A stretch of 64,000 nucleotides of DNA from Promethearchaeota archaeon (GTDB lineage Archaea > Asgardarchaeota > Lokiarchaeia > Sigyniarchaeales > SOKP01): NCBI GenBank assembly GCA_030599585.1, contig JAUVNS010000006.1:96001-160000 (forward strand). Reading direction: 5' to 3'. This document shows, piece after piece, positions 1 to 64,000 of the stretch. The position numbers were made by a program, and so were the translations under genes. How positions within the stretch are numbered: the first letter of the stretch is position 1; each line of letters starts with the position of its first letter. The notes beneath the pieces are model-generated. The model made no database searches and was not told the DNA's origin. It saw only the letters and a program-made list of their open reading frames with translations.

Positions 1-2
1 CC

Positions 3-1262
3 GATTTTCCATCTGAAAATATTTATCCTTCTGTTAAAGATATTCCCGGAGAGGTTGATTTTGCATTTATTACGGTGCCTAAAAACAAGATCTTAGGAAT
101 TATTGACGATTGCGTTGTAAAGAAAGTTAAGTTAGTGAGTATTTTCACAGCAGAATTTTCTGATGCAGGAACAAAGGAGGGTATCGAGTTAGAGTTAGAA
201 TTGTTAAAAAGAGCAAATAATGTCGTTAGATTTTTAGGTCCTAATGGAATGGGGCTCTTCTATCCAAAAAAGGGAATACAATGGCGAGGAAAATTCCCTA
301 CAGAAGCTGGAAACATTGGATTCGTGGCTCAATCTGGTGGTATTTGTAATATTGCTATCTATACAGCAAAGGAATTAGGATTTCACTTTTCTAAAGTATT
401 TTCATTTGGAAATGGGACTGATTTAGATGTTGTTGACCTTATTTCATTTTTTGAAAACGACCCAGAAACTAATATTATATTATGTTATGTTGAGGGGGTA
501 AAAGAGGGACGAGGACATGATTTAATGAGCGCAATTGCAAGAACAACAAAGCCTATTGCTTTATTAAAAGGGGGGAAATCTGAAATTGGGTCTAATGCGG
601 TACAAACTCATACAGCATCAATTGCAGGTAATACTAAAATATGGAAATCGGTTTTTAAACAGAACCCAATTATGGAAGTTAACTCTTTGGAGCAATTACT
701 TCATATTGCTCATCTTATCGATTGTTATGGAATTAAAAAGATTGAGAATGTTGCAGTATTTAGTATTAGCGGTGGATACGGAGTAGTATTAGTAGATTTA
801 TTGCAAGAAGCGGGATTAAATATCCCCAATTTTAGCCCTGAAATTCAAAAAAAATTAGATGAGCAATTTTTTATACGCGGTACAAGTTCAAGGAACCCTT
901 TAGATGCTGCTGCTCAATTATTTCAAGGTGATAGCATAAGAAGGATCATAGACATCGCTTTATCCGATAAAAAAATAGATTGTTTAGTAATGGATTTACC
1001 GAGCTATTATTTTGACCCGCGATATTTCTTTACCCCTATAGAAAATTTTGAAGAAATTATAATCGATACCTTATGCCTTGGGCATAAATACAACAAACCG
1101 CTTATCCCTATAATTCAACGAACACATACACCAGAAGAAAGAAGGCGCGTTTCAAAAATATTAGCTGCAAAAAAAGTTCCGATTTTTGGAGATCCTCTGG
1201 AAGTTATTCCCTTATTACCTATAATCTCGGAATATTATACAAAGAAAACTCAAAATACCTGA
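3..1262 (+). CDS. ADP-forming acyl-CoA synthetase alpha-type protein (CoA-binding + succinyl-CoA ligase-like), 5'-truncated by window
   Basis: The frame is open to the window edge (DFPSENIYPSVKDIPGEVDFAFITVP). Motifs LGPNGMG, AQSGG, SFGNGTD, THTASIAG (phospho-His), SGGYGV, RNPLD. Confidence 0.85.
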   Translation, partial: DFPSENIYPSVKDIPGEVDFAFITVPKNKILGIIDDCVVKKVKLVSIFTAEFSDAGTKEGIELELELLKRANNVVRFLGPNGMGLFYPKKGIQWRGKFPTEAGNIGFVAQSGGICNIAIYTAKELGFHFSKVFSFGNGTDLDVVDLISFFENDPETNIILCYVEGVKEGRGHDLMSAIARTTKPIALLKGGKSEIGSNAVQTHTASIAGNTKIWKSVFKQNPIMEVNSLEQLLHIAHLIDCYGIKKIENVAVFSISGGYGVVLVDLLQEAGLNIPNFSPEIQKKLDEQFFIRGTSSRNPLDAAAQLFQGDSIRRIIDIALSDKKIDCLVMDLPSYYFDPRYFFTPIENFEEIIIDTLCLGHKYNKPLIPIIQRTHTPEERRRVSKILAAKKVPIFGDPLEVIPLLPIISEYYTKKTQNT

Positions 1263-2926
1263 GGGCTTTCGTAATCTCCAAAGACTTCTCTTAACACATC
1301 ACAAATTTCCTGAATTGTAGCATTAGTTTTCACCGTTTCGATCATAACTGGCATAATATTATCACCACTCAATGCAACTTGTTTTAATTTTACTAGTTTT
1401 GTTTGAACAGATTCTTCGTTTCGTTCTGTTTTTAGCGTGATTAAACTTTTAATAATCCTTTCTTCTTCGTCTATATCATGTTTAAATGTATCAACTTTAC
1501 ATTCTTCATCAATACAATACTTATTTACTCCAATGACACTATTAACTCCATTTTCAATTTTTAATTGGTCGTTATAAGCATTATTTTGGATTTCTCGTTG
1601 AATGAAAGCCGTTTCAATCGCCTTAGTTATCCCTCCCATCTTATCTATTTTTTCAATATATTCCAAAGCTTTTTCTTCTAGCTGTGAAGTAAGATACTCT
1701 ATATAATACGATCCTCCGAGAGGATCTACAACATCAGTGATCCCGGATTCATACGCAATTACTTGTTGAGTTCGCAAGGATAACCTTACAGATTCCTCTG
1801 TTGGGATAGCCAAAGCTTCATCTGCACCACAAGTATGAAGTGATTGCGTCCCTCCTAATATTGCCGCAAGAGCTTGAAGAGCGACTCTTACAACATTGAC
1901 GTTAGGTTGTTGTGCAGTCAATGTAACTCCAGCCGTTTGTGTGTGGAGTCGCAATCTTAAAGAATTTGGATTCTTAGCGTGAAACCGTTCTTTCATAATT
2001 TTTGCCCAAAGCTTTCTAGCTGCCCTCAACTTAGCAATTTCTTCGAAAAAGTTGTTATGAGTAGTAAAAAAGAAAGATAATCGTGTTGCAAAATCATCAA
2101 TGTCTACGCCTCTATTAAGGACTTCTTCAACATAGGCGATACCATCCGCTAATGTGAATGCAATTTCGTGGATAGCATTGCAGCCTGCTTCGCGCATATG
2201 ATACCCACTAATACTAATAGTATTAAAACGAGGTAAATTTTTAGAACAATATTCAATTACATCTGCCACTAATCTTAAAGATGGTTTTGGAGGAAAAATA
2301 TACGTACCCCTCGCAACATACTCTTTTAGAATGTCATTTTGAACGGTTCCAGTCAATTGTTCGGGATTGACTCCTTGTTTCTCACCGACGGCAATGTACA
2401 TAGCTAATAATACGGAAGTAGGGGCGTTTATAGTCATACTGGTGGAAACTTTATCCAAAGGAATTCCCTCGAAAACTTGTTCAAAATCTCTCAATGAATT
2501 AACTGTTACGCCAACTCTACCTACTTCCCCTAAGCAAATATTATGATTGCTGTTGTACCCCATCTGGGTTGGTAAATCAAATGCAATTGAAAGACCTTTT
2601 TGGCCTTGTGATATTAAATATTTAAATCGCTCATTAGTTTTAGTAGCATCTGCAAAACCCCCGTATTGTCGCATAGTCCAAATACGACCACGGTACATAT
2701 TTGGATAAACTCCCCTCGTAAAAGGAGGAGTTCCAGGAAATCCAATATCCTCTAAATAATCAATATTCTGGATATCTTCAGGCCCATACACAGGTTTCAG
2801 AGGAATTCCTGAAGGGGATTCGTAGTTATCTTTCCTCTCTCCTCTTTCGGTGAACTTATTTAAGATTTGTTCCTCCCACTCTTTCCTCTTATTTTCAATT
2901 TTTTCAAGTTCTTTATCTGCAAACAT
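1250..2926 (-). CDS. Methylmalonyl-CoA mutase family, substrate-binding (large) subunit
   Basis: PFTRGVYPNMYRGRIWTMRQYGGF, AFDLPTQMG, QNDILKEY, SISGYHMREAG. No B12-binding domain (split archaeal type). ATG at 2926 follows an AGGAGG SD. Confidence 0.95.
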   Translation of the reverse strand: MFADKELEKIENKRKEWEEQILNKFTERGERKDNYESPSGIPLKPVYGPEDIQNIDYLEDIGFPGTPPFTRGVYPNMYRGRIWTMRQYGGFADATKTNERFKYLISQGQKGLSIAFDLPTQMGYNSNHNICLGEVGRVGVTVNSLRDFEQVFEGIPLDKVSTSMTINAPTSVLLAMYIAVGEKQGVNPEQLTGTVQNDILKEYVARGTYIFPPKPSLRLVADVIEYCSKNLPRFNTISISGYHMREAGCNAIHEIAFTLADGIAYVEEVLNRGVDIDDFATRLSFFFTTHNNFFEEIAKLRAARKLWAKIMKERFHAKNPNSLRLRLHTQTAGVTLTAQQPNVNVVRVALQALAAILGGTQSLHTCGADEALAIPTEESVRLSLRTQQVIAYESGITDVVDPLGGSYYIEYLTSQLEEKALEYIEKIDKMGGITKAIETAFIQREIQNNAYNDQLKIENGVNSVIGVNKYCIDEECKVDTFKHDIDEEERIIKSLITLKTERNEESVQTKLVKLKQVALSGDNIMPVMIETVKTNATIQEICDVLREVFGDYESPQVF

Positions 2927-2950
2927 CTTATTTCCTCCTAATAACACTTA

Positions 2951-3313
2951 TTAAACTGGTTCAAACACATAAGCATATACTTCCTTTCCGTCTAAGTTTT
3001 CACAAATTTTTCGATAAATTGGTTTTAATGTCATTCCCGTTTGTAAACTATTTTGAGTGGTGATTTGACCGAGTCCTTTTACGCCGTTTTCAAATTCCAC
3101 TACTCCAAGAGCATAGGACGCCTTATCCCTAAATTCAGCGGGGGGTGCGTTTAAGATAGTATAAGTGAGCAATTTGCATGTGCCTGAAGCTTCTATGATC
3201 TCAAAATCACCCTTCCTACATTTTAAACATCTTATATGAGTGTTATGTTGTAATAAGCCACAATTCATACATTTGTGCCAAATGATATTCTCTTCAATTT
3301 TCACTAATCTCAT
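2951..3313 (-). CDS. DUF35 Zn-ribbon/OB-fold acyl-CoA-binding protein (thiolase partner)
   Basis: CxxC...CxxC followed by the OB-fold pattern 'LLTYTIL..PP.EF...YALGVVEFENG...GQI'. Confidence 0.85.
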   Translation of the reverse strand: MRLVKIEENIIWHKCMNCGLLQHNTHIRCLKCRKGDFEIIEASGTCKLLTYTILNAPPAEFRDKASYALGVVEFENGVKGLGQITTQNSLQTGMTLKPIYRKICENLDGKEVYAYVFEPV

Positions 3314-4005
3314 CTGTAATTTATAATTTCTATAAACTTAAGGATATATAAAATGACATTATTTAGAAATATTAAGCATAGAGATCATAAAAATAGTTTA
3401 ATAAAAGGGACTACCTCGACTGAAAATTAGAAGTCGAATACGGATGTGTTCTAACTTAAGTTTTAAAAAAATTAATTCTTATGCAATTACCTATTAAATG
3501 AACGAAAAGAAAAAAATAAGGCGATATAATTAATAGAGTTAACTTCGCCCTTATTCCTAATTAACCCCACCCTTAGCATTAGTAACCATATATTGGCTAC
3601 TTCATTTTCAGTACTTAGAGCCTTCATATTTTACTCACTTATTTTTTCCATATTCGTTAAGATGATGTTAATTGTAGTTTATATTTAGTTTTTAAAAATG
3701 AACTTCAATTGGAGTCTTGGATTAGAGCTGGATTGATTTATAATAATAAAATAGAGCGGTTCTTTTAGTTTAAAAAAAAATAACCCAAAATATACATTAA
3801 ATATCTTTTTTTGAATATCATCATTGAAATTTTTTAATGATTTACAACATTTTAGAAGAAATTTTTGCACTAATGAATAATCTTTTAAATAGGAATAAAA
3901 CAATATTTGTTTAATTAGAGATTAGTATTATTTGAAATCCTCGCAACATTTTTCCTTACAAACAATAGTTAGTATTGAGCTAAAAAATATTAAAAAAAAA
4001 TTAGT

Positions 4006-5088
4006 ATGAGTATCGAAAATTTATTACTCGTGTTATCTACCTCTATAACGGGGACATTAGTAGCAATTGGTGGTATGATTACATTCATTTATGCGTTCAG
4101 AAGAAAAAATCGGCTTATTTTCTTATTTTCCGCAATGTGGTTAATGTATGCTATTTTTTGGTTTGTAGATGCGGCAGCTCATTATTTTTACTCAATACCA
4201 CTAATGGCCTTAGCGATTATTCCACAACTGATAGGAATTCCGTGTATTATCATTTTTATCGAACTTAGCAGAAAAGAGCATGTTAGCCCAATTAAAATTT
4301 CAATACTTATGATTATCGAAGCCTTAGTTTTTATTATAACTTTTTATGTACCTGATAATTGGGAGATCATTCCTGGATATGGAATTCATAACAAAGGCAT
4401 ACTTCGGATAGCGCAGATAATCTTCATCTTTTACTTCATGATTTTTTATTTTTTATGGAGTTTTCATACTTGGCGTAAGGCTCCTGCGGGTTTAAAACGC
4501 TTAACAAGCTATTTACTATTTGGGAGCACTATTTTTTCAATTGTTACAGGGGTAATGTATGCAATTGGGACATTCATAAAAACATTTAATGCCATAGGGT
4601 TCTTCATAAATGGGATAGGAGCGTTCATCACTATTTTAGTTATCTTAAAAGATTCCAGAATTATATATATCTTACCTTTTAAGGCTTATCGAATTTTAGT
4701 GGTTGACACTATAGCAAGCGTAGCCCTATTTAAATACGATTGGGCGAAAGCAGGAGAAGTTGAGGAAAATATCTTTACCATGATGATCCAAGCTATTGGT
4801 AGTGTTCTAGACGACATTTTAAAAAAAGGTGATGTCCAAGAAATCCAAATGGATCGGGCAATCCTTCTTATTAAACACAATAAAGAAAATAATATAGCAT
4901 CGGTTTTGATAGCCTCAAAATTTTCAAAATCGCTGAGATATGGATTGAAAAGGTTTGACGAAGAATTTGTTGGAAGATTTCAAAAAACTTTAGAAAGTTC
5001 AAGAAAAGTTAGTGATTTCGTCGGGGGTTCAAAAATAGTTGAACATGTATTCGATTTTGTTCCAAGTTATAAAAGTGAAATTATATAA
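4006..5088 (+). CDS. 7-transmembrane protein with C-terminal longin-like domain
   Basis: Seven hydrophobic segments in aa 1-215, then a soluble ~135-aa domain with a beta-beta-alpha-beta-beta-beta-alpha-alpha pattern (AYRILVVD...LFKYDW...IFTMMIQAI...EIQMDRAILLIKH...SVLIASK...LRYGLKRFDEEF). Confidence 0.65.
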   Translation: MSIENLLLVLSTSITGTLVAIGGMITFIYAFRRKNRLIFLFSAMWLMYAIFWFVDAAAHYFYSIPLMALAIIPQLIGIPCIIIFIELSRKEHVSPIKISILMIIEALVFIITFYVPDNWEIIPGYGIHNKGILRIAQIIFIFYFMIFYFLWSFHTWRKAPAGLKRLTSYLLFGSTIFSIVTGVMYAIGTFIKTFNAIGFFINGIGAFITILVILKDSRIIYILPFKAYRILVVDTIASVALFKYDWAKAGEVEENIFTMMIQAIGSVLDDILKKGDVQEIQMDRAILLIKHNKENNIASVLIASKFSKSLRYGLKRFDEEFVGRFQKTLESSRKVSDFVGGSKIVEHVFDFVPSYKSEII

Positions 5089-5110
5089 TCAAAAACATAT
5101 TTGAAAAGAG

Positions 5111-6193
5111 GTGAAAATGATTAGTTTTGATAATATTTTATTAGTTTCATCCGCATCAGCTGCAGGTGTGTTAAACATTATTGGATTTTTACTCTCATTC
5201 TCTTACGCGAAAAAAAGAAAAAATCGATTAGTGTATTTATTTTCAGCAAATTGGTTATTACAATCTTTTTTTTGGGGTTTAGACGCAGCTTCGCATCTTT
5301 TTTATTCACCCTTATTAATGGCTCTTGCAATAATACCGCAAGTCATTGGGGTTCCCTGCCTATTTATATTTATAGACCTCATTAAAAAAGAACGCGTGAG
5401 TTCATTTAAGATCACTATTGTCCTTCTAATTGAGATTACTCTGCTATACTTCACTTTTACGCCTGGAGGTATGCAAATTATACCTGATTATGGTATCCAT
5501 ATTGTTGGAACTCTTCGAATTGTCCAAATTATTTTCCTCTTTTACTATGTATTAACCTATTTTAGTTGGAGTTACCTCACTTGGAAAAGAGCTCCGAGGG
5601 AATTAAAGCAACTCGTTAACTTTTTATTGTTTGGTAGTATCCTTTTTTCGTTTGTAACGGCAACCTTGTACTTTTTAGGAACATTTATTAAAATATTCAA
5701 TTCTTTAGGGTTCATAACTCATAGCTTAGGAGCATTATTTACGATTATAGTTATATGGAAAGAACCTAAAGTCATTTATATACTTCCCTTTAAAGCCTAT
5801 AGACTTTTGGTTGTTGAGACGAATGCAGGTATTGGATTATTTAAACACGATTGGGCAAAACTGAGAGCTGTAGACGAGAATGTCTTTACTATGGTACTCC
5901 AAGCAGTGGGTAGCATTTTAGATGAATTATTAAAGAAAGGAGAAATACGGGAAATCAAATTGGATAGAGCAGTTCTTTTAATTCAACACAATAAAGGCTA
6001 TCCAGTTGCATCTGTTTTAGTTACCTCAAAATCATCTAAATCTTTGCGATATGGACTTAAGAAGTTCAATTCTCAGTTTATTGATGAATTCAAGTCTCAT
6101 TTTGGTGGATTGTATGAAGTTAGCAGATTTAAAAAGGCGAAATCGTTAGTGGAGGAATTTTTTGATTTCATACCTGATTATTTAGAAAACTAA
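5111..6193 (+). CDS. 7-transmembrane protein with C-terminal longin-like domain (tandem paralog)
   Basis: Same length (360 aa) and colinear with 4006-5088 (LMALAIIPQ, YILPFKAYR, SKSLRYGLK). Confidence 0.65.
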   Translation: MKMISFDNILLVSSASAAGVLNIIGFLLSFSYAKKRKNRLVYLFSANWLLQSFFWGLDAASHLFYSPLLMALAIIPQVIGVPCLFIFIDLIKKERVSSFKITIVLLIEITLLYFTFTPGGMQIIPDYGIHIVGTLRIVQIIFLFYYVLTYFSWSYLTWKRAPRELKQLVNFLLFGSILFSFVTATLYFLGTFIKIFNSLGFITHSLGALFTIIVIWKEPKVIYILPFKAYRLLVVETNAGIGLFKHDWAKLRAVDENVFTMVLQAVGSILDELLKKGEIREIKLDRAVLLIQHNKGYPVASVLVTSKSSKSLRYGLKKFNSQFIDEFKSHFGGLYEVSRFKKAKSLVEEFFDFIPDYLEN

Positions 6194-6220
6194 TCAATGA
6201 ATTTTGATTATGAAGTTCTT

Positions 6221-6772
6221 TTAAACTGGCATGTCTTTATATTTAACATATAGTTCATCAATAATCGTATTAAATGCGTTAATTACTCCTTGTCCCGATT
6301 TTGCTGAAGTCATAAAGTGTCCTAAGTATTTCTTTTCTTCAACAATTTTTTCGATAGCCAAAGTGTCTATCTTTTCCTCGTCTACCAAATCTACTTTATT
6401 ACCAAAAATTACCACAGGAATATCTCCGCAGTATTTTTCAATATCAGTTGCCCAGTTATGAATATGGTTAAAACTTTCTTTACCATGTTCATTATTTTCA
6501 AGGGTATACACAATTATTGCAGCAACACTATTGTTAAAAAATGAGGGTCGTAAGAAATTAAATGAATCTTGTCCTGCGATGTCCCAGAATAATAACTTTA
6601 TTTTGTCTCCATCGATTTTTCTATCAAATACAGAAAATTGAGCTCCGATTGTTTTGATGTATTCTTCTTTAAAATTATCGTTAGTGAACTTTTGGATTAG
6701 AGATGTCTTACCTACGGCACCATCTCCTATAACAGTAATCTTAAATCTAAATTTTTTGTTAGTTTCACTCAT
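6221..6772 (-). CDS. Rab-like small GTPase (Ras superfamily)
   Basis: G1 GDGAVGKTS, G2 YIKTIG, G3 WDIAGQ, G4 NKVD, G5 TSAK. No C-terminal Cys prenylation motif. Confidence 0.92.
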   Translation of the reverse strand: MSETNKKFRFKITVIGDGAVGKTSLIQKFTNDNFKEEYIKTIGAQFSVFDRKIDGDKIKLLFWDIAGQDSFNFLRPSFFNNSVAAIIVYTLENNEHGKESFNHIHNWATDIEKYCGDIPVVIFGNKVDLVDEEKIDTLAIEKIVEEKKYLGHFMTSAKSGQGVINAFNTIIDELYVKYKDMPV

Positions 6773-7018
6773 TGGTAGCTTTTAAGAATCACATGAAATA
6801 TTTCTTAATATAAAGCTAGGCTTTTAATTAATATAAAGCTTTAGTATTAAATCGGTTTACACTATTTTTTATACTAACAGAAAGTTAAGTTTACGAAATG
6901 TTTATACTACATAATTATAATTGGAGTTCCAGATTTCTTTTAGACCGTAATGTATAAATAAACTATAACACATTATATATTATATCCATAAAGATTTCTT
7001 ACCAGATGATCCTAAGTT

Positions 7019-8929
7019 ATGCCTTCTCCAATAAATTACCCCCCTAAAGAGGTTATAGAACCTATCTTTGGTAAAATTAACTTTGAATTAGTAATACTCT
7101 GGATGCTTAATAACAACGAAGTATGTACGTGGTCGAATTTAAAAAAAAAGATCAAACCTTCAACATTATCGATTTATCTAAAAAAACTTTTGTTGACAGA
7201 GTTAATTGAAAAGAAAGAATTTAATCAATATACGATAACAACAAAAGGGAAAGACAGATTTTATGAACTATCGCAGGCCACGAGACAAAAAAGGAAGTTA
7301 AATTACCCCCCCAAAGCAATTTTGTGGAAACGGAATTACGATCATTGGATATTATGGATGGTTTACAACAATAATTTCTGTAAATGGGGAGATTTACTGA
7401 ACGAACCTCTTTCAATTAATAATTCCTCATTATCTAAAAATATGAATGCCTTAATTGAAGACGGATTTGTCAAGAAAAAAAATAAGGAGTATAGGATTTC
7501 TCAATTGGGTAAAGCTGAATATTCTGTAATGCTGAGGGATTACGATTTAGACCGTCAATCGATTTTGGAAGACGAAAGTAATCGAATCAAAGAAAATACA
7601 ATAAAAACATTGAAATTTTTCAAAAAGTATAGAATAAGTGAAGATGAAACTAGATTTCGATTTCTCAATAACCTTTTGAGATTACCCCACGAAAGAATCA
7701 AGCAATCTTTAAAAAGTGAAGAAGATTTCTTCAAAATACTTCTATATTTATCCCTCAATCATCCATCACATTATCCTATCTCTATTTCAACTGAGAAATT
7801 TGCTAAAAAATATGGGTTAGAATTAGTAGTTCTAGAGTTTCATGTTTTGCAAATTATTGATAAAAAGATTTTCCCTGTTAAATTTTTCAAATTGGAGGGA
7901 GATATTGATAAGATATATTATTTCCAGGCTAATGAAAAGCTTGAAAGGATGTTAAACGCCGTAGTCGAAGAACATATCACAAAATTTACCTACTTAAATA
8001 GATTGTATGAAGAAGATAAAGATAAGACCTACTCAACAACTTTAGAATCTACAATAGATGCGATATTAGACGAAGTTTGCGGTTCACTTTTTCATGAAGG
8101 TCAGCGCTCTTCTTTAAAGAAGTTGTTACCAAGTTATATTGCTTACTTGGCCTACAAAGTGGAAAAAGAGAAAAAGTTGATTGACACTTATGACAAGTTA
8201 AGGGGTTTAATATGGCATGAAGTACAGACCTATAGTTCGAAAAAATATTTACTTCAAGAATTCACAAATTACGACGAGAATATTAAAGAAGTGGATAAAG
8301 CCCTAAGCTTAAATCCTGACCAGTTTGACAGTTATGTTGATAAAGAGCGCGTGTTAATTTACTTTAACAAGTACGATGAATTATTAACATTTTTAGATGA
8401 AATGCTCGAAAAATTCCCCGATGAAGAGAAGGACATCAAAATTAAGGTTGCCTATATTTATAAAGAGAAAAGAAATTTCGAGGAAGGGCTTAAAATTATT
8501 AATGAATTGCTCGAAAAATACTCAGAAGATACCGAACTTCTTACTTATAAAGCTTATTGGTTACAATATTTAAATCGAAAAGAAGAAGCGGTAGAAATAA
8601 TTCAAAACCTAATCGAACAAGACCCTGATAACAACATTTATCATGATACATATGGTGAAATGTTAATGTCCTTCCAAGATTATGAAAATGCCAAAATTGA
8701 GTTCCTCAAAGCCATCGAAATAAGCTCAGACGAATGGTTTACATTCCAAACGCACATCAAGTTAGGGATATGTTATAAAGAACTTGGTAAGTTTAAGTTA
8801 GCACTCGAAAAATTGGAGTCTGGAATTAAATACGCAGAGAATAGTAAATCTGATTTAGAAACAAAAAAAAATTGGCTTGCCATTGCTAATCTCTTTATTG
8901 CTGAAATTGAAGAATCAAAAGAGAATTAA
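7019..8929 (+). CDS. Tandem winged-helix + C-terminal TPR protein
   Basis: Two internal repeats starting NYPP, each with an HTH/wing pattern (STLSIYLKKL...YTITTKG; SSLSKNMNAL...YRISQLG). C-terminal TPRs (YHDTYGEML...AKIEFLKAIE). Confidence 0.7.
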   Translation: MPSPINYPPKEVIEPIFGKINFELVILWMLNNNEVCTWSNLKKKIKPSTLSIYLKKLLLTELIEKKEFNQYTITTKGKDRFYELSQATRQKRKLNYPPKAILWKRNYDHWILWMVYNNNFCKWGDLLNEPLSINNSSLSKNMNALIEDGFVKKKNKEYRISQLGKAEYSVMLRDYDLDRQSILEDESNRIKENTIKTLKFFKKYRISEDETRFRFLNNLLRLPHERIKQSLKSEEDFFKILLYLSLNHPSHYPISISTEKFAKKYGLELVVLEFHVLQIIDKKIFPVKFFKLEGDIDKIYYFQANEKLERMLNAVVEEHITKFTYLNRLYEEDKDKTYSTTLESTIDAILDEVCGSLFHEGQRSSLKKLLPSYIAYLAYKVEKEKKLIDTYDKLRGLIWHEVQTYSSKKYLLQEFTNYDENIKEVDKALSLNPDQFDSYVDKERVLIYFNKYDELLTFLDEMLEKFPDEEKDIKIKVAYIYKEKRNFEEGLKIINELLEKYSEDTELLTYKAYWLQYLNRKEEAVEIIQNLIEQDPDNNIYHDTYGEMLMSFQDYENAKIEFLKAIEISSDEWFTFQTHIKLGICYKELGKFKLALEKLESGIKYAENSKSDLETKKNWLAIANLFIAEIEESKEN

Positions 8930-10644
8930 TGCAATATTGCTCGTTCAATAAATATTTCATTAACCAGGGAATCAAGTGAAGGAATGTCTTTTTCTTGAAC
9001 AAGCCGATTTGCTTGATAATATTTTTTAATAGGTTCCCATATTTTTTTGTCGTTTTGAATGGTATCGATAAAATGCTTTATTCTCTGCAGAGCTAAGAAC
9101 GACTGTCCTTTAAATAGATAACAGACGATAAATGGAGAGACAGCATTCATGATTATCGTATATTCCCCAAAAATAGCACGATCTAATCCTTGAGAGAACA
9201 TTTCATCACTAAAGGAATTAACAGCAGATAAAAAACCTCCAAACAAATGGTCTTGGAATGACCATCCCTCTTCAAACGATTGGGAGAAGATTGGGTTTCC
9301 CCCTTTTGAGATAATTAAAATTACAACAGAATCCTCTTCTTTGACCTCATCTGGTTCAACCACACGTTTTCGAAGCATGTTGTCCATTTGCTCATTTAAC
9401 CGAGCTAATTCCATACGTTCTTTCAATGATGAAGTTGATTTTTTTAAGTTCTCCCACATAGTTAATTGTTTAAGAAGTTCGTCATGTTCGTTAGAAATTT
9501 TGATAGCTAATTGATAAAATCCATATTTTTCTGCTATAATTTGAGCCTGAGTTAAAAATTGGCGAGCTTCTCTGATATTTAAGGATATTAATGCTAATCT
9601 AGCTTGTAATAGATGAGTTTCACACAAAATCCAATATGAGTGCTGTTGCTCAGCAAAATCTAATAACTTTTGAATGTATGGTTGTATCTCGTCAATTATT
9701 TCGGGATAATTAGTAATACGTAATTCAATAAGGAGTAAATCACAAAGATTAATAATAGTAAAAATGTATTTTTTAATCCATAAAAATTTTAGACCACCAC
9801 TAGAAATATCTTTAGTATTAATAATTTCTTTTAATAGTTTTTCAGATTTAACTCGATTTTTTGAACGTAGACTCGTTTTTAATAATATAGCTTTATAATA
9901 TCGATATAAAATGTCGTTTATTTCACTTTTATCTTTTTCTCTAATCTCACTTATCTGTTGGAAGTAACTGTTTGCCCCTTCAATATCACCCTTATCAAGC
10001 AAAATATCAATTATAAATCCTATCGCATATATTAACCAAGGCAGATATTGAATCTCAATAGCACGCTCTGCATACAATTTCGCGTTATCATAATCACCTA
10101 ATAAGCCATATTTTTCAGAAATATTGATAAGACTCGCAGAAATCAGTTCTTTATTTTTACTATCTTTTGCAAGTTCAAAAGCTTCTTTATTAAGTTCTAG
10201 AGAACGATGAATTTCACCTCTCCAGGTACAAATATTAGCTTTTATCCTAACCAAAAAAGATTCGCTTTCTCTTAAATCTAATGTTGCTGTTTCCTTAATT
10301 TTTATAAATAGGTTATCAGCCTTCTTAATTAGATCTTCACCTTCACTTATATTTCCAAGCATTACGTTTGAAAATGATTTGATCAATAAAGCATCTAGAT
10401 AGGTCAATAAATCTCCTTGTTTCTGGCTTTCTTGCATTAATTGATCAGTGTAAATGTTCGCTTCTGAAAACTGCAACGATTTATATAAAAGGTTTGCTTT
10501 AAGGAGTTTATAAAAAAGCATTTCTTTAGTTGTGAAATTCTCCATATTCTTTAAACCTAAAGCGATTTGGTAAGCTTCTTCAATTCGGCCTTCTCTCAAA
10601 AGGTTCTTTGCTTTAGTCAACTCTTTTATTACAGAATGAGACAT
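8926..10644 (-). CDS. TPR-repeat protein with C-terminal longin-like domain
   Basis: Helical TPR repeats, conserved linker (ISNEHDELL...ERMELA), C-terminal 'ILIISKGGNPIF...LFGGFLSAVNSFSDEMF...CYLFKGQS' domain. Confidence 0.75.
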   Translation of the reverse strand: MSHSVIKELTKAKNLLREGRIEEAYQIALGLKNMENFTTKEMLFYKLLKANLLYKSLQFSEANIYTDQLMQESQKQGDLLTYLDALLIKSFSNVMLGNISEGEDLIKKADNLFIKIKETATLDLRESESFLVRIKANICTWRGEIHRSLELNKEAFELAKDSKNKELISASLINISEKYGLLGDYDNAKLYAERAIEIQYLPWLIYAIGFIIDILLDKGDIEGANSYFQQISEIREKDKSEINDILYRYYKAILLKTSLRSKNRVKSEKLLKEIINTKDISSGGLKFLWIKKYIFTIINLCDLLLIELRITNYPEIIDEIQPYIQKLLDFAEQQHSYWILCETHLLQARLALISLNIREARQFLTQAQIIAEKYGFYQLAIKISNEHDELLKQLTMWENLKKSTSSLKERMELARLNEQMDNMLRKRVVEPDEVKEEDSVVILIISKGGNPIFSQSFEEGWSFQDHLFGGFLSAVNSFSDEMFSQGLDRAIFGEYTIIMNAVSPFIVCYLFKGQSFLALQRIKHFIDTIQNDKKIWEPIKKYYQANRLVQEKDIPSLDSLVNEIFIERAILH

Positions 10645-10777
10645 CGCTATAGTGAGTTTGATATATCTTAACTATTTTGTATAAACTTACTACTATTGTT
10701 CTATTATAAGCTAATTGAAATTTTAAATATAATGTAAAATTCCTTTTTTTTGTACAAAATCACATTCTCTCAATAAT

Positions 10778-11098
10778 ATCGAACAATACCCTGATAACAG
10801 CATCTATCATGATACTTACGGAGAAATGTTAATGTCATTTCAGGATTACGAAAGTGCCAAAAATCAGTTCCTCAAAGCTATTGAAATAAATTCTGATGAA
10901 TGGTTTACATTCCAGACTCACATCAAATTAGGCATATGCTATAAAGAACTTGGGAAGCTTAAATTAGCAGTCGAAAGGTTAGATTCAGGAATGAAATACG
11001 CAGGGAAGAGTAAATTAGATTTAGAAACGAAACAAAAATGGTTAATGATTGCGAACCTTTTTAAAGCAGAAATAGCAGAGTTAGAAAGTGGGGATTAG
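10778..11098 (+). pseudogene. 3' remnant of a wHTH-TPR gene (copy of the end of 7019-8929)
   Basis: Translation IEQYPDNSIYHDTYGEMLMSFQDYE... closely matches the last ~105 aa of 7019-8929. Homology stops abruptly at ~10778. Confidence 0.8.
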
Positions 11099-11153
11099 GA
11101 TAGGAGATTCGTCAACTTTAAAGGTTTATTAGAGTAAGTTTTTTAAAAAGATT

Positions 11154-11714
11154 TCATAGTTCTTCTGATAATGCCTTAAATTTATGATAGAGGTTTCCAA
11201 TAATAGCATCAAAGGCTTCAATTACTCCGTCCCCAGTTTTAGCGCTTGTTTTATAAAACCCAAGAAAGTTATACTTATCAACTAATTCTTGGATTTTAGT
11301 ATCATCAGAACTATTTTCATTCACTAAATCTACTTTATTTGCAAAGATAACTATAGGAATCTCACCACAATATTTGGATATATCCGCATACCAATCATCA
11401 ATGTGTTCGAAGCTTTTTGTTCCAAGGTCGTTATCTTCCAGTGAAAATATAATTATTGCTGCCCGACTATTGTTGAAAAAAGAGGATCGTATAAAATTAA
11501 AGTCAACTTGACCAGCTATATCCCAAAATAGCAATTTAATTTTGTCCCCATCAATTTCCTTATCAAATACAGAAAATTGCGCTCCAATAGTCTTAATATA
11601 ATCTTTTCTAAATGCGCCTTTCGTGTATTTTTTAATTAACGACGTTTTACCGACCATTCCGTCGCCTATGACGGTAATCTTAAACCTAAATTTTTTGCCG
11701 ATCTCTTCTGTCAT
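11154..11714 (-). CDS. Rab-like small GTPase (paralog of 6221-6772)
   Basis: GDGMVGKTS, YIKTIG, WDIAGQ, NKVD, TSAK. Confidence 0.92.
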   Translation of the reverse strand: MTEEIGKKFRFKITVIGDGMVGKTSLIKKYTKGAFRKDYIKTIGAQFSVFDKEIDGDKIKLLFWDIAGQVDFNFIRSSFFNNSRAAIIIFSLEDNDLGTKSFEHIDDWYADISKYCGEIPIVIFANKVDLVNENSSDDTKIQELVDKYNFLGFYKTSAKTGDGVIEAFDAIIGNLYHKFKALSEEL

Positions 11715-11883
11715 CTATTTTCTTCGTAGAATGGAAGTTAAGTTCCTAATTTTATTTTGTTATTTTATTAAGATTAGGGTTTTTTTAATATAAAATTACG
11801 CTTTCAAGAAGGAAAATGTAAGGAATTTTACATAATTCTTAAAAATAATTATCAGAACGGTTTATTATGTGATGAGATTTAAG

Positions 11884-13713
11884 TTAGGAATTTATGGTTA
11901 CAAATATATCGTTGAGTAAGGGTTCCATTAACGGAATGTCTTTTAATTCAACTACTTGACTTGATTTTTCGAATTTTTCAAAAGTCTTCCATATCGCGGG
12001 TTCCTTTTGTAGAGTTTCAACAAACTTCTCTAATTTTTGTTTTGCAAAGTATGTCTGCCCTTGGAATAGATAACAAATTGAAAAAGATCCGACAGATTGC
12101 AGAAGAATTGTATCTTCTCCGAATTTAGCTCTATCTAGACCTTGAGAAAAAAATTCATCACTGAACGTTGAAAATGCTGATAAAAAACTTCCAAATAGGT
12201 CGTCATCGCGTTTCCACTTATCAGTAAAAGGATGAGAAAATAAGAGAACACCACCCTCAGCAAGTATTAGCAGTAGTACTGGTTGCTGACCACCTGACTC
12301 AAGTGGCTCAATTGCTCTTTTTCCTTGCATGCGTTCTATTACACCATCGACAGAAGCTAACCTCAGGCGTTCTGCTACGGATGTTTGTTCTTTCTTAATA
12401 GATTCCCAGAGCTTCAATTCTTCCAATAGACGATCGTGTTCTTTTGAGATTTCACCGGCTAAAAGTTTAAGGCCGTGCTCATCTGCTATATTTTGTGCTT
12501 CTGTTAAGAGCTTTCTAGCCTCGACCATGTTAACTTGAAGTAGGGCTAATTTAGCTTTTAACAGTTTTACATTTGCTAACAAAGAATATGAATTCTCAAG
12601 TTTAGCGTTTTTTTGCAGATGATCAATGAGGGGATGAATGTCTTCTAATATTTCTATTTGATTGGATATTCGGAATTCATCAAAATACCAATTACAAAGA
12701 CTGGTTAAAGCTACATTTGTCGTAAATACCGAGATGTCCTTATCGACAATTTTTTTCAAAATATTTTCCGCTTCGACATGATCTCGCAATCGTGGACTCG
12801 ATTTTAAAAAAATCGATTCAGCTAACTGGTGAAACACATAATTGAACTCATCCCTATATTTGTTAGAGAATTGCTTGAATTTCTTAAGATAATTTTGAGC
12901 TTGCTTAATGTTTTTCAGAGCGAGTAAAACATTTATGATGTTAAAATATGCAAAAGCCGTCCACCAACCTAATTTGGATTTCAGATAAATTTCAAGGCTT
13001 GTTGTATGGTATTCTAACGCACGATTCAAATCCCCCTTTTGATGATGCGTACCCCCCATAAGGCGATAAATATCAGCTTTCATCCTCATTGGGAGATCGT
13101 ATTCCATTTTAGGGATTAGAGATAAAACTTTTTCAGTTATATCTAATGAAATCTGTAATTCTCCCTTTACTCCATAGATATATGCCATATAAACCAAAAT
13201 ACCGGTTATTGTACTAGAATGAGGATCAACTTTTTCCAATAATGTTAGACTTTGTTTAAATTCGGCCAAAGAAAGATCCATATTGCCACTATAAAAACTT
13301 CCAGCCCCTTTCGAAAATAAAAATTCTGCTTCTCTTTGCTGAAACTCTATTGTATCTTCTGGTGGAATTAATTTAAACAATTTTTCATGTTGTTCAAGAT
13401 TTATATAAAAATCTTCTCCAATTGCAAAGTTTACTATAATAAGACCTTTAATAAATAAGGCATCAAGTGAAAAAAAAGGCATATTCATTTCTTGACTCTT
13501 TCGGTAAAGTTCTTCAACGATTTTGAGTGCAAATTCTAGTTGTCCTAAACCATGATAGATCAAGCCCTTGAATCGTTGAATTATTAATGACTCTTCAGGG
13601 ATGGGAGTTTTATTTTGCTCTATTTCATTAATCCGTTGAATTCCTTCTTCATACTTACCTTTATCAATTAACTCTTTTATAAGTGCCAGTTTTTTGGATA
13701 CAGAAATAGACAT
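11884..13713 (-). CDS. TPR-repeat protein with C-terminal longin-like domain
   Basis: TPRs (HHQKGDLNRALEYH), KGD/ISKEHD motifs, C-terminal LLLILAEGGVLLF...LFGSFLSAFSTF...CYLFQGQ. Confidence 0.75.
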   Translation of the reverse strand: MSISVSKKLALIKELIDKGKYEEGIQRINEIEQNKTPIPEESLIIQRFKGLIYHGLGQLEFALKIVEELYRKSQEMNMPFFSLDALFIKGLIIVNFAIGEDFYINLEQHEKLFKLIPPEDTIEFQQREAEFLFSKGAGSFYSGNMDLSLAEFKQSLTLLEKVDPHSSTITGILVYMAYIYGVKGELQISLDITEKVLSLIPKMEYDLPMRMKADIYRLMGGTHHQKGDLNRALEYHTTSLEIYLKSKLGWWTAFAYFNIINVLLALKNIKQAQNYLKKFKQFSNKYRDEFNYVFHQLAESIFLKSSPRLRDHVEAENILKKIVDKDISVFTTNVALTSLCNWYFDEFRISNQIEILEDIHPLIDHLQKNAKLENSYSLLANVKLLKAKLALLQVNMVEARKLLTEAQNIADEHGLKLLAGEISKEHDRLLEELKLWESIKKEQTSVAERLRLASVDGVIERMQGKRAIEPLESGGQQPVLLLILAEGGVLLFSHPFTDKWKRDDDLFGSFLSAFSTFSDEFFSQGLDRAKFGEDTILLQSVGSFSICYLFQGQTYFAKQKLEKFVETLQKEPAIWKTFEKFEKSSQVVELKDIPLMEPLLNDIFVTINS

Positions 13714-13748
13714 TATAGAACTTCTTTACCTAATTGAATTTAAAAAAA

Positions 13749-13781
13749 ATGAAGATTGGCTTCCTTAAAAGTGTTTGCTAC
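13749..13781 (-). promoter_or_regulatory. Conserved promoter element of TPR-longin genes, copy 1
   Basis: atgaagattggcttccttaaaagtgtttgctac. On the minus strand a TTTTAAGG TATA-like box overlaps an imperfect palindrome. Confidence 0.55.
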
Positions 13782-13816
13782 TAAAAGGATAGAGTGATTT
13801 TGCATAATGCAGAAAA

Positions 13817-15640
13817 TCATTTTATAAAAATTTCATTTACAGTAGTTCCGAGTGAGGGGGGATTATTCAATTCCAGCATTTCACTCGTTTTAGCTGCTCG
13901 ATTTAAAGCGTCCCATATCTCTGTTGTTGTTTTTAATGTGTCTGAGAACCTAGTTAACTTTTGTTGAGCGGAATAAGATTGTCCTTTTATAATATAACAC
14001 GCGAGAAAAGGCTCAATCGGGTTTATAAGGATGGTGTTCTCACCGATTTTAATTCTGTCAATCGATTTAGAGAAAATTTCACCACTAAATGTGTTGAAAG
14101 CAGACATGAAAGCGCTGAAAAGATCGCTAAAGTCCCAATTCTCCACAAATATGTGATTAAAATAGGTTGCACCGCTATTGTCCATGATTAAAAGTGATAT
14201 AGGTTCTTCGTTGGTTAACTCAGGAGGTTCTATTTTGCGTCTTCCTTGCATGCGTTCTAAAACTTCATCAACAGAAGCTAATTTCAAGCGCTCTGATACA
14301 GACGCTTTTGTCTTCTTAATAGATTCCCATAATTTTAGTTCTTCCAACAAGCGATCGTGTTCTCTCGAAATTTCACTGGCCAAAATTTGAAGACCGTGCT
14401 CTTCGGCTATTTTCTGTGCTTCGGTCAAGAGTTTTCTAGCATCAACCATATTTATTTGTAGTAGAGCTAGTTTAGCCTGAAATAATTTCAAAGTAGCTAA
14501 ACCAAAATATGAAGATTTCATTGTCGTTTCTCCTTGCATTTGGTCGATAAGAGGTTGGATATCGTCTAATATTTCCATTCTATTAGTTAGTTGATATCTC
14601 TCAAAATACGACCTACAAAGGTCAGATAAAGCAAAAAAACGCACCCATAAATGTACAATAGATTCTTCTTTCACGATTTTCTTCAAGATTTTTTCTGCTT
14701 CGACATGGTCGCCGATTTTAGAACTCGATCTTAAAATAATGGCTTTAGATAACTGGTATAGTAATACCTGGACATTTGATCCCGGTTTTTCAGTATCATT
14801 TTTGAATTGTTGAAGATATTTCTGTGCTTGATTAATTTGTTTTTTCATAACCAATAAGTTTATTATAGCATAATATGACCAACCTATCCTCCAACTTATT
14901 TCAAATTTCTTATAAATTTCGAGTGCGCGTTTATGGTATTCCAACCCGTTATTTAAATCTCCTTTTGAAGAAAAAGTTAATCCCATACCCCGATAAATAT
15001 CAGCTTTAGAGATCTTTGGAAAATAGTGATCTCTTTTAGAGATATGAGATAAAGCCTTTTCATAAAACTCTGAAGCAAGTTGCACCTCTCCCTTAGCATT
15101 ATAGGTAAAAGCCATAGAGGAATAAATATTGGATATGTAAAGAGATTGAAGATCACTTTTTTCCAACAGGGTCAAACTTTTCTCAAAATCTCTTAAAGCA
15201 AGATCAAAATTGGTTTTATAATAACTCACATTTGCTTTCAAAATCAGGAAATTTACTTCACGTTCTTGATACTCTAACGAATCTTCTTGAGGAAGTGAGT
15301 TAAACATTGTTTCTTGCTGTTCAAAGGTGTTGTACAATTCCTCAAATTTTCCTAGGTATGTTAAAACCCACGCTTTGAGAAATAACGCATCCAACGAAAA
15401 GAATAACATTTCCGTTTCCTGACTCTTTTGGTATAGCTCTTCAGTAGTTTTTAAAGCAATTTCAAATTGTCCTAGATAGGAATAAATAAAAGCCTTATGT
15501 CCCAGAATTTTTAACTTATCTTCAATAGGAAGATTGTCGTTCTCTTCAATATCCTTAATTAATTGAAGTGCTTCTTCCATCTTGCCTTCTTGCATGAGTT
15601 CTTTCACAAGTGCAAGCTCTTTGGAAGCGGAATCGGACAT
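13817..15640 (-). CDS. TPR-repeat protein with C-terminal longin-like domain
   Basis: Paralog of its neighbours. Start set to ATG 15640 (MSDSASK) by alignment with the MSNSASK paralog. Confidence 0.75.
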   Translation of the reverse strand: MSDSASKELALVKELMQEGKMEEALQLIKDIEENDNLPIEDKLKILGHKAFIYSYLGQFEIALKTTEELYQKSQETEMLFFSLDALFLKAWVLTYLGKFEELYNTFEQQETMFNSLPQEDSLEYQEREVNFLILKANVSYYKTNFDLALRDFEKSLTLLEKSDLQSLYISNIYSSMAFTYNAKGEVQLASEFYEKALSHISKRDHYFPKISKADIYRGMGLTFSSKGDLNNGLEYHKRALEIYKKFEISWRIGWSYYAIINLLVMKKQINQAQKYLQQFKNDTEKPGSNVQVLLYQLSKAIILRSSSKIGDHVEAEKILKKIVKEESIVHLWVRFFALSDLCRSYFERYQLTNRMEILDDIQPLIDQMQGETTMKSSYFGLATLKLFQAKLALLQINMVDARKLLTEAQKIAEEHGLQILASEISREHDRLLEELKLWESIKKTKASVSERLKLASVDEVLERMQGRRKIEPPELTNEEPISLLIMDNSGATYFNHIFVENWDFSDLFSAFMSAFNTFSGEIFSKSIDRIKIGENTILINPIEPFLACYIIKGQSYSAQQKLTRFSDTLKTTTEIWDALNRAAKTSEMLELNNPPSLGTTVNEIFIK

Positions 15641-15675
15641 TTTACACCCTTTTTGCAAAATCGTAGTTAAAAAAT

Positions 15676-15708
15676 AGGAAGATTAGTTTCCTTAAAAGTA
15701 TTTGCCAC
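15676..15708 (-). promoter_or_regulatory. Conserved promoter element copy 2 (AGGAA-N7-TTCCT + TATA-like box)
   Basis: aggaagattagtttccttaaaagtatttgccac. Confidence 0.55.
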
Positions 15709-15743
15709 ATCAACTTAAGGGTAATTTTAGAAAACAAAGAACT

Positions 15744-17558
15744 TCAGCTTATAAAAATCTCGTTTACTGCACTTCCGAGAGAGGGTGGATTATTTAATTC
15801 CAACATTTCACTAGTTTTGACTGCTCTATTTAACGCCTCCCAAATCTCTGTTGTAGCTTTAATGGCATCTGAAAATCGAGTTAGCTTCTGCTGGGCGGGA
15901 TAGGATTGCCCTTTTATAATATAACAGGCTAGAAATGGCTCAATTGGGTTGATGAGGATTGTATTTTCACCAATTTTAATTCTGTCAATCGATTTGGAGA
16001 AGATCTCGCCACTAAATGAGTTGAATGCAGACATAAAAGAGCTAAAAAGATCGTCAAAATCCCAATCACCAATAAAAGAGTGATTGAAGTAGGTTACTCC
16101 GCTCTTATCCATGATTAAAAGGAGTATCGGTTCTTCAATATTCGCCTCTGGCACCTCAATTGCGCGTCTCCCTTGTAAACGCTTCATAACATCATCAATT
16201 GAAGCCAACTTTATGCGTTCTGATACGGGTGTTTGCGTTTTTTTAAAAGATTCCCATTGTTTCAATTCATCCAACAAAAGATCGTGTTCTTTCGAAATTG
16301 CACCCGCTAAAAGTTGAAGGTCGTGTTCATCGGCTATAAGTTGGGCTTCGGTTAAGAGTTTTCTTGCTTCAAGTAAATTTATTTGAAGTAATGCCAATTT
16401 AGCTTGAAACAATTTTGTGTTAGCTAAAAATAGAAATGAATTTGTTTCTCTAGCATTTCTTTGTAAATGATCGATAAGTGGATGAATATCGTCCAATATG
16501 TCCATCTGATTAGAGATTCGAAATTCTTCGAAATACCAATCACAGAGGTTCATTAACGCAAAATTGGTTAAAAAAATAAAACTACTTTCTTCTACAATTT
16601 TCTTCAATATAGTTTCTGCTTCAACACGGTCACGCATTCTTGAACTAGATTTTAATACTAAAGCGGTTGCCAATGGATATAAGTTGTTACTCAACCAATC
16701 CTCAACATTTTCCTTACTATATTGTTTGAACTCCTTCAGATAATTCTGTGCTAGAGTAAATTCCTTTTTAGTGAGTAATACTTGTATTATGTGAAGGTAT
16801 GACCAAGCCATCCACATTGAACCCCCCACTTTCATGTATATATCGAGAGCACGCTTTTGGTCCTCCAAAGCGTTATTTAAATCCCCTTTTTCCTGATATA
16901 TGACTCCGATAACTCGGTAAATATTAGCTTTATTAACCAAATAATATTCTCCTTTGGGATTAGAAGATAGAGCTTTTTCAGCATATTCTAAAGCAAGTTT
17001 TAGTTCTCCTTTCGCAAGATAGATAAAGGGCAGAAGCTCTGAAGGACTGAATGAGCTAGAACTATGAGTATGTCCCTGTTCTTGCAGAATTAAACTTTTG
17101 TTACAGTAGTCTAAAGCTAGATCAAAATTACCGGATACATAATTTTGATATCCTTTTTGTAACAGTAATTCTGCTTCTCTTTCTTGAAATTCGGGCGAAT
17201 TTTCTCGTGGAATTGATTTAAATAGATTTTCGTGTTGTTGAAAACTTTTGTACGATTCTTCAAATTCTTGAAGATTGTACAAAATCCACGCTTTAATGAC
17301 TAGTGCATCTAACGAAAAGAGAGGCATTTTCTTTTCCTGACTCTTTTGGTATAGTTCTTCAGTGAACTTGAGAGCATTCTTGTATTGTCCTGAATTGTAA
17401 TAAAGGTCGGCTTTATGAAACAGAGTTCTTAATGTTTCTTTATGAGTGAGATTTTCCATCTGTTCAATATCCTTAACAATTTGAAGAGCATCTTCAATTT
17501 TGCCTTCTCGCATGATCTCTTTGACAAGTGTTAATTTTTTGGAAGCGGAATTGGACAT
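15744..17558 (-). CDS. TPR-repeat protein with C-terminal longin-like domain
   Basis: Paralog whose C-terminal domain is nearly identical to that of 13817-15640. Confidence 0.75.
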   Translation of the reverse strand: MSNSASKKLTLVKEIMREGKIEDALQIVKDIEQMENLTHKETLRTLFHKADLYYNSGQYKNALKFTEELYQKSQEKKMPLFSLDALVIKAWILYNLQEFEESYKSFQQHENLFKSIPRENSPEFQEREAELLLQKGYQNYVSGNFDLALDYCNKSLILQEQGHTHSSSSFSPSELLPFIYLAKGELKLALEYAEKALSSNPKGEYYLVNKANIYRVIGVIYQEKGDLNNALEDQKRALDIYMKVGGSMWMAWSYLHIIQVLLTKKEFTLAQNYLKEFKQYSKENVEDWLSNNLYPLATALVLKSSSRMRDRVEAETILKKIVEESSFIFLTNFALMNLCDWYFEEFRISNQMDILDDIHPLIDHLQRNARETNSFLFLANTKLFQAKLALLQINLLEARKLLTEAQLIADEHDLQLLAGAISKEHDLLLDELKQWESFKKTQTPVSERIKLASIDDVMKRLQGRRAIEVPEANIEEPILLLIMDKSGVTYFNHSFIGDWDFDDLFSSFMSAFNSFSGEIFSKSIDRIKIGENTILINPIEPFLACYIIKGQSYPAQQKLTRFSDAIKATTEIWEALNRAVKTSEMLELNNPPSLGSAVNEIFIS

Positions 17559-17592
17559 TTTACACCCTTTTACTTAATTGTATTTAAAAAAT

Positions 17593-17625
17593 AGGAACAT
17601 TGGTTTCCTTAAAAGTGTTTGTTAC
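17593..17625 (-). promoter_or_regulatory. Conserved promoter element copy 3
   Basis: aggaacattggtttccttaaaagtgtttgttac. Confidence 0.55.
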
Positions 17626-17815
17626 AATAATACTTGTTCGATTTTAGATAAGATTTTAATTTCATAGGTATACCAAAAATAAGATATTCGTTTATTTTTT
17701 CTTTCTCTTATTTTTAACCGCACATCTTTTTTATTTAGAATTTGTTGCCAGAACTAAGCATAAGAACTACTAATTTTTTAGTAAAAATAGTGAGTAGCCT
17801 TATTAGTGAATCTAA

Positions 17816-19006
17816 TTAGAGTGCTTCATAAATTGCAGAAATAATTTGGTTGGCTCTTGAATCCTGGGCGAATTTATTTTTTCTAGACTCTTCAGGTGCC
17901 TGAAGTCTCAACTTGTTCATTACATATGAGATGCTCAATTTTGCATCCATGTCCATTATACAAACGCTACCACCCCAACCTCCCCAATAGAGAGTGTTGG
18001 GATTTTTAATGGGCTGAATATTACTCGGAAGACCAAATCCCGTCCCGTAACGAATTCCGTCAATAAACACGTATCCTTGTCCGTTAAACTGTTCTTTTAA
18101 TGCTTCATTAAGAGTGTTTTGCGAAAGAAGGTGCACATTATCAATATCACCACCACATGAAATTGCTGATGCTATTCTTGCTACCGATCTTGCATTTGCG
18201 AAACCGTTCGTCGCAGGTAAATCAAATTTACGGAAAGCTTTTGAGTTACAAAATTTCACGAATTCTTTTGTCATATCCCCACCAAAGGTCCATCCACAGG
18301 GAATACCGAGTATTTTGTAAATTATTGAATCTCTTTCCAGCAAATCATTAAATGGTATATCTGGTGGTATTAAATCCGCCACGCGTTTTTCATGACCATT
18401 TGAAATTCCTATCATGAAATCGGCACCTAAAAGGTGTGCAATATTATCATTAAAGACAGTACTAAGGGTTTTACCCGTGACTCTTTTTACAAGTTCTCCC
18501 AGGATAAAACCAAAAGTAAATGCATGATACCCACCCATCGTTCCTGGTTCCCACCAAGGCTTCTGTTTTTCCAAAAGTTTTATCATTTTTTCCCAATTCA
18601 AGAAATCTTTCAGAGGGAAATCCTCATCCCAGCTTGGTATACCCGCAGTATGACCAAGTACATGTTTGATGAGTATTTTTTCCTTACCATTTTGCCCGAA
18701 TTCCGGCCAATACTTACTTACAGGGTCATTAATATCTAAAAATCCTTGCTCAGAAAGCATTAGAATACAAATTGATGACATTATCTTTGTCGTAGAAAAC
18801 ACGCAGACAATTGTATCTTCATCCCACGATCGCGTTTTAGCTGCATCAGCCCAACCTGCCCAGATATCTATCACGAATTTTCCATTTAAAGTCACAGCTA
18901 GAGATGCTCCAAATTCGTCAAATTGTTCAAAATTTTTCGCAAAAACATCTTGGACTACTTTAAATTGTGGATTGCAGAATCCCTTTATTTTGATCCCCTT
19001 TGACAT
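17816..19006 (-). CDS. Serine hydrolase, beta-lactamase class C / esterase family VIII
   Basis: SxxK (FSTTK), LGHTAG, PWWEPGT..GYHA, WGGWGGS. Confidence 0.9.
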   Translation of the reverse strand: MSKGIKIKGFCNPQFKVVQDVFAKNFEQFDEFGASLAVTLNGKFVIDIWAGWADAAKTRSWDEDTIVCVFSTTKIMSSICILMLSEQGFLDINDPVSKYWPEFGQNGKEKILIKHVLGHTAGIPSWDEDFPLKDFLNWEKMIKLLEKQKPWWEPGTMGGYHAFTFGFILGELVKRVTGKTLSTVFNDNIAHLLGADFMIGISNGHEKRVADLIPPDIPFNDLLERDSIIYKILGIPCGWTFGGDMTKEFVKFCNSKAFRKFDLPATNGFANARSVARIASAISCGGDIDNVHLLSQNTLNEALKEQFNGQGYVFIDGIRYGTGFGLPSNIQPIKNPNTLYWGGWGGSVCIMDMDAKLSISYVMNKLRLQAPEESRKNKFAQDSRANQIISAIYEAL

Positions 19007-19234
19007 GGTTTATCAAATGAATTTTTATTTAATTAATTTGGTTATTCATACTTATAAACTAATCTCTACTCTACTAATAATTACATGCTAATTTTGTTTA
19101 TTAACTTGTTTTCGTTCTAAATCCATTAATTTCAAGTCAACCAAAAGGTAAATCAGAGAATCTTAATCTTGACTACATTGTACTAGTTGAACACAAATAA
19201 TCTCACCTATTTGTGAATGTCACTTGCTTAAACA

Positions 19235-19343
19235 AGTGAGATTTTCCATTACTTCAATATCCTTAACAAGTTGAAGAACATCTTCAATTTTTTCTTCTTT
19301 CATGAGTTCTTTCATAAGTGTGAGCTTTTTGTCTACGGAATTG
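19235..19343 (-). pseudogene. 5' remnant of a TPR-longin gene lacking its start codon
   Basis: Translates as NSVDKKLTLMKELMKEEKIEDVLQLVKDIEVMENLT, versus NSASKKLTLVKEIMREGKIEDALQIVKDIEQMENLT in 15744-17558. The ATG and RBS are deleted and a stop follows shortly after. Confidence 0.8.
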
Positions 19344-19355
19344 CAGTTAAAAAAT

Positions 19356-19388
19356 AGGAAGATTAGTTTCCTTAAAAGTGTTTGCTAC
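19356..19388 (-). promoter_or_regulatory. Conserved promoter element copy 4 (upstream of the remnant)
   Basis: aggaagattagtttccttaaaagtgtttgctac. Confidence 0.55.
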
Positions 19389-19499
19389 AACGATGCTAGG
19401 TCGATTTTAGAAAACACGAAGCTTCATAAAACAATTTCCTAATGATTACTGAAAAATTGTTAAATTTAAAAAATAAGAAACAAAAAAAATTATTTATCT

Positions 19500-19697
19500 T
19501 TATATAGAAGATCTGGTGCCGTATTTTGCCCAGAGTTTTTGTTTTGCTTGTTGTAAAGTCATAACTCGCTCGTAATATTTTGAATTTTGATCCCCAATCA
19601 AGGCATCAAATTCTCTTTCATTTACTTTTTGGGCAGTTTTTTGTTCACTTTCTCCAATTTCAACTTCAAATGCTTGTTGTTCATATGCTTGAGTCAT
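19500..19697 (-). CDS. Small hypothetical protein (65 aa)
   Basis: ATG with upstream GTGA, natural composition, T-rich terminator-like run downstream, divergent from the wHTH-TPR gene. Confidence 0.55.
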   Translation of the reverse strand: MTQAYEQQAFEVEIGESEQKTAQKVNEREFDALIGDQNSKYYERVMTLQQAKQKLWAKYGTRSSI

Positions 19698-19869
19698 TTT
19701 TTTTTCACTTTTATGTTTTTTTTATTTATAATTTTAATATTATAATATTGCATATATAGTTTAGTTTGATGAAGTCCATGTGGAGTCTTGGAATAACTAT
19801 GGATAACAAAGTATAAATAGATTTTAAGATTATACTATATCAAAGATCACTAAATAAGGAGTACTAAGT

Positions 19870-21816
19870 GTGGTTTCTGCATGCAATTATCCTCCTGAAG
19901 AGATTATTAAACCTATTTTTGGTAAGCCGAACTACGAATTCATTATATTGTGGATTTTGAACAATAATCAGGTATGTACTTGGGCAAACCTAAAAGAAAA
20001 AATTACGCATTCTACCTTATCGAACTACCTAACCCGGCTTAAAGATAGAGGGTACATTGAAAAAAGAGCATATAACCAGTATAAAATTACTTCTAGAGGT
20101 AGGGATAGGTTTTACGAGCTCTCCGAAGCCAAGCAAGAAAAGAGAAAGTTAAGTTACCCTCCCGACGCTATACTTAGAAGGAGGAATTATGACCATTGGG
20201 TTCTGTGGATGGTGTCTAACAACAATTATTGCAAGTGGTCAGATTTTTCTGAGCCTCCTCTTTCGATCAATCAATCTTCTTTATCTAAAAATCTCAATTC
20301 ATTAATAGATAAAGAATTTATAAAAAAAGAAGAAAAAGAATATAGAATAACTCGATTAGGGAAAACTGAATACTCAATTATGTTAAGACTATATGATTTA
20401 GATCGACAATCAATATTAGAGGAAGAAAGTAAACGACTTAAAGAAATAACGCAAAGCACCTCAAGTTTTTTTAACGAATATAAAATAAAAGATAGTGATA
20501 TTAAATTCCGGTTTCTAAATAATAAATTAAACTTACCATTTGAAAAGGTCGAATCCACTTTAGACAGTGAAGAGAATTATGATAAGGTGTTATTATATCT
20601 GTCTGTAAACCATCCAGACCGATTTCCGGATTACATTTCTCCAGAGGAGTTTTCTAAAAAGTACGACATCAATTTGGTTAAACTTAACTTTGTCATTCTT
20701 CGAATCGTTGAAGAAAATATCTTTCCAGTAAAATTTTTTAACTTAGATTTAGACGATGGGAAGATGTATTACTTTCATGTAAATGAAAGGCTGGAGCGGA
20801 TGCTTGATGTAATTGTTGAAGATCACATTACAAAATTCACCTACTTAAACAGTTTAGAGGAAGTAGAGGGAGTTTCCGCTCCGCTAACTATAGAAAGTAT
20901 TGTTAATACAATTTTAGAAGAAATAATTGATAATTTATTTGATCCAAGTTTAAAGCCAGCTTTAAGAACATTCCTTCCACATTACATTAACTGGTTGGCA
21001 TACAAACTTGAAAAAGAAAGAAAACTACTTGATACATTTGACAAATTGGAAGGATTAATCTGGAGAGAAATCCAGAATTTAAATATTAATGAAGAAAAGG
21101 AGCAAACTGATATGCAAGCTGAGCTGAATTATTATATAGATCCCGCGAAGAGTTATGAAGAAGCTTTAGAAGAAATTGATAAAGCGATTGATCGAAAACC
21201 TAAAGAAATTGATTTGTATTATATTAAAAGCAAGATTCTAATATATTATGATAAATACAATGACGCTTTAATCTTGCTAGATGGAATGGTAAAAGACTTT
21301 CCTAAAGATGAAAAATATCTCAAAATGAAAAAAGCATCTATTCTTAAAAGAATGAGAAATCTTGAGGGGGGTTTTGAAATTATAGAAGAATTAATTAAAA
21401 AATACCCTGAAGACAACGATCTTCTCAATTATAAAGCGCTTTGGTACCAATATTTAAATAAAAAGGATAATGCTTTAGAAATCATCCAAGATCTCATAGA
21501 GCGAGAACCAGATAATGGAATATATCACGATTCATATGGTGAAATTCTTCTAGCCTTTAATGAACATAAGTTAGCTATAGAAGAATTTCTAAAAGCAATA
21601 GAGCTGGATCCAAATAGTTGGTATGTTTATCAAACTTATGTTAAACTAGGAATTTGTTATCGAGAACTGGAAGAATATAAGTTAGCACTTGAGCATTTAA
21701 CGAAAGGCGAAGAGCTTATAGAACAATCTCCAAGCGATAATGATACAAAACAGATGTGGCACTCTTATGCTCAACCCTTTATCGAAGAGACTAAGGTGCT
21801 TCTTGAAGATTTTTAA
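19870..21816 (+). CDS. Tandem winged-helix + TPR protein (paralog of 7019-8929)
   Basis: Colinear motifs NYPP, VCTW.NLK, RNYDHW, YDLDRQSILE, HITKFTYLN, YHDSYGE. Confidence 0.7.
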   Translation: MVSACNYPPEEIIKPIFGKPNYEFIILWILNNNQVCTWANLKEKITHSTLSNYLTRLKDRGYIEKRAYNQYKITSRGRDRFYELSEAKQEKRKLSYPPDAILRRRNYDHWVLWMVSNNNYCKWSDFSEPPLSINQSSLSKNLNSLIDKEFIKKEEKEYRITRLGKTEYSIMLRLYDLDRQSILEEESKRLKEITQSTSSFFNEYKIKDSDIKFRFLNNKLNLPFEKVESTLDSEENYDKVLLYLSVNHPDRFPDYISPEEFSKKYDINLVKLNFVILRIVEENIFPVKFFNLDLDDGKMYYFHVNERLERMLDVIVEDHITKFTYLNSLEEVEGVSAPLTIESIVNTILEEIIDNLFDPSLKPALRTFLPHYINWLAYKLEKERKLLDTFDKLEGLIWREIQNLNINEEKEQTDMQAELNYYIDPAKSYEEALEEIDKAIDRKPKEIDLYYIKSKILIYYDKYNDALILLDGMVKDFPKDEKYLKMKKASILKRMRNLEGGFEIIEELIKKYPEDNDLLNYKALWYQYLNKKDNALEIIQDLIEREPDNGIYHDSYGEILLAFNEHKLAIEEFLKAIELDPNSWYVYQTYVKLGICYRELEEYKLALEHLTKGEELIEQSPSDNDTKQMWHSYAQPFIEETKVLLEDF

Positions 21817-21919
21817 GTAATGCAATTTAGGAAAGGAGAGAACACTTTAAATTTAGCGATTGATGATATGACAAGAATTAAAAAGATAATCTCATCATAA
21901 ATACTGATTCGATTGCTTT

Positions 21920-23881
21920 CTAATGAAAAATCTCTTTTATTAACGGTCCAAGTGACGGGACATTTTTTAATTGTACTACTCGACACGCCTGATTAAATTT
22001 ATTAAAAGTTTTCCATATGTTTTCATCCTTCTTAAAATTATCAATAAAGCTTTTGAGTTTCTGCTGGGCTAAATATGATTGACCTTTAAATAAATAACAT
22101 ACTAAAAAAGGAGAAATTGAATCCATAATGATAGTATACTCCCCAAAATTAGCTCGATTAAGGCCCTCAGAAAATACTTCAACACTAAACGAATTTACGG
22201 CGGTTAGAAAACCTCCAAAAAGGTTTTCTTCAAATGACCATTCTTCCACAAATGATTCTGAAAATACAGGGCTTCCATCTTTTGAAATAATTAAAAGTAT
22301 GATAGGTTCTTCATCATGTAAATCAGGAAGTTCTAACTCTCGTTTTCGAACCATTTGCCCCATTTGTTTGTTTAAACGAGCTAATTCCATGCGTTCGGCC
22401 AATGATATATCTGAAGCTTCTAAGTTCTCCCACATGTTTAACTCTTTAAGTAATTCATCATGGTCATTCGAGATTTTTCTAGCCAATAAATCGAGTCCAA
22501 ATTTCTCTGCTATTTGTTGTCCTTGAGTTAGCAATCGTCGAGCTTCTTTCAAATCTAATGATAATAAAGCCAATTTAGCTTGTAAAAGGTAAGTTTCTCC
22601 CATAATCCAGTGTGAATGCGATTTTTCAGCAATTTCTAATAACTGACCAATATATTGTTTTAACTCATCCAACACCCCCTGATCATTAGTTATGCGTAAC
22701 TCAGTTAGGAGCAATTCACATAAGTTAAGTAATACTGTATACTTACTTTCAAAATCTAAATTTTCATCTTCAAGGAACTGCGTATATATCTCTTCAGCTT
22801 TGCCTCGATCACGAGCCCTAAGACTTGCTTTCAACACCAAAGCTTTATTATGAAGATATGCTAAATTAATATCTTCGTCTTTTAATTGATTTTTCATTTG
22901 TTCCATTTCATGAAGAGAAATCTGTGCTCGCTCAAGATCACCTTTATCAATTAAAATTTGAATTAAATAATGGTAATTATCAGCTAGCCAAGTTAATTTT
23001 CCCAACTCACGATGTAGTGCCATGGATTGTCCTATACACTCCAATGCTCGTTCAAGTTCTCCTCCCATCCTATAGGCGTCAGATACATTGTTAAGAACCC
23101 ATGCCAACCTATCTTTATTGTTAAGCTCCTTGAAAAGTACTAAACTTTGTTCGTAATTTCTAATACCTCGATCTAAATCACCTTTAGCGTGAAATAATTG
23201 CCCTAGAAACTTAAAGCTAGAAGCAATGTAATATTTTTTCCTACTTTCTTTAGCAAGAACTAAACTTCGCTTGGCATATTTTAAAGCACGATTCAGTTCA
23301 CCTATAATTAAGCGAGTCCATGCCATCTCACCAAGGACTTCGGCAATTTCATGCTTAATCCCCAATTCTTCTCGCAATGCTAAGCTGTGCTCCAAGTATT
23401 TTAACGCAAGATCTGCGTTTTTCGGGGTTCTTCCTCCTCTTCTACTGCAAAGAAATCCTTTTATAAAAGCTAAATAAGCCTCTCTTTGCTTGTAGGCTTT
23501 TGTTAATTTTTGCGGAATAGTTTTTATTAGTTCTTCTCCTTGTTTAATCAAATCAAAAGCTTCAGCAAATTTATTAAGCATTGCTAATGCATGTGTCATT
23601 ATAAGTAAGCTGTCGACTTTAAGGAAAATGTTTTCTAGTCTTCTGCTTTCTTTATAAATTTGCTCAGCGAGTTTAATAAGCTCTTTGAGCTTCCCTTGCC
23701 AAAATAGAATTTTACATTGAAGTAGATGACAGGATGCTTTATCATGATGGTTGAGCCCTTCTTTCTGCTCGTAATTATTCAAGAGTGTGAGAGCCTCATC
23801 AAGCTTACCTTCATCAATGAGACTATTTACTTTACTCAATTCTTCAGGTTTTTTGCCTTCTATTACTGGTTGATCCGTCAT
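21920..23881 (-). CDS. TPR-repeat protein with C-terminal longin-like domain
   Basis: TPR_12-like repeats (KGDLDRGIRNYEQSL), ISNDHDELL, LFGGFLTAVNSF, CYLFKGQS. Confidence 0.75.
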   Translation of the reverse strand: MTDQPVIEGKKPEELSKVNSLIDEGKLDEALTLLNNYEQKEGLNHHDKASCHLLQCKILFWQGKLKELIKLAEQIYKESRRLENIFLKVDSLLIMTHALAMLNKFAEAFDLIKQGEELIKTIPQKLTKAYKQREAYLAFIKGFLCSRRGGRTPKNADLALKYLEHSLALREELGIKHEIAEVLGEMAWTRLIIGELNRALKYAKRSLVLAKESRKKYYIASSFKFLGQLFHAKGDLDRGIRNYEQSLVLFKELNNKDRLAWVLNNVSDAYRMGGELERALECIGQSMALHRELGKLTWLADNYHYLIQILIDKGDLERAQISLHEMEQMKNQLKDEDINLAYLHNKALVLKASLRARDRGKAEEIYTQFLEDENLDFESKYTVLLNLCELLLTELRITNDQGVLDELKQYIGQLLEIAEKSHSHWIMGETYLLQAKLALLSLDLKEARRLLTQGQQIAEKFGLDLLARKISNDHDELLKELNMWENLEASDISLAERMELARLNKQMGQMVRKRELELPDLHDEEPIILLIISKDGSPVFSESFVEEWSFEENLFGGFLTAVNSFSVEVFSEGLNRANFGEYTIIMDSISPFLVCYLFKGQSYLAQQKLKSFIDNFKKDENIWKTFNKFNQACRVVQLKNVPSLGPLIKEIFH

Positions 23882-24026
23882 TTTAAGTTTCTTTAAAAAT
23901 TAGATTTTCAAATCTAATTAACAAATTAAGTCAAAAACCGTTATATGGGTATTTGAATTATCAATAGAAAGTAATGAAATTCCTTATATATGTATTTAGT
24001 AACTTATCATTTTTTTTTAACAAAAA

Positions 24027-25250
24027 TCACATTCGTTCGACTAAAATTGATAAAATGTTATTCCCAAAACCTCCAAAATTACACGTGATCCCCGTTTTCG
24101 CGTTATCAACCTGCCTTTTTCCTGCTTCTCCTCTTAATTGCCACACCAACTCTACAACTTGAGCGACTCCAGTGGCACCTAAAGGATGTCCTCGTGCTTT
24201 TAGTCCTCCAGAAGGGTTGATTGGTATTTTTCCTCCAATTTCAGTCAGCCCTTCGTGCGCGGCTTTAGCACCCTCCCCTTTTTGAAAGAACCCAATATCC
24301 TCGCTCTGTACTGCTTCGAGAATTTCAAATGCATCATGTAGTTCAGCTACATCCATATCTTTTGGAGATTTATGAGCCATTTTGTAAGCTTGATTAGAAC
24401 ATATCCTTAAAGCTTTTAGGGTTGTAAGTTCTTCCCGTTCAAATACTATCTGTGTATCAGTAGCTTGTCCAATACCAGAAATTAAAATAGGAGTGTCGCA
24501 ATATTTTTTAGCTTCTTCAGCGTTACATAAGACTAAAGCAGCGGCGCCATCTGAAATCGGACAGACATGGAAAAGTCTTAATGGATCAGCAATTATAGGA
24601 TTTGTCTTATCGTCATTTAGGAATTCGTGAAGATTCTCCCAAGTTCCTTTACCTTTTTTCATAGCGCTTTCCATAAAACTCTCAATAGTCCTTTGAAAAT
24701 GGGCATTTGGATTTAAAGCCCCATTCTTATGGTTTTTAATTGCGATATCTGAAATCCATTCTAGTTTTGCATCGTATTTCTCAAGATATGCTCTCGTCAG
24801 TAATCCTGCAAATGAAGGAAGTGAGGCACCGTGTCGTCTTTCAGCTTCAGGGTGTGTTAACGTTGCCACATTTGCGGTGACGTATCCAGGAGTTGTTATG
24901 TGAGTCATTTTTTCACCTCCTACAACTAGAACTAAATCGCTCATTCCGGAGGCAATCGCTTGAAAACCCGCTTTTACAGCTGAACCACCACTGGCAGGTC
25001 CGTTTTTTATATGATCAGCAGCAGCAGGAATTAAACCAATTTTATCTACTAAAGCACTGGCAACTCCAGATAAATTATTGAAAGCAGAAGGGCTCATAGC
25101 ACCAACATAAACAGAATCAAAGTTTTTGTCACTCGTATTTGAATCTTGAATTGCTTCTAGCGAAGCATCACTCAATAAATCCATTAAACCTTTATCTTGG
25201 AGCTTTCCAAATTTAGTGTGTCCAACTCCCACAATAGCAACTTTATTCAC
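24027..25250 (-). CDS. Thiolase-family protein (archaeal/SCP-x type)
   Basis: VGVGHTKFG, GGEKM, CPISDGAAA, ELHDAF, NPSGGLKARGHPLGATG. The first Cys position reads NGPASG. Confidence 0.9.
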   Translation of the reverse strand: MNKVAIVGVGHTKFGKLQDKGLMDLLSDASLEAIQDSNTSDKNFDSVYVGAMSPSAFNNLSGVASALVDKIGLIPAAADHIKNGPASGGSAVKAGFQAIASGMSDLVLVVGGEKMTHITTPGYVTANVATLTHPEAERRHGASLPSFAGLLTRAYLEKYDAKLEWISDIAIKNHKNGALNPNAHFQRTIESFMESAMKKGKGTWENLHEFLNDDKTNPIIADPLRLFHVCPISDGAAALVLCNAEEAKKYCDTPILISGIGQATDTQIVFEREELTTLKALRICSNQAYKMAHKSPKDMDVAELHDAFEILEAVQSEDIGFFQKGEGAKAAHEGLTEIGGKIPINPSGGLKARGHPLGATGVAQVVELVWQLRGEAGKRQVDNAKTGITCNFGGFGNNILSILVERM

Positions 25251-25328
25251 AATTTTTCACCTTGAATCTAGTATATTCTAATGCATTTATGAATAATATA
25301 TATTATTAATGATGAGTTTAAGATAAAA

Positions 25329-26531
25329 ATGGAATATAATTTTAATAGATTTATTGATCGTAGGGATTCGTTTTCTCTTAAATGGAGTAAAGAAGCGCTC
25401 CAGATGGTTTTTAAAAAGGATGATGATGATCTTTTACCACTCTGGGTAGCAGATATGGATTTTGAATGTCCAAAACCCGTGGTTGATGCTCTTAAAAAGG
25501 AAGCAGAAGGATGTGTCTACGGGTATAATTGGCACGGCACTCCTAAATATTTTGATGCGGTAACCGGATGGATGGACCGAAGACACCAATGGAAAGTTGA
25601 TCCTAAATGGATTGTATATAGCCCCGGGATAGTTCCCGCTATTAACATGATGGTTCAGACGTATTCAAACATAGGAGATAAAATCATCGTTCAACCTCCA
25701 GTGTATTATCCTTTCTTTAGTGCGGTGACCGCAAATGGAAGACGACTCTTGTTAAACCAATTACATTATGAGAATCAGAAATATACATTTGATTTCGAAG
25801 ATTTTGAAGAGAAAGCAAAAGACCCACTTGCTAAGATATTTATTCTTTGTAGCCCTCATAATCCCGTAGGAAGAGTATGGACCAGGGAAGAACTCAAAAA
25901 ATTAGGAGATATATGTTTAGAACACGATATATTGATCATATCTGATGAGATTCACCACGATCTCGTACTTCCAGGGAATAAACACACGGTATTCTCAACT
26001 ATCTCTGAAGAATTTGAACAAAAAACTATAGTTTGTACAGCACCAAGTAAGACGTTCAATCTTGCGGGTTTACAGGTATCTAATATCGTAATACCTAATG
26101 AAAAAATGCGTCAATCGTTTATTAATACCATCGTTAATAAAAACGGAATAGGGATACCAAACTCGTTTGGAATCGTGGCAATGATAGCGGCATACAACGA
26201 AGGAGAGGAATGGTTGGAACAAGTACTAAGATATATAGATTCTAATTTCGGATATTTAAAAGATTTTATTAGAAGCAAAATTCCTAATGTCAAATATATT
26301 GAACCAGAAGGAACCTATCTTGCATGGCTAGACTTTAATTTGTTGGGCTTGAATGATGAGGAGTTAAAAAATGTCATTTTAAACAAAGCAAATATAGCAC
26401 TCGATGGGGGTAAATTATTTGGAGCTGGTGGAGAGGGATTTCAAAGAATTAATGTGGCTTGTCCAAAATCAATTCTTGAAGAAACAATGCAAAGAATTAC
26501 AAAAGCAATAGATCAACTTAAAAAAGTATAA
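25329..26531 (+). CDS. PatB/MalY-family PLP-dependent C-S lyase (cystathionine beta-lyase-like)
   Basis: PLWVADMDF, LCSPHNPVGRVW, SDEIHHD, APSKTFNLAGL, EGTYLAWLD. Confidence 0.92.
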   Translation: MEYNFNRFIDRRDSFSLKWSKEALQMVFKKDDDDLLPLWVADMDFECPKPVVDALKKEAEGCVYGYNWHGTPKYFDAVTGWMDRRHQWKVDPKWIVYSPGIVPAINMMVQTYSNIGDKIIVQPPVYYPFFSAVTANGRRLLLNQLHYENQKYTFDFEDFEEKAKDPLAKIFILCSPHNPVGRVWTREELKKLGDICLEHDILIISDEIHHDLVLPGNKHTVFSTISEEFEQKTIVCTAPSKTFNLAGLQVSNIVIPNEKMRQSFINTIVNKNGIGIPNSFGIVAMIAAYNEGEEWLEQVLRYIDSNFGYLKDFIRSKIPNVKYIEPEGTYLAWLDFNLLGLNDEELKNVILNKANIALDGGKLFGAGGEGFQRINVACPKSILEETMQRITKAIDQLKKV

Positions 26532-26549
26532 TAAAATTTAAAAAAAAAA

Positions 26550-27404
26550 CTAGTTTGGTTTTATAGCTCGAACTTTAAGGCTAACTGCGGGAATAGAGTT
26601 GGCAAATTCATTCATTTTTTCCAGTCTTTCTTTTGGAATTGTACTAGCATCAACAATTTCTCCAGTTTCAGCTTTATAAGCTATAGATGGTGATCCACAA
26701 GAAGTCTCCTCAGTAACTTCGCCTAAATTAAAGCCAACTTCTTTAATCACCCCTAAATAATCGTCTTTTAACATAGCACCTGCTACACAACCAGCATACG
26801 CACCCACATTTTGCTTGACGCTTTCGGGTAATTCCTCATAAAGAACAATATCTGAGACAACTATCCTTCCACCTGGCTTCAATACCCTGTATGCTTCTTG
26901 ATATACCTTCTTTTTATCAGTTGACAGGTTAATAACACAATTAGAGATTATAACATCTACAGTATTGTCTGCAACTGGTAAATTTTCGATTTCTCCTAGT
27001 CTAAATTCTACATTTTCATATTTCCCTTTTATTGCGTTCTCTCTTGCTTTATCAAGCATCTGATAAGTCATATCTACTCCAATGACTTTTCCTGATTCAC
27101 CAACCTTATTAGCTGCTAGAAAACAATCAATACCCGCACCAGAGCCTAGATCAAGCACTACTTCACCTGCTTTAAGGTCAGCAGACGCTGTAGGGTTCCC
27201 ACATCCAAGACCTAAGTTTGCTCCCTCAGGGAGATTTTTTAATTCTTCAATACTGTAACCCAATTCATTGATACTTTCCGTGGGCCCGCAGCATGAAGAT
27301 GCTGCTTTTGGTTCTGCAGAAGGAGAGCAACAGCTCGAACTCGAAAAGTTTGCAATTTTGCTGTATTGGTCTCTTACCATTTTTTTTATTTCGTTATCTT
27401 CCAT
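26550..27404 (-). CDS. arsM: Arsenite S-adenosylmethionine methyltransferase
   Basis: GLGCGNP, LDLGSGAGIDCF, IISNCVINL, GCVAGA, N-terminal CC pairs. Confidence 0.88.
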   Translation of the reverse strand: MEDNEIKKMVRDQYSKIANFSSSSCCSPSAEPKAASSCCGPTESINELGYSIEELKNLPEGANLGLGCGNPTASADLKAGEVVLDLGSGAGIDCFLAANKVGESGKVIGVDMTYQMLDKARENAIKGKYENVEFRLGEIENLPVADNTVDVIISNCVINLSTDKKKVYQEAYRVLKPGGRIVVSDIVLYEELPESVKQNVGAYAGCVAGAMLKDDYLGVIKEVGFNLGEVTEETSCGSPSIAYKAETGEIVDASTIPKERLEKMNEFANSIPAVSLKVRAIKPN

Positions 27405-27485
27405 TTAAATCACTCTTAAACCTTTTTTTAAAGAAAATTTTAAGTTTTTCTTCTTAAGAAGTTATAGTTAATGCAATTATATAAA

Positions 27486-27506
27486 GGATCCGAATATTTA
27501 GGATCC
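27486..27506. promoter_or_regulatory. Putative MarR operator upstream of arsM
   Basis: GGATCC-gaatattta-GGATCC, a near-palindrome that is also an AGGATCCGAA direct repeat, next to a TATA-like element in the marR-arsM spacer. Confidence 0.45.
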
Positions 27507-27539
27507 GAAATAAATTTCATATTAAAACCAGAGTAACTT

Positions 27540-28019
27540 TTAGCAAGAATCTAATTCAGTATCTACTAAAGATTTGTCCAATTTTTTTAAGAGAATTGTT
27601 AGGAGTTGAATGTCATTAGGATCAAATCCGCTACAACAATTATCTAAAATGGAATTAATATTGGGAGTCTCTTTTTCAAGTTTTTTACCTTTATCGGTAA
27701 GCATAACTAGGACACTCCTCCGATCCTCAGGATTCATTTTTCGAATTACGACATCTTTTTTCTCCATCGTGTCTACAATCCCAGTTATCGTTGATTGAGA
27801 GCAACAACACGCTTCGGCTAATTGTTTGAATTTAATACCGTCATTTTTCCAAAGTTGCTGCAAGATTGAATATTGAGCGGTTGTGAGGTTTTCTTTTTGA
27901 ATTATTTTTCGCTGTAATTTTTCAAATTTTTTATTTATTCTATTGTTCAATTTGTAAATTTCTGAGAAATCAAGGACAACGCAGTTGTTATTCTCACAAT
28001 TAGTATTTTTATCTGACAT
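27540..28019 (-). CDS. MarR-family transcriptional regulator, Cys-rich
   Basis: LTTAQYSILQQLW, LAE...STITGIVDTMEKK, DRRSVLVMLTDKG. Contains CCC and CC motifs. Confidence 0.88.
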   Translation of the reverse strand: MSDKNTNCENNNCVVLDFSEIYKLNNRINKKFEKLQRKIIQKENLTTAQYSILQQLWKNDGIKFKQLAEACCCSQSTITGIVDTMEKKDVVIRKMNPEDRRSVLVMLTDKGKKLEKETPNINSILDNCCSGFDPNDIQLLTILLKKLDKSLVDTELDSC

Positions 28020-28195
28020 AAGCTTATTTTTTAATTATTAGGTAATAAAATATTTGTACCCTTAATATATTTATTTTTTATCTCATATTTAATCTTTCAT
28101 ATTAAAATGTGCTAAAGAGTATATTTCCGAAAACCAAAACCAAACTTAAACAAAAACAATAATACAAAACAACGTAAAAAAAAGAAAAAAGAGAA

Positions 28196-29569
28196 TTATT
28201 TAGGATTTTCATTTCTAACTATTGTAGCAATAGACATGCCAAAGCCAACGCACATACTGCTAATAGCGAATTCGTCTCCAGTTTTCTCTAGTTGAAGAAC
28301 ATTAGAACCAATTAATCTGCAACCTGTCATTCCAGTTGGGTGTCCTAGAGCAATGGCTCCACCCCATGGATTAAAATTAGGAGCATTCCAATCTAAACCC
28401 AATTCTTTACAACAAGCATAGATTACTGGACTAAAAGCTTCATTGATTTCAATATAACTCATATCATCAAATGTCATATTTGCTCTTTTTAGTGCTTCCG
28501 GCATTGATTTAACAGGACCATCTAGCATTATTATGGGATCGGTTCCAACAATGGCAAAATTTAGGATTGTGGCGCGTATTTTTAGCCCTAGTTCTTCTGC
28601 TAGACTTCTTGTCATCCAGATTTGTGCTGCAGCTCCATCGCTAGTAGGACAACTATTTCCAGCAGTTAAGAACGCTTGACTTTTTCGACCTGTAATTGTT
28701 CTCAAGCCTGCGAGTGCTTCCATAGTAGAGGAGGGGCGAGGAGCTTCGTCGCGAGAAGTTAAAACAGAAAGACTCTCATTTTTTGCAACATTATTGTTTT
28801 CGTCTAGCGTAGGTTTTCCATTTTCATCCAGTTTTGGGCACCATATTGGCTCAATTTCTTTTCCTCTGTCATCCCATGCTTTATCTGCTTTTTGATGGGA
28901 AAGTAAAGAGAGTTGATCTAATTCTTGTTTGAAATTATCTTTTAATTCTCCCTTAAACTCTTTAGGCGTTATCCCATTATGTTTGGAGAAATAATGTATC
29001 CCTAATACATGCGCACTTGTAATTTGCCCCGCAAGAGCGGTTTTGTGCTCTTTTATTTTTGCAGCAACTTCGGGATTCGTTAAAATCTTCTTATTGGGAG
29101 CAATCATTAAAGGTTTTCCCAATTCTTCATTAAATACAAAGGCGTCAGCCATAATAGGGTATTTATTTTGAATTTCTATACCTCCGCAAATGACAGCATC
29201 GTGCACACCACTAGCTATTGCTTGCCACGCAGATAAAACAGCTTGAGCACCACTCGCACAGTGTCTATTGAGACTCATCCCCCCTACACTCACAGGAAGA
29301 TGCGCGCCTAATGCTGCACTTCTTCCAATATCTAAAGCACATTCACCTATTTGACTATTACATGATACCATTGAATCACCGATAAGGCTCAAATCAAAAT
29401 CATTTCGCTTTATTAAAGCTTCATAACAATGTATTATTAGATCATCTCCTCTATGCCTTACGATAGTCCCTCTCCTCTTACCTATTGGAGTCCTCACATA
29501 ATCGACCAAGACAGGTTCACGTTTTGGATCTTTGAAATATTTTTCATATAAACTTACTGCTTCTGTCAT
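28196..29569 (-). CDS. Acetyl-CoA C-acyltransferase (thiolase)
   Basis: RTPIGK, NRHCASG, SDGAAA, EINEAF, GGAIALGHPTG, MCVGFG. Confidence 0.92.
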   Translation of the reverse strand: MTEAVSLYEKYFKDPKREPVLVDYVRTPIGKRRGTIVRHRGDDLIIHCYEALIKRNDFDLSLIGDSMVSCNSQIGECALDIGRSAALGAHLPVSVGGMSLNRHCASGAQAVLSAWQAIASGVHDAVICGGIEIQNKYPIMADAFVFNEELGKPLMIAPNKKILTNPEVAAKIKEHKTALAGQITSAHVLGIHYFSKHNGITPKEFKGELKDNFKQELDQLSLLSHQKADKAWDDRGKEIEPIWCPKLDENGKPTLDENNNVAKNESLSVLTSRDEAPRPSSTMEALAGLRTITGRKSQAFLTAGNSCPTSDGAAAQIWMTRSLAEELGLKIRATILNFAIVGTDPIIMLDGPVKSMPEALKRANMTFDDMSYIEINEAFSPVIYACCKELGLDWNAPNFNPWGGAIALGHPTGMTGCRLIGSNVLQLEKTGDEFAISSMCVGFGMSIATIVRNENPK

Positions 29570-29732
29570 ACATCTTCACATCAGATTAAATTTTAGTGGA
29601 TCAAATGATTGTTAATTTTTTAATGTACTTTAAAAAGCGGATTATGCATAATCATTCATTTTAAAATTAGATGTAAGAATATTTAGATGGGAAAGAGTGA
29701 ATCTTATATTTTATGACAACTCTTACTTAATA

Positions 29733-32621
29733 TTAAGTTTCTAAGTAAATCGCTGGTTTTTTAGGTAAAGCTTTAGTTGATCGCTTTTTAGGGTCGTATT
29801 CTGAATTAATGATTATGTTGCTGTTGATTCTTTTTTCAATATAACCTTTGTATTCTTCTAATAGATCCTTTTCATTTAAAGGAGTTAGATCCTTTTCCCA
29901 AATCCGATTCTTTATCTGATTTTTGACAAATGGAATCAAGTTCGGATTTTTTATAAAATCCGGTATGTGCTTACATTCATCTATAATCTCCTTGAAATTT
30001 CCCTCTTTTGAAGTAGTTATTTTTAAAGCCTCGTATTTCCAACTTGGAGCAGTGTACAGATAAAATTTGCTTAGATTATTGGACGAAACAATTTTTTGAA
30101 TATTTAGAATGTCAGCGATTACGTTAGAAATATAGTCAAATTCAGTTTCGATATCGTTGTTGATATACCTTTTGTCAAAATCGTCCCAAATGACAGTTGA
30201 AAGGAACTCGGTATTGCCCATCATTTCCCATAGTTCTTCGCATAAGTGAGGCATGGTTAATGAAAGTATTTTTACCCAGTTTGGAAAAATAATTTTATAT
30301 ACTTCTAAAATATCATTTGCATCTTCGCAAAATCTATTAAAATCTTGAATTATGTTAAAAACCTCGTAAAAAGAAAGTTGAAGGTATTTTCTTATGTTTA
30401 AATCTTTCAAACCAATTTCCGCTTCAACAAATTTCTTAGTGCATTTCGATAAAATGATTTTCGCATATTTTGTGTTAAGGTTAGCTATTTTTCCCTCAAT
30501 TTTACTTAATTTACCTGTATTTTCCGAAATAAAATTATAGAACCGCATTATGTGATTTTGTACAATTTGTAATTGTTTCTCACGCCAATCTACGCTAATT
30601 CCAAAGTCAGCACTATGACAGATATAAAATCTAAATAAATCAGCCGAGTAATCAGCTTTAATATTTGCGATTGAAATTACGTTTCCTTTAGATTTTCCCA
30701 TTTTTTGACCTTCAATAATTACCGGTTCTATTAGAGAAACAATTTTTGGCCAGTGTTCTTCGGGAAAAATAGCGACATGATGGAAGATATAAAAGCTCAA
30801 ATGATTGGAAATGTGCATAATTGCCGTATGTCTGTGATCTACGGGATACCAATAAAAAAACTCTTGTTGCATTTGTTCTAATACAGTTACTTCAATCTTA
30901 GTTTGGTTAGACAAACTCCTAATATCACCTATATTTAATAAAACATAATCAAAAAACGCGGGCGTAAGCTGCTCTGGTTTGATATCGTTTTTCTTTATCA
31001 GATGTATTATGGTGTAGAAACACATATATATTGTTGAATCGCTTAATGACTCGATAATCCAATTTTTATCAAATGGAAGTATAGTTCCAAGACCTCTCTT
31101 CCGCGCACAAGGTCTTTTCTCTAACCAATTAAACACATGCTCAAAATTCTTGCGATATTTTTTGGGGACAATTTCCATATTGCTCAAGCATTTTGACGCT
31201 TTTTGCTTCCAATCTCCCGCATTAAAATTTAGGAACCATTGATCGCTTAATATCGAAACCAATATTTCTTTTCCACATTTACATTTAAGATCCTTAGTAA
31301 CAGGTAGGAAAATCTTATCTGCCTTTTCGTCCTCAATTAAATCGTCAATAACCTTAACCACCGCCTCGTTTACTTTCATTCCTTTATATTTTCCGCACTT
31401 ATCGTTCAGAACACCGCTATAAAATTCCACCTTATAATTCTCAGCTGTTGCTTTATCTAATTTTTCAAAATCTGTTTGAGTATGGACATCGTATTTTTCG
31501 CAATACGCTTTTGCTGGAAAATCTTTGAAATCCAGTAAGTCAATGATTTGAATAGGCTCTATTTTCTTTATTTCCTCTGAATTTAATTTGAACTCTTTTA
31601 TAGCTACCTTATTTTTTTGTAGGTCTAATAATGCTACATAATCGTATGGGGCGTGGGCAGGAACGGAGTAGACTACGCCAGTAGCAACCGTAGTGTCTAC
31701 GAAATCTCCCGGCAAAATTAGAAGATCTCGGCTTCCATCGATACTTTTAACCTTTTTTCCAATTAAATCTACTCCCTTAAATTTCTCGAGTATCTCTACA
31801 TCTTTATTCTGATTTCTTAATAGTAATGTTGCTTCCTCAGAAATAACCCATGTATCCCCATTCACTCTAGCGTAAACATATGTACCAGCAGGGTTCATCC
31901 AGAGGTTAGTCGCACCGTAGATTGTTTCGGGTCTCAATGTAGAAGGAACTAAATAAGCGTCCTCAAATGGAAATTTAATGCAAGTGTATTCGTTAATGTC
32001 TAAATTTAATTCGTCTCCACTTGCAATATCGTCCTCACCTACAGCGTTTCCACATTGAGGACAATACAAAATGGGGTATTCACCTTTTTCTAAATAGCCC
32101 TCATCGAATAGTTTATGAAATTGCCACTCAATTAGCTTATTGTAGAGTTTATCACCAGTAGTGAACCCTCTTCTCCAATCCAGGCTCATCCCTAAAGCTT
32201 TAAAATCGCTTTTATAAGTATCCGAAAAATAGTTCACAATATTCCACGGTTCTACAAAGCTTTTGACAATCTTTTTTACTTGTCCTCGATCCGATGTATG
32301 CAACGATACGTACTCTTCCATTCGCTCTATCGTTTTTTTATCATTTCTTTCAATGGAAGAAGATATTGCTAACACAGGAGTACCTGTTATATGAAATGCC
32401 ATGGGATACAATACATTATATCCTTTAGCACGATAATATCTCGCAAAAACATCTCCGTTCACAAAACTCCTCCCATGGCCTATATGTGAAGGACCAGAAG
32501 CATACGGATAAGGAGAGGTTATAAAAATCTTTTCCTTGTTAGCGATTGGATCAGCTTCAAAAATTTTTGCTTGCTCCCATCTATCTTGCCATTTTTTTTC
32601 TATTTGTTGAGGATTATACAT
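29733..32621 (-). CDS. leuS: Leucine--tRNA ligase (archaeal/eukaryotic type)
   Basis: PYPY..HIGH, FHITGTP, TLRPET, SVPAHAPYDY, IESLSDSTIY, KMGKSKGN. Confidence 0.96.
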   Translation of the reverse strand: MYNPQQIEKKWQDRWEQAKIFEADPIANKEKIFITSPYPYASGPSHIGHGRSFVNGDVFARYYRAKGYNVLYPMAFHITGTPVLAISSSIERNDKKTIERMEEYVSLHTSDRGQVKKIVKSFVEPWNIVNYFSDTYKSDFKALGMSLDWRRGFTTGDKLYNKLIEWQFHKLFDEGYLEKGEYPILYCPQCGNAVGEDDIASGDELNLDINEYTCIKFPFEDAYLVPSTLRPETIYGATNLWMNPAGTYVYARVNGDTWVISEEATLLLRNQNKDVEILEKFKGVDLIGKKVKSIDGSRDLLILPGDFVDTTVATGVVYSVPAHAPYDYVALLDLQKNKVAIKEFKLNSEEIKKIEPIQIIDLLDFKDFPAKAYCEKYDVHTQTDFEKLDKATAENYKVEFYSGVLNDKCGKYKGMKVNEAVVKVIDDLIEDEKADKIFLPVTKDLKCKCGKEILVSILSDQWFLNFNAGDWKQKASKCLSNMEIVPKKYRKNFEHVFNWLEKRPCARKRGLGTILPFDKNWIIESLSDSTIYMCFYTIIHLIKKNDIKPEQLTPAFFDYVLLNIGDIRSLSNQTKIEVTVLEQMQQEFFYWYPVDHRHTAIMHISNHLSFYIFHHVAIFPEEHWPKIVSLIEPVIIEGQKMGKSKGNVISIANIKADYSADLFRFYICHSADFGISVDWREKQLQIVQNHIMRFYNFISENTGKLSKIEGKIANLNTKYAKIILSKCTKKFVEAEIGLKDLNIRKYLQLSFYEVFNIIQDFNRFCEDANDILEVYKIIFPNWVKILSLTMPHLCEELWEMMGNTEFLSTVIWDDFDKRYINNDIETEFDYISNVIADILNIQKIVSSNNLSKFYLYTAPSWKYEALKITTSKEGNFKEIIDECKHIPDFIKNPNLIPFVKNQIKNRIWEKDLTPLNEKDLLEEYKGYIEKRINSNIIINSEYDPKKRSTKALPKKPAIYLET

Positions 32622-32833
32622 GATATACTCATCTTCAGTGTGTCATTTCCAGACTTTTTTTTAAGAATATTTTCAGATGCAATAACTACCCTTAAACCTT
32701 TCTCAAATAAATTTTCTACGCTTAGCAAACAAATCCGTCAAAAATTTAAAAGAAAAAGATCGTGCGGATTTGTATCGCTATAATAATGATAGTAATAATG
32801 CCTGAAGTAATACTTTTTTCTGTAAAAATTCTA

Positions 32834-32946
32834 TTACTGAGCTCAATAGAGCAGCATTCTTCAGAACCATTATTAATGTATGCAAATCCCTTCTGTTTTA
32901 TAAATTTTATCTTGGATTAAAAATTAGATTCATAATTTAGTTCTAT
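32834..32946 (+). repeat. 113-bp direct repeat, copy 1 (left of the histidine kinase)
   Basis: Ungapped match to 36265-36377, 13 mismatches by manual count, first 30 bp identical. Confidence 0.9.
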
Positions 32947-33198
32947 TGACTAAAGAATTATTTCTACATAAATACCAAAATTTTCTTGATGAATCAAGAG
33001 TTTGAAAATATAAACAATTTCTAACAATCCTCTTTTATTAATTTAATAAGTTGTTCATAAGAATGAAGAGGGAGAAGAACAAATATCTATTGCAGTTCTA
33101 TTTAAACTTTTTTTCAATTTTTTTGAAGCATAATTATTATAAATTTTCTACATTATTATCAAATTAAGTCAATTATTTAATACTCAAGATGATTAATC

Positions 33199-36100
33199 AT
33201 GCCCAGTTTACCATTAAATATTTTTTCTTCGTCTGAATGTGAGCAAATAAAGAATATGTTAAAAAATCCAGAAGAAGATCTTCAAGAGATTATTGAATTA
33301 CTAGAGGAAAATGTCGAAGTAGAATATAAAAAGTTTGAAGAATCAAAAGAAAATTATCGGAAAATCGTCGAAACTATTCCTGATCTATATTTTCTTGTGG
33401 ATGAGAACGGAACTCATTTAGATTTTAAGGGAAATGAAAATCTTCTCTATTTAAAACCAGAGATGTTTCTTGGAAAAACATTGTATGAGACCTTACCTAG
33501 AAATGTAGCTGAAAAGTATGAAAAAGCAATATCGAAGACTTTGAAAACAAAACTACCAACGATTATTGAATATTCTCTAAATGTGCAAGGAATATTAAAA
33601 TTCTATGAAGCTAGAAACTTATATTTTTCAAGTAATCGCGTAGCACTTTTTGTAAGAGATATAACAGATCGAAAAGAAGTAGAAAAAAGATTAAAAGAGT
33701 CTGAAGAGAAGTTTAAAAGTATTGCAGAACAATCTTTGATGGGGATTTGCATTGCCCAGAATAACCAAATAAAATACATTAATAAAACCTATGCGGACAT
33801 ATTTGGATATTCAGTTGAGGAGATGGGGAACTGGGAAATGAGTGATGGCATAAAAGCTATTTTTCCTGACGACAGAGAATTTGCTATTGAACAATTGACT
33901 AAAAAGCAGAAGGGAGACAAAGATGTTGTAAATCATTATCAATATCGAGGTATCAAGAAATCAGGGGAGATAATATGGGTTGACCAGTATTCAAAAACTA
34001 TAATATTTAATGAGAAAACAGCAAATTTTATCATGTTAATAGATATAACTCAAAGCAAAAATATAGAAAAAAAACTATATCATGAACGAGATCTTATTTA
34101 TACTCTTTTAGATAACCATCCCGACTTCATTTATTTTAAGGATAGCAAAGCCCGATTTCAACATATCAGTAAGCGTTTTAGTGATTTTTTTGGACGGAGA
34201 GTGGAAGAAATTATCGGAAAAACTGACTTGGAGCTCTTTCCAGAAGACATTGCTAAAAAAACTCATACTGAAGATCTCCAGATTATAAAAACAGGGATAC
34301 CATTAATTAATAAAGAAGAAACCAATGAGAAAATATGGGTTTTGACTACAAAGATGCCATGGATCGATAAAGAGGGTAAAATAAAAGGACTCTTTGGAAT
34401 TTCACGTGATATCACTGAACGGAAAAAAACAGAACAAAAATTGAAAGAATCTGAAGAAAAATTTCGAACTATAACTGAACAATCTCTCATGGGTGTAATT
34501 ATTATTCAAGATCGTCGTGTAATATATGTAAATGAAGCTGAATCAAGTATTATGGGATATTCAATTCAAGAAATGATGGAATGGTATCAAGAAGATTTAT
34601 TTGAGCATATCCATCCAGATGATAGAATTAACGCTATAAACCGAAGCCAGGAAGGAAAAGAAGGCCAAGAATTACCCCCATATTTTGCATACAGAATTGT
34701 AACTAAATCAGGAAAAGCTAAGAATGTTGAAGTATATTCTAAGTTCATTGAATTTAACGAAAAACCAGCTATTCTCACCTATGTTCTTGATGTAACAGAA
34801 AAAAAAGAAGCAGAACAAAAATATGAAAGCTTAATCAATAATCTTTCTGATATTATACTTGAATTGGATATGAAGGGCATTGTATCTTATGTTAGTCCTC
34901 AATGTTATGATATATTGGGCTATCAACCAAGTGAAATTATTGGAAAAAATGTATTTCTATTTATTCATTCCAAAGATGCATCAATCATTGCTGAATCAAT
35001 GAAAAAGGCGATTAGCACCAAAGAAATAATTTCAATTCTCCCTTATAGACTTTTACATAAAGATGGTGACATCATTAATGTATCAGCGCGAGGTAAATTT
35101 GTCATTGTAGGGGGGAATGAGAAGTTTATTGGTGCAATAAGAGATATTACATTCCAGAAAAAAATAGAGCAAGAGTTAAAGTTCTCAGAAGAAAAATATC
35201 GCTTACTCTTTGATAATTCACCCGTGGGGATCGGTATTTCTACGATTGATGGAAAAGTATTAGATAGCAATGATGCGATGGTAAAATTAACCGGCTTTTC
35301 TGCTGAAGAATTAAATAAAATTGGGGCACCCTCCATATATGTTGATCAAAGTGATCGTTCAGAGATACTAAAATTATTGAAAGCGTCTGGGAAATTACAC
35401 GATTATGAGGTTAAGTTAAGAAGAAAAGATAATACGGAATTTTATGGTTCAGTTAGTTTTGATCTAACAGAACTCAGAGGGGAACAAATTATACAAACCT
35501 CTCTGAGAGATATAACCAAAGGTAAAGATGCCGAACTAGAAATGATAAAATTAAATAACTTAAAGTCTGAACTATTAAGAAGAACCTCTCACGAGTTGAA
35601 AACACCATTAGTTTCCATAAAAGGTTTTTCAGATATTTTATTGGATTTGCACAAAGAGGACCTTGATGATTATGTCATTTCAACTATTAATCAAATCCGA
35701 AAAGGATGTATTCGCCTTCAAAATTTAATCAATGATATCTTAAAAACTGCTGAATTAGAATCAGGTGCAATTCAAGCCCATAAATCTGAAGTAGACTTGT
35801 CTTTTCTAATTAAATTGTGTGTTAACGAGCTTAAAGGACTTTCAGAGTTAAGAAAGCAAACAATTAAAATAGAAATACATGAATTAATGTTAATAATAAT
35901 AGGAGAAGAAGAAATTCATCAAGTAATTAGTAACATTTTAAGTAATGCAATTAAATATACTCCTCCTAATGGTACAATCGAAATAAGATCCGAGATTCAA
36001 GATAACTCGATTATCATTTCAGTAAAGGATAATGGGTTGGGTTTTACAGAGGAAGAAAAAGGTAGGATATTTAAGCAGTTTGGAAAAATTGAGAGATATG

Positions 36101-36258
36101 GGCAAGGATTGGATATCGTTTCAGGGGGCTCTGGTCTTGGTTTATATATTTCTAAAAAAATCATAGAATTGTATGGTGGAAAAATTTGGGTGGAGTCGGA
36201 AGGTAGTAAAAAAGGTTCAACTTTTTACTTCTCGCTTCCATTAATTGAAAAATTCTAA
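33199..36258 (+). CDS. Cytoplasmic multi-PAS (6x) sensor histidine kinase
   Basis: Six PAS/PAC units ending (R)DIT/DVT, H-box SHELKTPL, N-box NILSNAIKY, DNGLG, GSGLGL, GSTFYFSLP. No TM segments. Confidence 0.93.
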   Translation: MPSLPLNIFSSSECEQIKNMLKNPEEDLQEIIELLEENVEVEYKKFEESKENYRKIVETIPDLYFLVDENGTHLDFKGNENLLYLKPEMFLGKTLYETLPRNVAEKYEKAISKTLKTKLPTIIEYSLNVQGILKFYEARNLYFSSNRVALFVRDITDRKEVEKRLKESEEKFKSIAEQSLMGICIAQNNQIKYINKTYADIFGYSVEEMGNWEMSDGIKAIFPDDREFAIEQLTKKQKGDKDVVNHYQYRGIKKSGEIIWVDQYSKTIIFNEKTANFIMLIDITQSKNIEKKLYHERDLIYTLLDNHPDFIYFKDSKARFQHISKRFSDFFGRRVEEIIGKTDLELFPEDIAKKTHTEDLQIIKTGIPLINKEETNEKIWVLTTKMPWIDKEGKIKGLFGISRDITERKKTEQKLKESEEKFRTITEQSLMGVIIIQDRRVIYVNEAESSIMGYSIQEMMEWYQEDLFEHIHPDDRINAINRSQEGKEGQELPPYFAYRIVTKSGKAKNVEVYSKFIEFNEKPAILTYVLDVTEKKEAEQKYESLINNLSDIILELDMKGIVSYVSPQCYDILGYQPSEIIGKNVFLFIHSKDASIIAESMKKAISTKEIISILPYRLLHKDGDIINVSARGKFVIVGGNEKFIGAIRDITFQKKIEQELKFSEEKYRLLFDNSPVGIGISTIDGKVLDSNDAMVKLTGFSAEELNKIGAPSIYVDQSDRSEILKLLKASGKLHDYEVKLRRKDNTEFYGSVSFDLTELRGEQIIQTSLRDITKGKDAELEMIKLNNLKSELLRRTSHELKTPLVSIKGFSDILLDLHKEDLDDYVISTINQIRKGCIRLQNLINDILKTAELESGAIQAHKSEVDLSFLIKLCVNELKGLSELRKQTIKIEIHELMLIIIGEEEIHQVISNILSNAIKYTPPNGTIEIRSEIQDNSIIISVKDNGLGFTEEEKGRIFKQFGKIERYGQGLDIVSGGSGLGLYISKKIIELYGGKIWVESEGSKKGSTFYFSLPLIEKF

Positions 36259-36264
36259 AGGCTT

Positions 36265-36377
36265 TTACTGAGCTCAATAGAGCAGCATTCTTCAAAACCA
36301 TTATTAGTGTATACAAATTCATTCTGTTTTATATATTTTATCTTAGACTAAAAAGAAGATTGGTAATTTAGCTCTAT
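36265..36377 (+). repeat. 113-bp direct repeat, copy 2 (right of the histidine kinase)
   Basis: Matches 32834-32946. Confidence 0.9.
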
Positions 36378-36411
36378 AAATTTAAAATCTATTGTGAATT
36401 AGAAATAAATT

Positions 36412-37254
36412 ATGAAATTCGAAAATTTAATTTATAAGGAAATTGAAGAGACAGCTTGGATATTACTCAATAGACCTGAAGTCATGAACGCATTAAGCAT
36501 GAAACTTTCAGAAGAGCTTGTAGAAGCGATAGAAATGGTGAGACAATCTACAAAACTTAAATTCTTGGTCATTAAAGGTGAGGGTCCCAACTTCTGCGTT
36601 GGAGATGACATTAGAGAGATGATTAAATGGGGAAACGCTAACGATATAACTCGAAGAGTTCGATACTATCAAAATATGGCCAATCAACTTGAGGAATTGG
36701 ACAAAATGACTATTGCTGCAGTAGATGGTTTTGCTGTAGGAGGGGGGTTGGAGATCACTATGGCTTGCGATTTTGTTATAGCTACAGAGCGTTCAAAATG
36801 GGGTATGCCAGAGGTAGATGTTGGAATAACTCCCGGATGGGGTGGTACGACACGCTTAGCACGATTAATAGGTCGAAGAAGAGCGAAGGAAATCAATCTT
36901 ATTGGAGCACTTCACACGAGCAAAAAAGCTGTTGAATGGAATTTGTGGAACCGAGTTGTTGCCAACGATCAACTAGATGAAGAAGTTGAGCTATTACTAG
37001 AAGTACTTAAATCCAAAAATCAACAAGGAATGCGTCAATTAAAATTTATTATTAACAGGGGCGTAGAATGCGATTTATACACAGCTCAAGGTTTCGAAGT
37101 TTTATCGGGCGCTTTAACGGGAGCTGTGAGTGGATTTTGGAAAATAAAAGACGCAGACCAAGGCAAAGGCGTTCTCGGTTTCACTGCTAAAGATGGTAAA
37201 GATGGATTATGGCAAACGAGAAGAAGATTAGCAAAAGGATTTTGGGTAGATTGA
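36412..37254 (+). CDS. Enoyl-CoA hydratase/isomerase (crotonase family)
   Basis: LNRPEVMNAL, FCVGDDI, AVGGGLE, GMPEVDVGITPGWGGT. Confidence 0.9.
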   Translation: MKFENLIYKEIEETAWILLNRPEVMNALSMKLSEELVEAIEMVRQSTKLKFLVIKGEGPNFCVGDDIREMIKWGNANDITRRVRYYQNMANQLEELDKMTIAAVDGFAVGGGLEITMACDFVIATERSKWGMPEVDVGITPGWGGTTRLARLIGRRRAKEINLIGALHTSKKAVEWNLWNRVVANDQLDEEVELLLEVLKSKNQQGMRQLKFIINRGVECDLYTAQGFEVLSGALTGAVSGFWKIKDADQGKGVLGFTAKDGKDGLWQTRRRLAKGFWVD

Positions 37255-37381
37255 CTGTTCCACCATCGAAATTTGTTTTAGTTTTAAAAAGAAAAGGTAT
37301 AAATATATTATCTATGGGTTGTTAATTTACGTAATTCTTTGATATAGAAAGAATTAGTTCTAAAAAAAATTGGTTTTAAAA

Positions 37382-37657
37382 TTGGTAAAAGGAACAGTAA
37401 AATGGTTTAATAGCCGAAAAGGCTTTGGATTTATTAATTCTGAAGAAGGTGACGATGTCTTCGTTCATTACACCGCATTAGCTGGTGGAGATGACGAATA
37501 CAAAACGTTAAACGAAAACGATAAGGTTGAATTTGAAGTAACCGAAGGTCAAAAAGGCCCTCAAGCTTCCAATGTTGTCGTAACCGAAAAAGCTCCACCT
37601 CAATTTAACTCGTATAATCGAGGCGGTGGCGGCGGCGGAAGACGAAATCGCTATTAA
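37382..37657 (+). CDS. Cold-shock domain protein with Gly/Arg tail
   Basis: GTVKWFN, RNP1 KGFGFI, RNP2 VFVHY, KGPQA.NV. TTG start (37370 is an alternative). Confidence 0.92.
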
Positions 37658-37745
37658 GTTAAATGAGTTAGAATAAATCTACAAATGTATTTAAATAAAA
37701 TAAGTATTAAATAATAAAAGTAAAAAACTCTTTTTGCGATTGTTA

Positions 37746-37770
37746 TCTAACCTTATCTTTTTTTTTTTGT
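37746..37770 (+). terminator. Poly-T archaeal terminator after csp (repeated after each copy)
   Basis: ctaaccttatc followed by T>=11, also at ~38328 and ~38891. Confidence 0.55.
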
Positions 37771-37952
37771 TTATTATTATTAAAAAAGCGCTAGTTAATT
37801 TTGAAAATATATCTGGGTAGATTGACTGTTCCACCATCGAAATTAGCTGTAGTTTTAAAAGAAAAGGTAAAAATATATTATTGATGGATTGTTAATTCAC
37901 TTAATTCTTTGATATAGAAAGAATTAGTTTTAAAGAAAAATTGGTTTTAAAA

Positions 37953-38228
37953 TTGGTAACTGGAACAGTAAAATGGTTTAATAGCCGAAAAGGATTTGGA
38001 TTTATAAATTCAGAAGATGGTACTGATGTCTTCGTTCATTTCTCTGCATTAGCAGGTGGAGATGACGAATACAAGACATTAAATGAAAACGATAAGGTTG
38101 AATTTGAAGTTACTGAAGGCGAAAAAGGCCCTCAAGCTTCAAATGTTGTCGTAACCGAAAAAGCTCCTCCTTCGTTTAACTCGTATAATCGAGGCGGTGG
38201 CGGTGGCGGAAGACGAAATCGCTATTAA
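37953..38228 (+). CDS. Cold-shock domain protein with Gly/Arg tail
   Basis: As above. TTG start (37941 is an alternative). Confidence 0.92.
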
Positions 38229-38512
38229 TTTAAATGAGTTAGAATAAATCTGTAAATGTAATTAAATATAATAAGTATTAAATAATAAAAGTAAAAAACT
38301 CTTTTTGCGATTGTTATCTAACCTTATCTTTTTTTTTTTTGTTTTTAGAGCAAAATTATTAATTCTTTAAACATCTTGTTGGGGTTTTTAGGAATCGATT
38401 GTATTTTTATTTATTTAAAAAGGATAAATTAATTACCCGTGGATTCTTTTTGTAATTAATTCTTTAAGAAAAGATTAAAGAATTTTTTTCAAAAAAAAAT
38501 AGGTTGAATTTT

Positions 38513-38776
38513 TTGACTACAGGAACAGTAAAATGGTTTAATAGCCGAAAAGGCTTTGGATTTATTAATTCTGAAGATGGTACTGATGTCTTCGTTCATT
38601 ACTCAGCATTAGCTGGTGGAGATGACGAATACAAGACATTAAACGAGAACGATAAGGTTGAGTTTGAAGTAACCGAAGGCCAAAAAGGTCCTCAAGCTTC
38701 AAATGTCGTAGTAACCGAAAAAGCTCCTCCTCAACTTGACTCTTACAGTCGAGGCGGAAGACGAAATCGCTATTAA
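38513..38776 (+). CDS. Cold-shock domain protein (shorter RGG tail)
   Basis: As above. TTG start (38504 is an alternative). Confidence 0.92.
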
Positions 38777-38949
38777 GTTAAATGAGTTAGTATATGTCTA
38801 CAAATGTAATTAAATATATAATAAGTATTAAATAATAATTAAGTAAAAAATTGGAAACTCTTTTTGCGATTGTTGTTATCTAACCTTATCTTTTTTTTTT
38901 TTGTTTTTAATTGTTAAAAAAATTCTAGTTAGTTTTGAGAATAAGCGTT

Positions 38950-39777
38950 TCAGTGCTTCATGCGTTTCATTTCTTTTGAAACTTTCATAAACCCTCTGAT
39001 CATCTTTGGGAGCGAAAATCCCTTGAAGGATTTGCCACTATCTTTACACGTTGGTAATGCGTATGGAATGACTGTCATGCTACTCTTTTCAACATCTGTC
39101 ATGACATATTTCTTCAATAATTCCATTTGAGAGTCGTATGTTTCCTTATCCTTCCAAGCTTCAATCAATGACACCTTATATAAATTTGTTAGTACCATTC
39201 CAGGTTGAAATATGTTAATTTTGATATTAATATCACTCGTTTCTAACTCCTTTGCTAAGCACTGGGAAAATGCAACGACGCCTCCTTTAGAAGCAGAGTA
39301 AATAGTCATATGTTCCACAGGTCTATCGGCTCCACCGCCTGATAACATTATTATTCTTCCATATTCTTGTTTAATCATTTGAGGTAATACTGCAGATACA
39401 GAATTTATTGCTCCAATTAAGTTAATTCCGATGATAGTTTTAGCGTCTGAGTAAACCTTATCTGGAGGTAAATATTGAAACGGTCCATAAGTTAAGTTCA
39501 CTCCGGCGTTCGCTACTAAGATACGGATTGATCCAAAAGCTTCAATTGTTTTATCAACAAGGTTTTTAACTGCATCAGGATCAGAAACATCGCAAGGTAT
39601 ACCGATGACAGAGTCGCCAAATTGATTTTTAAACTCTGCTACAGTATTATTTACGTTAGTTTCATTTCGAGAACAAATTACTACTTTACATCCTTCTTTA
39701 AGAAATAGCTCGGCTATCTTTTTACCAATCCCACTTGTGGAACCGGTTACGATTGCTGTTTCATTAATCATTTTCAT
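38950..39777 (-). CDS. Short-chain dehydrogenase/reductase
   Basis: TGSTSGIG, ANAG, YSASK. Confidence 0.9.
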   Translation of the reverse strand: MKMINETAIVTGSTSGIGKKIAELFLKEGCKVVICSRNETNVNNTVAEFKNQFGDSVIGIPCDVSDPDAVKNLVDKTIEAFGSIRILVANAGVNLTYGPFQYLPPDKVYSDAKTIIGINLIGAINSVSAVLPQMIKQEYGRIIMLSGGGADRPVEHMTIYSASKGGVVAFSQCLAKELETSDINIKINIFQPGMVLTNLYKVSLIEAWKDKETYDSQMELLKKYVMTDVEKSSMTVIPYALPTCKDSGKSFKGFSLPKMIRGFMKVSKEMKRMKH

Positions 39778-39813
39778 ATTAAAATCACTTTAAATTTATA
39801 TTACGTAGTAAGT

Positions 39814-40653
39814 TTAAGGAACTTTTCGGTTCTTTTTTAGCCACTCAACTCCAAAATCTACAATATCCCGGATTGATATCAATCGACTATCTGCTATTCC
39901 AATTTTACCAGGTTTGTAATTGATTTTGGATTCAAAATCCTTTCCAAGTTGTGAAAAATCGTCACTATCGAGATCTAATTCTTCCCATTCTACCCATTTT
40001 CTCTGATTGTTTACAAGCATTGCGCATCCATTTTTACTATATTTTTTACCAGGAAAATCACTTCTATATTCAGCAAGATGTATCGACGAATTATTCTCAT
40101 GATTAACGCCCACCAATAAAATTTGACAGTCAAGTTTATATAAACGCGAAATAGGGGATCTTTCACCAAGTTCTTCCGTTAATTCGTGATTTTCTGTGAT
40201 AATTTTTGCATGTTTTCCCCATGCTGCAAACGATGAGACCGGGTGATTGCTTCGTAAGACGCCAGGCCAATGCAGAAAATTTTCTACAATTCTTCCCATC
40301 TCTCGAGTAGGTGTAATTTTTGATTCGAAAGCAGGCATTTCCTTTCTAATTGTATCCCACCAATCCTTAGGTACGGGAGGATATTGCCAATTAGAGGGGT
40401 CAGAGTTGTCGCTAGAAAAGGTTGGCATTACTAAAGTGCCTTCGTGGGTTAGGGTTTGCATTAAAGCTCTAATAACTGATAATGACCCTCCAACAGTCCA
40501 GCCAATTTTACTTAGTGAGCTATGCATAATTATTATAGCTCCGGGTTTAACACCAAGAGCTTCAAAATCGCGTTTTAAAGAAGTTATTGTGTTAGGTTTT
40601 GAAGTATAATTAACGACGCTTCTTTCAGTTTCCTTCTTATTATCGCTTTCCAT
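39814..40653 (-). CDS. AAC(3)-family (YokD-like) N-acetyltransferase
   Basis: HSSLSKIGW, GTLVMPT, RSNHP..SFAAWG, NSSIHLAE. Confidence 0.9.
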   Translation of the reverse strand: MESDNKKETERSVVNYTSKPNTITSLKRDFEALGVKPGAIIIMHSSLSKIGWTVGGSLSVIRALMQTLTHEGTLVMPTFSSDNSDPSNWQYPPVPKDWWDTIRKEMPAFESKITPTREMGRIVENFLHWPGVLRSNHPVSSFAAWGKHAKIITENHELTEELGERSPISRLYKLDCQILLVGVNHENNSSIHLAEYRSDFPGKKYSKNGCAMLVNNQRKWVEWEELDLDSDDFSQLGKDFESKINYKPGKIGIADSRLISIRDIVDFGVEWLKKNRKVP

Positions 40654-40702
40654 AATAATTAAAATATGATAACTAATAATTACTTTGCTCTACTTACTAG
40701 AA

Positions 40703-41299
40703 CTACTCTAAAATGCAGTTCATCAAAAGATTGATACCTTTCGCTCTTGCTTTGAGTAGGGTTTTTTCTGGTATTCCCTCCATTTCTTTGGATGGAAGAA
40801 TTTTTTCTTTTAATACCTTTTTAAAAAGTAAATATTCGTCTTTTCTACTAATGAACGGATTGACTCTTTCCGCATGGATACAATCATCAATTGGTTTTTT
40901 TTTTCCATTGTGATTACCTTCTGTGAGATCAAATCTGTAGTTCTCATATACTAAAAAGCAATGAACCATAGGAATGTAGGGAATTTCATATTTTTTCAGA
41001 ATTTCGTCTACACCCGTCGTTATATCTTCAGTAAATTGGTAAATGCATACATGTTTATATAGTGGAATTTCAAGTTCTTGTGCAAGGCTTGCGATTACAG
41101 CATGTTTGGTAGTACAAGTACCTTTTTTATCTTTAAAGAGTATCAGTTTATCTTCATGATTCGTATTATGACCGTAGTCAATCTTATGCACATAGTCACA
41201 AGCTCTTCTGAAGGTTTTTATTCCTAAGTCCAAAAACTTAATTGAAAGTTCTCCAACAGGTTTAATTTCGGCATCAGGTAATTTATCGTACGAATCCAT
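40703..41299 (-). CDS. Hypothetical protein, possibly transglutaminase-like
   Basis: GTCTTKHA ... HCFL ... RFDLT, spacing consistent with a Cys-His-Asp triad. Confidence 0.5.
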   Translation of the reverse strand: MDSYDKLPDAEIKPVGELSIKFLDLGIKTFRRACDYVHKIDYGHNTNHEDKLILFKDKKGTCTTKHAVIASLAQELEIPLYKHVCIYQFTEDITTGVDEILKKYEIPYIPMVHCFLVYENYRFDLTEGNHNGKKKPIDDCIHAERVNPFISRKDEYLLFKKVLKEKILPSKEMEGIPEKTLLKARAKGINLLMNCILE

Positions 41300-41476
41300 G
41301 TTACTGGTTTTATTTGAAAAAATTTAAACTATATCTCTATAGTCTATAGAATTTTCTTAAATGTAAGATAGATATCATCATAAAGAGACTTTACCTCTCT
41401 TTAAGCATGAGTAAAATATAATTGACCTTCTCCATTATTATTCCTATACCAATTAAACGAATAATTTTTTTATGCT

Positions 41477-42727
41477 ATGACGATTTTAGAAGACGCTATA
41501 GGAAATGTCATTTCTAAAGAAATGCGCTATGTTGCTGAGACAGAAGGAATCGATGTTAAAACATTGGTGAAAAAGATCTCAAAAGGAGAAGTAGTTATAA
41601 TGAAAAGAGATAATTTTCACCCTGTGGGTATCGGTACACCCTTGAGAACAAAGATAAACGTTAATCTTGGCACATCTTCTTCGGCTATAGATTTAAACGA
41701 GGAATTTAAGAAAGTAGAAGTAGCTCAGAAATATGGCGCTGATACTATCTCAGATCTTTCAATGGGCGGAGAAATTGACGAAATTAGGAAGAAAATTATA
41801 GAAATATCAAGCGTTCCTATAACGACAGTACCGATCTATCAAGCAGTAATTGAAGCTGAGCATGTATCGGAAATCACAGAAGATTTGATTTTTAAAGTAG
41901 TAGAAAAACAACTTAAGGATGGAGTAAGTTCGATCGTGTTACATTCTGGGTTTACTCTTGATATGTTAAACGAAATGAAAGGAAAAAGAATAATGAAAAT
42001 GGTTTCAAAAGGAGGAAGTTTGACTGCTTCTTATATGAAATCTAGAGAAGTCGAAAATCCTTTTCTACAGAATTTCGAAAAATTTCTCGAATTAATTAAA
42101 GAATACGATGTAGTATTAAATCTTGGGAACGCTTTGAGGAGTGGTTGCATTCACGATGAAGTGGATGAATTTCAGCTTTCTGAAATAAAGAAGAATAACA
42201 AATTAGCAAAAATTGCGAATAGTTATGGAGTCCAGGTAATTTTAGAAAGCTTGGGAGGTCATATTACCGCAAAAAACATAATAAAATGGGTGAAACTACA
42301 TAAGAAGATGACCGATAATAGACCGCTTTTCGTATCAGGACCACTTCCAATTGATATCGCTACAGGTCACGATCATATTGCTGCTGCTATTGGGGGCGCA
42401 TTTGCTTCTGGATTTGGCGCAGATTATATATGTGCCATTACTCCTGCAGAGCACCTTTGCTTACCTACGCTTGAAGATATCAAGAATGGATTAATTGCTT
42501 GCAAAATTGCTGCACACGTAGGGGATTCTATGAAATTTGGTTTGAACCATCTATTCAACGACGATTTAGAACTTTCTAAGAATCGTTATTTAAAAAACTG
42601 GAAAGAACAATTTGAATACTGTATCGATCCTGATGAACCGAAAAAGAGACACCTAACTGATGGAGAACTTTGCACGATGTGTGGTAAACACTGTGCACTT
42701 TCTATCTCAAAAAAGATGTTATTATAA
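41477..42727 (+). CDS. ThiC/Bza-family radical SAM enzyme (phosphomethylpyrimidine synthase-like)
   Basis: TKINVNLGTS, GADTISDLS, TVPIYQA, DHIAAAIG, TPAEHL, KIAAH.GD, CTMCGKHC. Confidence 0.85.
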   Translation: MTILEDAIGNVISKEMRYVAETEGIDVKTLVKKISKGEVVIMKRDNFHPVGIGTPLRTKINVNLGTSSSAIDLNEEFKKVEVAQKYGADTISDLSMGGEIDEIRKKIIEISSVPITTVPIYQAVIEAEHVSEITEDLIFKVVEKQLKDGVSSIVLHSGFTLDMLNEMKGKRIMKMVSKGGSLTASYMKSREVENPFLQNFEKFLELIKEYDVVLNLGNALRSGCIHDEVDEFQLSEIKKNNKLAKIANSYGVQVILESLGGHITAKNIIKWVKLHKKMTDNRPLFVSGPLPIDIATGHDHIAAAIGGAFASGFGADYICAITPAEHLCLPTLEDIKNGLIACKIAAHVGDSMKFGLNHLFNDDLELSKNRYLKNWKEQFEYCIDPDEPKKRHLTDGELCTMCGKHCALSISKKMLL

Positions 42728-42730
42728 CAG

Positions 42731-44218
42731 TTATTTCTGTTTCTGTTTGTACTTAATATATTCACAGACTTTAGCTAGGGCATTTACAGGCCTATCCCAC
42801 AATGTAAAGAGTAGGGCACCATTCTTTCTTAACCGCTTAGACCATGGGCTCGTAAAGCTCATAGGGTTGATGTAAAAAATCGGAACGGAATATTTTAGAC
42901 TGTTTTTCATAGTCGGTTGGAGTAACTTTTCAGCTAATTTATCCATGCTTTCTTCTGACTGATTTTGAAATTCTGCCCATTTTGCAATTTCTTCGTTCTG
43001 GAGATAATCATCCATAACATCTTGAAAACCAACAACCCCATATTGGAAGATCGCATCGACCTCACCAGATTTCATTATCAGTTCTGGGAGAGTTATGTAA
43101 AAATAAGGAAGATTCATATCAAACGTACAATCTACAGGGTTATTAAAGCCTGCAGTTGAAGGTAAGAGAGGTTTCAATTCTTCTTGAAGCGTTTTAGAAA
43201 ATTCGGGAACGATAAGTCCATGGTTTTCGGCATTATTGGCAATCATAGCTCCGGGTCCTCCAGAATTTGTGATAATACCGATTCGTTTGCCTTTCGGTAA
43301 AATTTTATTTGATAAGATTAAGGCAATATCCAAGAATTCTTGAACATAGTCCGTTTTTATAACTCCCGTTTCTTTAAATACTGCGTTGAATATTTTTGAA
43401 TCACCAGCGAGTGATCCAGTATGGCTTTGTAAGGCTCTATTGCCTCCTTGAGAACCACCAACATAAATCGCGATAATCGGTTTTTTTGGTGTTATCTCTC
43501 TTGCCAATTCTAAAAATTTCTTTCCACGCTTTAACTCTTCGATATAGAGACCTATAACTTCCGTTTCTTCGTCATCCTTATAATATTCCAGACAATCCAC
43601 GATGTCAATATTTGCCTCGTTTCCAACTGATAAGGATTTACTTAACCCTAAATCTAAATTTTCGGGATCAAACCATATGTGCGATGAAAGCGTTCCACTC
43701 TGAGAGGCGATAGAAAAATTCCCTTTTTTCAAATGCTCCCATATAGCTATATTAAACGCACTATTGTTATTGTTAGGTTCGTACCAATTATTAAAAAGTC
43801 CTAAACAGTTTGGACCAATAAACCTTATTCCATAATTACTAGCAATCTCGTTAATTTCTTCAGTAAGAGTGTTTTTACGGTCACCAACTAATTCGCGAAA
43901 ACCGCCAGATATGAGCACGATCTTAGTTATTCCCTTTTCACCGCATTCTCTAAACACTTGCGGTACTTTTTTGGCCGCTAATACAATAACAGCAAGATCA
44001 GGAACTTCATGAACATCTGCGATGGTTTTATACGTTTTAAAACCCATAACTACATCCAATTTAGGATGAATTGGATAAACATTTCCCGTATATCCGGATT
44101 TTATGAGGTTCATGATTTGAATTGCTGCTAATGAACTTCCTTTGTTATTAGCCCCAAAAAAAGCCACGCTTTTAGGATTTAAGAATCCATAGAGGAAATG
44201 ATCTCTACTCATAAACAT
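42731..44218 (-). CDS. ADP-forming acyl-CoA synthetase alpha-type protein
   Basis: NPKSVA, IGPNCLG, SQSGT, SVGNEA, SHTGSLAG, TNSGGPG, NPVD. Confidence 0.88.
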   Translation of the reverse strand: MFMSRDHFLYGFLNPKSVAFFGANNKGSSLAAIQIMNLIKSGYTGNVYPIHPKLDVVMGFKTYKTIADVHEVPDLAVIVLAAKKVPQVFRECGEKGITKIVLISGGFRELVGDRKNTLTEEINEIASNYGIRFIGPNCLGLFNNWYEPNNNNSAFNIAIWEHLKKGNFSIASQSGTLSSHIWFDPENLDLGLSKSLSVGNEANIDIVDCLEYYKDDEETEVIGLYIEELKRGKKFLELAREITPKKPIIAIYVGGSQGGNRALQSHTGSLAGDSKIFNAVFKETGVIKTDYVQEFLDIALILSNKILPKGKRIGIITNSGGPGAMIANNAENHGLIVPEFSKTLQEELKPLLPSTAGFNNPVDCTFDMNLPYFYITLPELIMKSGEVDAIFQYGVVGFQDVMDDYLQNEEIAKWAEFQNQSEESMDKLAEKLLQPTMKNSLKYSVPIFYINPMSFTSPWSKRLRKNGALLFTLWDRPVNALAKVCEYIKYKQKQK

Positions 44219-44329
44219 TCACTTATATCAAGAAATATTAGATGATTTTAAAATGTAAATATATACATTTAATAGCTCAAGAATAATACATTATTTAATT
44301 TTTATACAAAACATAATGATGGTAAAATT

Positions 44330-45319
44330 ATGGTAAGAATTTTAACAAAGGATAATGTTGCACAGTTATTAAATATGGCAGATGCCTTGGAATACGTAGA
44401 AGAAGCATACAAACAACTTACTTTAGGGAATGCTTTTGTTCCGCAGCGAATAGCTATTACTGATCCCGCTCCAGGGTTAACTTTAGTAATGCCGGGTATA
44501 ATTGGGGGTGAAATGAGTGCCCTCGCAACTAAAATTGTATCGGTATATAAAAAAAATCCGGAGAAATACAATATGCCCACTGTATTGGCGAAAATTATGA
44601 TTCAGGACATAAACACGGGGGATATCGTTGGAATCATGGACGGTAGTCTTATTACGGCAATGCGTACTGGAGCAGCAACGGGAGTATCTGTTAAATACTT
44701 AGCGCGAAAAAATAGCACTGTAATGAGTATATATAGTGGGGGTGTTCAAGCAAGAAAACAAGTATCTGGAGTGTACTACGGTTTAAACCAGAAATTAGAA
44801 AAATGTAAAGTTTTTGATTTTAAAAAGGACACTGCTGAAAGCTTTAAAATAGAAATTGAGAAAGAATTAGGGATTGAAGTCGAAATCACTGGTTCTGGTG
44901 ATGATCTACTTTCAAAAACCGACATTATAGTGGCAGCAACTACTAGTACGACACCGTTATTTGCAGGAGATAAAGTGCCAGAAGGTGTACACATTTCTTC
45001 TATAGGTGCACATGCCCCAGATGCCAGAGAATTAGATTCCACTACAATAAAAAGAGCTTCACTGCTTGTAGCTGGATTAAAGGAAGCGTGTTTAGCTGAA
45101 GCTGGCGATTATATAATTCCAATTAATGAGGGAATTATTTCTAAAGATGATATTATTTCAATAGGAAACATAATAACTGGTAATGTACCCAACCGAACCT
45201 CTAACTCAGAGATAACAGTATTTAAATCCGTTGGAATAAGTGCACAGGATGTTGCAGTGGGAAAGTTAGTGTATGATAGAGCCCTAAAAGAGGGAATTGG
45301 TCATGATATTGATTTCTAA
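44330..45319 (+). CDS. Ornithine cyclodeaminase / mu-crystallin / archaeal alanine dehydrogenase family
   Basis: TAMRTGAA, SIGAH.P..RELD, EAGD, FKSVGISAQD. Confidence 0.9.
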   Translation: MVRILTKDNVAQLLNMADALEYVEEAYKQLTLGNAFVPQRIAITDPAPGLTLVMPGIIGGEMSALATKIVSVYKKNPEKYNMPTVLAKIMIQDINTGDIVGIMDGSLITAMRTGAATGVSVKYLARKNSTVMSIYSGGVQARKQVSGVYYGLNQKLEKCKVFDFKKDTAESFKIEIEKELGIEVEITGSGDDLLSKTDIIVAATTSTTPLFAGDKVPEGVHISSIGAHAPDARELDSTTIKRASLLVAGLKEACLAEAGDYIIPINEGIISKDDIISIGNIITGNVPNRTSNSEITVFKSVGISAQDVAVGKLVYDRALKEGIGHDIDF

Positions 45320-45440
45320 CACCTTTTTTTTTCCATTAAAATATAATCTATATTATTAAGAATTTGAAAAAATTATTTAAAGCATATTCATTAATAAAAT
45401 GAAATAAATATTGAATCAATTAAAAGGAAGGTAAAGTGTA

Positions 45441-45725
45441 ATGAGTGAAGAGAAGAAGGAAAATATCTTAGACAAACTAAATACCGCATTTGTAGATTTC
45501 GTTGGTGGTGCATTCGGCGAAAGCGGTAAAGATTTTATTGAAGACACTTCAGAGAAAATTAAAGAGTTCTCGAGTCAATCAATCAAACAATTTATGGGAT
45601 TTTCCGACACGGTCATTGATAATCTTAAACTAACAGAAAATGAACAAGTCATGAAAATGCGAGACAGCGTTGAAGATTTGTTGAAACAAGCTGGACTATT
45701 AGAAGAAGACGAAGAAGATTTCTAA
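45441..45725 (+). CDS. Small acidic helical hypothetical protein
   Basis: ATG with upstream GGAAGGT SD, coding-like composition. Confidence 0.65.
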   Translation: MSEEKKENILDKLNTAFVDFVGGAFGESGKDFIEDTSEKIKEFSSQSIKQFMGFSDTVIDNLKLTENEQVMKMRDSVEDLLKQAGLLEEDEEDF

Positions 45726-45828
45726 TTTTAATAGTTTCTAAACATTGTATTTACTACTATTTTTCTATTTATTTTAGTATGATGCAAATTATAATTATTA
45801 AAAATTTAAAGCAAAACGAAAAGAAAAC

Positions 45829-46074
45829 CTATAAAACTTTTTTATTCTTCAAAAAGGATCTAATTTCATCTTTTGTTGCGTTAAATAGCTCAGAGATGAC
45901 TGTTAGTGAGATGCCTTCGTCCATTCCTAGCTTTCTATAATCTTTATAGAGCTTTACCCATGTTTCTTTTTGCGTGTAGCGATCTGGATGTTTTGATTGA
46001 ATATGTTGCCAATAAGGATGTTTTAACTTAATTCCACAATACGGGCAAAAACGAGTCTCATCATCTGCTGACAT
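45829..46074 (-). CDS. Small C2H2-type zinc-finger protein
   Basis: CPYC...WQHIQSKH followed by a helical, HTH-like tail. Confidence 0.65.
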   Translation of the reverse strand: MSADDETRFCPYCGIKLKHPYWQHIQSKHPDRYTQKETWVKLYKDYRKLGMDEGISLTVISELFNATKDEIRSFLKNKKVL

Positions 46075-46167
46075 ATATCTAACCTTTTTAGGTGAAAAAT
46101 AAATATTTGTGTTATAAGTTAATAAAATACTATTTATTTAAAAAATTATCAATTTGGATCTCATTAA

Positions 46168-47403
46168 TTACCCTAGAAAAGAGTGTTTACCTTCCCATAC
46201 TATTTTTCTATAATGATCCGGATCTGTGTCACCTTCGGTACTGAAAATTAAAACTCGAGATTCCTTAAATAAGCTCATTTTTTTTCTGAGATCTCGATAT
46301 GAATCGTTAGTAAGTAGTTCTACTAATAAACCTAAACCTACTGCTCCTGATTCTCCTGAAATGATTTTAGGATCGTTTAATAACGAATTTCCTAATATTT
46401 TCATGCCTTTCGCAGCAATTCCATCTGAACAAGAAATGAAAAAATCAGCGTAATCTCTTAACACTCTCCAAGCGATAATATTAGGTTTACCACAAGCCAA
46501 ACCAGCCATAATCGTCGCTAAACTACCGCCAACCGCATGGGGTTTGGTGTCTCCTATTTGTGCTGATTTGAATAAACAGGCGGCGTTATGAGGTTCGATA
46601 ATGACAGTTAACGGTCTATCATCACCAAATTTAGTTGTTAAGTATCCTTGAATTGCCGCAGCTAAAGAACCGACTCCTGCTTGTAAGAATACATGAGTTG
46701 GCATTAAATCTCCTTGCATTTTCATTTGTTCTAAGACTTCATCAATTAAAGTTGAGTAGCCTTGCATGATCCATGTAGGAATTTCGATATACCCTTCCCA
46801 GGCAGTATCTTGAATCAAAACGCCATTATTTTCAGCAGCAAAGTTTGCAGCCATTTTCACTGTCTCGTCGTAATACTCGTTTGTCACAATGACTTCGGCG
46901 TTTTCTTTTTTAATATTGTCAACTCTGAATTGAGAGGATCCTTTCGGCATGAACACGACTGCTTTCTGGTCTAGTTCTCTCGCAGTCCAAGCAACTCCTC
47001 GCCCATGATTCCCATCTGTAGCGGTTACAAAAGTTATGGTTCCAAGCTTTTCTTTGTATTCCGGTGTTTTTAGGGCCTCAAATGAGAGTTCAGCAATCTC
47101 AATTCCTAGCTTACAGCTGAGATAAAAGGCAATGGCGTATGAGCCCCCTAAAACTTTAAACGCGTTTAATCCTAACCGAAAAGACTCGTCTTTAACCCAT
47201 ATTTTCTTTATGTTGATTTTATTAGCTAATTTAGGTAAAGAATGAAGGGGCGTTGGTTGGTATTTGGGAAAACTTTGATGAAATTTCCTTACTTTTCCAA
47301 TTATTTCTCGAGACATAAACTCTGTAGAGGTTTTTCCACTTGCTTGCTTCCTTGAGTCGTTATTAGAAAATAGCTTAATTCCTTTGAGTTTATTATTTTT
47401 CAT
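46168..47403 (-). CDS. dpaL: Diaminopropionate ammonia-lyase (PLP, fold type II)
   Basis: VKDESFRLGLNAFKVLGGSYA, TDGNHGRGVAW, QDTAWEGY, QAGVGS, TIMAGLACG, STEGDTDP. Confidence 0.9.
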   Translation of the reverse strand: MKNNKLKGIKLFSNNDSRKQASGKTSTEFMSREIIGKVRKFHQSFPKYQPTPLHSLPKLANKINIKKIWVKDESFRLGLNAFKVLGGSYAIAFYLSCKLGIEIAELSFEALKTPEYKEKLGTITFVTATDGNHGRGVAWTARELDQKAVVFMPKGSSQFRVDNIKKENAEVIVTNEYYDETVKMAANFAAENNGVLIQDTAWEGYIEIPTWIMQGYSTLIDEVLEQMKMQGDLMPTHVFLQAGVGSLAAAIQGYLTTKFGDDRPLTVIIEPHNAACLFKSAQIGDTKPHAVGGSLATIMAGLACGKPNIIAWRVLRDYADFFISCSDGIAAKGMKILGNSLLNDPKIISGESGAVGLGLLVELLTNDSYRDLRKKMSLFKESRVLIFSTEGDTDPDHYRKIVWEGKHSFLG

Positions 47404-47921
47404 AGTGTCGGTTTAAATCCATTTCTCAAGATTATTTTTGTTGCGAGTTTCGCTACATCTCCTACGAGCGTAGAACAATGTTCCATCATTCCCGACTTGA
47501 AAGCTTCTTTCATTTCGTCGGCATCCCATAAATTAAAAGTTCTACCCATCGATTTTTCTTGAACATCGTAGCAACGACAAGAACCGTATTGTTTGACATA
47601 TTTATCGTGTAGTTTTTTAACAAGCGTATAAGACTTCATAGGTTTATACATATCTTTAAAATCTTCCCGACTTCTTCCGTAAAGATATCCTATTACCATA
47701 GATGCTCCTACTAGCGCGCCACAAGAACCATCACCCGTTAAGCCTAAGCCATCTGCTAAGCCACTCCCTGCTTTGAAAACATCGTCATTCCAAATTCCTA
47801 ACGCCTCAAAAATCGCCGCAATCGCCGTTTGAGCGCATCCAGTGCATTCTTGTTCGTATTTTTTCCCCAACGCAAATGCTTTCTCTAAAACTTCTTTATT
47901 CGTATTACTCATTATCTTCAA
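47400..47921 (-). CDS. C_GCAxxG_C_C family putative redox protein
   Basis: GCAQ, SCGALVG, GSCRC, HC. Overlaps the dpaL start (ATGA). Confidence 0.85.
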   Translation of the reverse strand: MKIMSNTNKEVLEKAFALGKKYEQECTGCAQTAIAAIFEALGIWNDDVFKAGSGLADGLGLTGDGSCGALVGASMVIGYLYGRSREDFKDMYKPMKSYTLVKKLHDKYVKQYGSCRCYDVQEKSMGRTFNLWDADEMKEAFKSGMMEHCSTLVGDVAKLATKIILRNGFKPTL

Positions 47922-48042
47922 CTACTCTATTGATTTTATCACATGAATTATGATTATGATTAAGATAAATTATTAAAGAATAATAATTAAATTGATTACA
48001 AAATTCTCTCCCTTAATTTAAAAGTAGTTTCGATTCAATTTT

Positions 48043-48852
48043 ATGGCAACTTTTCCTTACAGGCTTTTTCAGGCAAAATTCGATATTTTTTTAGACAGAG
48101 TACCTATTTTAGGTAAGATTCTGTCGTTTGCATTCGGAGCAGTTGAATATTTTATACTTGAAACTTTTAGGTTTCTTGACATTAAGTTAAACATTAACTC
48201 GATTAAAATAGTGAATAGGTACATCTTTAAGAGTAGATGGGGAGGAAAGGTTATCCCATTGAACGTAAACTTAGACATTGAGACCAAGTTTCTTCCTTCC
48301 CAGGAAATTCTGGCTCTGTTAAGTAGATCAAAGGTTACTGGGATCGCTAATTGCTATTGTAGAGAAACGCAAAGAAAGCATTCAGACACACCAAATTGTG
48401 AACACCCTATTAAGACTTGTATTCACATAGGGTTTGGAAAATCACTAAATGAAATTCCCTATAAATCGGAAAATTTAGAAAAAGTTTCAAAGCGAGAGAT
48501 AGAAAAGCTATTGGAAGAAAGCGATAAACGGGGTTTAGTCCACCAAATTATTTATTTTCCTAATCCGTTATTCTATTATGTAGTGTGTAACTGCTGTCCA
48601 TGTTGCTGTGTTATTATGAATAAATTCCTAAAAAGCGGTTCTCCTCAGATGATTAAATCTGACTTTATCGCTTATACGGATTTGGCAAAATGTAATAATT
48701 GTGGAGTTTGCGAAGAATATTGTAATTTTGGTGCAAGAAAGCTTATTACAGAAAAATTAAATTTTTTCCAAGAATATTGCTTTGGTTGCGGGTTATGTGT
48801 GTCCAAATGTCCAGAAAAAGCCATAAAATTAAGAAAAAAAGTTGAATCCTAG
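48043..48852 (+). CDS. 4Fe-4S ferredoxin-domain protein
   Basis: CYCR, CNCCPCCC, CNNCGVCEEYC, CFGCGLCVSKCP. Confidence 0.85.
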   Translation: MATFPYRLFQAKFDIFLDRVPILGKILSFAFGAVEYFILETFRFLDIKLNINSIKIVNRYIFKSRWGGKVIPLNVNLDIETKFLPSQEILALLSRSKVTGIANCYCRETQRKHSDTPNCEHPIKTCIHIGFGKSLNEIPYKSENLEKVSKREIEKLLEESDKRGLVHQIIYFPNPLFYYVVCNCCPCCCVIMNKFLKSGSPQMIKSDFIAYTDLAKCNNCGVCEEYCNFGARKLITEKLNFFQEYCFGCGLCVSKCPEKAIKLRKKVES

Positions 48853-48966
48853 ATGTGTTTTTGTTTGTTTTTTTTTTAATAATAGAGCAAAAATAAATAC
48901 AATTATTATTATTAAATTTATAGGAATAGTATTGGACTTGTTCTAATAGGGATGTTATAATTAATA

Positions 48967-49404
48967 ATGAAAGAACTATACGAAATAGGTATTGTTTTCC
49001 GAGGATTTATCCTAGTAAGTTACGAGTTTAAGAAAATTGAAAAAAGGGATAAAGTTAAAAATGTGAGCAAGGATTTGAGAGGAGGTTTTATTTCAGCGAT
49101 AAATACATTTGCTAAAACTGCTTTCAACAATCTTTCATTAGAATATTTAGAATCAGGGAACATCTTATTTATTTTTAAAGCCCTTGAAATACAAGCCGCA
49201 AATTATAATGTTGCGGAACCAGTTATTTTATATGGTTTAGTAGACAAAAAAAGGAAAGATACCGATAAGTTTGTTAAAAAATTCCTTGAAAAGATTGACC
49301 CCATCTTGAACCTTTTTATAACGAGATATAGTAACAAGGACTTAACTGAGTTTAATCAATTTGCACCATTTCAGAACGATATTAAAGAGTTTATCTTGAA
49401 TTGA
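48967..49404 (+). CDS. Standalone longin-like domain protein
   Basis: EIGIVFRGFILV...DLRGGFISAINTFA...LEYLESGNILFIF...ILYGLV...helix. The GGF.SA.N.F helix is the same as in the TPR-longin C-termini. Confidence 0.6.
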   Translation: MKELYEIGIVFRGFILVSYEFKKIEKRDKVKNVSKDLRGGFISAINTFAKTAFNNLSLEYLESGNILFIFKALEIQAANYNVAEPVILYGLVDKKRKDTDKFVKKFLEKIDPILNLFITRYSNKDLTEFNQFAPFQNDIKEFILN

Positions 49405-49409
49405 AGGAA

Positions 49410-51083
49410 TTAATAAGTCCCCAGACTCCATCCCTTAGGTTCTGAACGCGAGTATATGAGGACTCCCTCCATTCTCAATTTATCGATCTGTTTTTCAACG
49501 ACATCCCTCCCGTATCCCAACATCCCAATATCGTCAATTAATTTTTTTTTAGTAGAGACTAATTTGAACTTTTCTAAGTGAGTGATGATAATAGTTTTTA
49601 AATTTATCTCAGCTATAGTTTCTGAAGAGGGTGTATTTTCTATAACTTTTCCTTTTTTACCCTCCTGCTTCAAAGCATCAATTAACGCCCCTCCTTTTTG
49701 AGTAGGAATCTCTTGCTCTACCACAATGGGTTTTATCCTTTTCCCCTTTTTAACAAGAGCTTTAGCCGTACCACCTACTCCTATTTCATCTTCTGGCAAA
49801 GTCCAAACCGAATATGTTATCTTATCATAGGAATCAGGTTTTTCCGAAATCATTCGCTGAAATTCTTCTACAACACTATCAGTGAGATATCCTTTCTTCT
49901 CCAGTTCTGCTCCAATCCCCTCAATAATCCTATTATCTATTAAATATTTGAAAATATATTCTCTAATGTTAGTTGGGACGGTTTCGAATATTATTGGTTT
50001 CGGGTCTTTTGTATCTAGAGTCTGAGACTCCGGGATTTTTATGTTATACGGAATTTCTAAAGGAGGTTTTTCACCGCATTCAAGATCACTTATACACCTA
50101 ATACTCCTATCGTACCCCCCAAATAAGATGTTCGTTATACCATCATCAGGATTAACAATTGAAGAAACAATTTTAATAGAATTCGAGGCAGAAGTTTTCC
50201 ATTTCAACTCAATATCTAATGAATCCAAGTGAGGGTTATGGTATATGTAAAGCGATCCATCAGCACATCCAACTATTATCTCTTTAGCGTTATCTGCATC
50301 GATGTCAATTATTTTTAAAGAAATAGGTCGACTTTTTTCGATCTTAATAGATTTTATCTCTACGCCCTCAGTATTAAGCACTCTTATAAAAGAATCATCA
50401 GTTCCTATGATTATTTCATAATATCCATTATTTGTAACATCTCCAACCTCGATAGTATTAATTTGTGAATCAAAATCTTTTTGCCATACTATATCTGGTT
50501 TGTTCTCTTTAAATTGAATCAATTGAAGCATCCCATTTTTAGTCCCGACGAGTAAACCGTAAATCGGTATATCAACATCTGGAAGCTTTAAATAACCTAG
50601 CGTTATTGCTGTTACCCAGGAATCATAATATAATGTGAAAATAGGCTCAGTAGAATCAATATTTTCGAAAATTTTAAGGGTTTTATCTTCGCTTCCATGA
50701 ATCAGCTCTATATTATTATCTCTAGTAAAATCACCTGCAATAACGCTTAGTACTTTACCCTTTGACTTATAATTCATAATACCAGCTAGCTTGTTGATAC
50801 CTTTGACTAATTTAACAACCAAAAAATTGCCATCCCCAGCACCTACCAGAATCTCTTCGCAGCCATCTTGAGTTATATCTATAGGATAAGTAGTTCGGAC
50901 CCAACCATCGAAAGTAATGCTATCAAGAATGTTCAAATCTTGGTCCATGAGATATAATGTTTTGTCGTGGCCCCCAAAAACGATGTAAGTATTGTCTCCA
51001 CACTTCAGTGTTGAACAAGTAAGAACAGCATCAGGACATTCAAACATCCAGTTCAAATTAAATTGTTTTTTGAGTTTTGACAT
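49410..51083 (-). CDS. FG-GAP-like beta-propeller (BBS2/ITFG2-like) with C-terminal winged helix
   Basis: Blade repeats DITQDGCEEILVGAGDG, GDFTRDNNIELIHGSEDKTL, GDVTNNGYYEIIIGTDDS, DIDADNAKEIIVGCADG. The C-terminal ~60 aa have a wHTH pattern. No signal peptide. Confidence 0.6.
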   Translation of the reverse strand: MSKLKKQFNLNWMFECPDAVLTCSTLKCGDNTYIVFGGHDKTLYLMDQDLNILDSITFDGWVRTTYPIDITQDGCEEILVGAGDGNFLVVKLVKGINKLAGIMNYKSKGKVLSVIAGDFTRDNNIELIHGSEDKTLKIFENIDSTEPIFTLYYDSWVTAITLGYLKLPDVDIPIYGLLVGTKNGMLQLIQFKENKPDIVWQKDFDSQINTIEVGDVTNNGYYEIIIGTDDSFIRVLNTEGVEIKSIKIEKSRPISLKIIDIDADNAKEIIVGCADGSLYIYHNPHLDSLDIELKWKTSASNSIKIVSSIVNPDDGITNILFGGYDRSIRCISDLECGEKPPLEIPYNIKIPESQTLDTKDPKPIIFETVPTNIREYIFKYLIDNRIIEGIGAELEKKGYLTDSVVEEFQRMISEKPDSYDKITYSVWTLPEDEIGVGGTAKALVKKGKRIKPIVVEQEIPTQKGGALIDALKQEGKKGKVIENTPSSETIAEINLKTIIITHLEKFKLVSTKKKLIDDIGMLGYGRDVVEKQIDKLRMEGVLIYSRSEPKGWSLGTY

Positions 51084-51236
51084 GGTTCATTACACAAGAT
51101 ACTAAATAATATGATTCTATAATAATTGCAGAATGCTTATTCTTTAATTATAGTTATAGAAGTTCTTTTAAACTTATTAAATGAATATGAAAATTTAAAA
51201 ATAATATAAAAAAAAAATATTTATAATAAGTATTAA

Positions 51237-53429
51237 TTATAGTCCAAGTTGTGCATCGCTAGGAGAGTAAGCTCCAGTACCGCTAATTTTATAAGTGATC
51301 TCTATTTTTTCTTCAGCCATTAATTTGTCAATTGTCCACTTAAGCGTATCTTGTCCTACTTCGTCTGTGATCTCTGGTTTCATAGAGAAATCCGAATACT
51401 CGAAGCTATCGGGTACTTTGTCCATGAGAACTAATTTCTGTAAAGGCGCAGTCCCAATATTTTCAAGAGTTAAGATTATTTCATAGTTGCCCAATTTTCC
51501 AATTGGAAGGACTTCCTTTCCAATTCTAAAGCGTCGTCTCAGATGCAAGGCTTCTATTACAGGTACTTCTGGCTTAAACTCTAATTCTTGAGAAACTGGG
51601 AACGTGTTAGTAAAATAAGTTATCTCTGATTCAAACTTTGACTCTTGAGCGGGATTTATACAATGAATCGGGTATTGAAACTCTAAAGATGATTCCGGCA
51701 TAAATAAACCATTACTCGAGTTTCTGAGATCCTTCAGAGAAATTTTAAAAATATTTCCGTCAAAATTAACAGATCCCGAATCAAGATCAATTTCTTTTCG
51801 GTTCCATAATACTTTTATCTCATCAGCTTTAGGTGGTTGATATTCATCGTTGAAATATTGCTGAACAACGGTGATTTCGTTTAATGGGGCTGATCCATTA
51901 TTGACCATCTTCAATGTTGCAATAACATCTTTCTCTTTGTAGGTAGGAACTTGTTCTATATCGTAAGACATATCACCTGCTATACTTGCGATTTCTAATA
52001 TAACATCAGCAATGGAAGCAGTTCCTTTGACGATTGTTTGAAAATCAGGCATAACTCGAAATTCGAGCTTCTTCCTAAAAGCAGGATATTCTTCAGATTC
52101 AAATTTCCATTTCTTAGAATGCCATTGAGCCCCAGCTGGTAAATATGGGACATCTTTAGGATCTATGTCGACATATTTCACAGATTCATCCTCTGGAGAA
52201 TACACATCCGCATTAAATAATTGAATTATAAATTCTGAAGGATTTTCAAAAACGAGCTTGCAATCCCAAACACCTGGTTCTTCATCGCGTTCAACCGTAT
52301 CGACATAAAATTTGTTTCTAGTATAAGCGTCGTATTTATCGATGTCTAACCCTTCTGCAAAGGAAGATGATGCTTCATATGTTACATCGATTGTGCCTGT
52401 TTTCCTCTTTGTAATGTCTGTTACTAAGATACTGCAAGTAAATTTCAAGAGAACTGTTGTTTCAGGCATCAATTTCTCAATGTTCCAGACAATCTTATTA
52501 CCTTCAACTTCTGCTCGTCCTTCTGTTGTGTCTCTTACGACGGGATTACTAAAATCCCCAGGAATATGTTTCACAACTTTAACATTTTTAATTGCTTTTG
52601 CGAATAAATTTCTCATAGCAATAGCAAAGGTAACAGTATTTTCTTTGTCAATTGAAATTCCAAAGGCTTGTAGAGAAAATCCATCTGAGGCGGTTCCGCC
52701 ATCTTCAAAAGTTTCATCTTCTTCATCCTCTTCTTCTTCTTCCCCTTCTTCTTCTTCCTCTTCTTCCTCTTCTTCTTCCTCTACAGGAGCAATTCGTTCT
52801 TTTACTTTAGCGCCTGCCTTACTAGTTTTATCTTTCGCTTTAAGGAGGTTAGTTTCAATATCCCTTAGATTTAAAACATTATCGGCATCAGGAAGAGTGT
52901 TAACATACTCTTGAACAAGGAGCAAATTTTTGATTTCTTCCTTAATAACAAAATCTTCAGTATAAGCATTTGTATCTTTATCAGTTCCGAGCTCTCTGAT
53001 TTTAATATCTTTTGATTTTAAACTTGTACTATCAATATTTTTGAGGGAAAGATCAATATCCCATAACCGATCTTTCTTTGATTGATTTTCCACGCTTAAC
53101 TGGCCTTTAAAGTTAATAGATTCTATGTTAGAGTCGTGATCTAACTCTACGTCAACATTTTCAATAATTTTCACCAGTCCCGTTACTCCTTCTCTATTGC
53201 CGTCTTTTAGTAAAATTGATCCTTCTAATTCACCCGTATTTGCATCATATGTCTCAATCACAGGAGTAGAAATATCTCTATCGACTAGCATAACTTTGCC
53301 GCTATCTAAATCGGACCTTTTTAGACCTTCGGCTAATTTTTCTTCAGCAGCTTCTTCAGCAGCCCAACCATAACTTGGTTTAGGTTGTGCTCTTGCTCTA
53401 GGTTCTTTTTCTTTTTTCTTACGTGCCAT
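51237..53429 (-). CDS. Cytoplasmic multi-Ig beta-sandwich protein (mu-homology-domain/DUF11-like) with poly-Glu tract
   Basis: IIENVDVELDHDSNIESINFKGQLSVEN and NVKVVKHIPGDF...TTEGRAEVEGNKIVWNIEKL resemble adaptin mu/delta-COP MHD segments. The C-terminal domain is DUF11-like. No signal peptide or TM. Confidence 0.55.
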   Translation of the reverse strand: MARKKKEKEPRARAQPKPSYGWAAEEAAEEKLAEGLKRSDLDSGKVMLVDRDISTPVIETYDANTGELEGSILLKDGNREGVTGLVKIIENVDVELDHDSNIESINFKGQLSVENQSKKDRLWDIDLSLKNIDSTSLKSKDIKIRELGTDKDTNAYTEDFVIKEEIKNLLLVQEYVNTLPDADNVLNLRDIETNLLKAKDKTSKAGAKVKERIAPVEEEEEEEEEEEEGEEEEEDEEDETFEDGGTASDGFSLQAFGISIDKENTVTFAIAMRNLFAKAIKNVKVVKHIPGDFSNPVVRDTTEGRAEVEGNKIVWNIEKLMPETTVLLKFTCSILVTDITKRKTGTIDVTYEASSSFAEGLDIDKYDAYTRNKFYVDTVERDEEPGVWDCKLVFENPSEFIIQLFNADVYSPEDESVKYVDIDPKDVPYLPAGAQWHSKKWKFESEEYPAFRKKLEFRVMPDFQTIVKGTASIADVILEIASIAGDMSYDIEQVPTYKEKDVIATLKMVNNGSAPLNEITVVQQYFNDEYQPPKADEIKVLWNRKEIDLDSGSVNFDGNIFKISLKDLRNSSNGLFMPESSLEFQYPIHCINPAQESKFESEITYFTNTFPVSQELEFKPEVPVIEALHLRRRFRIGKEVLPIGKLGNYEIILTLENIGTAPLQKLVLMDKVPDSFEYSDFSMKPEITDEVGQDTLKWTIDKLMAEEKIEITYKISGTGAYSPSDAQLGL
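52714..52781 (-). repeat. GAA/GAG-rich low-complexity tract encoding poly-Glu/Asp
   Basis: tcttcttcctcttct... run encoding EEEEEEEEEEEEGEEEEEDEEDE. Confidence 0.85.
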
Positions 53430-53583
53430 GGTAGTTTACCATTTTTTACATTTTCGTAAATATCCCATAACTTAATATCTATGGATTAATAATTATGTAA
53501 TCGTGATAGTTAAAAAAGATTTATCAACTAAATCTTAGATCTAAAAAAATATTAGCTGGTTCAACTTTTTTTTCATGCTAGAG

Positions 53584-53760
53584 TTAGATAGTGAAATCGT
53601 CAAACTTAGGAGGCATTTCGTTAGGGTTTTTAAAAATAAATCTACACATAGGGCATGTTAATCTCTTTTTCTTCGCCCCAATATCAGGTTTTTTGAAGGA
53701 ATAGCCGCACGCGGGGCATATTATAATAAAGTTGGAGTCTATATTCATCACTATCTTCAT
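53584..53760 (-). CDS. 58-aa CPxCG-type zinc-ribbon microprotein (missed by the ORF track)
   Basis: Manual translation MKIVMNIDSNFIIICPACGYSFKKPDIGAKKKRLTCPMCRFIFKNPNEMPPKFDDFTI*, with CPAC and CPMC knuckles. Confidence 0.75.
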   Translation of the reverse strand: MKIVMNIDSNFIIICPACGYSFKKPDIGAKKKRLTCPMCRFIFKNPNEMPPKFDDFTI

Positions 53761-53801
53761 ATTTATTATAGTATAAAACTATTATTGTTCTACAATACAC
53801 A

Positions 53802-55229
53802 TTAAACATTGAACTCAACTAGGATCAATATAATGTCATTTACATTTATACCGGTAGGACCTGTGATAATCTCTCCATTTATTAAGTTAAAAAAGGCATT
53901 AGAGTTATTGCTGCTTAGATAATTCTCAATGCTAACATTATTCTTAGCAGTTTCCATTAATAAACTATTATCAACGATTGCACCTATAGCCTTACTATTT
54001 CCTTCAATCCCATCGAGATTGCATCCTAATACAAAGAACTTATAATCAATTTTTTCGTTTTTTATAGTATTGAGGAAATTTAAAAGCATTTCTTGGTTCC
54101 TTCCACCAATTCCTTTCCCTCGTAATGTTACAGTAAGTTCTCCAGTTCCGATCATTGCTATCCTGGATTTTTCAGGCTCTTTCGGGCATTTCTTAAGTTT
54201 TTCTGTTATCAAATAGAAAAGATGTTTTCCAAAATCTGCTGCTTCTCCCGAAATTTCGTCTGAAAAATAATCAATCTCAAATTTGTGCTTCCTTAGATAA
54301 TTAGATACCTTTTCCACGCTTATTTCGATGCTTCCTATTAGATATGTATGAGTGTTTTCGAAGACAGGATCGTTCCTTGATGGGTTTTCTAAGCGTGGAT
54401 TTTTTACGCCTTCCATTATAACCTTTTTAATAGACATAGGAATCCTATCAAGCAAATTATATTTCAATAAAACCTTATACGCGTCGTTGAAGGATGTTAA
54501 GTCAGGCACGGTAGGACCTGACGCAATTGAATCTAATTTATTCCCTACAACATCAGAAATCATAAGTGTTAGTGTAGTTGCCTTACTACTTTCATAGATT
54601 TTTTTTGCGAGGTTGCCTCCCTTAAAGTCAGAGATATGTTTTCGAATGGTGTTAATTTCGTGAATTGACGCGCCCGAGGCTAATAAAAACGAGTTAGTTT
54701 TTTGAATGTCTGTGAGATTTATATTTTTTTTGGGTAGTGGGAGTAAGGCAGAGCCACCTCCGGAAAATAAGCAAATAATTAAGTCTTTTTTATTTGTCCC
54801 TTCAACAAGTTCTAACATCTTATTAACACCGTTTAACCCGGCTTCATTTGGTATAGGATGAGATGCCAAATTCATTTTTATATTCTTTGTTGAGTTAAGA
54901 AATTTAAATTCTTGATCCTCAGGGATGTTTAAAAATCCCTCATATTCAATATTGGAGGATGTTTTTAGTAATTCATCTAATGCAATAGCCATTTGAGCGG
55001 TTGCCTTTCCACCCCCAATGATTAAAATTCTCTCAAATTTCTTAAGGTCGTATTTATCATCTTTGATCACGAGGATTTCATCGGAAATCGTTATAGCATT
55101 TCTAATTAATTTTCTAGGCTCGACTGAACTGATTGCAATTTCTAATGACTTCAGCCCTATTTTTCTTAACTCTAAGGAATTTCTATTTAGGTTCTCTGAA
55201 ATTAATTGCGAATAATTTTGTATATACAT
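53802..55229 (-). CDS. Glycerate 2-kinase (DUF4147 + MOFRL family)
   Basis: GGGKA, SHPIP, SGGGSAL, INTIRKHIS..KGG, ISDVVG...IASGPT, GGRNQE, TGPTGINVND. Confidence 0.9.
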   Translation of the reverse strand: MYIQNYSQLISENLNRNSLELRKIGLKSLEIAISSVEPRKLIRNAITISDEILVIKDDKYDLKKFERILIIGGGKATAQMAIALDELLKTSSNIEYEGFLNIPEDQEFKFLNSTKNIKMNLASHPIPNEAGLNGVNKMLELVEGTNKKDLIICLFSGGGSALLPLPKKNINLTDIQKTNSFLLASGASIHEINTIRKHISDFKGGNLAKKIYESSKATTLTLMISDVVGNKLDSIASGPTVPDLTSFNDAYKVLLKYNLLDRIPMSIKKVIMEGVKNPRLENPSRNDPVFENTHTYLIGSIEISVEKVSNYLRKHKFEIDYFSDEISGEAADFGKHLFYLITEKLKKCPKEPEKSRIAMIGTGELTVTLRGKGIGGRNQEMLLNFLNTIKNEKIDYKFFVLGCNLDGIEGNSKAIGAIVDNSLLMETAKNNVSIENYLSSNNSNAFFNLINGEIITGPTGINVNDIILILVEFNV

Positions 55230-55363
55230 TTACATCAACAATCTTCAAGAAAAAAATTAATTATACTTCTCGAGATATTTAATTAAATTAAAATTAATAT
55301 TGTATGTATACTCTATCTCAGTAAGATAAGTATTTATATTACAATTAAAGATACCGAAAGAAA

Positions 55364-56854
55364 ATGACAGACTCAGAAGTGTATGATATTGCAGTAATTG
55401 GTTCTGGACCAGGAGGATACCATTCTGCTATTAGAGCAGCTCAATTTGGTGCTAAAGTTGCCTTGATTGAGAAAAATAAGTTAGGAGGTACGTGCTTAAA
55501 TTTAGGTTGCATACCAGCAAAAGCGCTCTACGCATCTGCAGAGTTTATCCAAAAACTTAGAGAAAATGGAGAGGATCACGGAATTCTAGGTGATTTTAAG
55601 TTAGATTTCAGTAAAGCCGTTGATCGTAAAAATCGGGTTGTTAAAGAATTAACGGATGGAATTGCGACATTAGAAAAAGCATGGAAAAACGATGTTTATA
55701 TGGGACATGGTAAGATTTTAAATGGAAACGCAAACAAAGGATTTGAAATCTCGATTGAAGGGGACGATAATAAAAAAATTAAAGCTAAAAGGGTAATAAT
55801 TGCTACAGGTTCAACTCCAGTGTTAATTCCTGTGTTTAATATTGACCACGATAGAATATTAACTACTGACGATGTCTTACACCCTAATTTTAAAACTTTG
55901 CCAAAAAAATTGCTAATTATTGGAGCTGGAGTAGCGGGGGTTGAGTTTGCTAATATATTTGCTAGTTTTGGAAGTAAAGTTACAATGCTGGAATACCTTC
56001 CCTCTCCAATTGCAACTGAAGAGCCTATGGTAGTGAAAGAAATACAAAAGAAGTTTACTAATCTTGGTATTGAAATACTTGTATCACAAAATGTATTATC
56101 CATCGTAAACACAGGATCAGGCGTGAAAGCAACAATAATTTCAGCTGATGTTCCAAAAGAGCAGATTGAAATGGCTGAAAAATCCCATGTTGAAGCGGAT
56201 TACTGTCTGGTTACAATTGGCCGAGCAAAAGAATCTAGAAATTTAGGATTAGAGGATTTAAAAATAGAAGCCCCACGCGGAGCAATTCAAGTAGATTCTA
56301 AGTCGTTAGAAACTTCTGTAAAAGGAATATTTGCAATCGGTGATGTTACAGGTGGATTAATGCTTGCTCATGTTGCTAGGCATGAAGGTGATGTTGCTGT
56401 GGCAAATGCGTTAGCAAGCCTAGACGGATTCCAAGTTAAAGAAAAAGTTACTAATTATCGAATAATTCCTGCGACTATTTTCACGAGCCCAAACATAGGA
56501 TCAGTAGGACTAAGGAGAAAAAATGCAAAAAATGCGGGATATGATTTACTTATGGGAAGATTCCCATATGAGTCGTTAGGTAAGGCGAAGTGCATAGGAG
56601 AAGAGGATGGATTCATACTAATTATCGCTGATAAAAAAACTAACAAAATACTCGGTGCCTCGTGTATTGGTGCTGAAGCGCCTGAATTAATATCAGAGAT
56701 TTCTTTAGCCATGCAGCATGGATTAACTGTTCATGATGTTTCTACTACAATACATAGCCATCCAACAATTTCTGAAATGGTTTTAGAAGGGATGGAAGAT
56801 GTATATGGCATGGCTATTCATAAAAAAGGAAGACCTATACATCCAAACGATTAA
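55364..56854 (+). CDS. lpdA: Dihydrolipoyl dehydrogenase
   Basis: GSGPGG, GGTCLNLGCIP, IATGS, AIGDV...LAHVA, HSHPTISE. Confidence 0.92.
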   Translation: MTDSEVYDIAVIGSGPGGYHSAIRAAQFGAKVALIEKNKLGGTCLNLGCIPAKALYASAEFIQKLRENGEDHGILGDFKLDFSKAVDRKNRVVKELTDGIATLEKAWKNDVYMGHGKILNGNANKGFEISIEGDDNKKIKAKRVIIATGSTPVLIPVFNIDHDRILTTDDVLHPNFKTLPKKLLIIGAGVAGVEFANIFASFGSKVTMLEYLPSPIATEEPMVVKEIQKKFTNLGIEILVSQNVLSIVNTGSGVKATIISADVPKEQIEMAEKSHVEADYCLVTIGRAKESRNLGLEDLKIEAPRGAIQVDSKSLETSVKGIFAIGDVTGGLMLAHVARHEGDVAVANALASLDGFQVKEKVTNYRIIPATIFTSPNIGSVGLRRKNAKNAGYDLLMGRFPYESLGKAKCIGEEDGFILIIADKKTNKILGASCIGAEAPELISEISLAMQHGLTVHDVSTTIHSHPTISEMVLEGMEDVYGMAIHKKGRPIHPND

Positions 56855-56874
56855 TTTATTCAAACTCCAACTTG

Positions 56875-58959
56875 TTATCGTTTTACAAGCTTAACCTGAA
56901 AAGAAGTTAATTTTCCTTCCTCGATTATGATCTCTCGATAAGCCCCGGTTAAACCAGGTCTGAAGTAGCTCCCTAATCCTAAAGCGGGAGTTTGAACGAC
57001 ATACGGTGCGTTGGTTTCAATTTCGTTTTGATTTTGTAGTCTATCAGAATAATAATCGTAGTAAACAGCTGCGGGATTATCTAATTTTTTTAGTTTAACT
57101 GGAATGGTTGTCATAGGATTAATAGATTTCTGTTGAGGATTACTCAACCTAAACTCTCTTAATTGATGAGTATGCCCTGAAAGAGTAAGGACACAATAAT
57201 CGAGGCAAAATTTAATCATTTTTGACCAATTGGAAGAGATTGTTCCAAATTTTAAGTCAAACTTATCATTAATTCGAATTGCAGAAGGACGCTTCCCCAA
57301 TTTTTCCATAATAGATTCTTTAAATTCTTCGAGAGAAGGCAATTTATCTTTTGAGGGTCGTGAAAGAGAAAATCGTTTACTCATGGTTTTTTTAGGATTA
57401 ATTGGAGGCCCATGAACCATAAGAAATGTATTGTACCCCGGTTTAATGGTTTTATTTATTAAGTCCTCTAAATATCTTATTTGTTTGTTGGTAACTCCAG
57501 TTACGGAGGGGTGTCCACTAACAAAGTCTATAATGTTTTTAAAAGAATCGGAACCAGAGTTTAGAAAAACGAAAATATTCTCTCCAAGTTTGAGAGAAAA
57601 ATCTAATGACGAATTGATTTCTATTAAATAGGCTTTTAAAGCCCTGAAATTTTTCGTAATAGAGCTAATGGGATTTGCCATTAACTCGTCGTTCAAAGCT
57701 ATCGCTTCGTTAGCATTCAATCCTATTTTTTTGTACAAATTACCCCAACGAAGATCATAATGATATGGACGAAAATCATGGTTTCCTGGGATCGTAAAAA
57801 TGGGACAGAGTATTTCTTCTCCAGAAACCATCCCCCTTCTCATCTTTTGAGGATGGTTTAACAAGATTTCTTTAAAAATCCGCCAATTACTAAATTCGTA
57901 ATTAAAGTCTAAAGTCTTCCGTTTCTCTTTATTAATTTTTGAAAGAATAGAAAAATCGATGATATCTCCCGTTAACACTACAAAATCTAATTCGTTGTGA
58001 TTCACGCTCTGATTTGCGAGCTTGATAAAGTTTCTAAAATTATTATTGGGATTAATATACCGTTTATGTAGCGGTTTGGTTGTCTCAACTTTTCCCTCTG
58101 TTCTTTTCATTAACAACCTCTGAAAATAAGAGACTGCTTTAACACTTTGAGCAACGATTTCGCCAACTTCTGATTTTCTAATTGACTTTTGCCATTTTTT
58201 AACAATCTCATAGATTCTATCGTTTCTCTCTGCTAAATGTAAATCTGTAGCATGTAAAAATTTGAAATTGGTCCACTTATTTTTAGAAATTACAATCGAG
58301 TGATAGTTAATCCGATCACCTTTATTCAGATTTTGCTGGAGAATATCAAACATTACGAAGTTAAAACTGTTTAAAAATTCTATAACCTCATCTGTCAGCC
58401 TAAAGGAAATTGTAGCTGAGTAGAATTTATTTAAGCTCCCAAAAATCTCATGTTTGATTAAATAATTTTGAGGACTAAGATAATCGTCATAATCGGGATT
58501 ATCGATCTCACACTCATATACATTTTGAACATTTAAAACTGTACAGTCTATTATATCCCCCCGAAAAGCCCGTGGTTTTAACTTTTCTAACTTTTCCCTT
58601 TGGACAATATCAAACGTAGCACCATTTGAGTCAGTGAATTCCTTGATTGCTTGCGTCTCCTGTCTGCTTTTCTTACTTCTGACAAAAAACCTTTTTAATT
58701 TAGCCCATATCCCCTTTTTTTTTGTTTTTTCAAGTAATTTCGTTAATTTCCACTTGTATTCGAGAATTGGAACGAGTTTAAGGTTCTTTCTTAAAAAACC
58801 CTCAAAATTAGTTAAATTCGGAATATTACTCGCAAATAAAAGTTTGACTTCGAATTCTTTCTGCCTTAATTTACTATCTATACTAATATATAGAGGATGA
58901 CCTAAATTGGGGCTGACTACCAATGAATTTCTTCGCTTGAGATATTCTGGTTCAATCAT
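56875..58959 (-). CDS. Calcineurin-like metallophosphoesterase with N-terminal extension
   Basis: TDLH, TGDIID, PGNHD, VHGPP, SGHTH. Confidence 0.85.
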   Translation of the reverse strand: MIEPEYLKRRNSLVVSPNLGHPLYISIDSKLRQKEFEVKLLFASNIPNLTNFEGFLRKNLKLVPILEYKWKLTKLLEKTKKKGIWAKLKRFFVRSKKSRQETQAIKEFTDSNGATFDIVQREKLEKLKPRAFRGDIIDCTVLNVQNVYECEIDNPDYDDYLSPQNYLIKHEIFGSLNKFYSATISFRLTDEVIEFLNSFNFVMFDILQQNLNKGDRINYHSIVISKNKWTNFKFLHATDLHLAERNDRIYEIVKKWQKSIRKSEVGEIVAQSVKAVSYFQRLLMKRTEGKVETTKPLHKRYINPNNNFRNFIKLANQSVNHNELDFVVLTGDIIDFSILSKINKEKRKTLDFNYEFSNWRIFKEILLNHPQKMRRGMVSGEEILCPIFTIPGNHDFRPYHYDLRWGNLYKKIGLNANEAIALNDELMANPISSITKNFRALKAYLIEINSSLDFSLKLGENIFVFLNSGSDSFKNIIDFVSGHPSVTGVTNKQIRYLEDLINKTIKPGYNTFLMVHGPPINPKKTMSKRFSLSRPSKDKLPSLEEFKESIMEKLGKRPSAIRINDKFDLKFGTISSNWSKMIKFCLDYCVLTLSGHTHQLREFRLSNPQQKSINPMTTIPVKLKKLDNPAAVYYDYYSDRLQNQNEIETNAPYVVQTPALGLGSYFRPGLTGAYREIIIEEGKLTSFQVKLVKR

Positions 58960-59143
58960 GTATTAGATCTCTTTTTAAATAACTAAATCAATCAAAATTA
59001 ATATTAGGTGTCTCACTTATTGAAAAAGACTTTAACTTTTATATGTTTTTTACCTAATCTAAATGAAAGTAACGATCATTTAAGATTTTTAATTTCAATC
59101 CGAAAACCCAATGGAACAAAGACTAGAAACTTTTTAAACTAAC

Positions 59144-59419
59144 TTACTTAGCAAGATTTAAAAAGATGACATTGTCTCCACGTAGCACGATATTGCCAAG
59201 AGATTCATGTTCTTCTTTAATATTTCCATCTTCATCTTGATATTCAAATAGCTGTGATGCGTCTTCAATGTAAAGATTTAGATGTTCGTCAAACGAGCGT
59301 AAAATTGCTCTGAAGAGACGATTTCTCTTGACTTTTATCAATATGACTTTATCGATCGAATTTTTTAAATAATCTATAGGTCTGGCTGGTCTACCTTGTT
59401 GATAACTTCTCTTGTCCAT
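59144..59419 (-). CDS. Sm/Lsm-family RNA-binding protein
   Basis: RPIDYL, SFDEHLNL (Sm1), IVLRGDNV (Sm2). Confidence 0.92.
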   Translation of the reverse strand: MDKRSYQQGRPARPIDYLKNSIDKVILIKVKRNRLFRAILRSFDEHLNLYIEDASQLFEYQDEDGNIKEEHESLGNIVLRGDNVIFLNLAK

Positions 59420-59543
59420 GTTAATTAACTCTAAGAAAAAAATATTTCAAAATAATCTATTATAATATGTAAAATTACCGTAGAAAATTAAAACCTTTTG
59501 CTTTATGTTTCCTTTTACGGTTAAAAAGATCACACTATTATCT

Positions 59544-60509
59544 CTACTTTTTTATTTCATAGTTATTTTTAAACGAAAAGTTATGAATGTTTTCTTTTAT
59601 AATCAAATACTTCTCTTCAACTAAATTTATTGAAGATGTATCCATTTCAAAGATTTCTTCATAAAACTGTTCAAAATTTACTGAATGAACTAAGGAATGA
59701 CAATTTTTGCACAAACATATACAATCTTCATTCTTCAAAATTGTAATTATATTATTTATAGGATGCTTAGATAATTTTTCCCATTTAAATTCCTTTTTCT
59801 CCGGATTTCGATGATGAAACTCTAAAGCTGGTAAGTTTTCTTTAGTTTTAATATTTCCACAACCAATACAAACACCATCATATAACATTTCAATAACTAA
59901 TCTCTTTTTGATCCATTTCTTAATTCTGTATTTAATTCTTGCTCTATGTTGAGCTCCTTTACGGCAATCGAATTTATATTTAATATTACTTTTGATTTCG
60001 TAATAAATTAAGTAATCAATTTCTCCAATATTATTAATTGACAATTTTTCTGAAAGTATAATCTCCTTAAATTTATCATAATTTGTCACTTCTTCACAAG
60101 CATGACAGTTTTTACATAAAACTTGAAGATTCTCATTTTTAATAATCCGAATAATCTCATCTATATTTCTTGCTCTTAAGGTCCTCCATGTATAATTTTT
60201 AGAAGAAGGATTTAGGTGATGAAATTGCATCGCAGGTAAAATTTGAAGACCTTCATGGCAATTGTGGCATTGTTTTTCAAACAGATCGGTAATTACTTTA
60301 ATCTGTTTTTTAAAGTTAGTAATCCCTTTAATAATTTGACGGCATTTTTCACAAACTGAATGTAATCGACCTTGTCTTTTTCTAAAATATTCGTGAGACT
60401 TGATCTTATGGCATCTCCCACATTCTTTTCTTTCTCCGTCATTGAAGAGTTTATTTCTTCTTGGATTCTTAATCTTTATTGACATACTATTAAGACAAAT
60501 AAAAACCAA
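59544..60509 (-). CDS. Zn-finger protein with two tandem HNH-like endonuclease domains
   Basis: N-terminal CGRC...CEKC, then two units of CxxC...(Q/E)FHHxNP..K...W...LCKNCH. The true start may be ATG 60485. Confidence 0.75.
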   Translation of the reverse strand: MVFICLNSMSIKIKNPRRNKLFNDGERKECGRCHKIKSHEYFRKRQGRLHSVCEKCRQIIKGITNFKKQIKVITDLFEKQCHNCHEGLQILPAMQFHHLNPSSKNYTWRTLRARNIDEIIRIIKNENLQVLCKNCHACEEVTNYDKFKEIILSEKLSINNIGEIDYLIYYEIKSNIKYKFDCRKGAQHRARIKYRIKKWIKKRLVIEMLYDGVCIGCGNIKTKENLPALEFHHRNPEKKEFKWEKLSKHPINNIITILKNEDCICLCKNCHSLVHSVNFEQFYEEIFEMDTSSINLVEEKYLIIKENIHNFSFKNNYEIKK

Positions 60510-60606
60510 AATAATAACATAGTCTTAGATGGATTTTTAAAAAATGATTTATTAAGAATCTATAACCACATAAATATAATATGATATTAGAATCATTTAT
60601 AAGCAA

Positions 60607-60729
60607 AGGTCCGTAGCGAAGCATGGATATCGCAGCTGCCTCCTACATACTTTTTATGGGGAAAGCAGAAGGTCGGGGGTTCAATATAATTCGCAGTTCG
60701 CGCTTTTTGAACATATCCCCTCGGACCTG
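60607..60729 (+). tRNA. tRNA-Arg(CCT) with two introns (37/38: 60646-60663; 58/59: 60685-60714)
   Basis: Acceptor AGGTCCG/CGGACCT+G, D stem GCGA/TCGC, anticodon loop CT-CCT-AA, T arm GGGGG-TTCAAAT-CCCCT after splicing (75 nt). Both introns fold into BHB motifs. Poly-T follows. Confidence 0.9.
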
Positions 60730-60790
60730 TTTTTTTGTATCTCCGCATTTTTTAACCAAATAAATAAGGATTTCGTTTGGTTTGTCTTTC

Positions 60791-60807
60791 GTCTGGTACG
60801 ACCAGAC
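60791..60807. promoter_or_regulatory. GntR/FadR-type palindromic operator upstream of aor
   Basis: GTCTGGT-ACG-ACCAGAC, a perfect 7-bp inverted repeat ~10 bp upstream of a TTTATATA box. Confidence 0.6.
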
Positions 60808-60872
60808 ATAATGTAGATTTATATAACCATCTATCACATATATTAAATGCCTAAAAATAGAGGTGAAATATC

Positions 60873-62609
60873 ATGGCAAAAAGAATTTTAAGAGTAAATA
60901 TGACAAAGCTTGAAGCCAAATTTGAGAATTTTCCAGCAGACTTCGTAGCTTTAGGTGGACGAGCTCTTACCTCCACAATTGTAGCGAAAGAAGTAGATCC
61001 GTTATGCCATCCATTAGGAGTAAATAATAAGCTTGTATTCGCTCCAGGGCTGGTTACAGGGACAAAAGCTCCAACATCTGGGCGAATATCTGTTGGTGGG
61101 AAATCTCCATTAACAGGAGGGATTAAAGAGGCAAATGCAGGCACAACTTTTGCTCAAAAATTAGGAAGAATGAGAATCGCCGCAATTGTTATCGAAGGTA
61201 AGCATGAAGGGGATGATTATTATCTTCTGAAAGTTACAAACGATGGCACTGAAATTATAAACGCAAATAAGTGGTCAAATAAAGGACTCTATGGCGTTTA
61301 TAAGGAATTATATAAGGAATTTGGCGATAAAGTAAGTATTAGTGGCGTTGGTATTGCAGCTGAAATAAGGGGAGCCGCTTCTGGAATCTGTTTTAACGAT
61401 CCTGAAGGGTTACCAAGTAGATACGCAGGACGAGGTGGACTTGGTGCTGTTATGGCATCAAAAGGGTTAAAATTCATTGTAGTAGATGACACTGGAGCGC
61501 CAGGAGTAGAAATTTTAAACGAAGAAGCTTTCAATATGGGTGTTAAAAAATTAACGAAAGCTTTAACGAGCCACGACGTAACAAAACCGGGTGGAGCGCT
61601 TAATTCATTTGGCACAGGTGTGTTAGTCAACATTATAAACGAAGCAGGTGGTTTACCACAGCGTAATTTTTCATCTGGTCAAGATGATAGATCTGAAAAA
61701 GTATCTGGAGAGGTAAAGGCTGAGGAAATAAAGAAGCGAGGGGGTGTTCGACCTCATTTCTGTAGTCCAGGATGTGTAATCCAATGTTCTGAAGTATGGA
61801 CAAAACCAGGTGGAAAAGATCCTGTTGGCGTTTTAGAGTACGAAAGCGTATGGGCTTTAGGTCCAAATTGCAGTATTTACGATTTAGATGTTATTGGAGA
61901 ATTAAATAGAGCTTGTAACGATTTAGGTTTAGACACAATTGAAGCTGGAGATTTACTTGGTGTAGCAATGGAGGGGGGTTTACTTGAATTTGGAGACGGA
62001 AAAAGTGCTTTAAAGATGTTAGATGAAATTAAGAATAAAACTCCAACTGGGAGAATTTTGGCTAACGGTACAGCTTTTACAGCACAGGCATTCGGTGTAA
62101 CCCGGGTCCCCGTTGTAAAAGGTCAAGGTTTACCAGCATACGATCCCCGAGCAATAAAAGGAATCGGCGTAACTTACGCTACAACTCCTCAAGGTGCAGA
62201 TCACACAGCAGGTTATGCCATCGCTACGGAAATCATGGGAGTCGGTGGGACAGCAGACCCTAAAGATACGAATAAATCCGATTTATCGCGCAATTTACAA
62301 CTCGCTACTGCAGCAATTGATGCATCGGGATATTGTCTTTTCATCGCTTTTGCGGTATTAGATATTCCTGAAGGATTAGAAGGCGTTGTTGATACACTTA
62401 ATGGTGTATTAGGGACCAGCCTTACTGTCAACGATGTTGCAGGTTATGGCCAACAAATCATAGACACTGAAAGAGCGTTTAATAAAGCCGCAGGCTTTAC
62501 AGAAAAAGACGATAGATTGCCAGAGTTTTTCTTAAAGGAGCCGTTACCACCACACGATGAAGTATTTAACGTAACCGATGAAGATTTAGACAAAGTTTGG
62601 GGCGCATAG
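60873..62609 (+). CDS. aor: Tungsten-dependent aldehyde:ferredoxin oxidoreductase
   Basis: KSPLTGGIKEANAG, AGRGGLGAVMASKGLK, C..GC...C, EYES, GLDTIE, AYDPR, GADHT, DDRLP..F. GAGGTG SD. Confidence 0.93.
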   Translation: MAKRILRVNMTKLEAKFENFPADFVALGGRALTSTIVAKEVDPLCHPLGVNNKLVFAPGLVTGTKAPTSGRISVGGKSPLTGGIKEANAGTTFAQKLGRMRIAAIVIEGKHEGDDYYLLKVTNDGTEIINANKWSNKGLYGVYKELYKEFGDKVSISGVGIAAEIRGAASGICFNDPEGLPSRYAGRGGLGAVMASKGLKFIVVDDTGAPGVEILNEEAFNMGVKKLTKALTSHDVTKPGGALNSFGTGVLVNIINEAGGLPQRNFSSGQDDRSEKVSGEVKAEEIKKRGGVRPHFCSPGCVIQCSEVWTKPGGKDPVGVLEYESVWALGPNCSIYDLDVIGELNRACNDLGLDTIEAGDLLGVAMEGGLLEFGDGKSALKMLDEIKNKTPTGRILANGTAFTAQAFGVTRVPVVKGQGLPAYDPRAIKGIGVTYATTPQGADHTAGYAIATEIMGVGGTADPKDTNKSDLSRNLQLATAAIDASGYCLFIAFAVLDIPEGLEGVVDTLNGVLGTSLTVNDVAGYGQQIIDTERAFNKAAGFTEKDDRLPEFFLKEPLPPHDEVFNVTDEDLDKVWGA

Positions 62610-62618
62610 TAGTAAAAT

Positions 62619-62906
62619 ATGACTATCTTAGTGAAAATTTTTGGAGATTTACGGAAAAAAATTGAAGGTTACACCATTTCAGACGCTTTACCATTAAATT
62701 TGCAAATTGATAGCAATGGAATCGATACTATCGCTGATATATTAAATAAATTTGCAATTGAAAAAGAGGAAACTTACCACTTATTTGTGAATGGCACATA
62801 TTCGGGATTTAATAAAAAAGTAAAAAACGGCGATAGAGTTGGCCTATTTCCTAAGAATATGTCTTTATTATATAAATGGTATTTTGAACGGAATGAAGAT
62901 GAGTGA
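62619..62906 (+). CDS. MoaD/ThiS-like beta-grasp protein lacking a C-terminal GG
   Basis: VKIFGDLR...FVNG...VKNGDRVGLFP, followed by the extension KNMSLLYKWYFERNEDE. Confidence 0.75.
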   Translation: MTILVKIFGDLRKKIEGYTISDALPLNLQIDSNGIDTIADILNKFAIEKEETYHLFVNGTYSGFNKKVKNGDRVGLFPKNMSLLYKWYFERNEDE

Positions 62907-63144
62907 TAAAAAGAACATCACAGCAACAGTCAAATTTTTCGCTAATTTACGAGACTTTGCTCCAGCGAAGAAAACGATCACATTACCAATAAGAAGTACC
63001 GTAAGTACAATACTAGATATGTTTACTATTTCAAAAGAAACTAAATTGATAATTCTAATTAATGGTTCCCCGCACCAAACGAGAGAGACACTAATTAAGG
63101 ATGGAGATACTGTAGCGATTTTTCCCCCTTTGGCAGGAGGATAA
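62899..63144 (+). CDS. MoaD/SAMP ubiquitin-like sulfur carrier
   Basis: VKFFANLR...LING...DGDTVAIFPPLAGG. ATG at 62899 overlaps the upstream gene. Confidence 0.88.
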   Translation: MSDKKNITATVKFFANLRDFAPAKKTITLPIRSTVSTILDMFTISKETKLIILINGSPHQTRETLIKDGDTVAIFPPLAGG

Positions 63145-63175
63145 TGTAAATTTAAAAAATTAATTTTTTTTTTTT

Positions 63176-63787
63176 TTATTTAGACTGATTTTCTTTCTTT
63201 AGTTGTACCCAATCTCTTTTAAAAAGCGAAAATCTATGATTATCGTGATATTTTCCATCAATATATATTTCTTCTTTTATAATTGCTTCTTTTTCAAATC
63301 CCAATTTCTCAGCGGCGCGAAGGGATCTTTGATTTGGGCTAAATATTCCTGCCTCAATTTTATGTAAATTTAATTCGGTAAAACCGTATTTAATCACTAG
63401 TGCACAAGCTTCAACAGCTATACCCTTTCCCCAATGTTCGGGCTCCCCGATTAAAGCAAAAAGATTAGCATTTCTACTAACCCAATTGATTTCATCTAAC
63501 CCTACAACACCAATTGGTCGGTTTTCTTGCTTATGATAAATCATAAAATTTGCTTTATCCCGAATACGTCTGTCTGGTGAAGGTTCGAACCTTTTTTTTA
63601 CCTCTTCAAGAGACTGGGGCCACATATTTCGAGAATAATGACGAACTTTTGGATTATTGATCCAACTACAAAATAAATTTGCCCATTTAGAATTTGCCGC
63701 AACTAAATCGATGGTCTTTCCTTCTATAAAAGGAAATACATCATTTTTTTCTTCCTTATCTTCTTTACTTTTTTGTTCTTCTGCCAT
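63176..63787 (-). CDS. RimJ/RimL-type GNAT N-acetyltransferase
   Basis: WGKGIAVEA, GFTELNLHKI, N.RS.RAAEKLGF.KE. Confidence 0.9.
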   Translation of the reverse strand: MAEEQKSKEDKEEKNDVFPFIEGKTIDLVAANSKWANLFCSWINNPKVRHYSRNMWPQSLEEVKKRFEPSPDRRIRDKANFMIYHKQENRPIGVVGLDEINWVSRNANLFALIGEPEHWGKGIAVEACALVIKYGFTELNLHKIEAGIFSPNQRSLRAAEKLGFEKEAIIKEEIYIDGKYHDNHRFSLFKRDWVQLKKENQSK

Positions 63788-63823
63788 TTTTAATCAATCT
63801 ATATGATATCCTTCACTTTTAAT

Positions 63824-64000
63824 TTACTTTTGTCCTTCAAACCATTCTTTTTTTGTTAAGCCCCATTTATGTATATCATGATATTCTCCGTCAACATACA
63901 TCGCCTCTTTCACGACCGCTTCTTTGTTTAATCCCAGCTTCTCAGCAGCACGGAGAGATCTTTCATTTGGTGTAAATACACCGGCTTTTACTTTATGCAA
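63824..64000 (-). CDS. RimJ/RimL-type GNAT paralog, 3' end only (truncated by window)
   Basis: Manual translation LHKVKAGVFTPNERSLRAAEKLGLNKEAVVKEAMYVDGEYHDIHKWGLTKKEWFEGQK*. Confidence 0.85.
   Translation of the reverse strand: MHKVKAGVFTPNERSLRAAEKLGLNKEAVVKEAMYVDGEYHDIHKWGLTKKEWFEGQK

Follow-up and report, generated by a model that had tools for sequence, protein, structure and literature searches.

The island between positions 4006 and 23881 of the window (the whole stretch of DNA analysed, 64 kb) may represent a lineage-specific small-GTPase signalling module of one Lokiarchaeia family, with a core of a Rab-like GTPase and a winged-helix-TPR protein, longin-domain proteins as accessories, and an expansion in this genome; we hold this reading with moderate confidence. 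Its computed support lies in folds and sequence motifs, in gene linkage and co-divergence, and in operator-like sites that are conserved. Of the receptor-GTPase-regulator circuit put forward in the original prediction, the folds and the gene linkage stand, whereas an obligatory heterodimer between 7TM and TPR longin proteins does not. We found no earlier description of this module in the searchable literature, and it gives one of the numerous "eukaryote-like" Asgard GTPases that lack an explanation a definite set of partners open to testing.

Gene content of the island

Open reading frames, Pfam searches and all-against-all BLAST across the 64-kb window reveal that the island consists almost wholly of four paralogous families, as had been predicted, with one serine hydrolase gene outside them (Table 1). 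These are two seven-helix membrane-longin proteins (TM), two Rab-like GTPases (G), five TPR-longin proteins (TL) and two double-winged-helix-TPR proteins (WT), plus two remnants, that of the WT type being 81% identical to WT1 residues 530-632 (tblastn). G1 is convergent with TM2, the two genes ending 27 nt apart, and divergent from WT1. No extra copies of the families were found by BLAST in the rest of the window. The host genome carries further linked sets at C20 (WT, TL and GTPase) and at 260 kb in C21 (WT followed by GTPase). The module has been expanded by duplication in this genome, and about 15 kb of the island is a lineage-specific expansion. The assumed Asgard setting holds, because the homologues of the island proteins come from Promethearchaeota/Lokiarchaeota MAGs.

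Table 1. Genes, remnants and candidate regulatory elements of the island (positions in the window)
Feature	Position	Strand	Description
WT-type promoter/operator layout	3672-3752	+	5′ of TM1, about 295 nt upstream
Candidate WT site	3697-3721		5′ of TM1
TM1	4006-5088	+	Seven-helix membrane protein; C-terminal cytoplasmic longin domain (predicted), residues ~226-354
TM2	5111-6193	+	TM1 paralogue, 55% identical; in tandem with TM1
G1	6221-6772	-	Rab-like small GTPase; Pfam Ras 1e-41
WT1-type upstream element	6919-6934	+	AATTGGAGTTCCAGAT; G1/WT1 intergenic region
WT1 TATA box	6952-6963		18 nt 3′ of the AATTGGAGTTCCAGAT element
WT1	7019-8929	+	Two N-terminal winged helices, middle domain, C-terminal TPR
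TL1	8926-10644	-	TPR and terminal longin domain; convergent with WT1, 4-nt overlap
WT remnant	10772-11080	+	3′ end, ~103 codons and native stop; 5′ part missing
G2	11154-11714	-	Rab-like GTPase; Pfam Ras 3e-38; 64% identical to G1
G2 promoter element	11767-11795		
TL2	11884-13713	-	TPR-longin; immediately 5′ of G2, same strand
TL3	13817-15658	-	TPR-longin; likelier start is the ATG at 15640
TL4	15744-17558	-	TPR-longin; 60% identical to TL3
Beta-lactamase-fold serine hydrolase (esterase gene)	17816-19006	-	Outside all four families
TL remnant	19235-19345	-	Start of a TL gene (~37 codons), followed by stop codons
TL-type promoter of TL remnant	19347-19381	-	Precedes the truncated TL start
WT2 upstream element	19771-19792	+	GAAGTCCATGTGGAGTCTTGGA
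WT2 TATA box	19811-19822		
WT2	19870-21816	+	Double winged helix and TPR; 54% identical to WT1
TL5	21920-23881	-	TPR-longin; convergent with WT2; residues 512-653 modelled

The GTPase and winged-helix-TPR gene pair

The original prediction depended on the families being found together in other genomes, and in many genomes they are. A survey of 76 loci in other genomes gave 100 WT genes, of which 70 adjoin a member of the Rab-like GTPase subfamily that includes G1 and G2 (hereafter G*) and 78 have one within 3 kb. A TL gene lies no more than 5 kb from 38 of the WT genes, and ten have the TM pair; these counts overstate the evidence, since related loci cannot be taken as independent. Given this pattern of linkage, the conserved core is the GTPase and wHTH-TPR gene pair; the longin proteins are its optional, interchangeable accessories. 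The pairwise distances of adjacent WT and G* proteins are correlated (Mantel r 0.61, reached by none of 2000 permutations), and the G2 orthologue in genome G073 adjoins, divergently, the orthologue of WT2. The family is found almost throughout its clade, without a patchy distribution. Outside this Lokiarchaeia family the link of TL and 7TM-longin genes to GTPases dissolves: in other Asgard lineages a GTPase adjoins only two of 20 TL loci, and for the wider 7TM-longin family (28 loci) the figures are about two with an adjoining GTPase and seven with one at up to 6 kb, close to what chance would give. The flanking genes are housekeeping genes.

The GTPases are Rab-like, as had been claimed, and their G motifs are intact. 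Among PDB sequences, the best 60 for G1 all belong to Rab/Ypt proteins, with Rab21, Rab8A and Rab1A reaching E ~1e-28. The GDGxVGKT P-loop, the switch I Thr (TIGAQF), WDIAGQ, NKxD and SAK are conserved across 100 G* members, which thus possess a Ras-superfamily G domain with its G1-G5 motifs and catalytic Gln. In the RabF regions, read by eye only, IGAQF replaces IGVDF and WDIAGQ replaces WDTAGQE, and a Cys, which prenylation would need, lies within the last six residues of only one of the 100 members. By sequence, G* is Rab-like rather than a true Rab, and it is predicted to be a soluble protein without a lipid anchor. Only five of the roughly 56 small-GTPase matches in the host genome belong to G*. 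Fusions of G* with WT, TL or TM were not found; those found are pseudoGTPase-G* and CDC48_N-G*.

WT2 exceeds the curated Pfam cut-offs for HTH_45 (37.3 bits; cut-off 25.5), HTH_34 (31.0; 27) and MarR (27.7; 24.6), and thereby belongs with the winged-helix proteins; it also matches TPR, and an Sso10a-family wHTH at 2.5e-9, under the cut-off of that profile. The same three winged-helix profiles fall just under their cut-offs in WT1, in which TPR was likewise found, and the alignment of the WT proteins reveals the wHTH signature repeated twice.

Upstream regions of WT genes are rich in palindromes, a best-palindrome score of at least 10 being reached by 14.8% of 88 such regions as against 1.6% of 512 control upstream regions. 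The motif classes track the WT protein clades (21 changes versus 48.9 when shuffled), although this clustering on the tree is partly inherited. The WT1-type element is conserved in the WT1 clade, eight of ten members carrying the class E motif. Within loci, 55 of 66 occurrences of the WT clade motifs lie upstream of WT genes, one of 31 TL genes has such a motif upstream, and none of 13 convergent partner G* genes does. Clade-specific palindromes at a fixed promoter position are what DNA-binding autoregulators would have, and are consistent with the regulatory role predicted for WT. A layout of the same type precedes TM1 and contains, in order, a ATATTTAGTTT box, the imperfect palindrome ACTTCAATTGGAGT, CTTGGA and a TATA-like run. 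The core 11-mer of the WT2 element, GGAGTCTTGGA, has only two copies in the 4.85-Mb genome, one in the WT2 promoter and the other upstream of TM1, and the TM1 upstream element is conserved in sibling and other genomes, with unchanged spacing to the TM1 orthologues.

These sites bear upon a possible, if rather unlikely, alternative, namely that WT is an ordinary local transcription factor that senses a ligand or peptide through its TPR part and activates the GTPase gene beside it. The GTPase and the longins would then act on membranes, cell shape or polarity and not on transcription. The models for such an arrangement are the HTH-TPR quorum regulators, Rab/TRAPP and MglA/MglB. It gains from the 51 of 100 cases in which WT and G* are divergent, with the palindrome inside their common intergenic region, just as local regulators and their targets are classically arranged, and from membrane traffic and polarity being the main settings in which longin/roadblock platforms are known (PMC10933270). 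Against it, in 26 of the 100 cases the two genes are convergent, and it is in front of these G* genes that the WT motif is missing; the G* promoters of all clades have a common element, AAATCTAATCTTA, 3′ of the TATA box, which does not co-vary with the WT clades; and G* has no lipid anchor.

Longin domains and their carriers

Longin folds had been claimed for the C-termini of both the TM and the TL proteins, and AlphaFold2 models bear this out. The longin fold is characterized by a five-stranded sheet in the order beta-beta-alpha-beta-beta-beta-alpha(-alpha), without the N-terminal helix of roadblock domains. DSSP assigns this order to the models of both TM1 (E227-234, E239-245, H251-271, E278-281, E286-292, E297-303, H308-329, H339-348) and the TL5 C-terminus (E14-22, E27-32, H37-61, E65-68, E71-78, E81-88, H91-107, H109-120). 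In structural comparison the modelled C-termini match solved longin domains across the whole domain, the top matches being Synbindin/TRAPPC4, Sec22b, AP sigma, Fuzzy and Mon1-Ccz1 chains. No TM or TL protein matches Pfam Longin, Sybindin, Sedlin_N or Clat_adaptor_s at E <= 0.1. The C-terminal domains of TM and TL are separate sequence families inside the longin fold, with a weak kinship in register (hhalign 67%, E 5e-5).

Neither TM1 nor TM2 has a Pfam match. The predicted architecture of seven helices with a cytoplasmic longin domain is upheld by the TM1 model, with seven helices at pLDDT >90, and by the K/R-rich loops RRKNR, SRKEH, WRK..LKR and KDSR, which all lie on the longin side, in keeping with an N-terminus outside and a C-terminus inside. 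The TL proteins comprise MalT-like TPR and a C-terminal domain of about 140 residues. The paralogues are 31-60% identical, the longin domain being better conserved (45-59%) than the TPR part (27-32%), a pattern that would suit a sensor that varies and an output that stays constant.

The TM genes have been retained as a tandem pair in two genera, from which we surmise that TM1 and TM2 probably form a longin heterodimer at the membrane. The neighbour of the pair is G* in genus g1, but in genus g2 it is a Rag/Gtr1-like GTPase. The mixed heterodimers of the original prediction, in which 7TM-longin and TPR-longin proteins together switch the GTPases, are unlikely. They would be in keeping with the distant kinship of the two longin domains, with the finding of TM and TL genes each next to G*, and with a distant genome (L047) in which 2.3 kb separate a TL gene from three TM-like genes. 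TM and TL are nevertheless seldom together, since 32 of 33 TL-bearing loci (the exception is L077) have no TM gene; sibling genomes carry TM-TM-G-WT loci without TL, and the tandem pair itself points to a TM1/TM2 dimer. The four families are thus not an obligatory unit. Because of these TL-less sibling loci, the lack of TM from most G-WT-TL loci, and two WT-bearing genomes scored 100% complete in which no TL-type longin was found, TM and TL look like alternative longin partners and not halves of a heterodimer.

Proposed circuit and known systems

In the module that we favour, WT most likely binds the clade-specific palindrome before its own promoter and, to judge by the motif, the equivalent site before the 7TM pair. 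The accessories would be of two kinds: the seven-helix membrane pair TM1/TM2, and the soluble TL proteins with their variable TPR scaffold and conserved longin domain. The longin domains may offer platforms for docking or for GEF or GAP action, and so control which nucleotide G* carries, according to input sensed by the 7TM bundle or the variable TPR part. G* in its GTP form might then bind the TPR part of WT and alter its DNA binding, with feedback on the module's own genes and on other targets. What we infer are all the protein-protein contacts, any GEF or GAP activity, the binding of WT to DNA and the way in which the signal runs.

A conflict or immunity-type system, with fast-duplicating TPR sensors on a constant signalling domain, tandem arrays and pseudogene remnants, seems very doubtful. 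The tandem TL2-TL4 array, the five TL genes in a row in G009:C33, the gene remnants and the variable TPR part before a conserved C-terminus all recall such systems, as do a relative (P0264) with a TIR domain before the same longin domain and a TPR-RING variant that occupies the TL position in some loci. However, PADLOC returned no anti-phage defence system but a generic winged-helix match for WT2 only, whereas TM, G and TL drew none; nuclease and other effector domains are absent, the flanking genes are housekeeping genes, and the family lacks a patchy distribution. That the genes are neighbours merely by shared descent and local duplication is highly improbable: many surveyed genomes are closely related, and genes for peptidase M3, radical SAM and SET-domain proteins also recur in the loci through synteny, but G* and WT are paired in varied arrangements (divergent or convergent, TL or TM being present or not) and in several paralogous copies per genome at unrelated sites, the TM pair adjoins two different GTPase families in two genera, and a WT-type site lies upstream of TM1.

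The eukaryotic longin platforms, among them the TRAPP core (Bet5/Trs23 = TRAPPC1/C4), Mon1-Ccz1, Fuzzy-Inturned, FLCN-FNIP and GATOR1 (NPRL2/3), have the same fold as the TM and TL domains; here, too, a Rab-like GTPase is the partner gene, and the TM1/TM2 tandem suggests a heterodimer as in those complexes. Unlike them, the longin domains here are fused to a 7TM bundle or a TPR scaffold and match no curated longin profile, the GTPase has no prenylation site and the organism has no known endomembranes. SLC38A9-Ragulator-Rag and GPR155/LYCHOS-GATOR1 are membrane-protein sensors coupled to regulators of Rag GTPases on lysosomes. Likewise here, a multi-pass membrane protein would present a cytoplasmic part to a longin/roadblock GTPase switch, and the gene after the TM pair in genus g2 encodes a Rag/Gtr1-like GTPase; however, the longin is built into the membrane protein, there is no TOR kinase, and the partner in the host genome is Rab-like, not Rag-like.

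A DNA-binding domain joined to a TPR sensor is typical of the PlcR/NprR/Rgg regulators and of the STAND regulators MalT and AfsR. TL and some WT regions match the MalT-like TPR model, and with MalT/AfsR the module has in common a P-loop NTPase switch associated with the regulator. WT differs in having two MarR/HTH_45-type winged helices in place of an XRE-type HTH or LuxR-type domain, and the NTPase is a separate Rab-like protein instead of a fused STAND ATPase. The actinobacterial conservon, a G-protein system, is a four-gene operon (CvnA-D) that encodes a histidine-kinase-like sensor and a roadblock protein together with CvnC and an MglA-like GTPase. The island is not a conservon: it has none of these domains, nor a counterpart of CvnC, and its GTPase is Rab-like. 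Conservons, for their part, have no dedicated wHTH-TPR partner.

TPR proteins serve as GTPase effectors in the MglA/MglB polarity switch. In Myxococcus, the roadblock/longin-superfamily dimer MglB controls a small GTPase without a lipid anchor (PMC10933270), and G* too has no such anchor. G* is Rab-like and not MglA-like, however, and the module, which has no stand-alone roadblock gene, does have a winged-helix partner.

Gene content and protein families

The original prediction was that nearly every gene between 4006 and 23881 belongs to one of four paralogous families, and this was confirmed by ORF, Pfam and all-against-all BLAST analysis (see table). These are seven-helix membrane proteins with a longin domain (TM), Rab-like small GTPases (G), TPR proteins with a C-terminal longin domain (TL), and proteins with two winged helices and a TPR part (WT). 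The sole non-family gene, lying inside the TL array, encodes a hydrolase whose closest NCBIfam model is esterase LipL, with a score far under the cut-off; it looks like unrelated cargo of a 15-kb expansion. Genes of CoA metabolism (methylmalonyl-CoA mutase, thiolases and an aminotransferase) flank the island, and Promethearchaeota/Lokiarchaeota MAGs are the source of the homologues of its proteins. An Rfam scan of window 1-26000 returned no matches.

Features of the island and of related loci (window coordinates unless a locus or contig is named)
Feature	Position	Strand	Size	Remarks
TM1, TM2			360 aa each	55% mutual identity; no Pfam match
G1, G2			183 and 186 aa	Pfam Ras 1e-41 and 3e-38; 64% mutual identity
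WT1, WT2			636 and 648 aa	54% mutual identity
TL1 to TL5			572-653 aa	31-60% mutual identity
WT remnant	10772-11080		~103 codons	terminal part of a WT gene
TL remnant	19235-19381		~37 codons	initial part of a TL gene, with TL promoter
Beta-lactamase-fold serine hydrolase	17816-19006	(-)		Pfam Beta-lactamase 1.5e-61
Interval before TM1, with a conserved stretch	3753-4005		~250 nt	from WT-type promoter copy to TM1 start
TL promoter block	13740-13774, 15667-15701, 17584-17618, 19347-19381		35 nt	TL2, TL3, TL4 and TL remnant
AAATCTAATCTTA-type G* promoter element	11767-11795, 6804-6840			also at G* genes in L058-L133
Rag/Gtr1-like GTPase beside TM pair	L032:4356-5321, L034:3514-4494		321-326 aa	second genus
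Its source-genome orthologue	C32:9426-10388			75% identical
TPR-RING variant of TL	L065:4821-6341			also in L067, L110, L111

An AlphaFold2 model of TM1 (34 homologues as input; mean pLDDT 84.8) has seven long helices followed by a beta-beta-alpha-beta-beta-beta-alpha-alpha domain. The longin fold that had been predicted was upheld by Foldseek, the top matches of TM1 all being longins (VAMP7, AP sigma, TRAPP subunits and Sec22b). Because every K/R-rich loop is on the longin side, the N-terminus is placed outside and the longin domain in the cytoplasm. The TM-type and TL-type longin domains can be aligned in register by profile (67% probability, E 5e-5), and neither matches the curated Pfam longin families. 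Of 151 genomes in the class, 133 encode a member of the 7TM-longin superfamily. Alkaline ceramidase 3 is the closest structural match to the TM1 helix bundle. Within positions 55-63 and 125-137, polar residues that are invariant or nearly so (D55, H59, Y62, Y125, G126, H128, R134 and Q137) are concentrated at the outer ends of helices 2 and 5 and within an external beta-hairpin, and may form a ligand or metal pocket.

The closest solved relatives of G1 are Rab21, Rab8A and Rab1A. G1 and G2 belong to a small-GTPase subfamily, G* (identity of at least 55%); in 100 of its members the P-loop, switch I Thr, WDIAGQ, NKxD and SAK motifs are kept, and a Cys near the C-terminus occurs in one of them. 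This pattern suggests a competent, unanchored Rab-like switch. The WT alignment contains two winged-helix repeats at the N-terminus; WT2 scores above the curated cut-offs of the winged-helix models HTH_45, HTH_34 and MarR, and TPR models match its C-terminal third. A PDB profile search with the alignment retrieved TPR proteins as the sole matches, while the N-terminal half gave weak leads only in the ESM Atlas, to archaeal winged-helix proteins (score 0.85-0.87). The TL paralogues are 27-32% identical in the TPR part versus 45-59% in the longin part.

Linkage of the GTPase and regulator genes

The cross-genome survey was WT-centred: a pattern search with the WT alignment yielded 305 relatives, of which the best 76 loci, containing 100 WT genes, were analysed together with 10-kb flanks. 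The co-localisation of all four families that had been proposed holds at these loci for one pair, a G* gene adjoining 70 of the 100 WT genes (51 divergent, 26 convergent, seven with G* on both sides) and lying within 3 kb of 78. It does not extend to the longin proteins to the same degree, since a TL gene lies within 5 kb of 38 WT genes and the TM pair accompanies 10, always in the order TM, TM, opposite-strand G*, WT. Pairwise distances among adjacent WT and G* proteins are correlated (Mantel r 0.61, matched by none of 2000 permutations), so that the two genes are seen to duplicate and diverge together.

The source genome has two further linked sets, one on contig C20 (WT, TL and G*) and one near 260 kb on C21, the contig that holds the window at 96001-160000 (WT, then G*), as well as solitary copies of each family; in the C20 copy, the small ORFs separating WT, TL and G revealed nothing informative. 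G* makes up five of its approximately 56 small-GTPase matches, and four of the five have a WT gene, a TL gene or a WT remnant as neighbour. Full-length WT is confined to a single GTDB family of the class, where 38 of 40 genomes have it, at up to seven matches per genome; outside this family only its TPR part finds matches. The TL-type longin domain is far older than full-length WT: 106 of 201 Asgard genomes, spread over many families, possess it, in up to 19 copies and in tandem arrays.

Two more general rules failed. A GTPase gene is adjacent at 2 of 20 TL loci from distant Asgard lineages, and in the wider 7TM-longin family at about 2 of 28 loci, with 7 of 28 within 6 kb; by our own estimate the latter proximity is close to chance, given some 56 GTPase genes per genome. 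The linkage is thus a property of the family-level module and of the TM subfamily with tandem pairs. Peptidase M3, radical SAM, SET and HpaB were rejected as module members, their recurrence being synteny among relatives.

The TM pair abuts G* in one genus. In the other, the gene after the orthologous pair encodes a Rag/Gtr1-like GTPase (Pfam 2.5e-25); two different GTPases occupy the same place. Retention of the tandem pair in both genera fits a TM1/TM2 heterodimer. No Rag-like remnant was found beside TM1/TM2 in the window, and the orthologue of this GTPase in the source genome is encoded on another contig, away from any TM gene. The contig of locus L089 (DATKTW010000167.1), labelled 'Candidatus Nanopelagicaceae bacterium', bears the Asgard TM-TM-WT locus, its proteins 87-93% identical to those of the window; the label probably reflects a mistake in binning or naming.

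TM and TL look like alternatives rather than partners, and heterodimers between their longin domains, as originally predicted, are not borne out. Sibling genomes carry TM-TM-G-WT and then directly the thiolase gene, without TL, and 32 of 33 TL-bearing loci have no TM gene (the exception is L077). Window 3681-8930 is 92% identical to genome G069 and the alignment resumes at 24014-29727 (85%), G069 having no counterpart of the intervening 15 kb with TL1-TL5, G2, the hydrolase and WT2. Genome G073 has its G2 and WT2 orthologues side by side as a divergent pair; in the window the two are 8 kb apart, with TL2-TL4, the hydrolase and the TL remnant between them. Two genomes scored as 100% complete (G015 and G033) possess WT and have no TL-type longin at E <= 1e-8. 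At four loci WT genes adjoin a TL-type TPR protein in which a RING-type zinc finger replaces the longin end.

Upstream regions and candidate binding sites

The layout upstream of WT genes is constant: a ATATATAGTTT-like box, a palindrome and a TATA box (AAGTATAAATAGA), some 60-80 nt before the start. The palindromes, which are candidate WT sites, fall into clade-specific classes: TTGGAGTTCCA in the WT1 clade, GGAGTCTTGGA in the WT2 clade, where a partial inverted half-site precedes it, and ACTCCAATTGGAGT, AACTCTAATTAGAGTT, AACTTC-N4-GAAGTT and ATAGTTCCGAACTAT in others. A best-palindrome score of at least 10 was reached by 14.8% of 88 WT regions versus 1.6% of 512 control upstream regions (Mann-Whitney p 1e-5). 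The classes track the WT tree (21 changes versus 48.9 when shuffled), although the clustering is partly simple inheritance, and 55 of 66 motif positions in the 20-kb loci are upstream of WT genes. The core 11-mer of WT2 has two occurrences in the whole genome (assembly size 4.85 Mb). One is in the WT2 promoter; the other lies 295 nt upstream of TM1, within a repeat of the full WT-type layout of ~75 nt, and this second site is conserved in sibling genomes. These sequence patterns support WT being a putative autoregulating DNA-binding protein that would also act on the TM operon. The idea that partner promoters carry the WT motif was rejected: no occurrence precedes the 13 partner G* genes in convergent orientation, and a single one precedes the 31 TL genes.

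Between the WT-type promoter copy and TM1, the stretch AGAGCGGTTCTTTTAGT... is conserved in sibling genomes without an Rfam match, and could represent a long leader or a small transcript. The 35-nt block shared by the promoters of TL2, TL3, TL4 and the TL remnant includes an inverted repeat, AGGAA-N7-TTCCT (in degenerate form at TL2); in other genomes, TL genes of one clade have a related block (CTTTTAAG...TTCTTCTTTT) ahead of them. In every clade, G* promoters carry the conserved element AAATCTAATCTTA some 8-10 nt past the TATA box, with no co-variation with WT clades; it may act as an initiator or leader, or bind a common regulator.

Proposed pathway and its rivals

Most likely, the GTPase-and-regulator pair would be the core of the module and the longin proteins its interchangeable input or regulatory subunits. 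The TM pair might report an external or membrane signal, and the TL proteins, with their variable TPR and conserved longin parts, different cytoplasmic cues. By analogy with known longin platforms and TPR effectors, longin domains would dock G* and set its nucleotide state, G*-GTP would bind the TPR domain of WT, and WT would then change transcription. As a whole, a complete archaeal receptor-to-gene pathway of eukaryote-type parts, running from a heterodimeric 7TM-longin receptor or soluble TPR-longin sensors through the GTP form of a dedicated Rab-like GTPase and the WT TPR domain to gated binding of clade-specific operators, is a tentative proposal that we consider rather unlikely.

The main rival reverses the arrow: WT would sense a ligand and control expression of G*, which together with the longin proteins would act on membranes or polarity. 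The convergent WT/G* arrangements count somewhat against it, as does the occurrence of the same G* promoter element in all clades. A few hints, namely the tandem arrays, the remnants and one TIR fusion, would suit a conflict system, but no match was obtained among known defence families. PADLOC gave a generic winged-helix match only, and a defence system was rejected.

We know of no partners or roles for the small GTPases, dozens per genome, and longin/roadblock proteins of Asgard archaea. The module is an exception, in that one GTPase subfamily is linked to named longins, a membrane protein, a DNA-binding-type partner and candidate DNA sites. If the receptor-to-gene pathway were true, WT would be a GTPase-gated transcription factor, and longin/GTPase switches would have served in signal transduction before membrane traffic. 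If the GTPase does control the regulator, the module would represent a type of small-GTPase signalling so far undescribed in archaea, and would bear on the roles of such switches prior to endomembranes.

Closest among known systems are eukaryotic longin GEF/GAP platforms, lysosomal membrane-sensor/Rag systems, actinobacterial conservons (PMC13343842, PMC13621833), HTH-TPR and STAND regulators, and MglA/MglB; each has parts or logic in common with the module, but the module fits the defining features of none. Liu et al. reported many Asgard longin/roadblock and GTPase families, and the operon listed there differs (LAMTOR1-like/Rab-like/DENN). The module was not found described in the searchable literature, although single families may carry asCOG numbers in the supplement of Liu et al.

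Unusual architectures of the TL-type longin domain involve TPR, one TIR domain preceding it (P0264, 735 aa) and one carbon-nitrogen hydrolase domain following it (P0205, 626 aa; possibly a gene-call fusion), with no GTPase fusion. Fusions of G* to WT, TL or TM were sought, and the longer relatives of G1 were tandem pseudoGTPase-G* and CDC48_N-G* proteins only. In P0271-P0291, G*-like domains 50-64% identical to G1 lie behind a degenerate GTPase-like domain without a P-loop or, in forms of ~660 aa, behind CDC48 N-terminal domains, and some forms of ~700 aa carry a tandem pair of G* domains.

Follow-up and report, generated by a model that had tools for sequence, protein, structure and literature searches.

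A mu-homology domain protein and a BBS/ITFG2-type propeller protein encoded by a co-inherited gene pair in Asgard archaea

The origin of the eukaryotic adaptor and coat machinery is an open question, and its domains are known from Asgard genomes only as scattered, unfused pieces. A stretch of 64,000 nucleotides from a Promethearchaeota archaeon (contig JAUVNS010000006.1, positions 96,001 to 160,000; hereafter the window) carries three candidate pieces side by side, namely a longin, a propeller protein and a protein with a mu-homology domain (MHD). An earlier note, made from the sequence alone, had read them as the separate building blocks of a eukaryote-like adaptor or coat. Which of these genes belong together, and does the set resemble a coat?

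Among Asgard candidates, 44 occurrences of the MHD family Adap_comp_sub (PF00928) have been listed (Eme et al., 2023; PMC10307638, Supplementary Information 4.3.1, Table S3). According to the same work, most Asgard phyla encode the MHD and a sigma-type longin, never within a single protein, and the distribution appears sparse owing to divergence; gene context was not given (Eme et al., 2023; PMC10307638). These statements stand in the supplement, and nothing on the Asgard MHD or Adap_comp_sub was found in the main-text literature. Köstlbacher et al. (2026) already include an Asgard cluster named BBS7/ITFG2 in their ESP catalogue, as noted in a 2026 preprint. A literature search, which was not exhaustive, returned no paper on a pairing of MHD and propeller genes. 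The parts are thus already published Asgard eukaryotic-signature candidates. What is added here is the pairing: a complete MHD is encoded next to a BBS/ITFG2-type propeller in a conserved arrangement.

Layout of the locus and folds of the encoded proteins

The genome that contains the window comprises 4.85 Mb in 52 contigs (~33% G+C), and its close relatives are all labeled as Promethearchaeota or Lokiarchaeota MAGs. Four open reading frames described in the earlier note were confirmed. Gene A (48967-49404, plus strand) encodes a standalone longin of 145 amino acids and converges with gene B across a gap of 5 bp. Gene B (49410-51083, minus strand) encodes 557 amino acids with a BBS7/BBS2/ITFG2-type propeller followed by two putative winged-helix-like blocks. 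Gene C (51237-53429, minus strand) encodes a soluble MHD protein of 730 amino acids that ends in two Ig-like domains. Upstream of C, gene D (53584-53760, minus strand) encodes a Zn-ribbon protein of 58 amino acids with a CxxC...CxxC pattern. Pfam assigns metabolic functions to the flanking genes, which encode a glycerate kinase (DUF4147/MOFRL), a lipoamide-type dehydrogenase, a metallophosphoesterase, a PLP enzyme, a ferredoxin-domain protein, and a C_GCAxxG_C_C protein. B and C are each served by a separate AT-rich spacer of ~150 bp, so co-transcription of the two is not required. A scan of the locus for promoters and terminators gave background level only.

No 19-residue window of A, B, or C reaches a Kyte-Doolittle value of 1.6, and none of the three proteins has a hydrophobic N-terminus. 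As they carry neither a signal peptide nor a membrane helix, they are taken to be cytoplasmic.

Gene A has no Pfam match at E ≤ 0.1. Its family consists of 55 clusters at E ≤ 0.001 among 1.84 billion representative proteins, and nearly all members are 140-160 amino acids long. An AF2 model built with 30 family members (pLDDT 92.1) shows the exact longin topology b1-b2-a1-b3-b4-b5-a2-a3, which, together with a length in the range of ~120-150 residues, places A among the longins, as had been proposed. Longins also ranked top in an exhaustive structure comparison, with values of 12.7 for TRAPP Bet5/Trs23, 12.1 for VAMP7, 11.6 for Mon1-Ccz1, 11.3 for a Lokiarchaeal longin, 11.1 for Sec22, 10.4 for AP2 sigma, and 10.3 for COPI (5mu7, beta/delta core); Roadblock proteins ranked below them. 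The modeled fold of A singles out no longin subfamily. In contrast to the known longins (TRAPP Bet5/Trs23, VAMP7/Sec22/Ykt6, Mon1-Ccz1, and AP sigma/COPI zeta), A belongs to no Pfam family, and it has no match to Clat_adaptor_s (PF01217), by which AP sigma and COPI zeta small chains were assessed. For gene D, the matches to Zn_ribbon families in Pfam were weak.

The description of B as a cytoplasmic BBS2/ITFG2-like propeller protein held. The N-terminal propeller (50064..51083, minus strand; residues 1 to ~340) was delimited by Pfam and by profile comparison with the PDB. Beta-prop_BBS7 (9.4e-23, 81.4 bits), BBS2_Mid (5.4e-11, 43.0 bits), and Itfg2 (5.8e-10, 39.4 bits) all exceed the Pfam cut-off of 27 bits for these propeller families, and FG-GAP_3 is likewise above its cut-off. 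With a profile of 21 B orthologs, ITFG2 of KICSTOR was the best solved relative (7e-12), followed by BBS2 (6e-6) and BBS7 (1e-4). B orthologs from the family f3 and the group g13, both discussed below, match the same Pfam propeller families; additionally, PTHB1_N (BBS9) was above the cut-off in one ortholog and BBS1 was matched weakly. B therefore has its propeller families in common with the BBSome propeller subunits (BBS1/2/7/9) and with the KICSTOR subunit ITFG2.

The remainder of B (49410..50063, minus strand; residues 341-557) contains two conserved blocks and charged linkers. Judged by sequence pattern, the blocks are putatively winged-helix-like. The C-terminal 218 residues gave no usable match in Pfam, in the ESM Atlas, or with a profile against the PDB, where the best match was a Hop2 winged helix at a non-significant E of 0.43. 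An invariant Y-x-R-x-x-P-x-G-W motif at the C-terminal end stands out in the ortholog alignment (YSRSEPKGW in the window copy). In BBSome core subunits such as BBS2, BBS7, and BBS9, GAE, platform, and helical domains come after the propeller, whereas residues 341-557 of B contain none of these.

In C, the MHD region (52005..53297, minus strand; residues ~45-475) was delimited by structural alignment of an AF2 model built with 51 sequences (pLDDT 80.8). The range 79..475 of this model aligns to residues 168..435 of mu2, and the range 42/43..474 to residues 266/267..511 of the delta-COP MHD. The match thus covers the whole length of the domain, an elongated all-beta fold of two sandwich subdomains. 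Within the MHD, a poly-Glu insertion (52677..52799, minus strand; residues 211-251) is disordered (pLDDT <50), and an acidic run at this site is also present in the consensus of the C orthologs. Two Ig-like domains of pilin/DUF11 type (51240..51992, minus strand; residues ~480-730) form the C-terminus. Residues 1-36 are basic and disordered (pLDDT <50), with one short helix at residues 24-34; G21, E26, E29, and A33 are near-invariant among orthologs in this N-terminal stretch.

Adap_comp_sub (PF00928) was matched at E ≤ 1 by 15 of the 19 C orthologs, and four of nine individually scanned orthologs exceeded the gathering score of 31.6 bits (47.4, 42.8, 35.6, and 34.5 bits); these above-cut-off matches span only profile positions 120-240 of 259 and overlap a DUF11 match. 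A PF00928 search of the window copy and of the whole window genome gave no match; as the control genomes were silent too, this is a weak negative. Single-sequence searches of A and C against the PDB yielded nothing useful, and the profile of C matched AP-3 mu alone (E 0.43).

Could B and C be generic secreted or surface proteins of the DUF11/FG-GAP kind, unrelated to eukaryotic adaptors? In Pfam, DUF11 is the sole match of the window copy of C, the sequence sources name it DUF11/COG1470, and generic multi-Ig chains head the Foldseek ranking for its model. These chains have TM values below 0.2; for the mu2 MHD entries, the target TM lies at 0.65-0.75. Furthermore, export signals are absent, C orthologs score above the PF00928 cut-off, and the B propeller exceeds the cut-offs of cytosolic BBS/ITFG2 families. 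This reading, which the earlier note had named among the outcomes that would undo its own, is largely refuted, and we dropped it as scarcely credible; the description of C as a cytoplasmic, multi-Ig, mu-homology-like protein was borne out.

Gene order, co-inheritance, and co-loss

Full-length B orthologs were found in 115 of the 134 genomes of the family designated f1. At 77 of 80 species-level ortholog loci recovered through C in this family, B lies 130-230 bp downstream of C on the same strand; the other three loci, without B, reach a contig edge. A comes next after B in convergent orientation at 73 of the 80 loci, with a gap of 2-48 bp in most. Synteny across genomes, which had been proposed as a check, was thus observed. 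The locus search with the C alignment retrieved close orthologs only (at least 55% identity) and added no phylogenetic breadth. At the g12 loci, identity to the respective window protein amounts to 65-67% for C and 48-52% for B.

Gene order in f1 is conserved for more than 10 kb around the locus, including the glycerate kinase, dehydrogenase, and phosphoesterase genes, so adjacency of B and C within f1 is weak evidence by itself. In the sister family f3, the B-like and C-like genes are also adjacent but convergent, and their flanks are unrelated to those in f1. By exact-sequence look-up, the f3 pair was found as NEF87_004104 and NEF87_004105 in Candidatus Lokiarchaeum ossiferum, and another f3 genome with the pair is that of Candidatus Harpocratesius repetitus.

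Joint absence of the B and C orthologs was observed within f1 in the genera g2 and g6 and in two g11 genomes. The corresponding loci read glycerate kinase, then D where detectable, then A directly; at one of them a dehydrogenase gene takes the place of the kinase. D still lies beside the glycerate-kinase gene at two loci without B and C (L066 and L068). As A and D remain where B and C are both missing, B and C come and go as a cassette.

The same pattern could in principle arise among neighbors without any shared function, with adjacency as inherited gene order and joint absence as single deletions of a contiguous stretch. Such an account would agree with the collinearity of f1 and with the separate spacers of B and C, and one deletion removes two adjacent genes whether they are linked or not. 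However, it has to accommodate an adjacency that survives inversion and complete flank change between f1 and f3, absences in three separate genera with boundaries that spare A and D, and the strong conservation of both proteins. We consider it unlikely. Since adjacency is kept across two families despite changed orientation and flanks, and since the two genes are absent jointly, B and C are linked, and they are probably functionally coupled.

The longin does not follow this pattern. In f3, A is not near the pair, though each of the five genomes searched contains 6-16 matches to its longin family. In two g13 genomes (G276 and G272) A lies on contigs other than that of the pair, and in several g13 genomes it is not adjacent to B. 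A is a fixed neighbor that is not shown to belong with the B-C pair, and D is a neighbor that is not tied to it; both may simply flank the insertion site rather than be obligate subunits. Of the proposal that the building blocks of an adaptor or coat are encoded as one module, the linkage of B and C therefore stands, whereas the inclusion of A is not supported.

The C family and its relation to eukaryotic adaptors

A whole-protein query with C (E ≤ 1e-8) detected its family in 334 of the 400 Asgard genomes, which represent 77 of the 85 genera. The family is pan-Asgard, whereas the distribution was called sparse by Eme et al. (2023), and one of its clades is paired with a propeller gene. The Asgard Adap_comp_sub candidates of that work (PMC10307638) apparently represent the same family, as motifs are common to C and the Jordarchaeial entry when compared by eye. 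Full-length B was found only in the families f1 and f3 of one order. The family f2 gave a partial match to the propeller only; outside f1 and f3, the propeller part alone was matched, in other architectures and not next to C. Such MHD proteins thus work without B too.

Phylogenetically, the C copies linked to B, from f1 and f3 alike, group in a single clade of their family (support 95/96). Paralogs encoded in chemotaxis operons form a separate clade (support 100/100), and a third, long-branched paralog lineage lies apart from the B-linked clade. The chemotaxis operon encodes CheA, the MHD paralog, an orphan of 281 amino acids, and a CheW-CheC-CheX fusion, and it was found in five further genomes. 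The presence of a C paralog in this setting suggests a general adaptor function and not one in trafficking.

Compared to the MHDs of the AP-1 to AP-4 mu subunits and delta-COP (PF00928; 5wrk, 7ofp, 4en2, 4ikn, 3l81, and 4o8q), C has no fused N-terminal longin, which is the hallmark by which we assessed AP/COPI medium subunits and which is absent from the C model. In addition, a poly-Glu loop of ~40 residues is inserted in C, and two extra pilin/DUF11-like Ig domains are appended. For an AP/COPI heterotetramer, Adaptin_N large subunits and a Clat_adaptor_s small chain would be expected in the genome. In the window genome, Adaptin_N (PF01602) gave sub-threshold HEAT-like matches only (≤23 bits), and Clat_adaptor_s gave no match; the control genomes gave none either, so this is a weak negative. 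Unlike genomes with AP systems, the window genome thus contains no detected adaptin large subunit and no detected sigma subunit, the latter in a weak search. On these grounds, the idea of a eukaryote-like coat or AP-type adaptor at this locus is not supported.

The earlier note's idea amounts to a proto-adaptor of three or four parts, in which A and C would act as a split mu- or delta-COP-like subunit joined by B and perhaps D in a coat-like complex. Eukaryotic mu and delta-COP subunits consist of a longin and an MHD, which lends this arrangement its appeal, and A lies convergent with B, 2-48 bp away, at most loci that hold it, staying by B while the genes beyond A vary. Against this, A and D persist at the locus without B and C, A is found away from the pair in f3 and in the two g13 genomes despite an ample supply of longins in the former, and in structure A resembles AP sigma no more closely than it does TRAPP, SNARE, and Mon1 longins, with no match to the sigma/mu longin family. 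A longin-like C-terminus in the first gene of the chemotaxis operon was also considered; the similarity to the A family was weak (E 6e-4 among ten proteins) and was lost genome-wide, so this candidate was rejected. As A is independent of B and C, the three-part proto-adaptor is disfavored and we regard it as improbable. The reading of longin and MHD as a split mu subunit finds no backing from co-inheritance.

A proposed two-gene module of B and C

The pair also invites a regulatory interpretation. The putative winged-helix-like blocks could make B a factor that binds DNA or associates with transcription, with the propeller as its sensor and C as a modulator, so that the pair would control expression and not sorting. 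Archaeal winged-helix domains are mostly found in transcription factors, and in three f3 genomes B is immediately preceded on its own strand by a gene for a TFIIB-repeat (TFB) paralog. In f1, however, the pair has no neighboring TFB gene, and the blocks of B match no DNA-binding family, the Hop2 hit being the best in the PDB. Winged helices also mediate protein contacts, for example in ESCRT-II and cullins, and the net charge of B is -17. A regulatory role of this kind appears unlikely.

Our preferred reading is that the soluble, cytoplasmic products of B and C work together as a two-gene module, most likely in a physical complex that would serve as an adaptor or scaffold; we give this reading about even chances. 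In such a complex, the MHD of C might bind client proteins or membranes at a short peptide motif or an acidic surface, by analogy with AP mu, delta-COP, and muniscins. C could dock on the B propeller via its conserved N-terminal helix (G-W-x-A-E-E...) or via its C-terminal Ig domains, and the two winged-helix-like blocks of B might recruit a further partner or dimerize.

A role of the pair at membranes, suggested by the same analogy, is rather doubtful. The lack of adaptin- or sigma-type matches above the cut-off in the window genome, the paralog in the chemotaxis operon, and the wide occurrence of C without B argue against a specific trafficking role. That B and C represent a bona fide archaeal two-subunit adaptor, with a membrane- or cargo-motif-binding MHD coupled to a BBS/ITFG2-type propeller, is a prediction we hold to be improbable. 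If it were true, the module with which AP/COPI binds cargo and the BBSome/KICSTOR propeller lineage would already have worked together before eukaryotes, in a culturable lineage.

The value of the finding is moderate, since the parts were already catalogued and the B-C complex is a prediction. The pair is present in the cultured Lokiarchaeum ossiferum, so that the ligands of an archaeal MHD are open to experimental study.

The N-terminus of C and its paralog in a che operon

The mu-homology-domain (MHD) protein encoded by gene C begins with a Lys/Arg-rich stretch, which is followed by a conserved G-W-x-A-E-E-A-x-E-E-K motif (residues 1-36, window 53322-53429). A short helix was predicted with low confidence at residues 24-34. 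This N-terminal stretch is a candidate docking peptide.

A paralog of C (678 aa) was found elsewhere in the window's genome (G000:C8:138428-140464, fetched as L149:8429-10465, minus strand), embedded in a complete che operon. The gene order there was a 282-aa orphan, CheW, CheY, CheA, the MHD paralog, a 281-aa orphan, a CheW-CheC-CheX fusion, a 178-aa gelsolin-like ORF, CheR, and CheB. The order of CheA, the MHD paralog, the 281-aa gene, and the CheW fusion was conserved in four other genomes of the genera g12 and g5, and a fifth, from genus g13, showed this order minus CheA within the stretch fetched.

Variants and flanks of the propeller gene B

Genus g13 (genome G276) carried an enlarged ortholog of B together with a second C-like gene, the two features being located at L047:3264-6365 and L047:9367-12132. 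The B ortholog comprised 921 aa, with an N-terminal extension of approximately 490 residues, and its orientation was inverted relative to C. The second C-like gene (1033 aa) was sited upstream.

In three genomes of the sister family f3, a TFIIB-repeat (TFB) paralog, transcribed in the same direction as the B ortholog, was its immediate upstream neighbor (L055:7579-8451, L056:7894-8754, and L057:10391-11308). A two-repeat gelsolin gene adjoined this TFB paralog in two of the three, namely Lokiarchaeum ossiferum and G143.

Occurrence of longin A and a mis-binned locus

When the family profile of longin A was searched against the whole genome G000, 19 ORFs matched at E<0.01, including three standalone paralogs of approximately 150 aa (C9:171058, C15:43989, and C35:35793). 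At L090, a locus of the window's family f1, C and B were present and A was absent from the 6.2 kb downstream; this adds another locus with the longin away from the B-C pair.

The complete order of glycerate kinase gene, Zn-ribbon gene D, C, B, and A was borne by a 21.5-kb contig labeled 'Candidatus Nanopelagicaceae bacterium' (L072, DATKTW010000130.1). The C protein encoded there was 90% identical to that of the window, and the contig is evidently Lokiarchaeial, mis-binned into an actinobacterial MAG.
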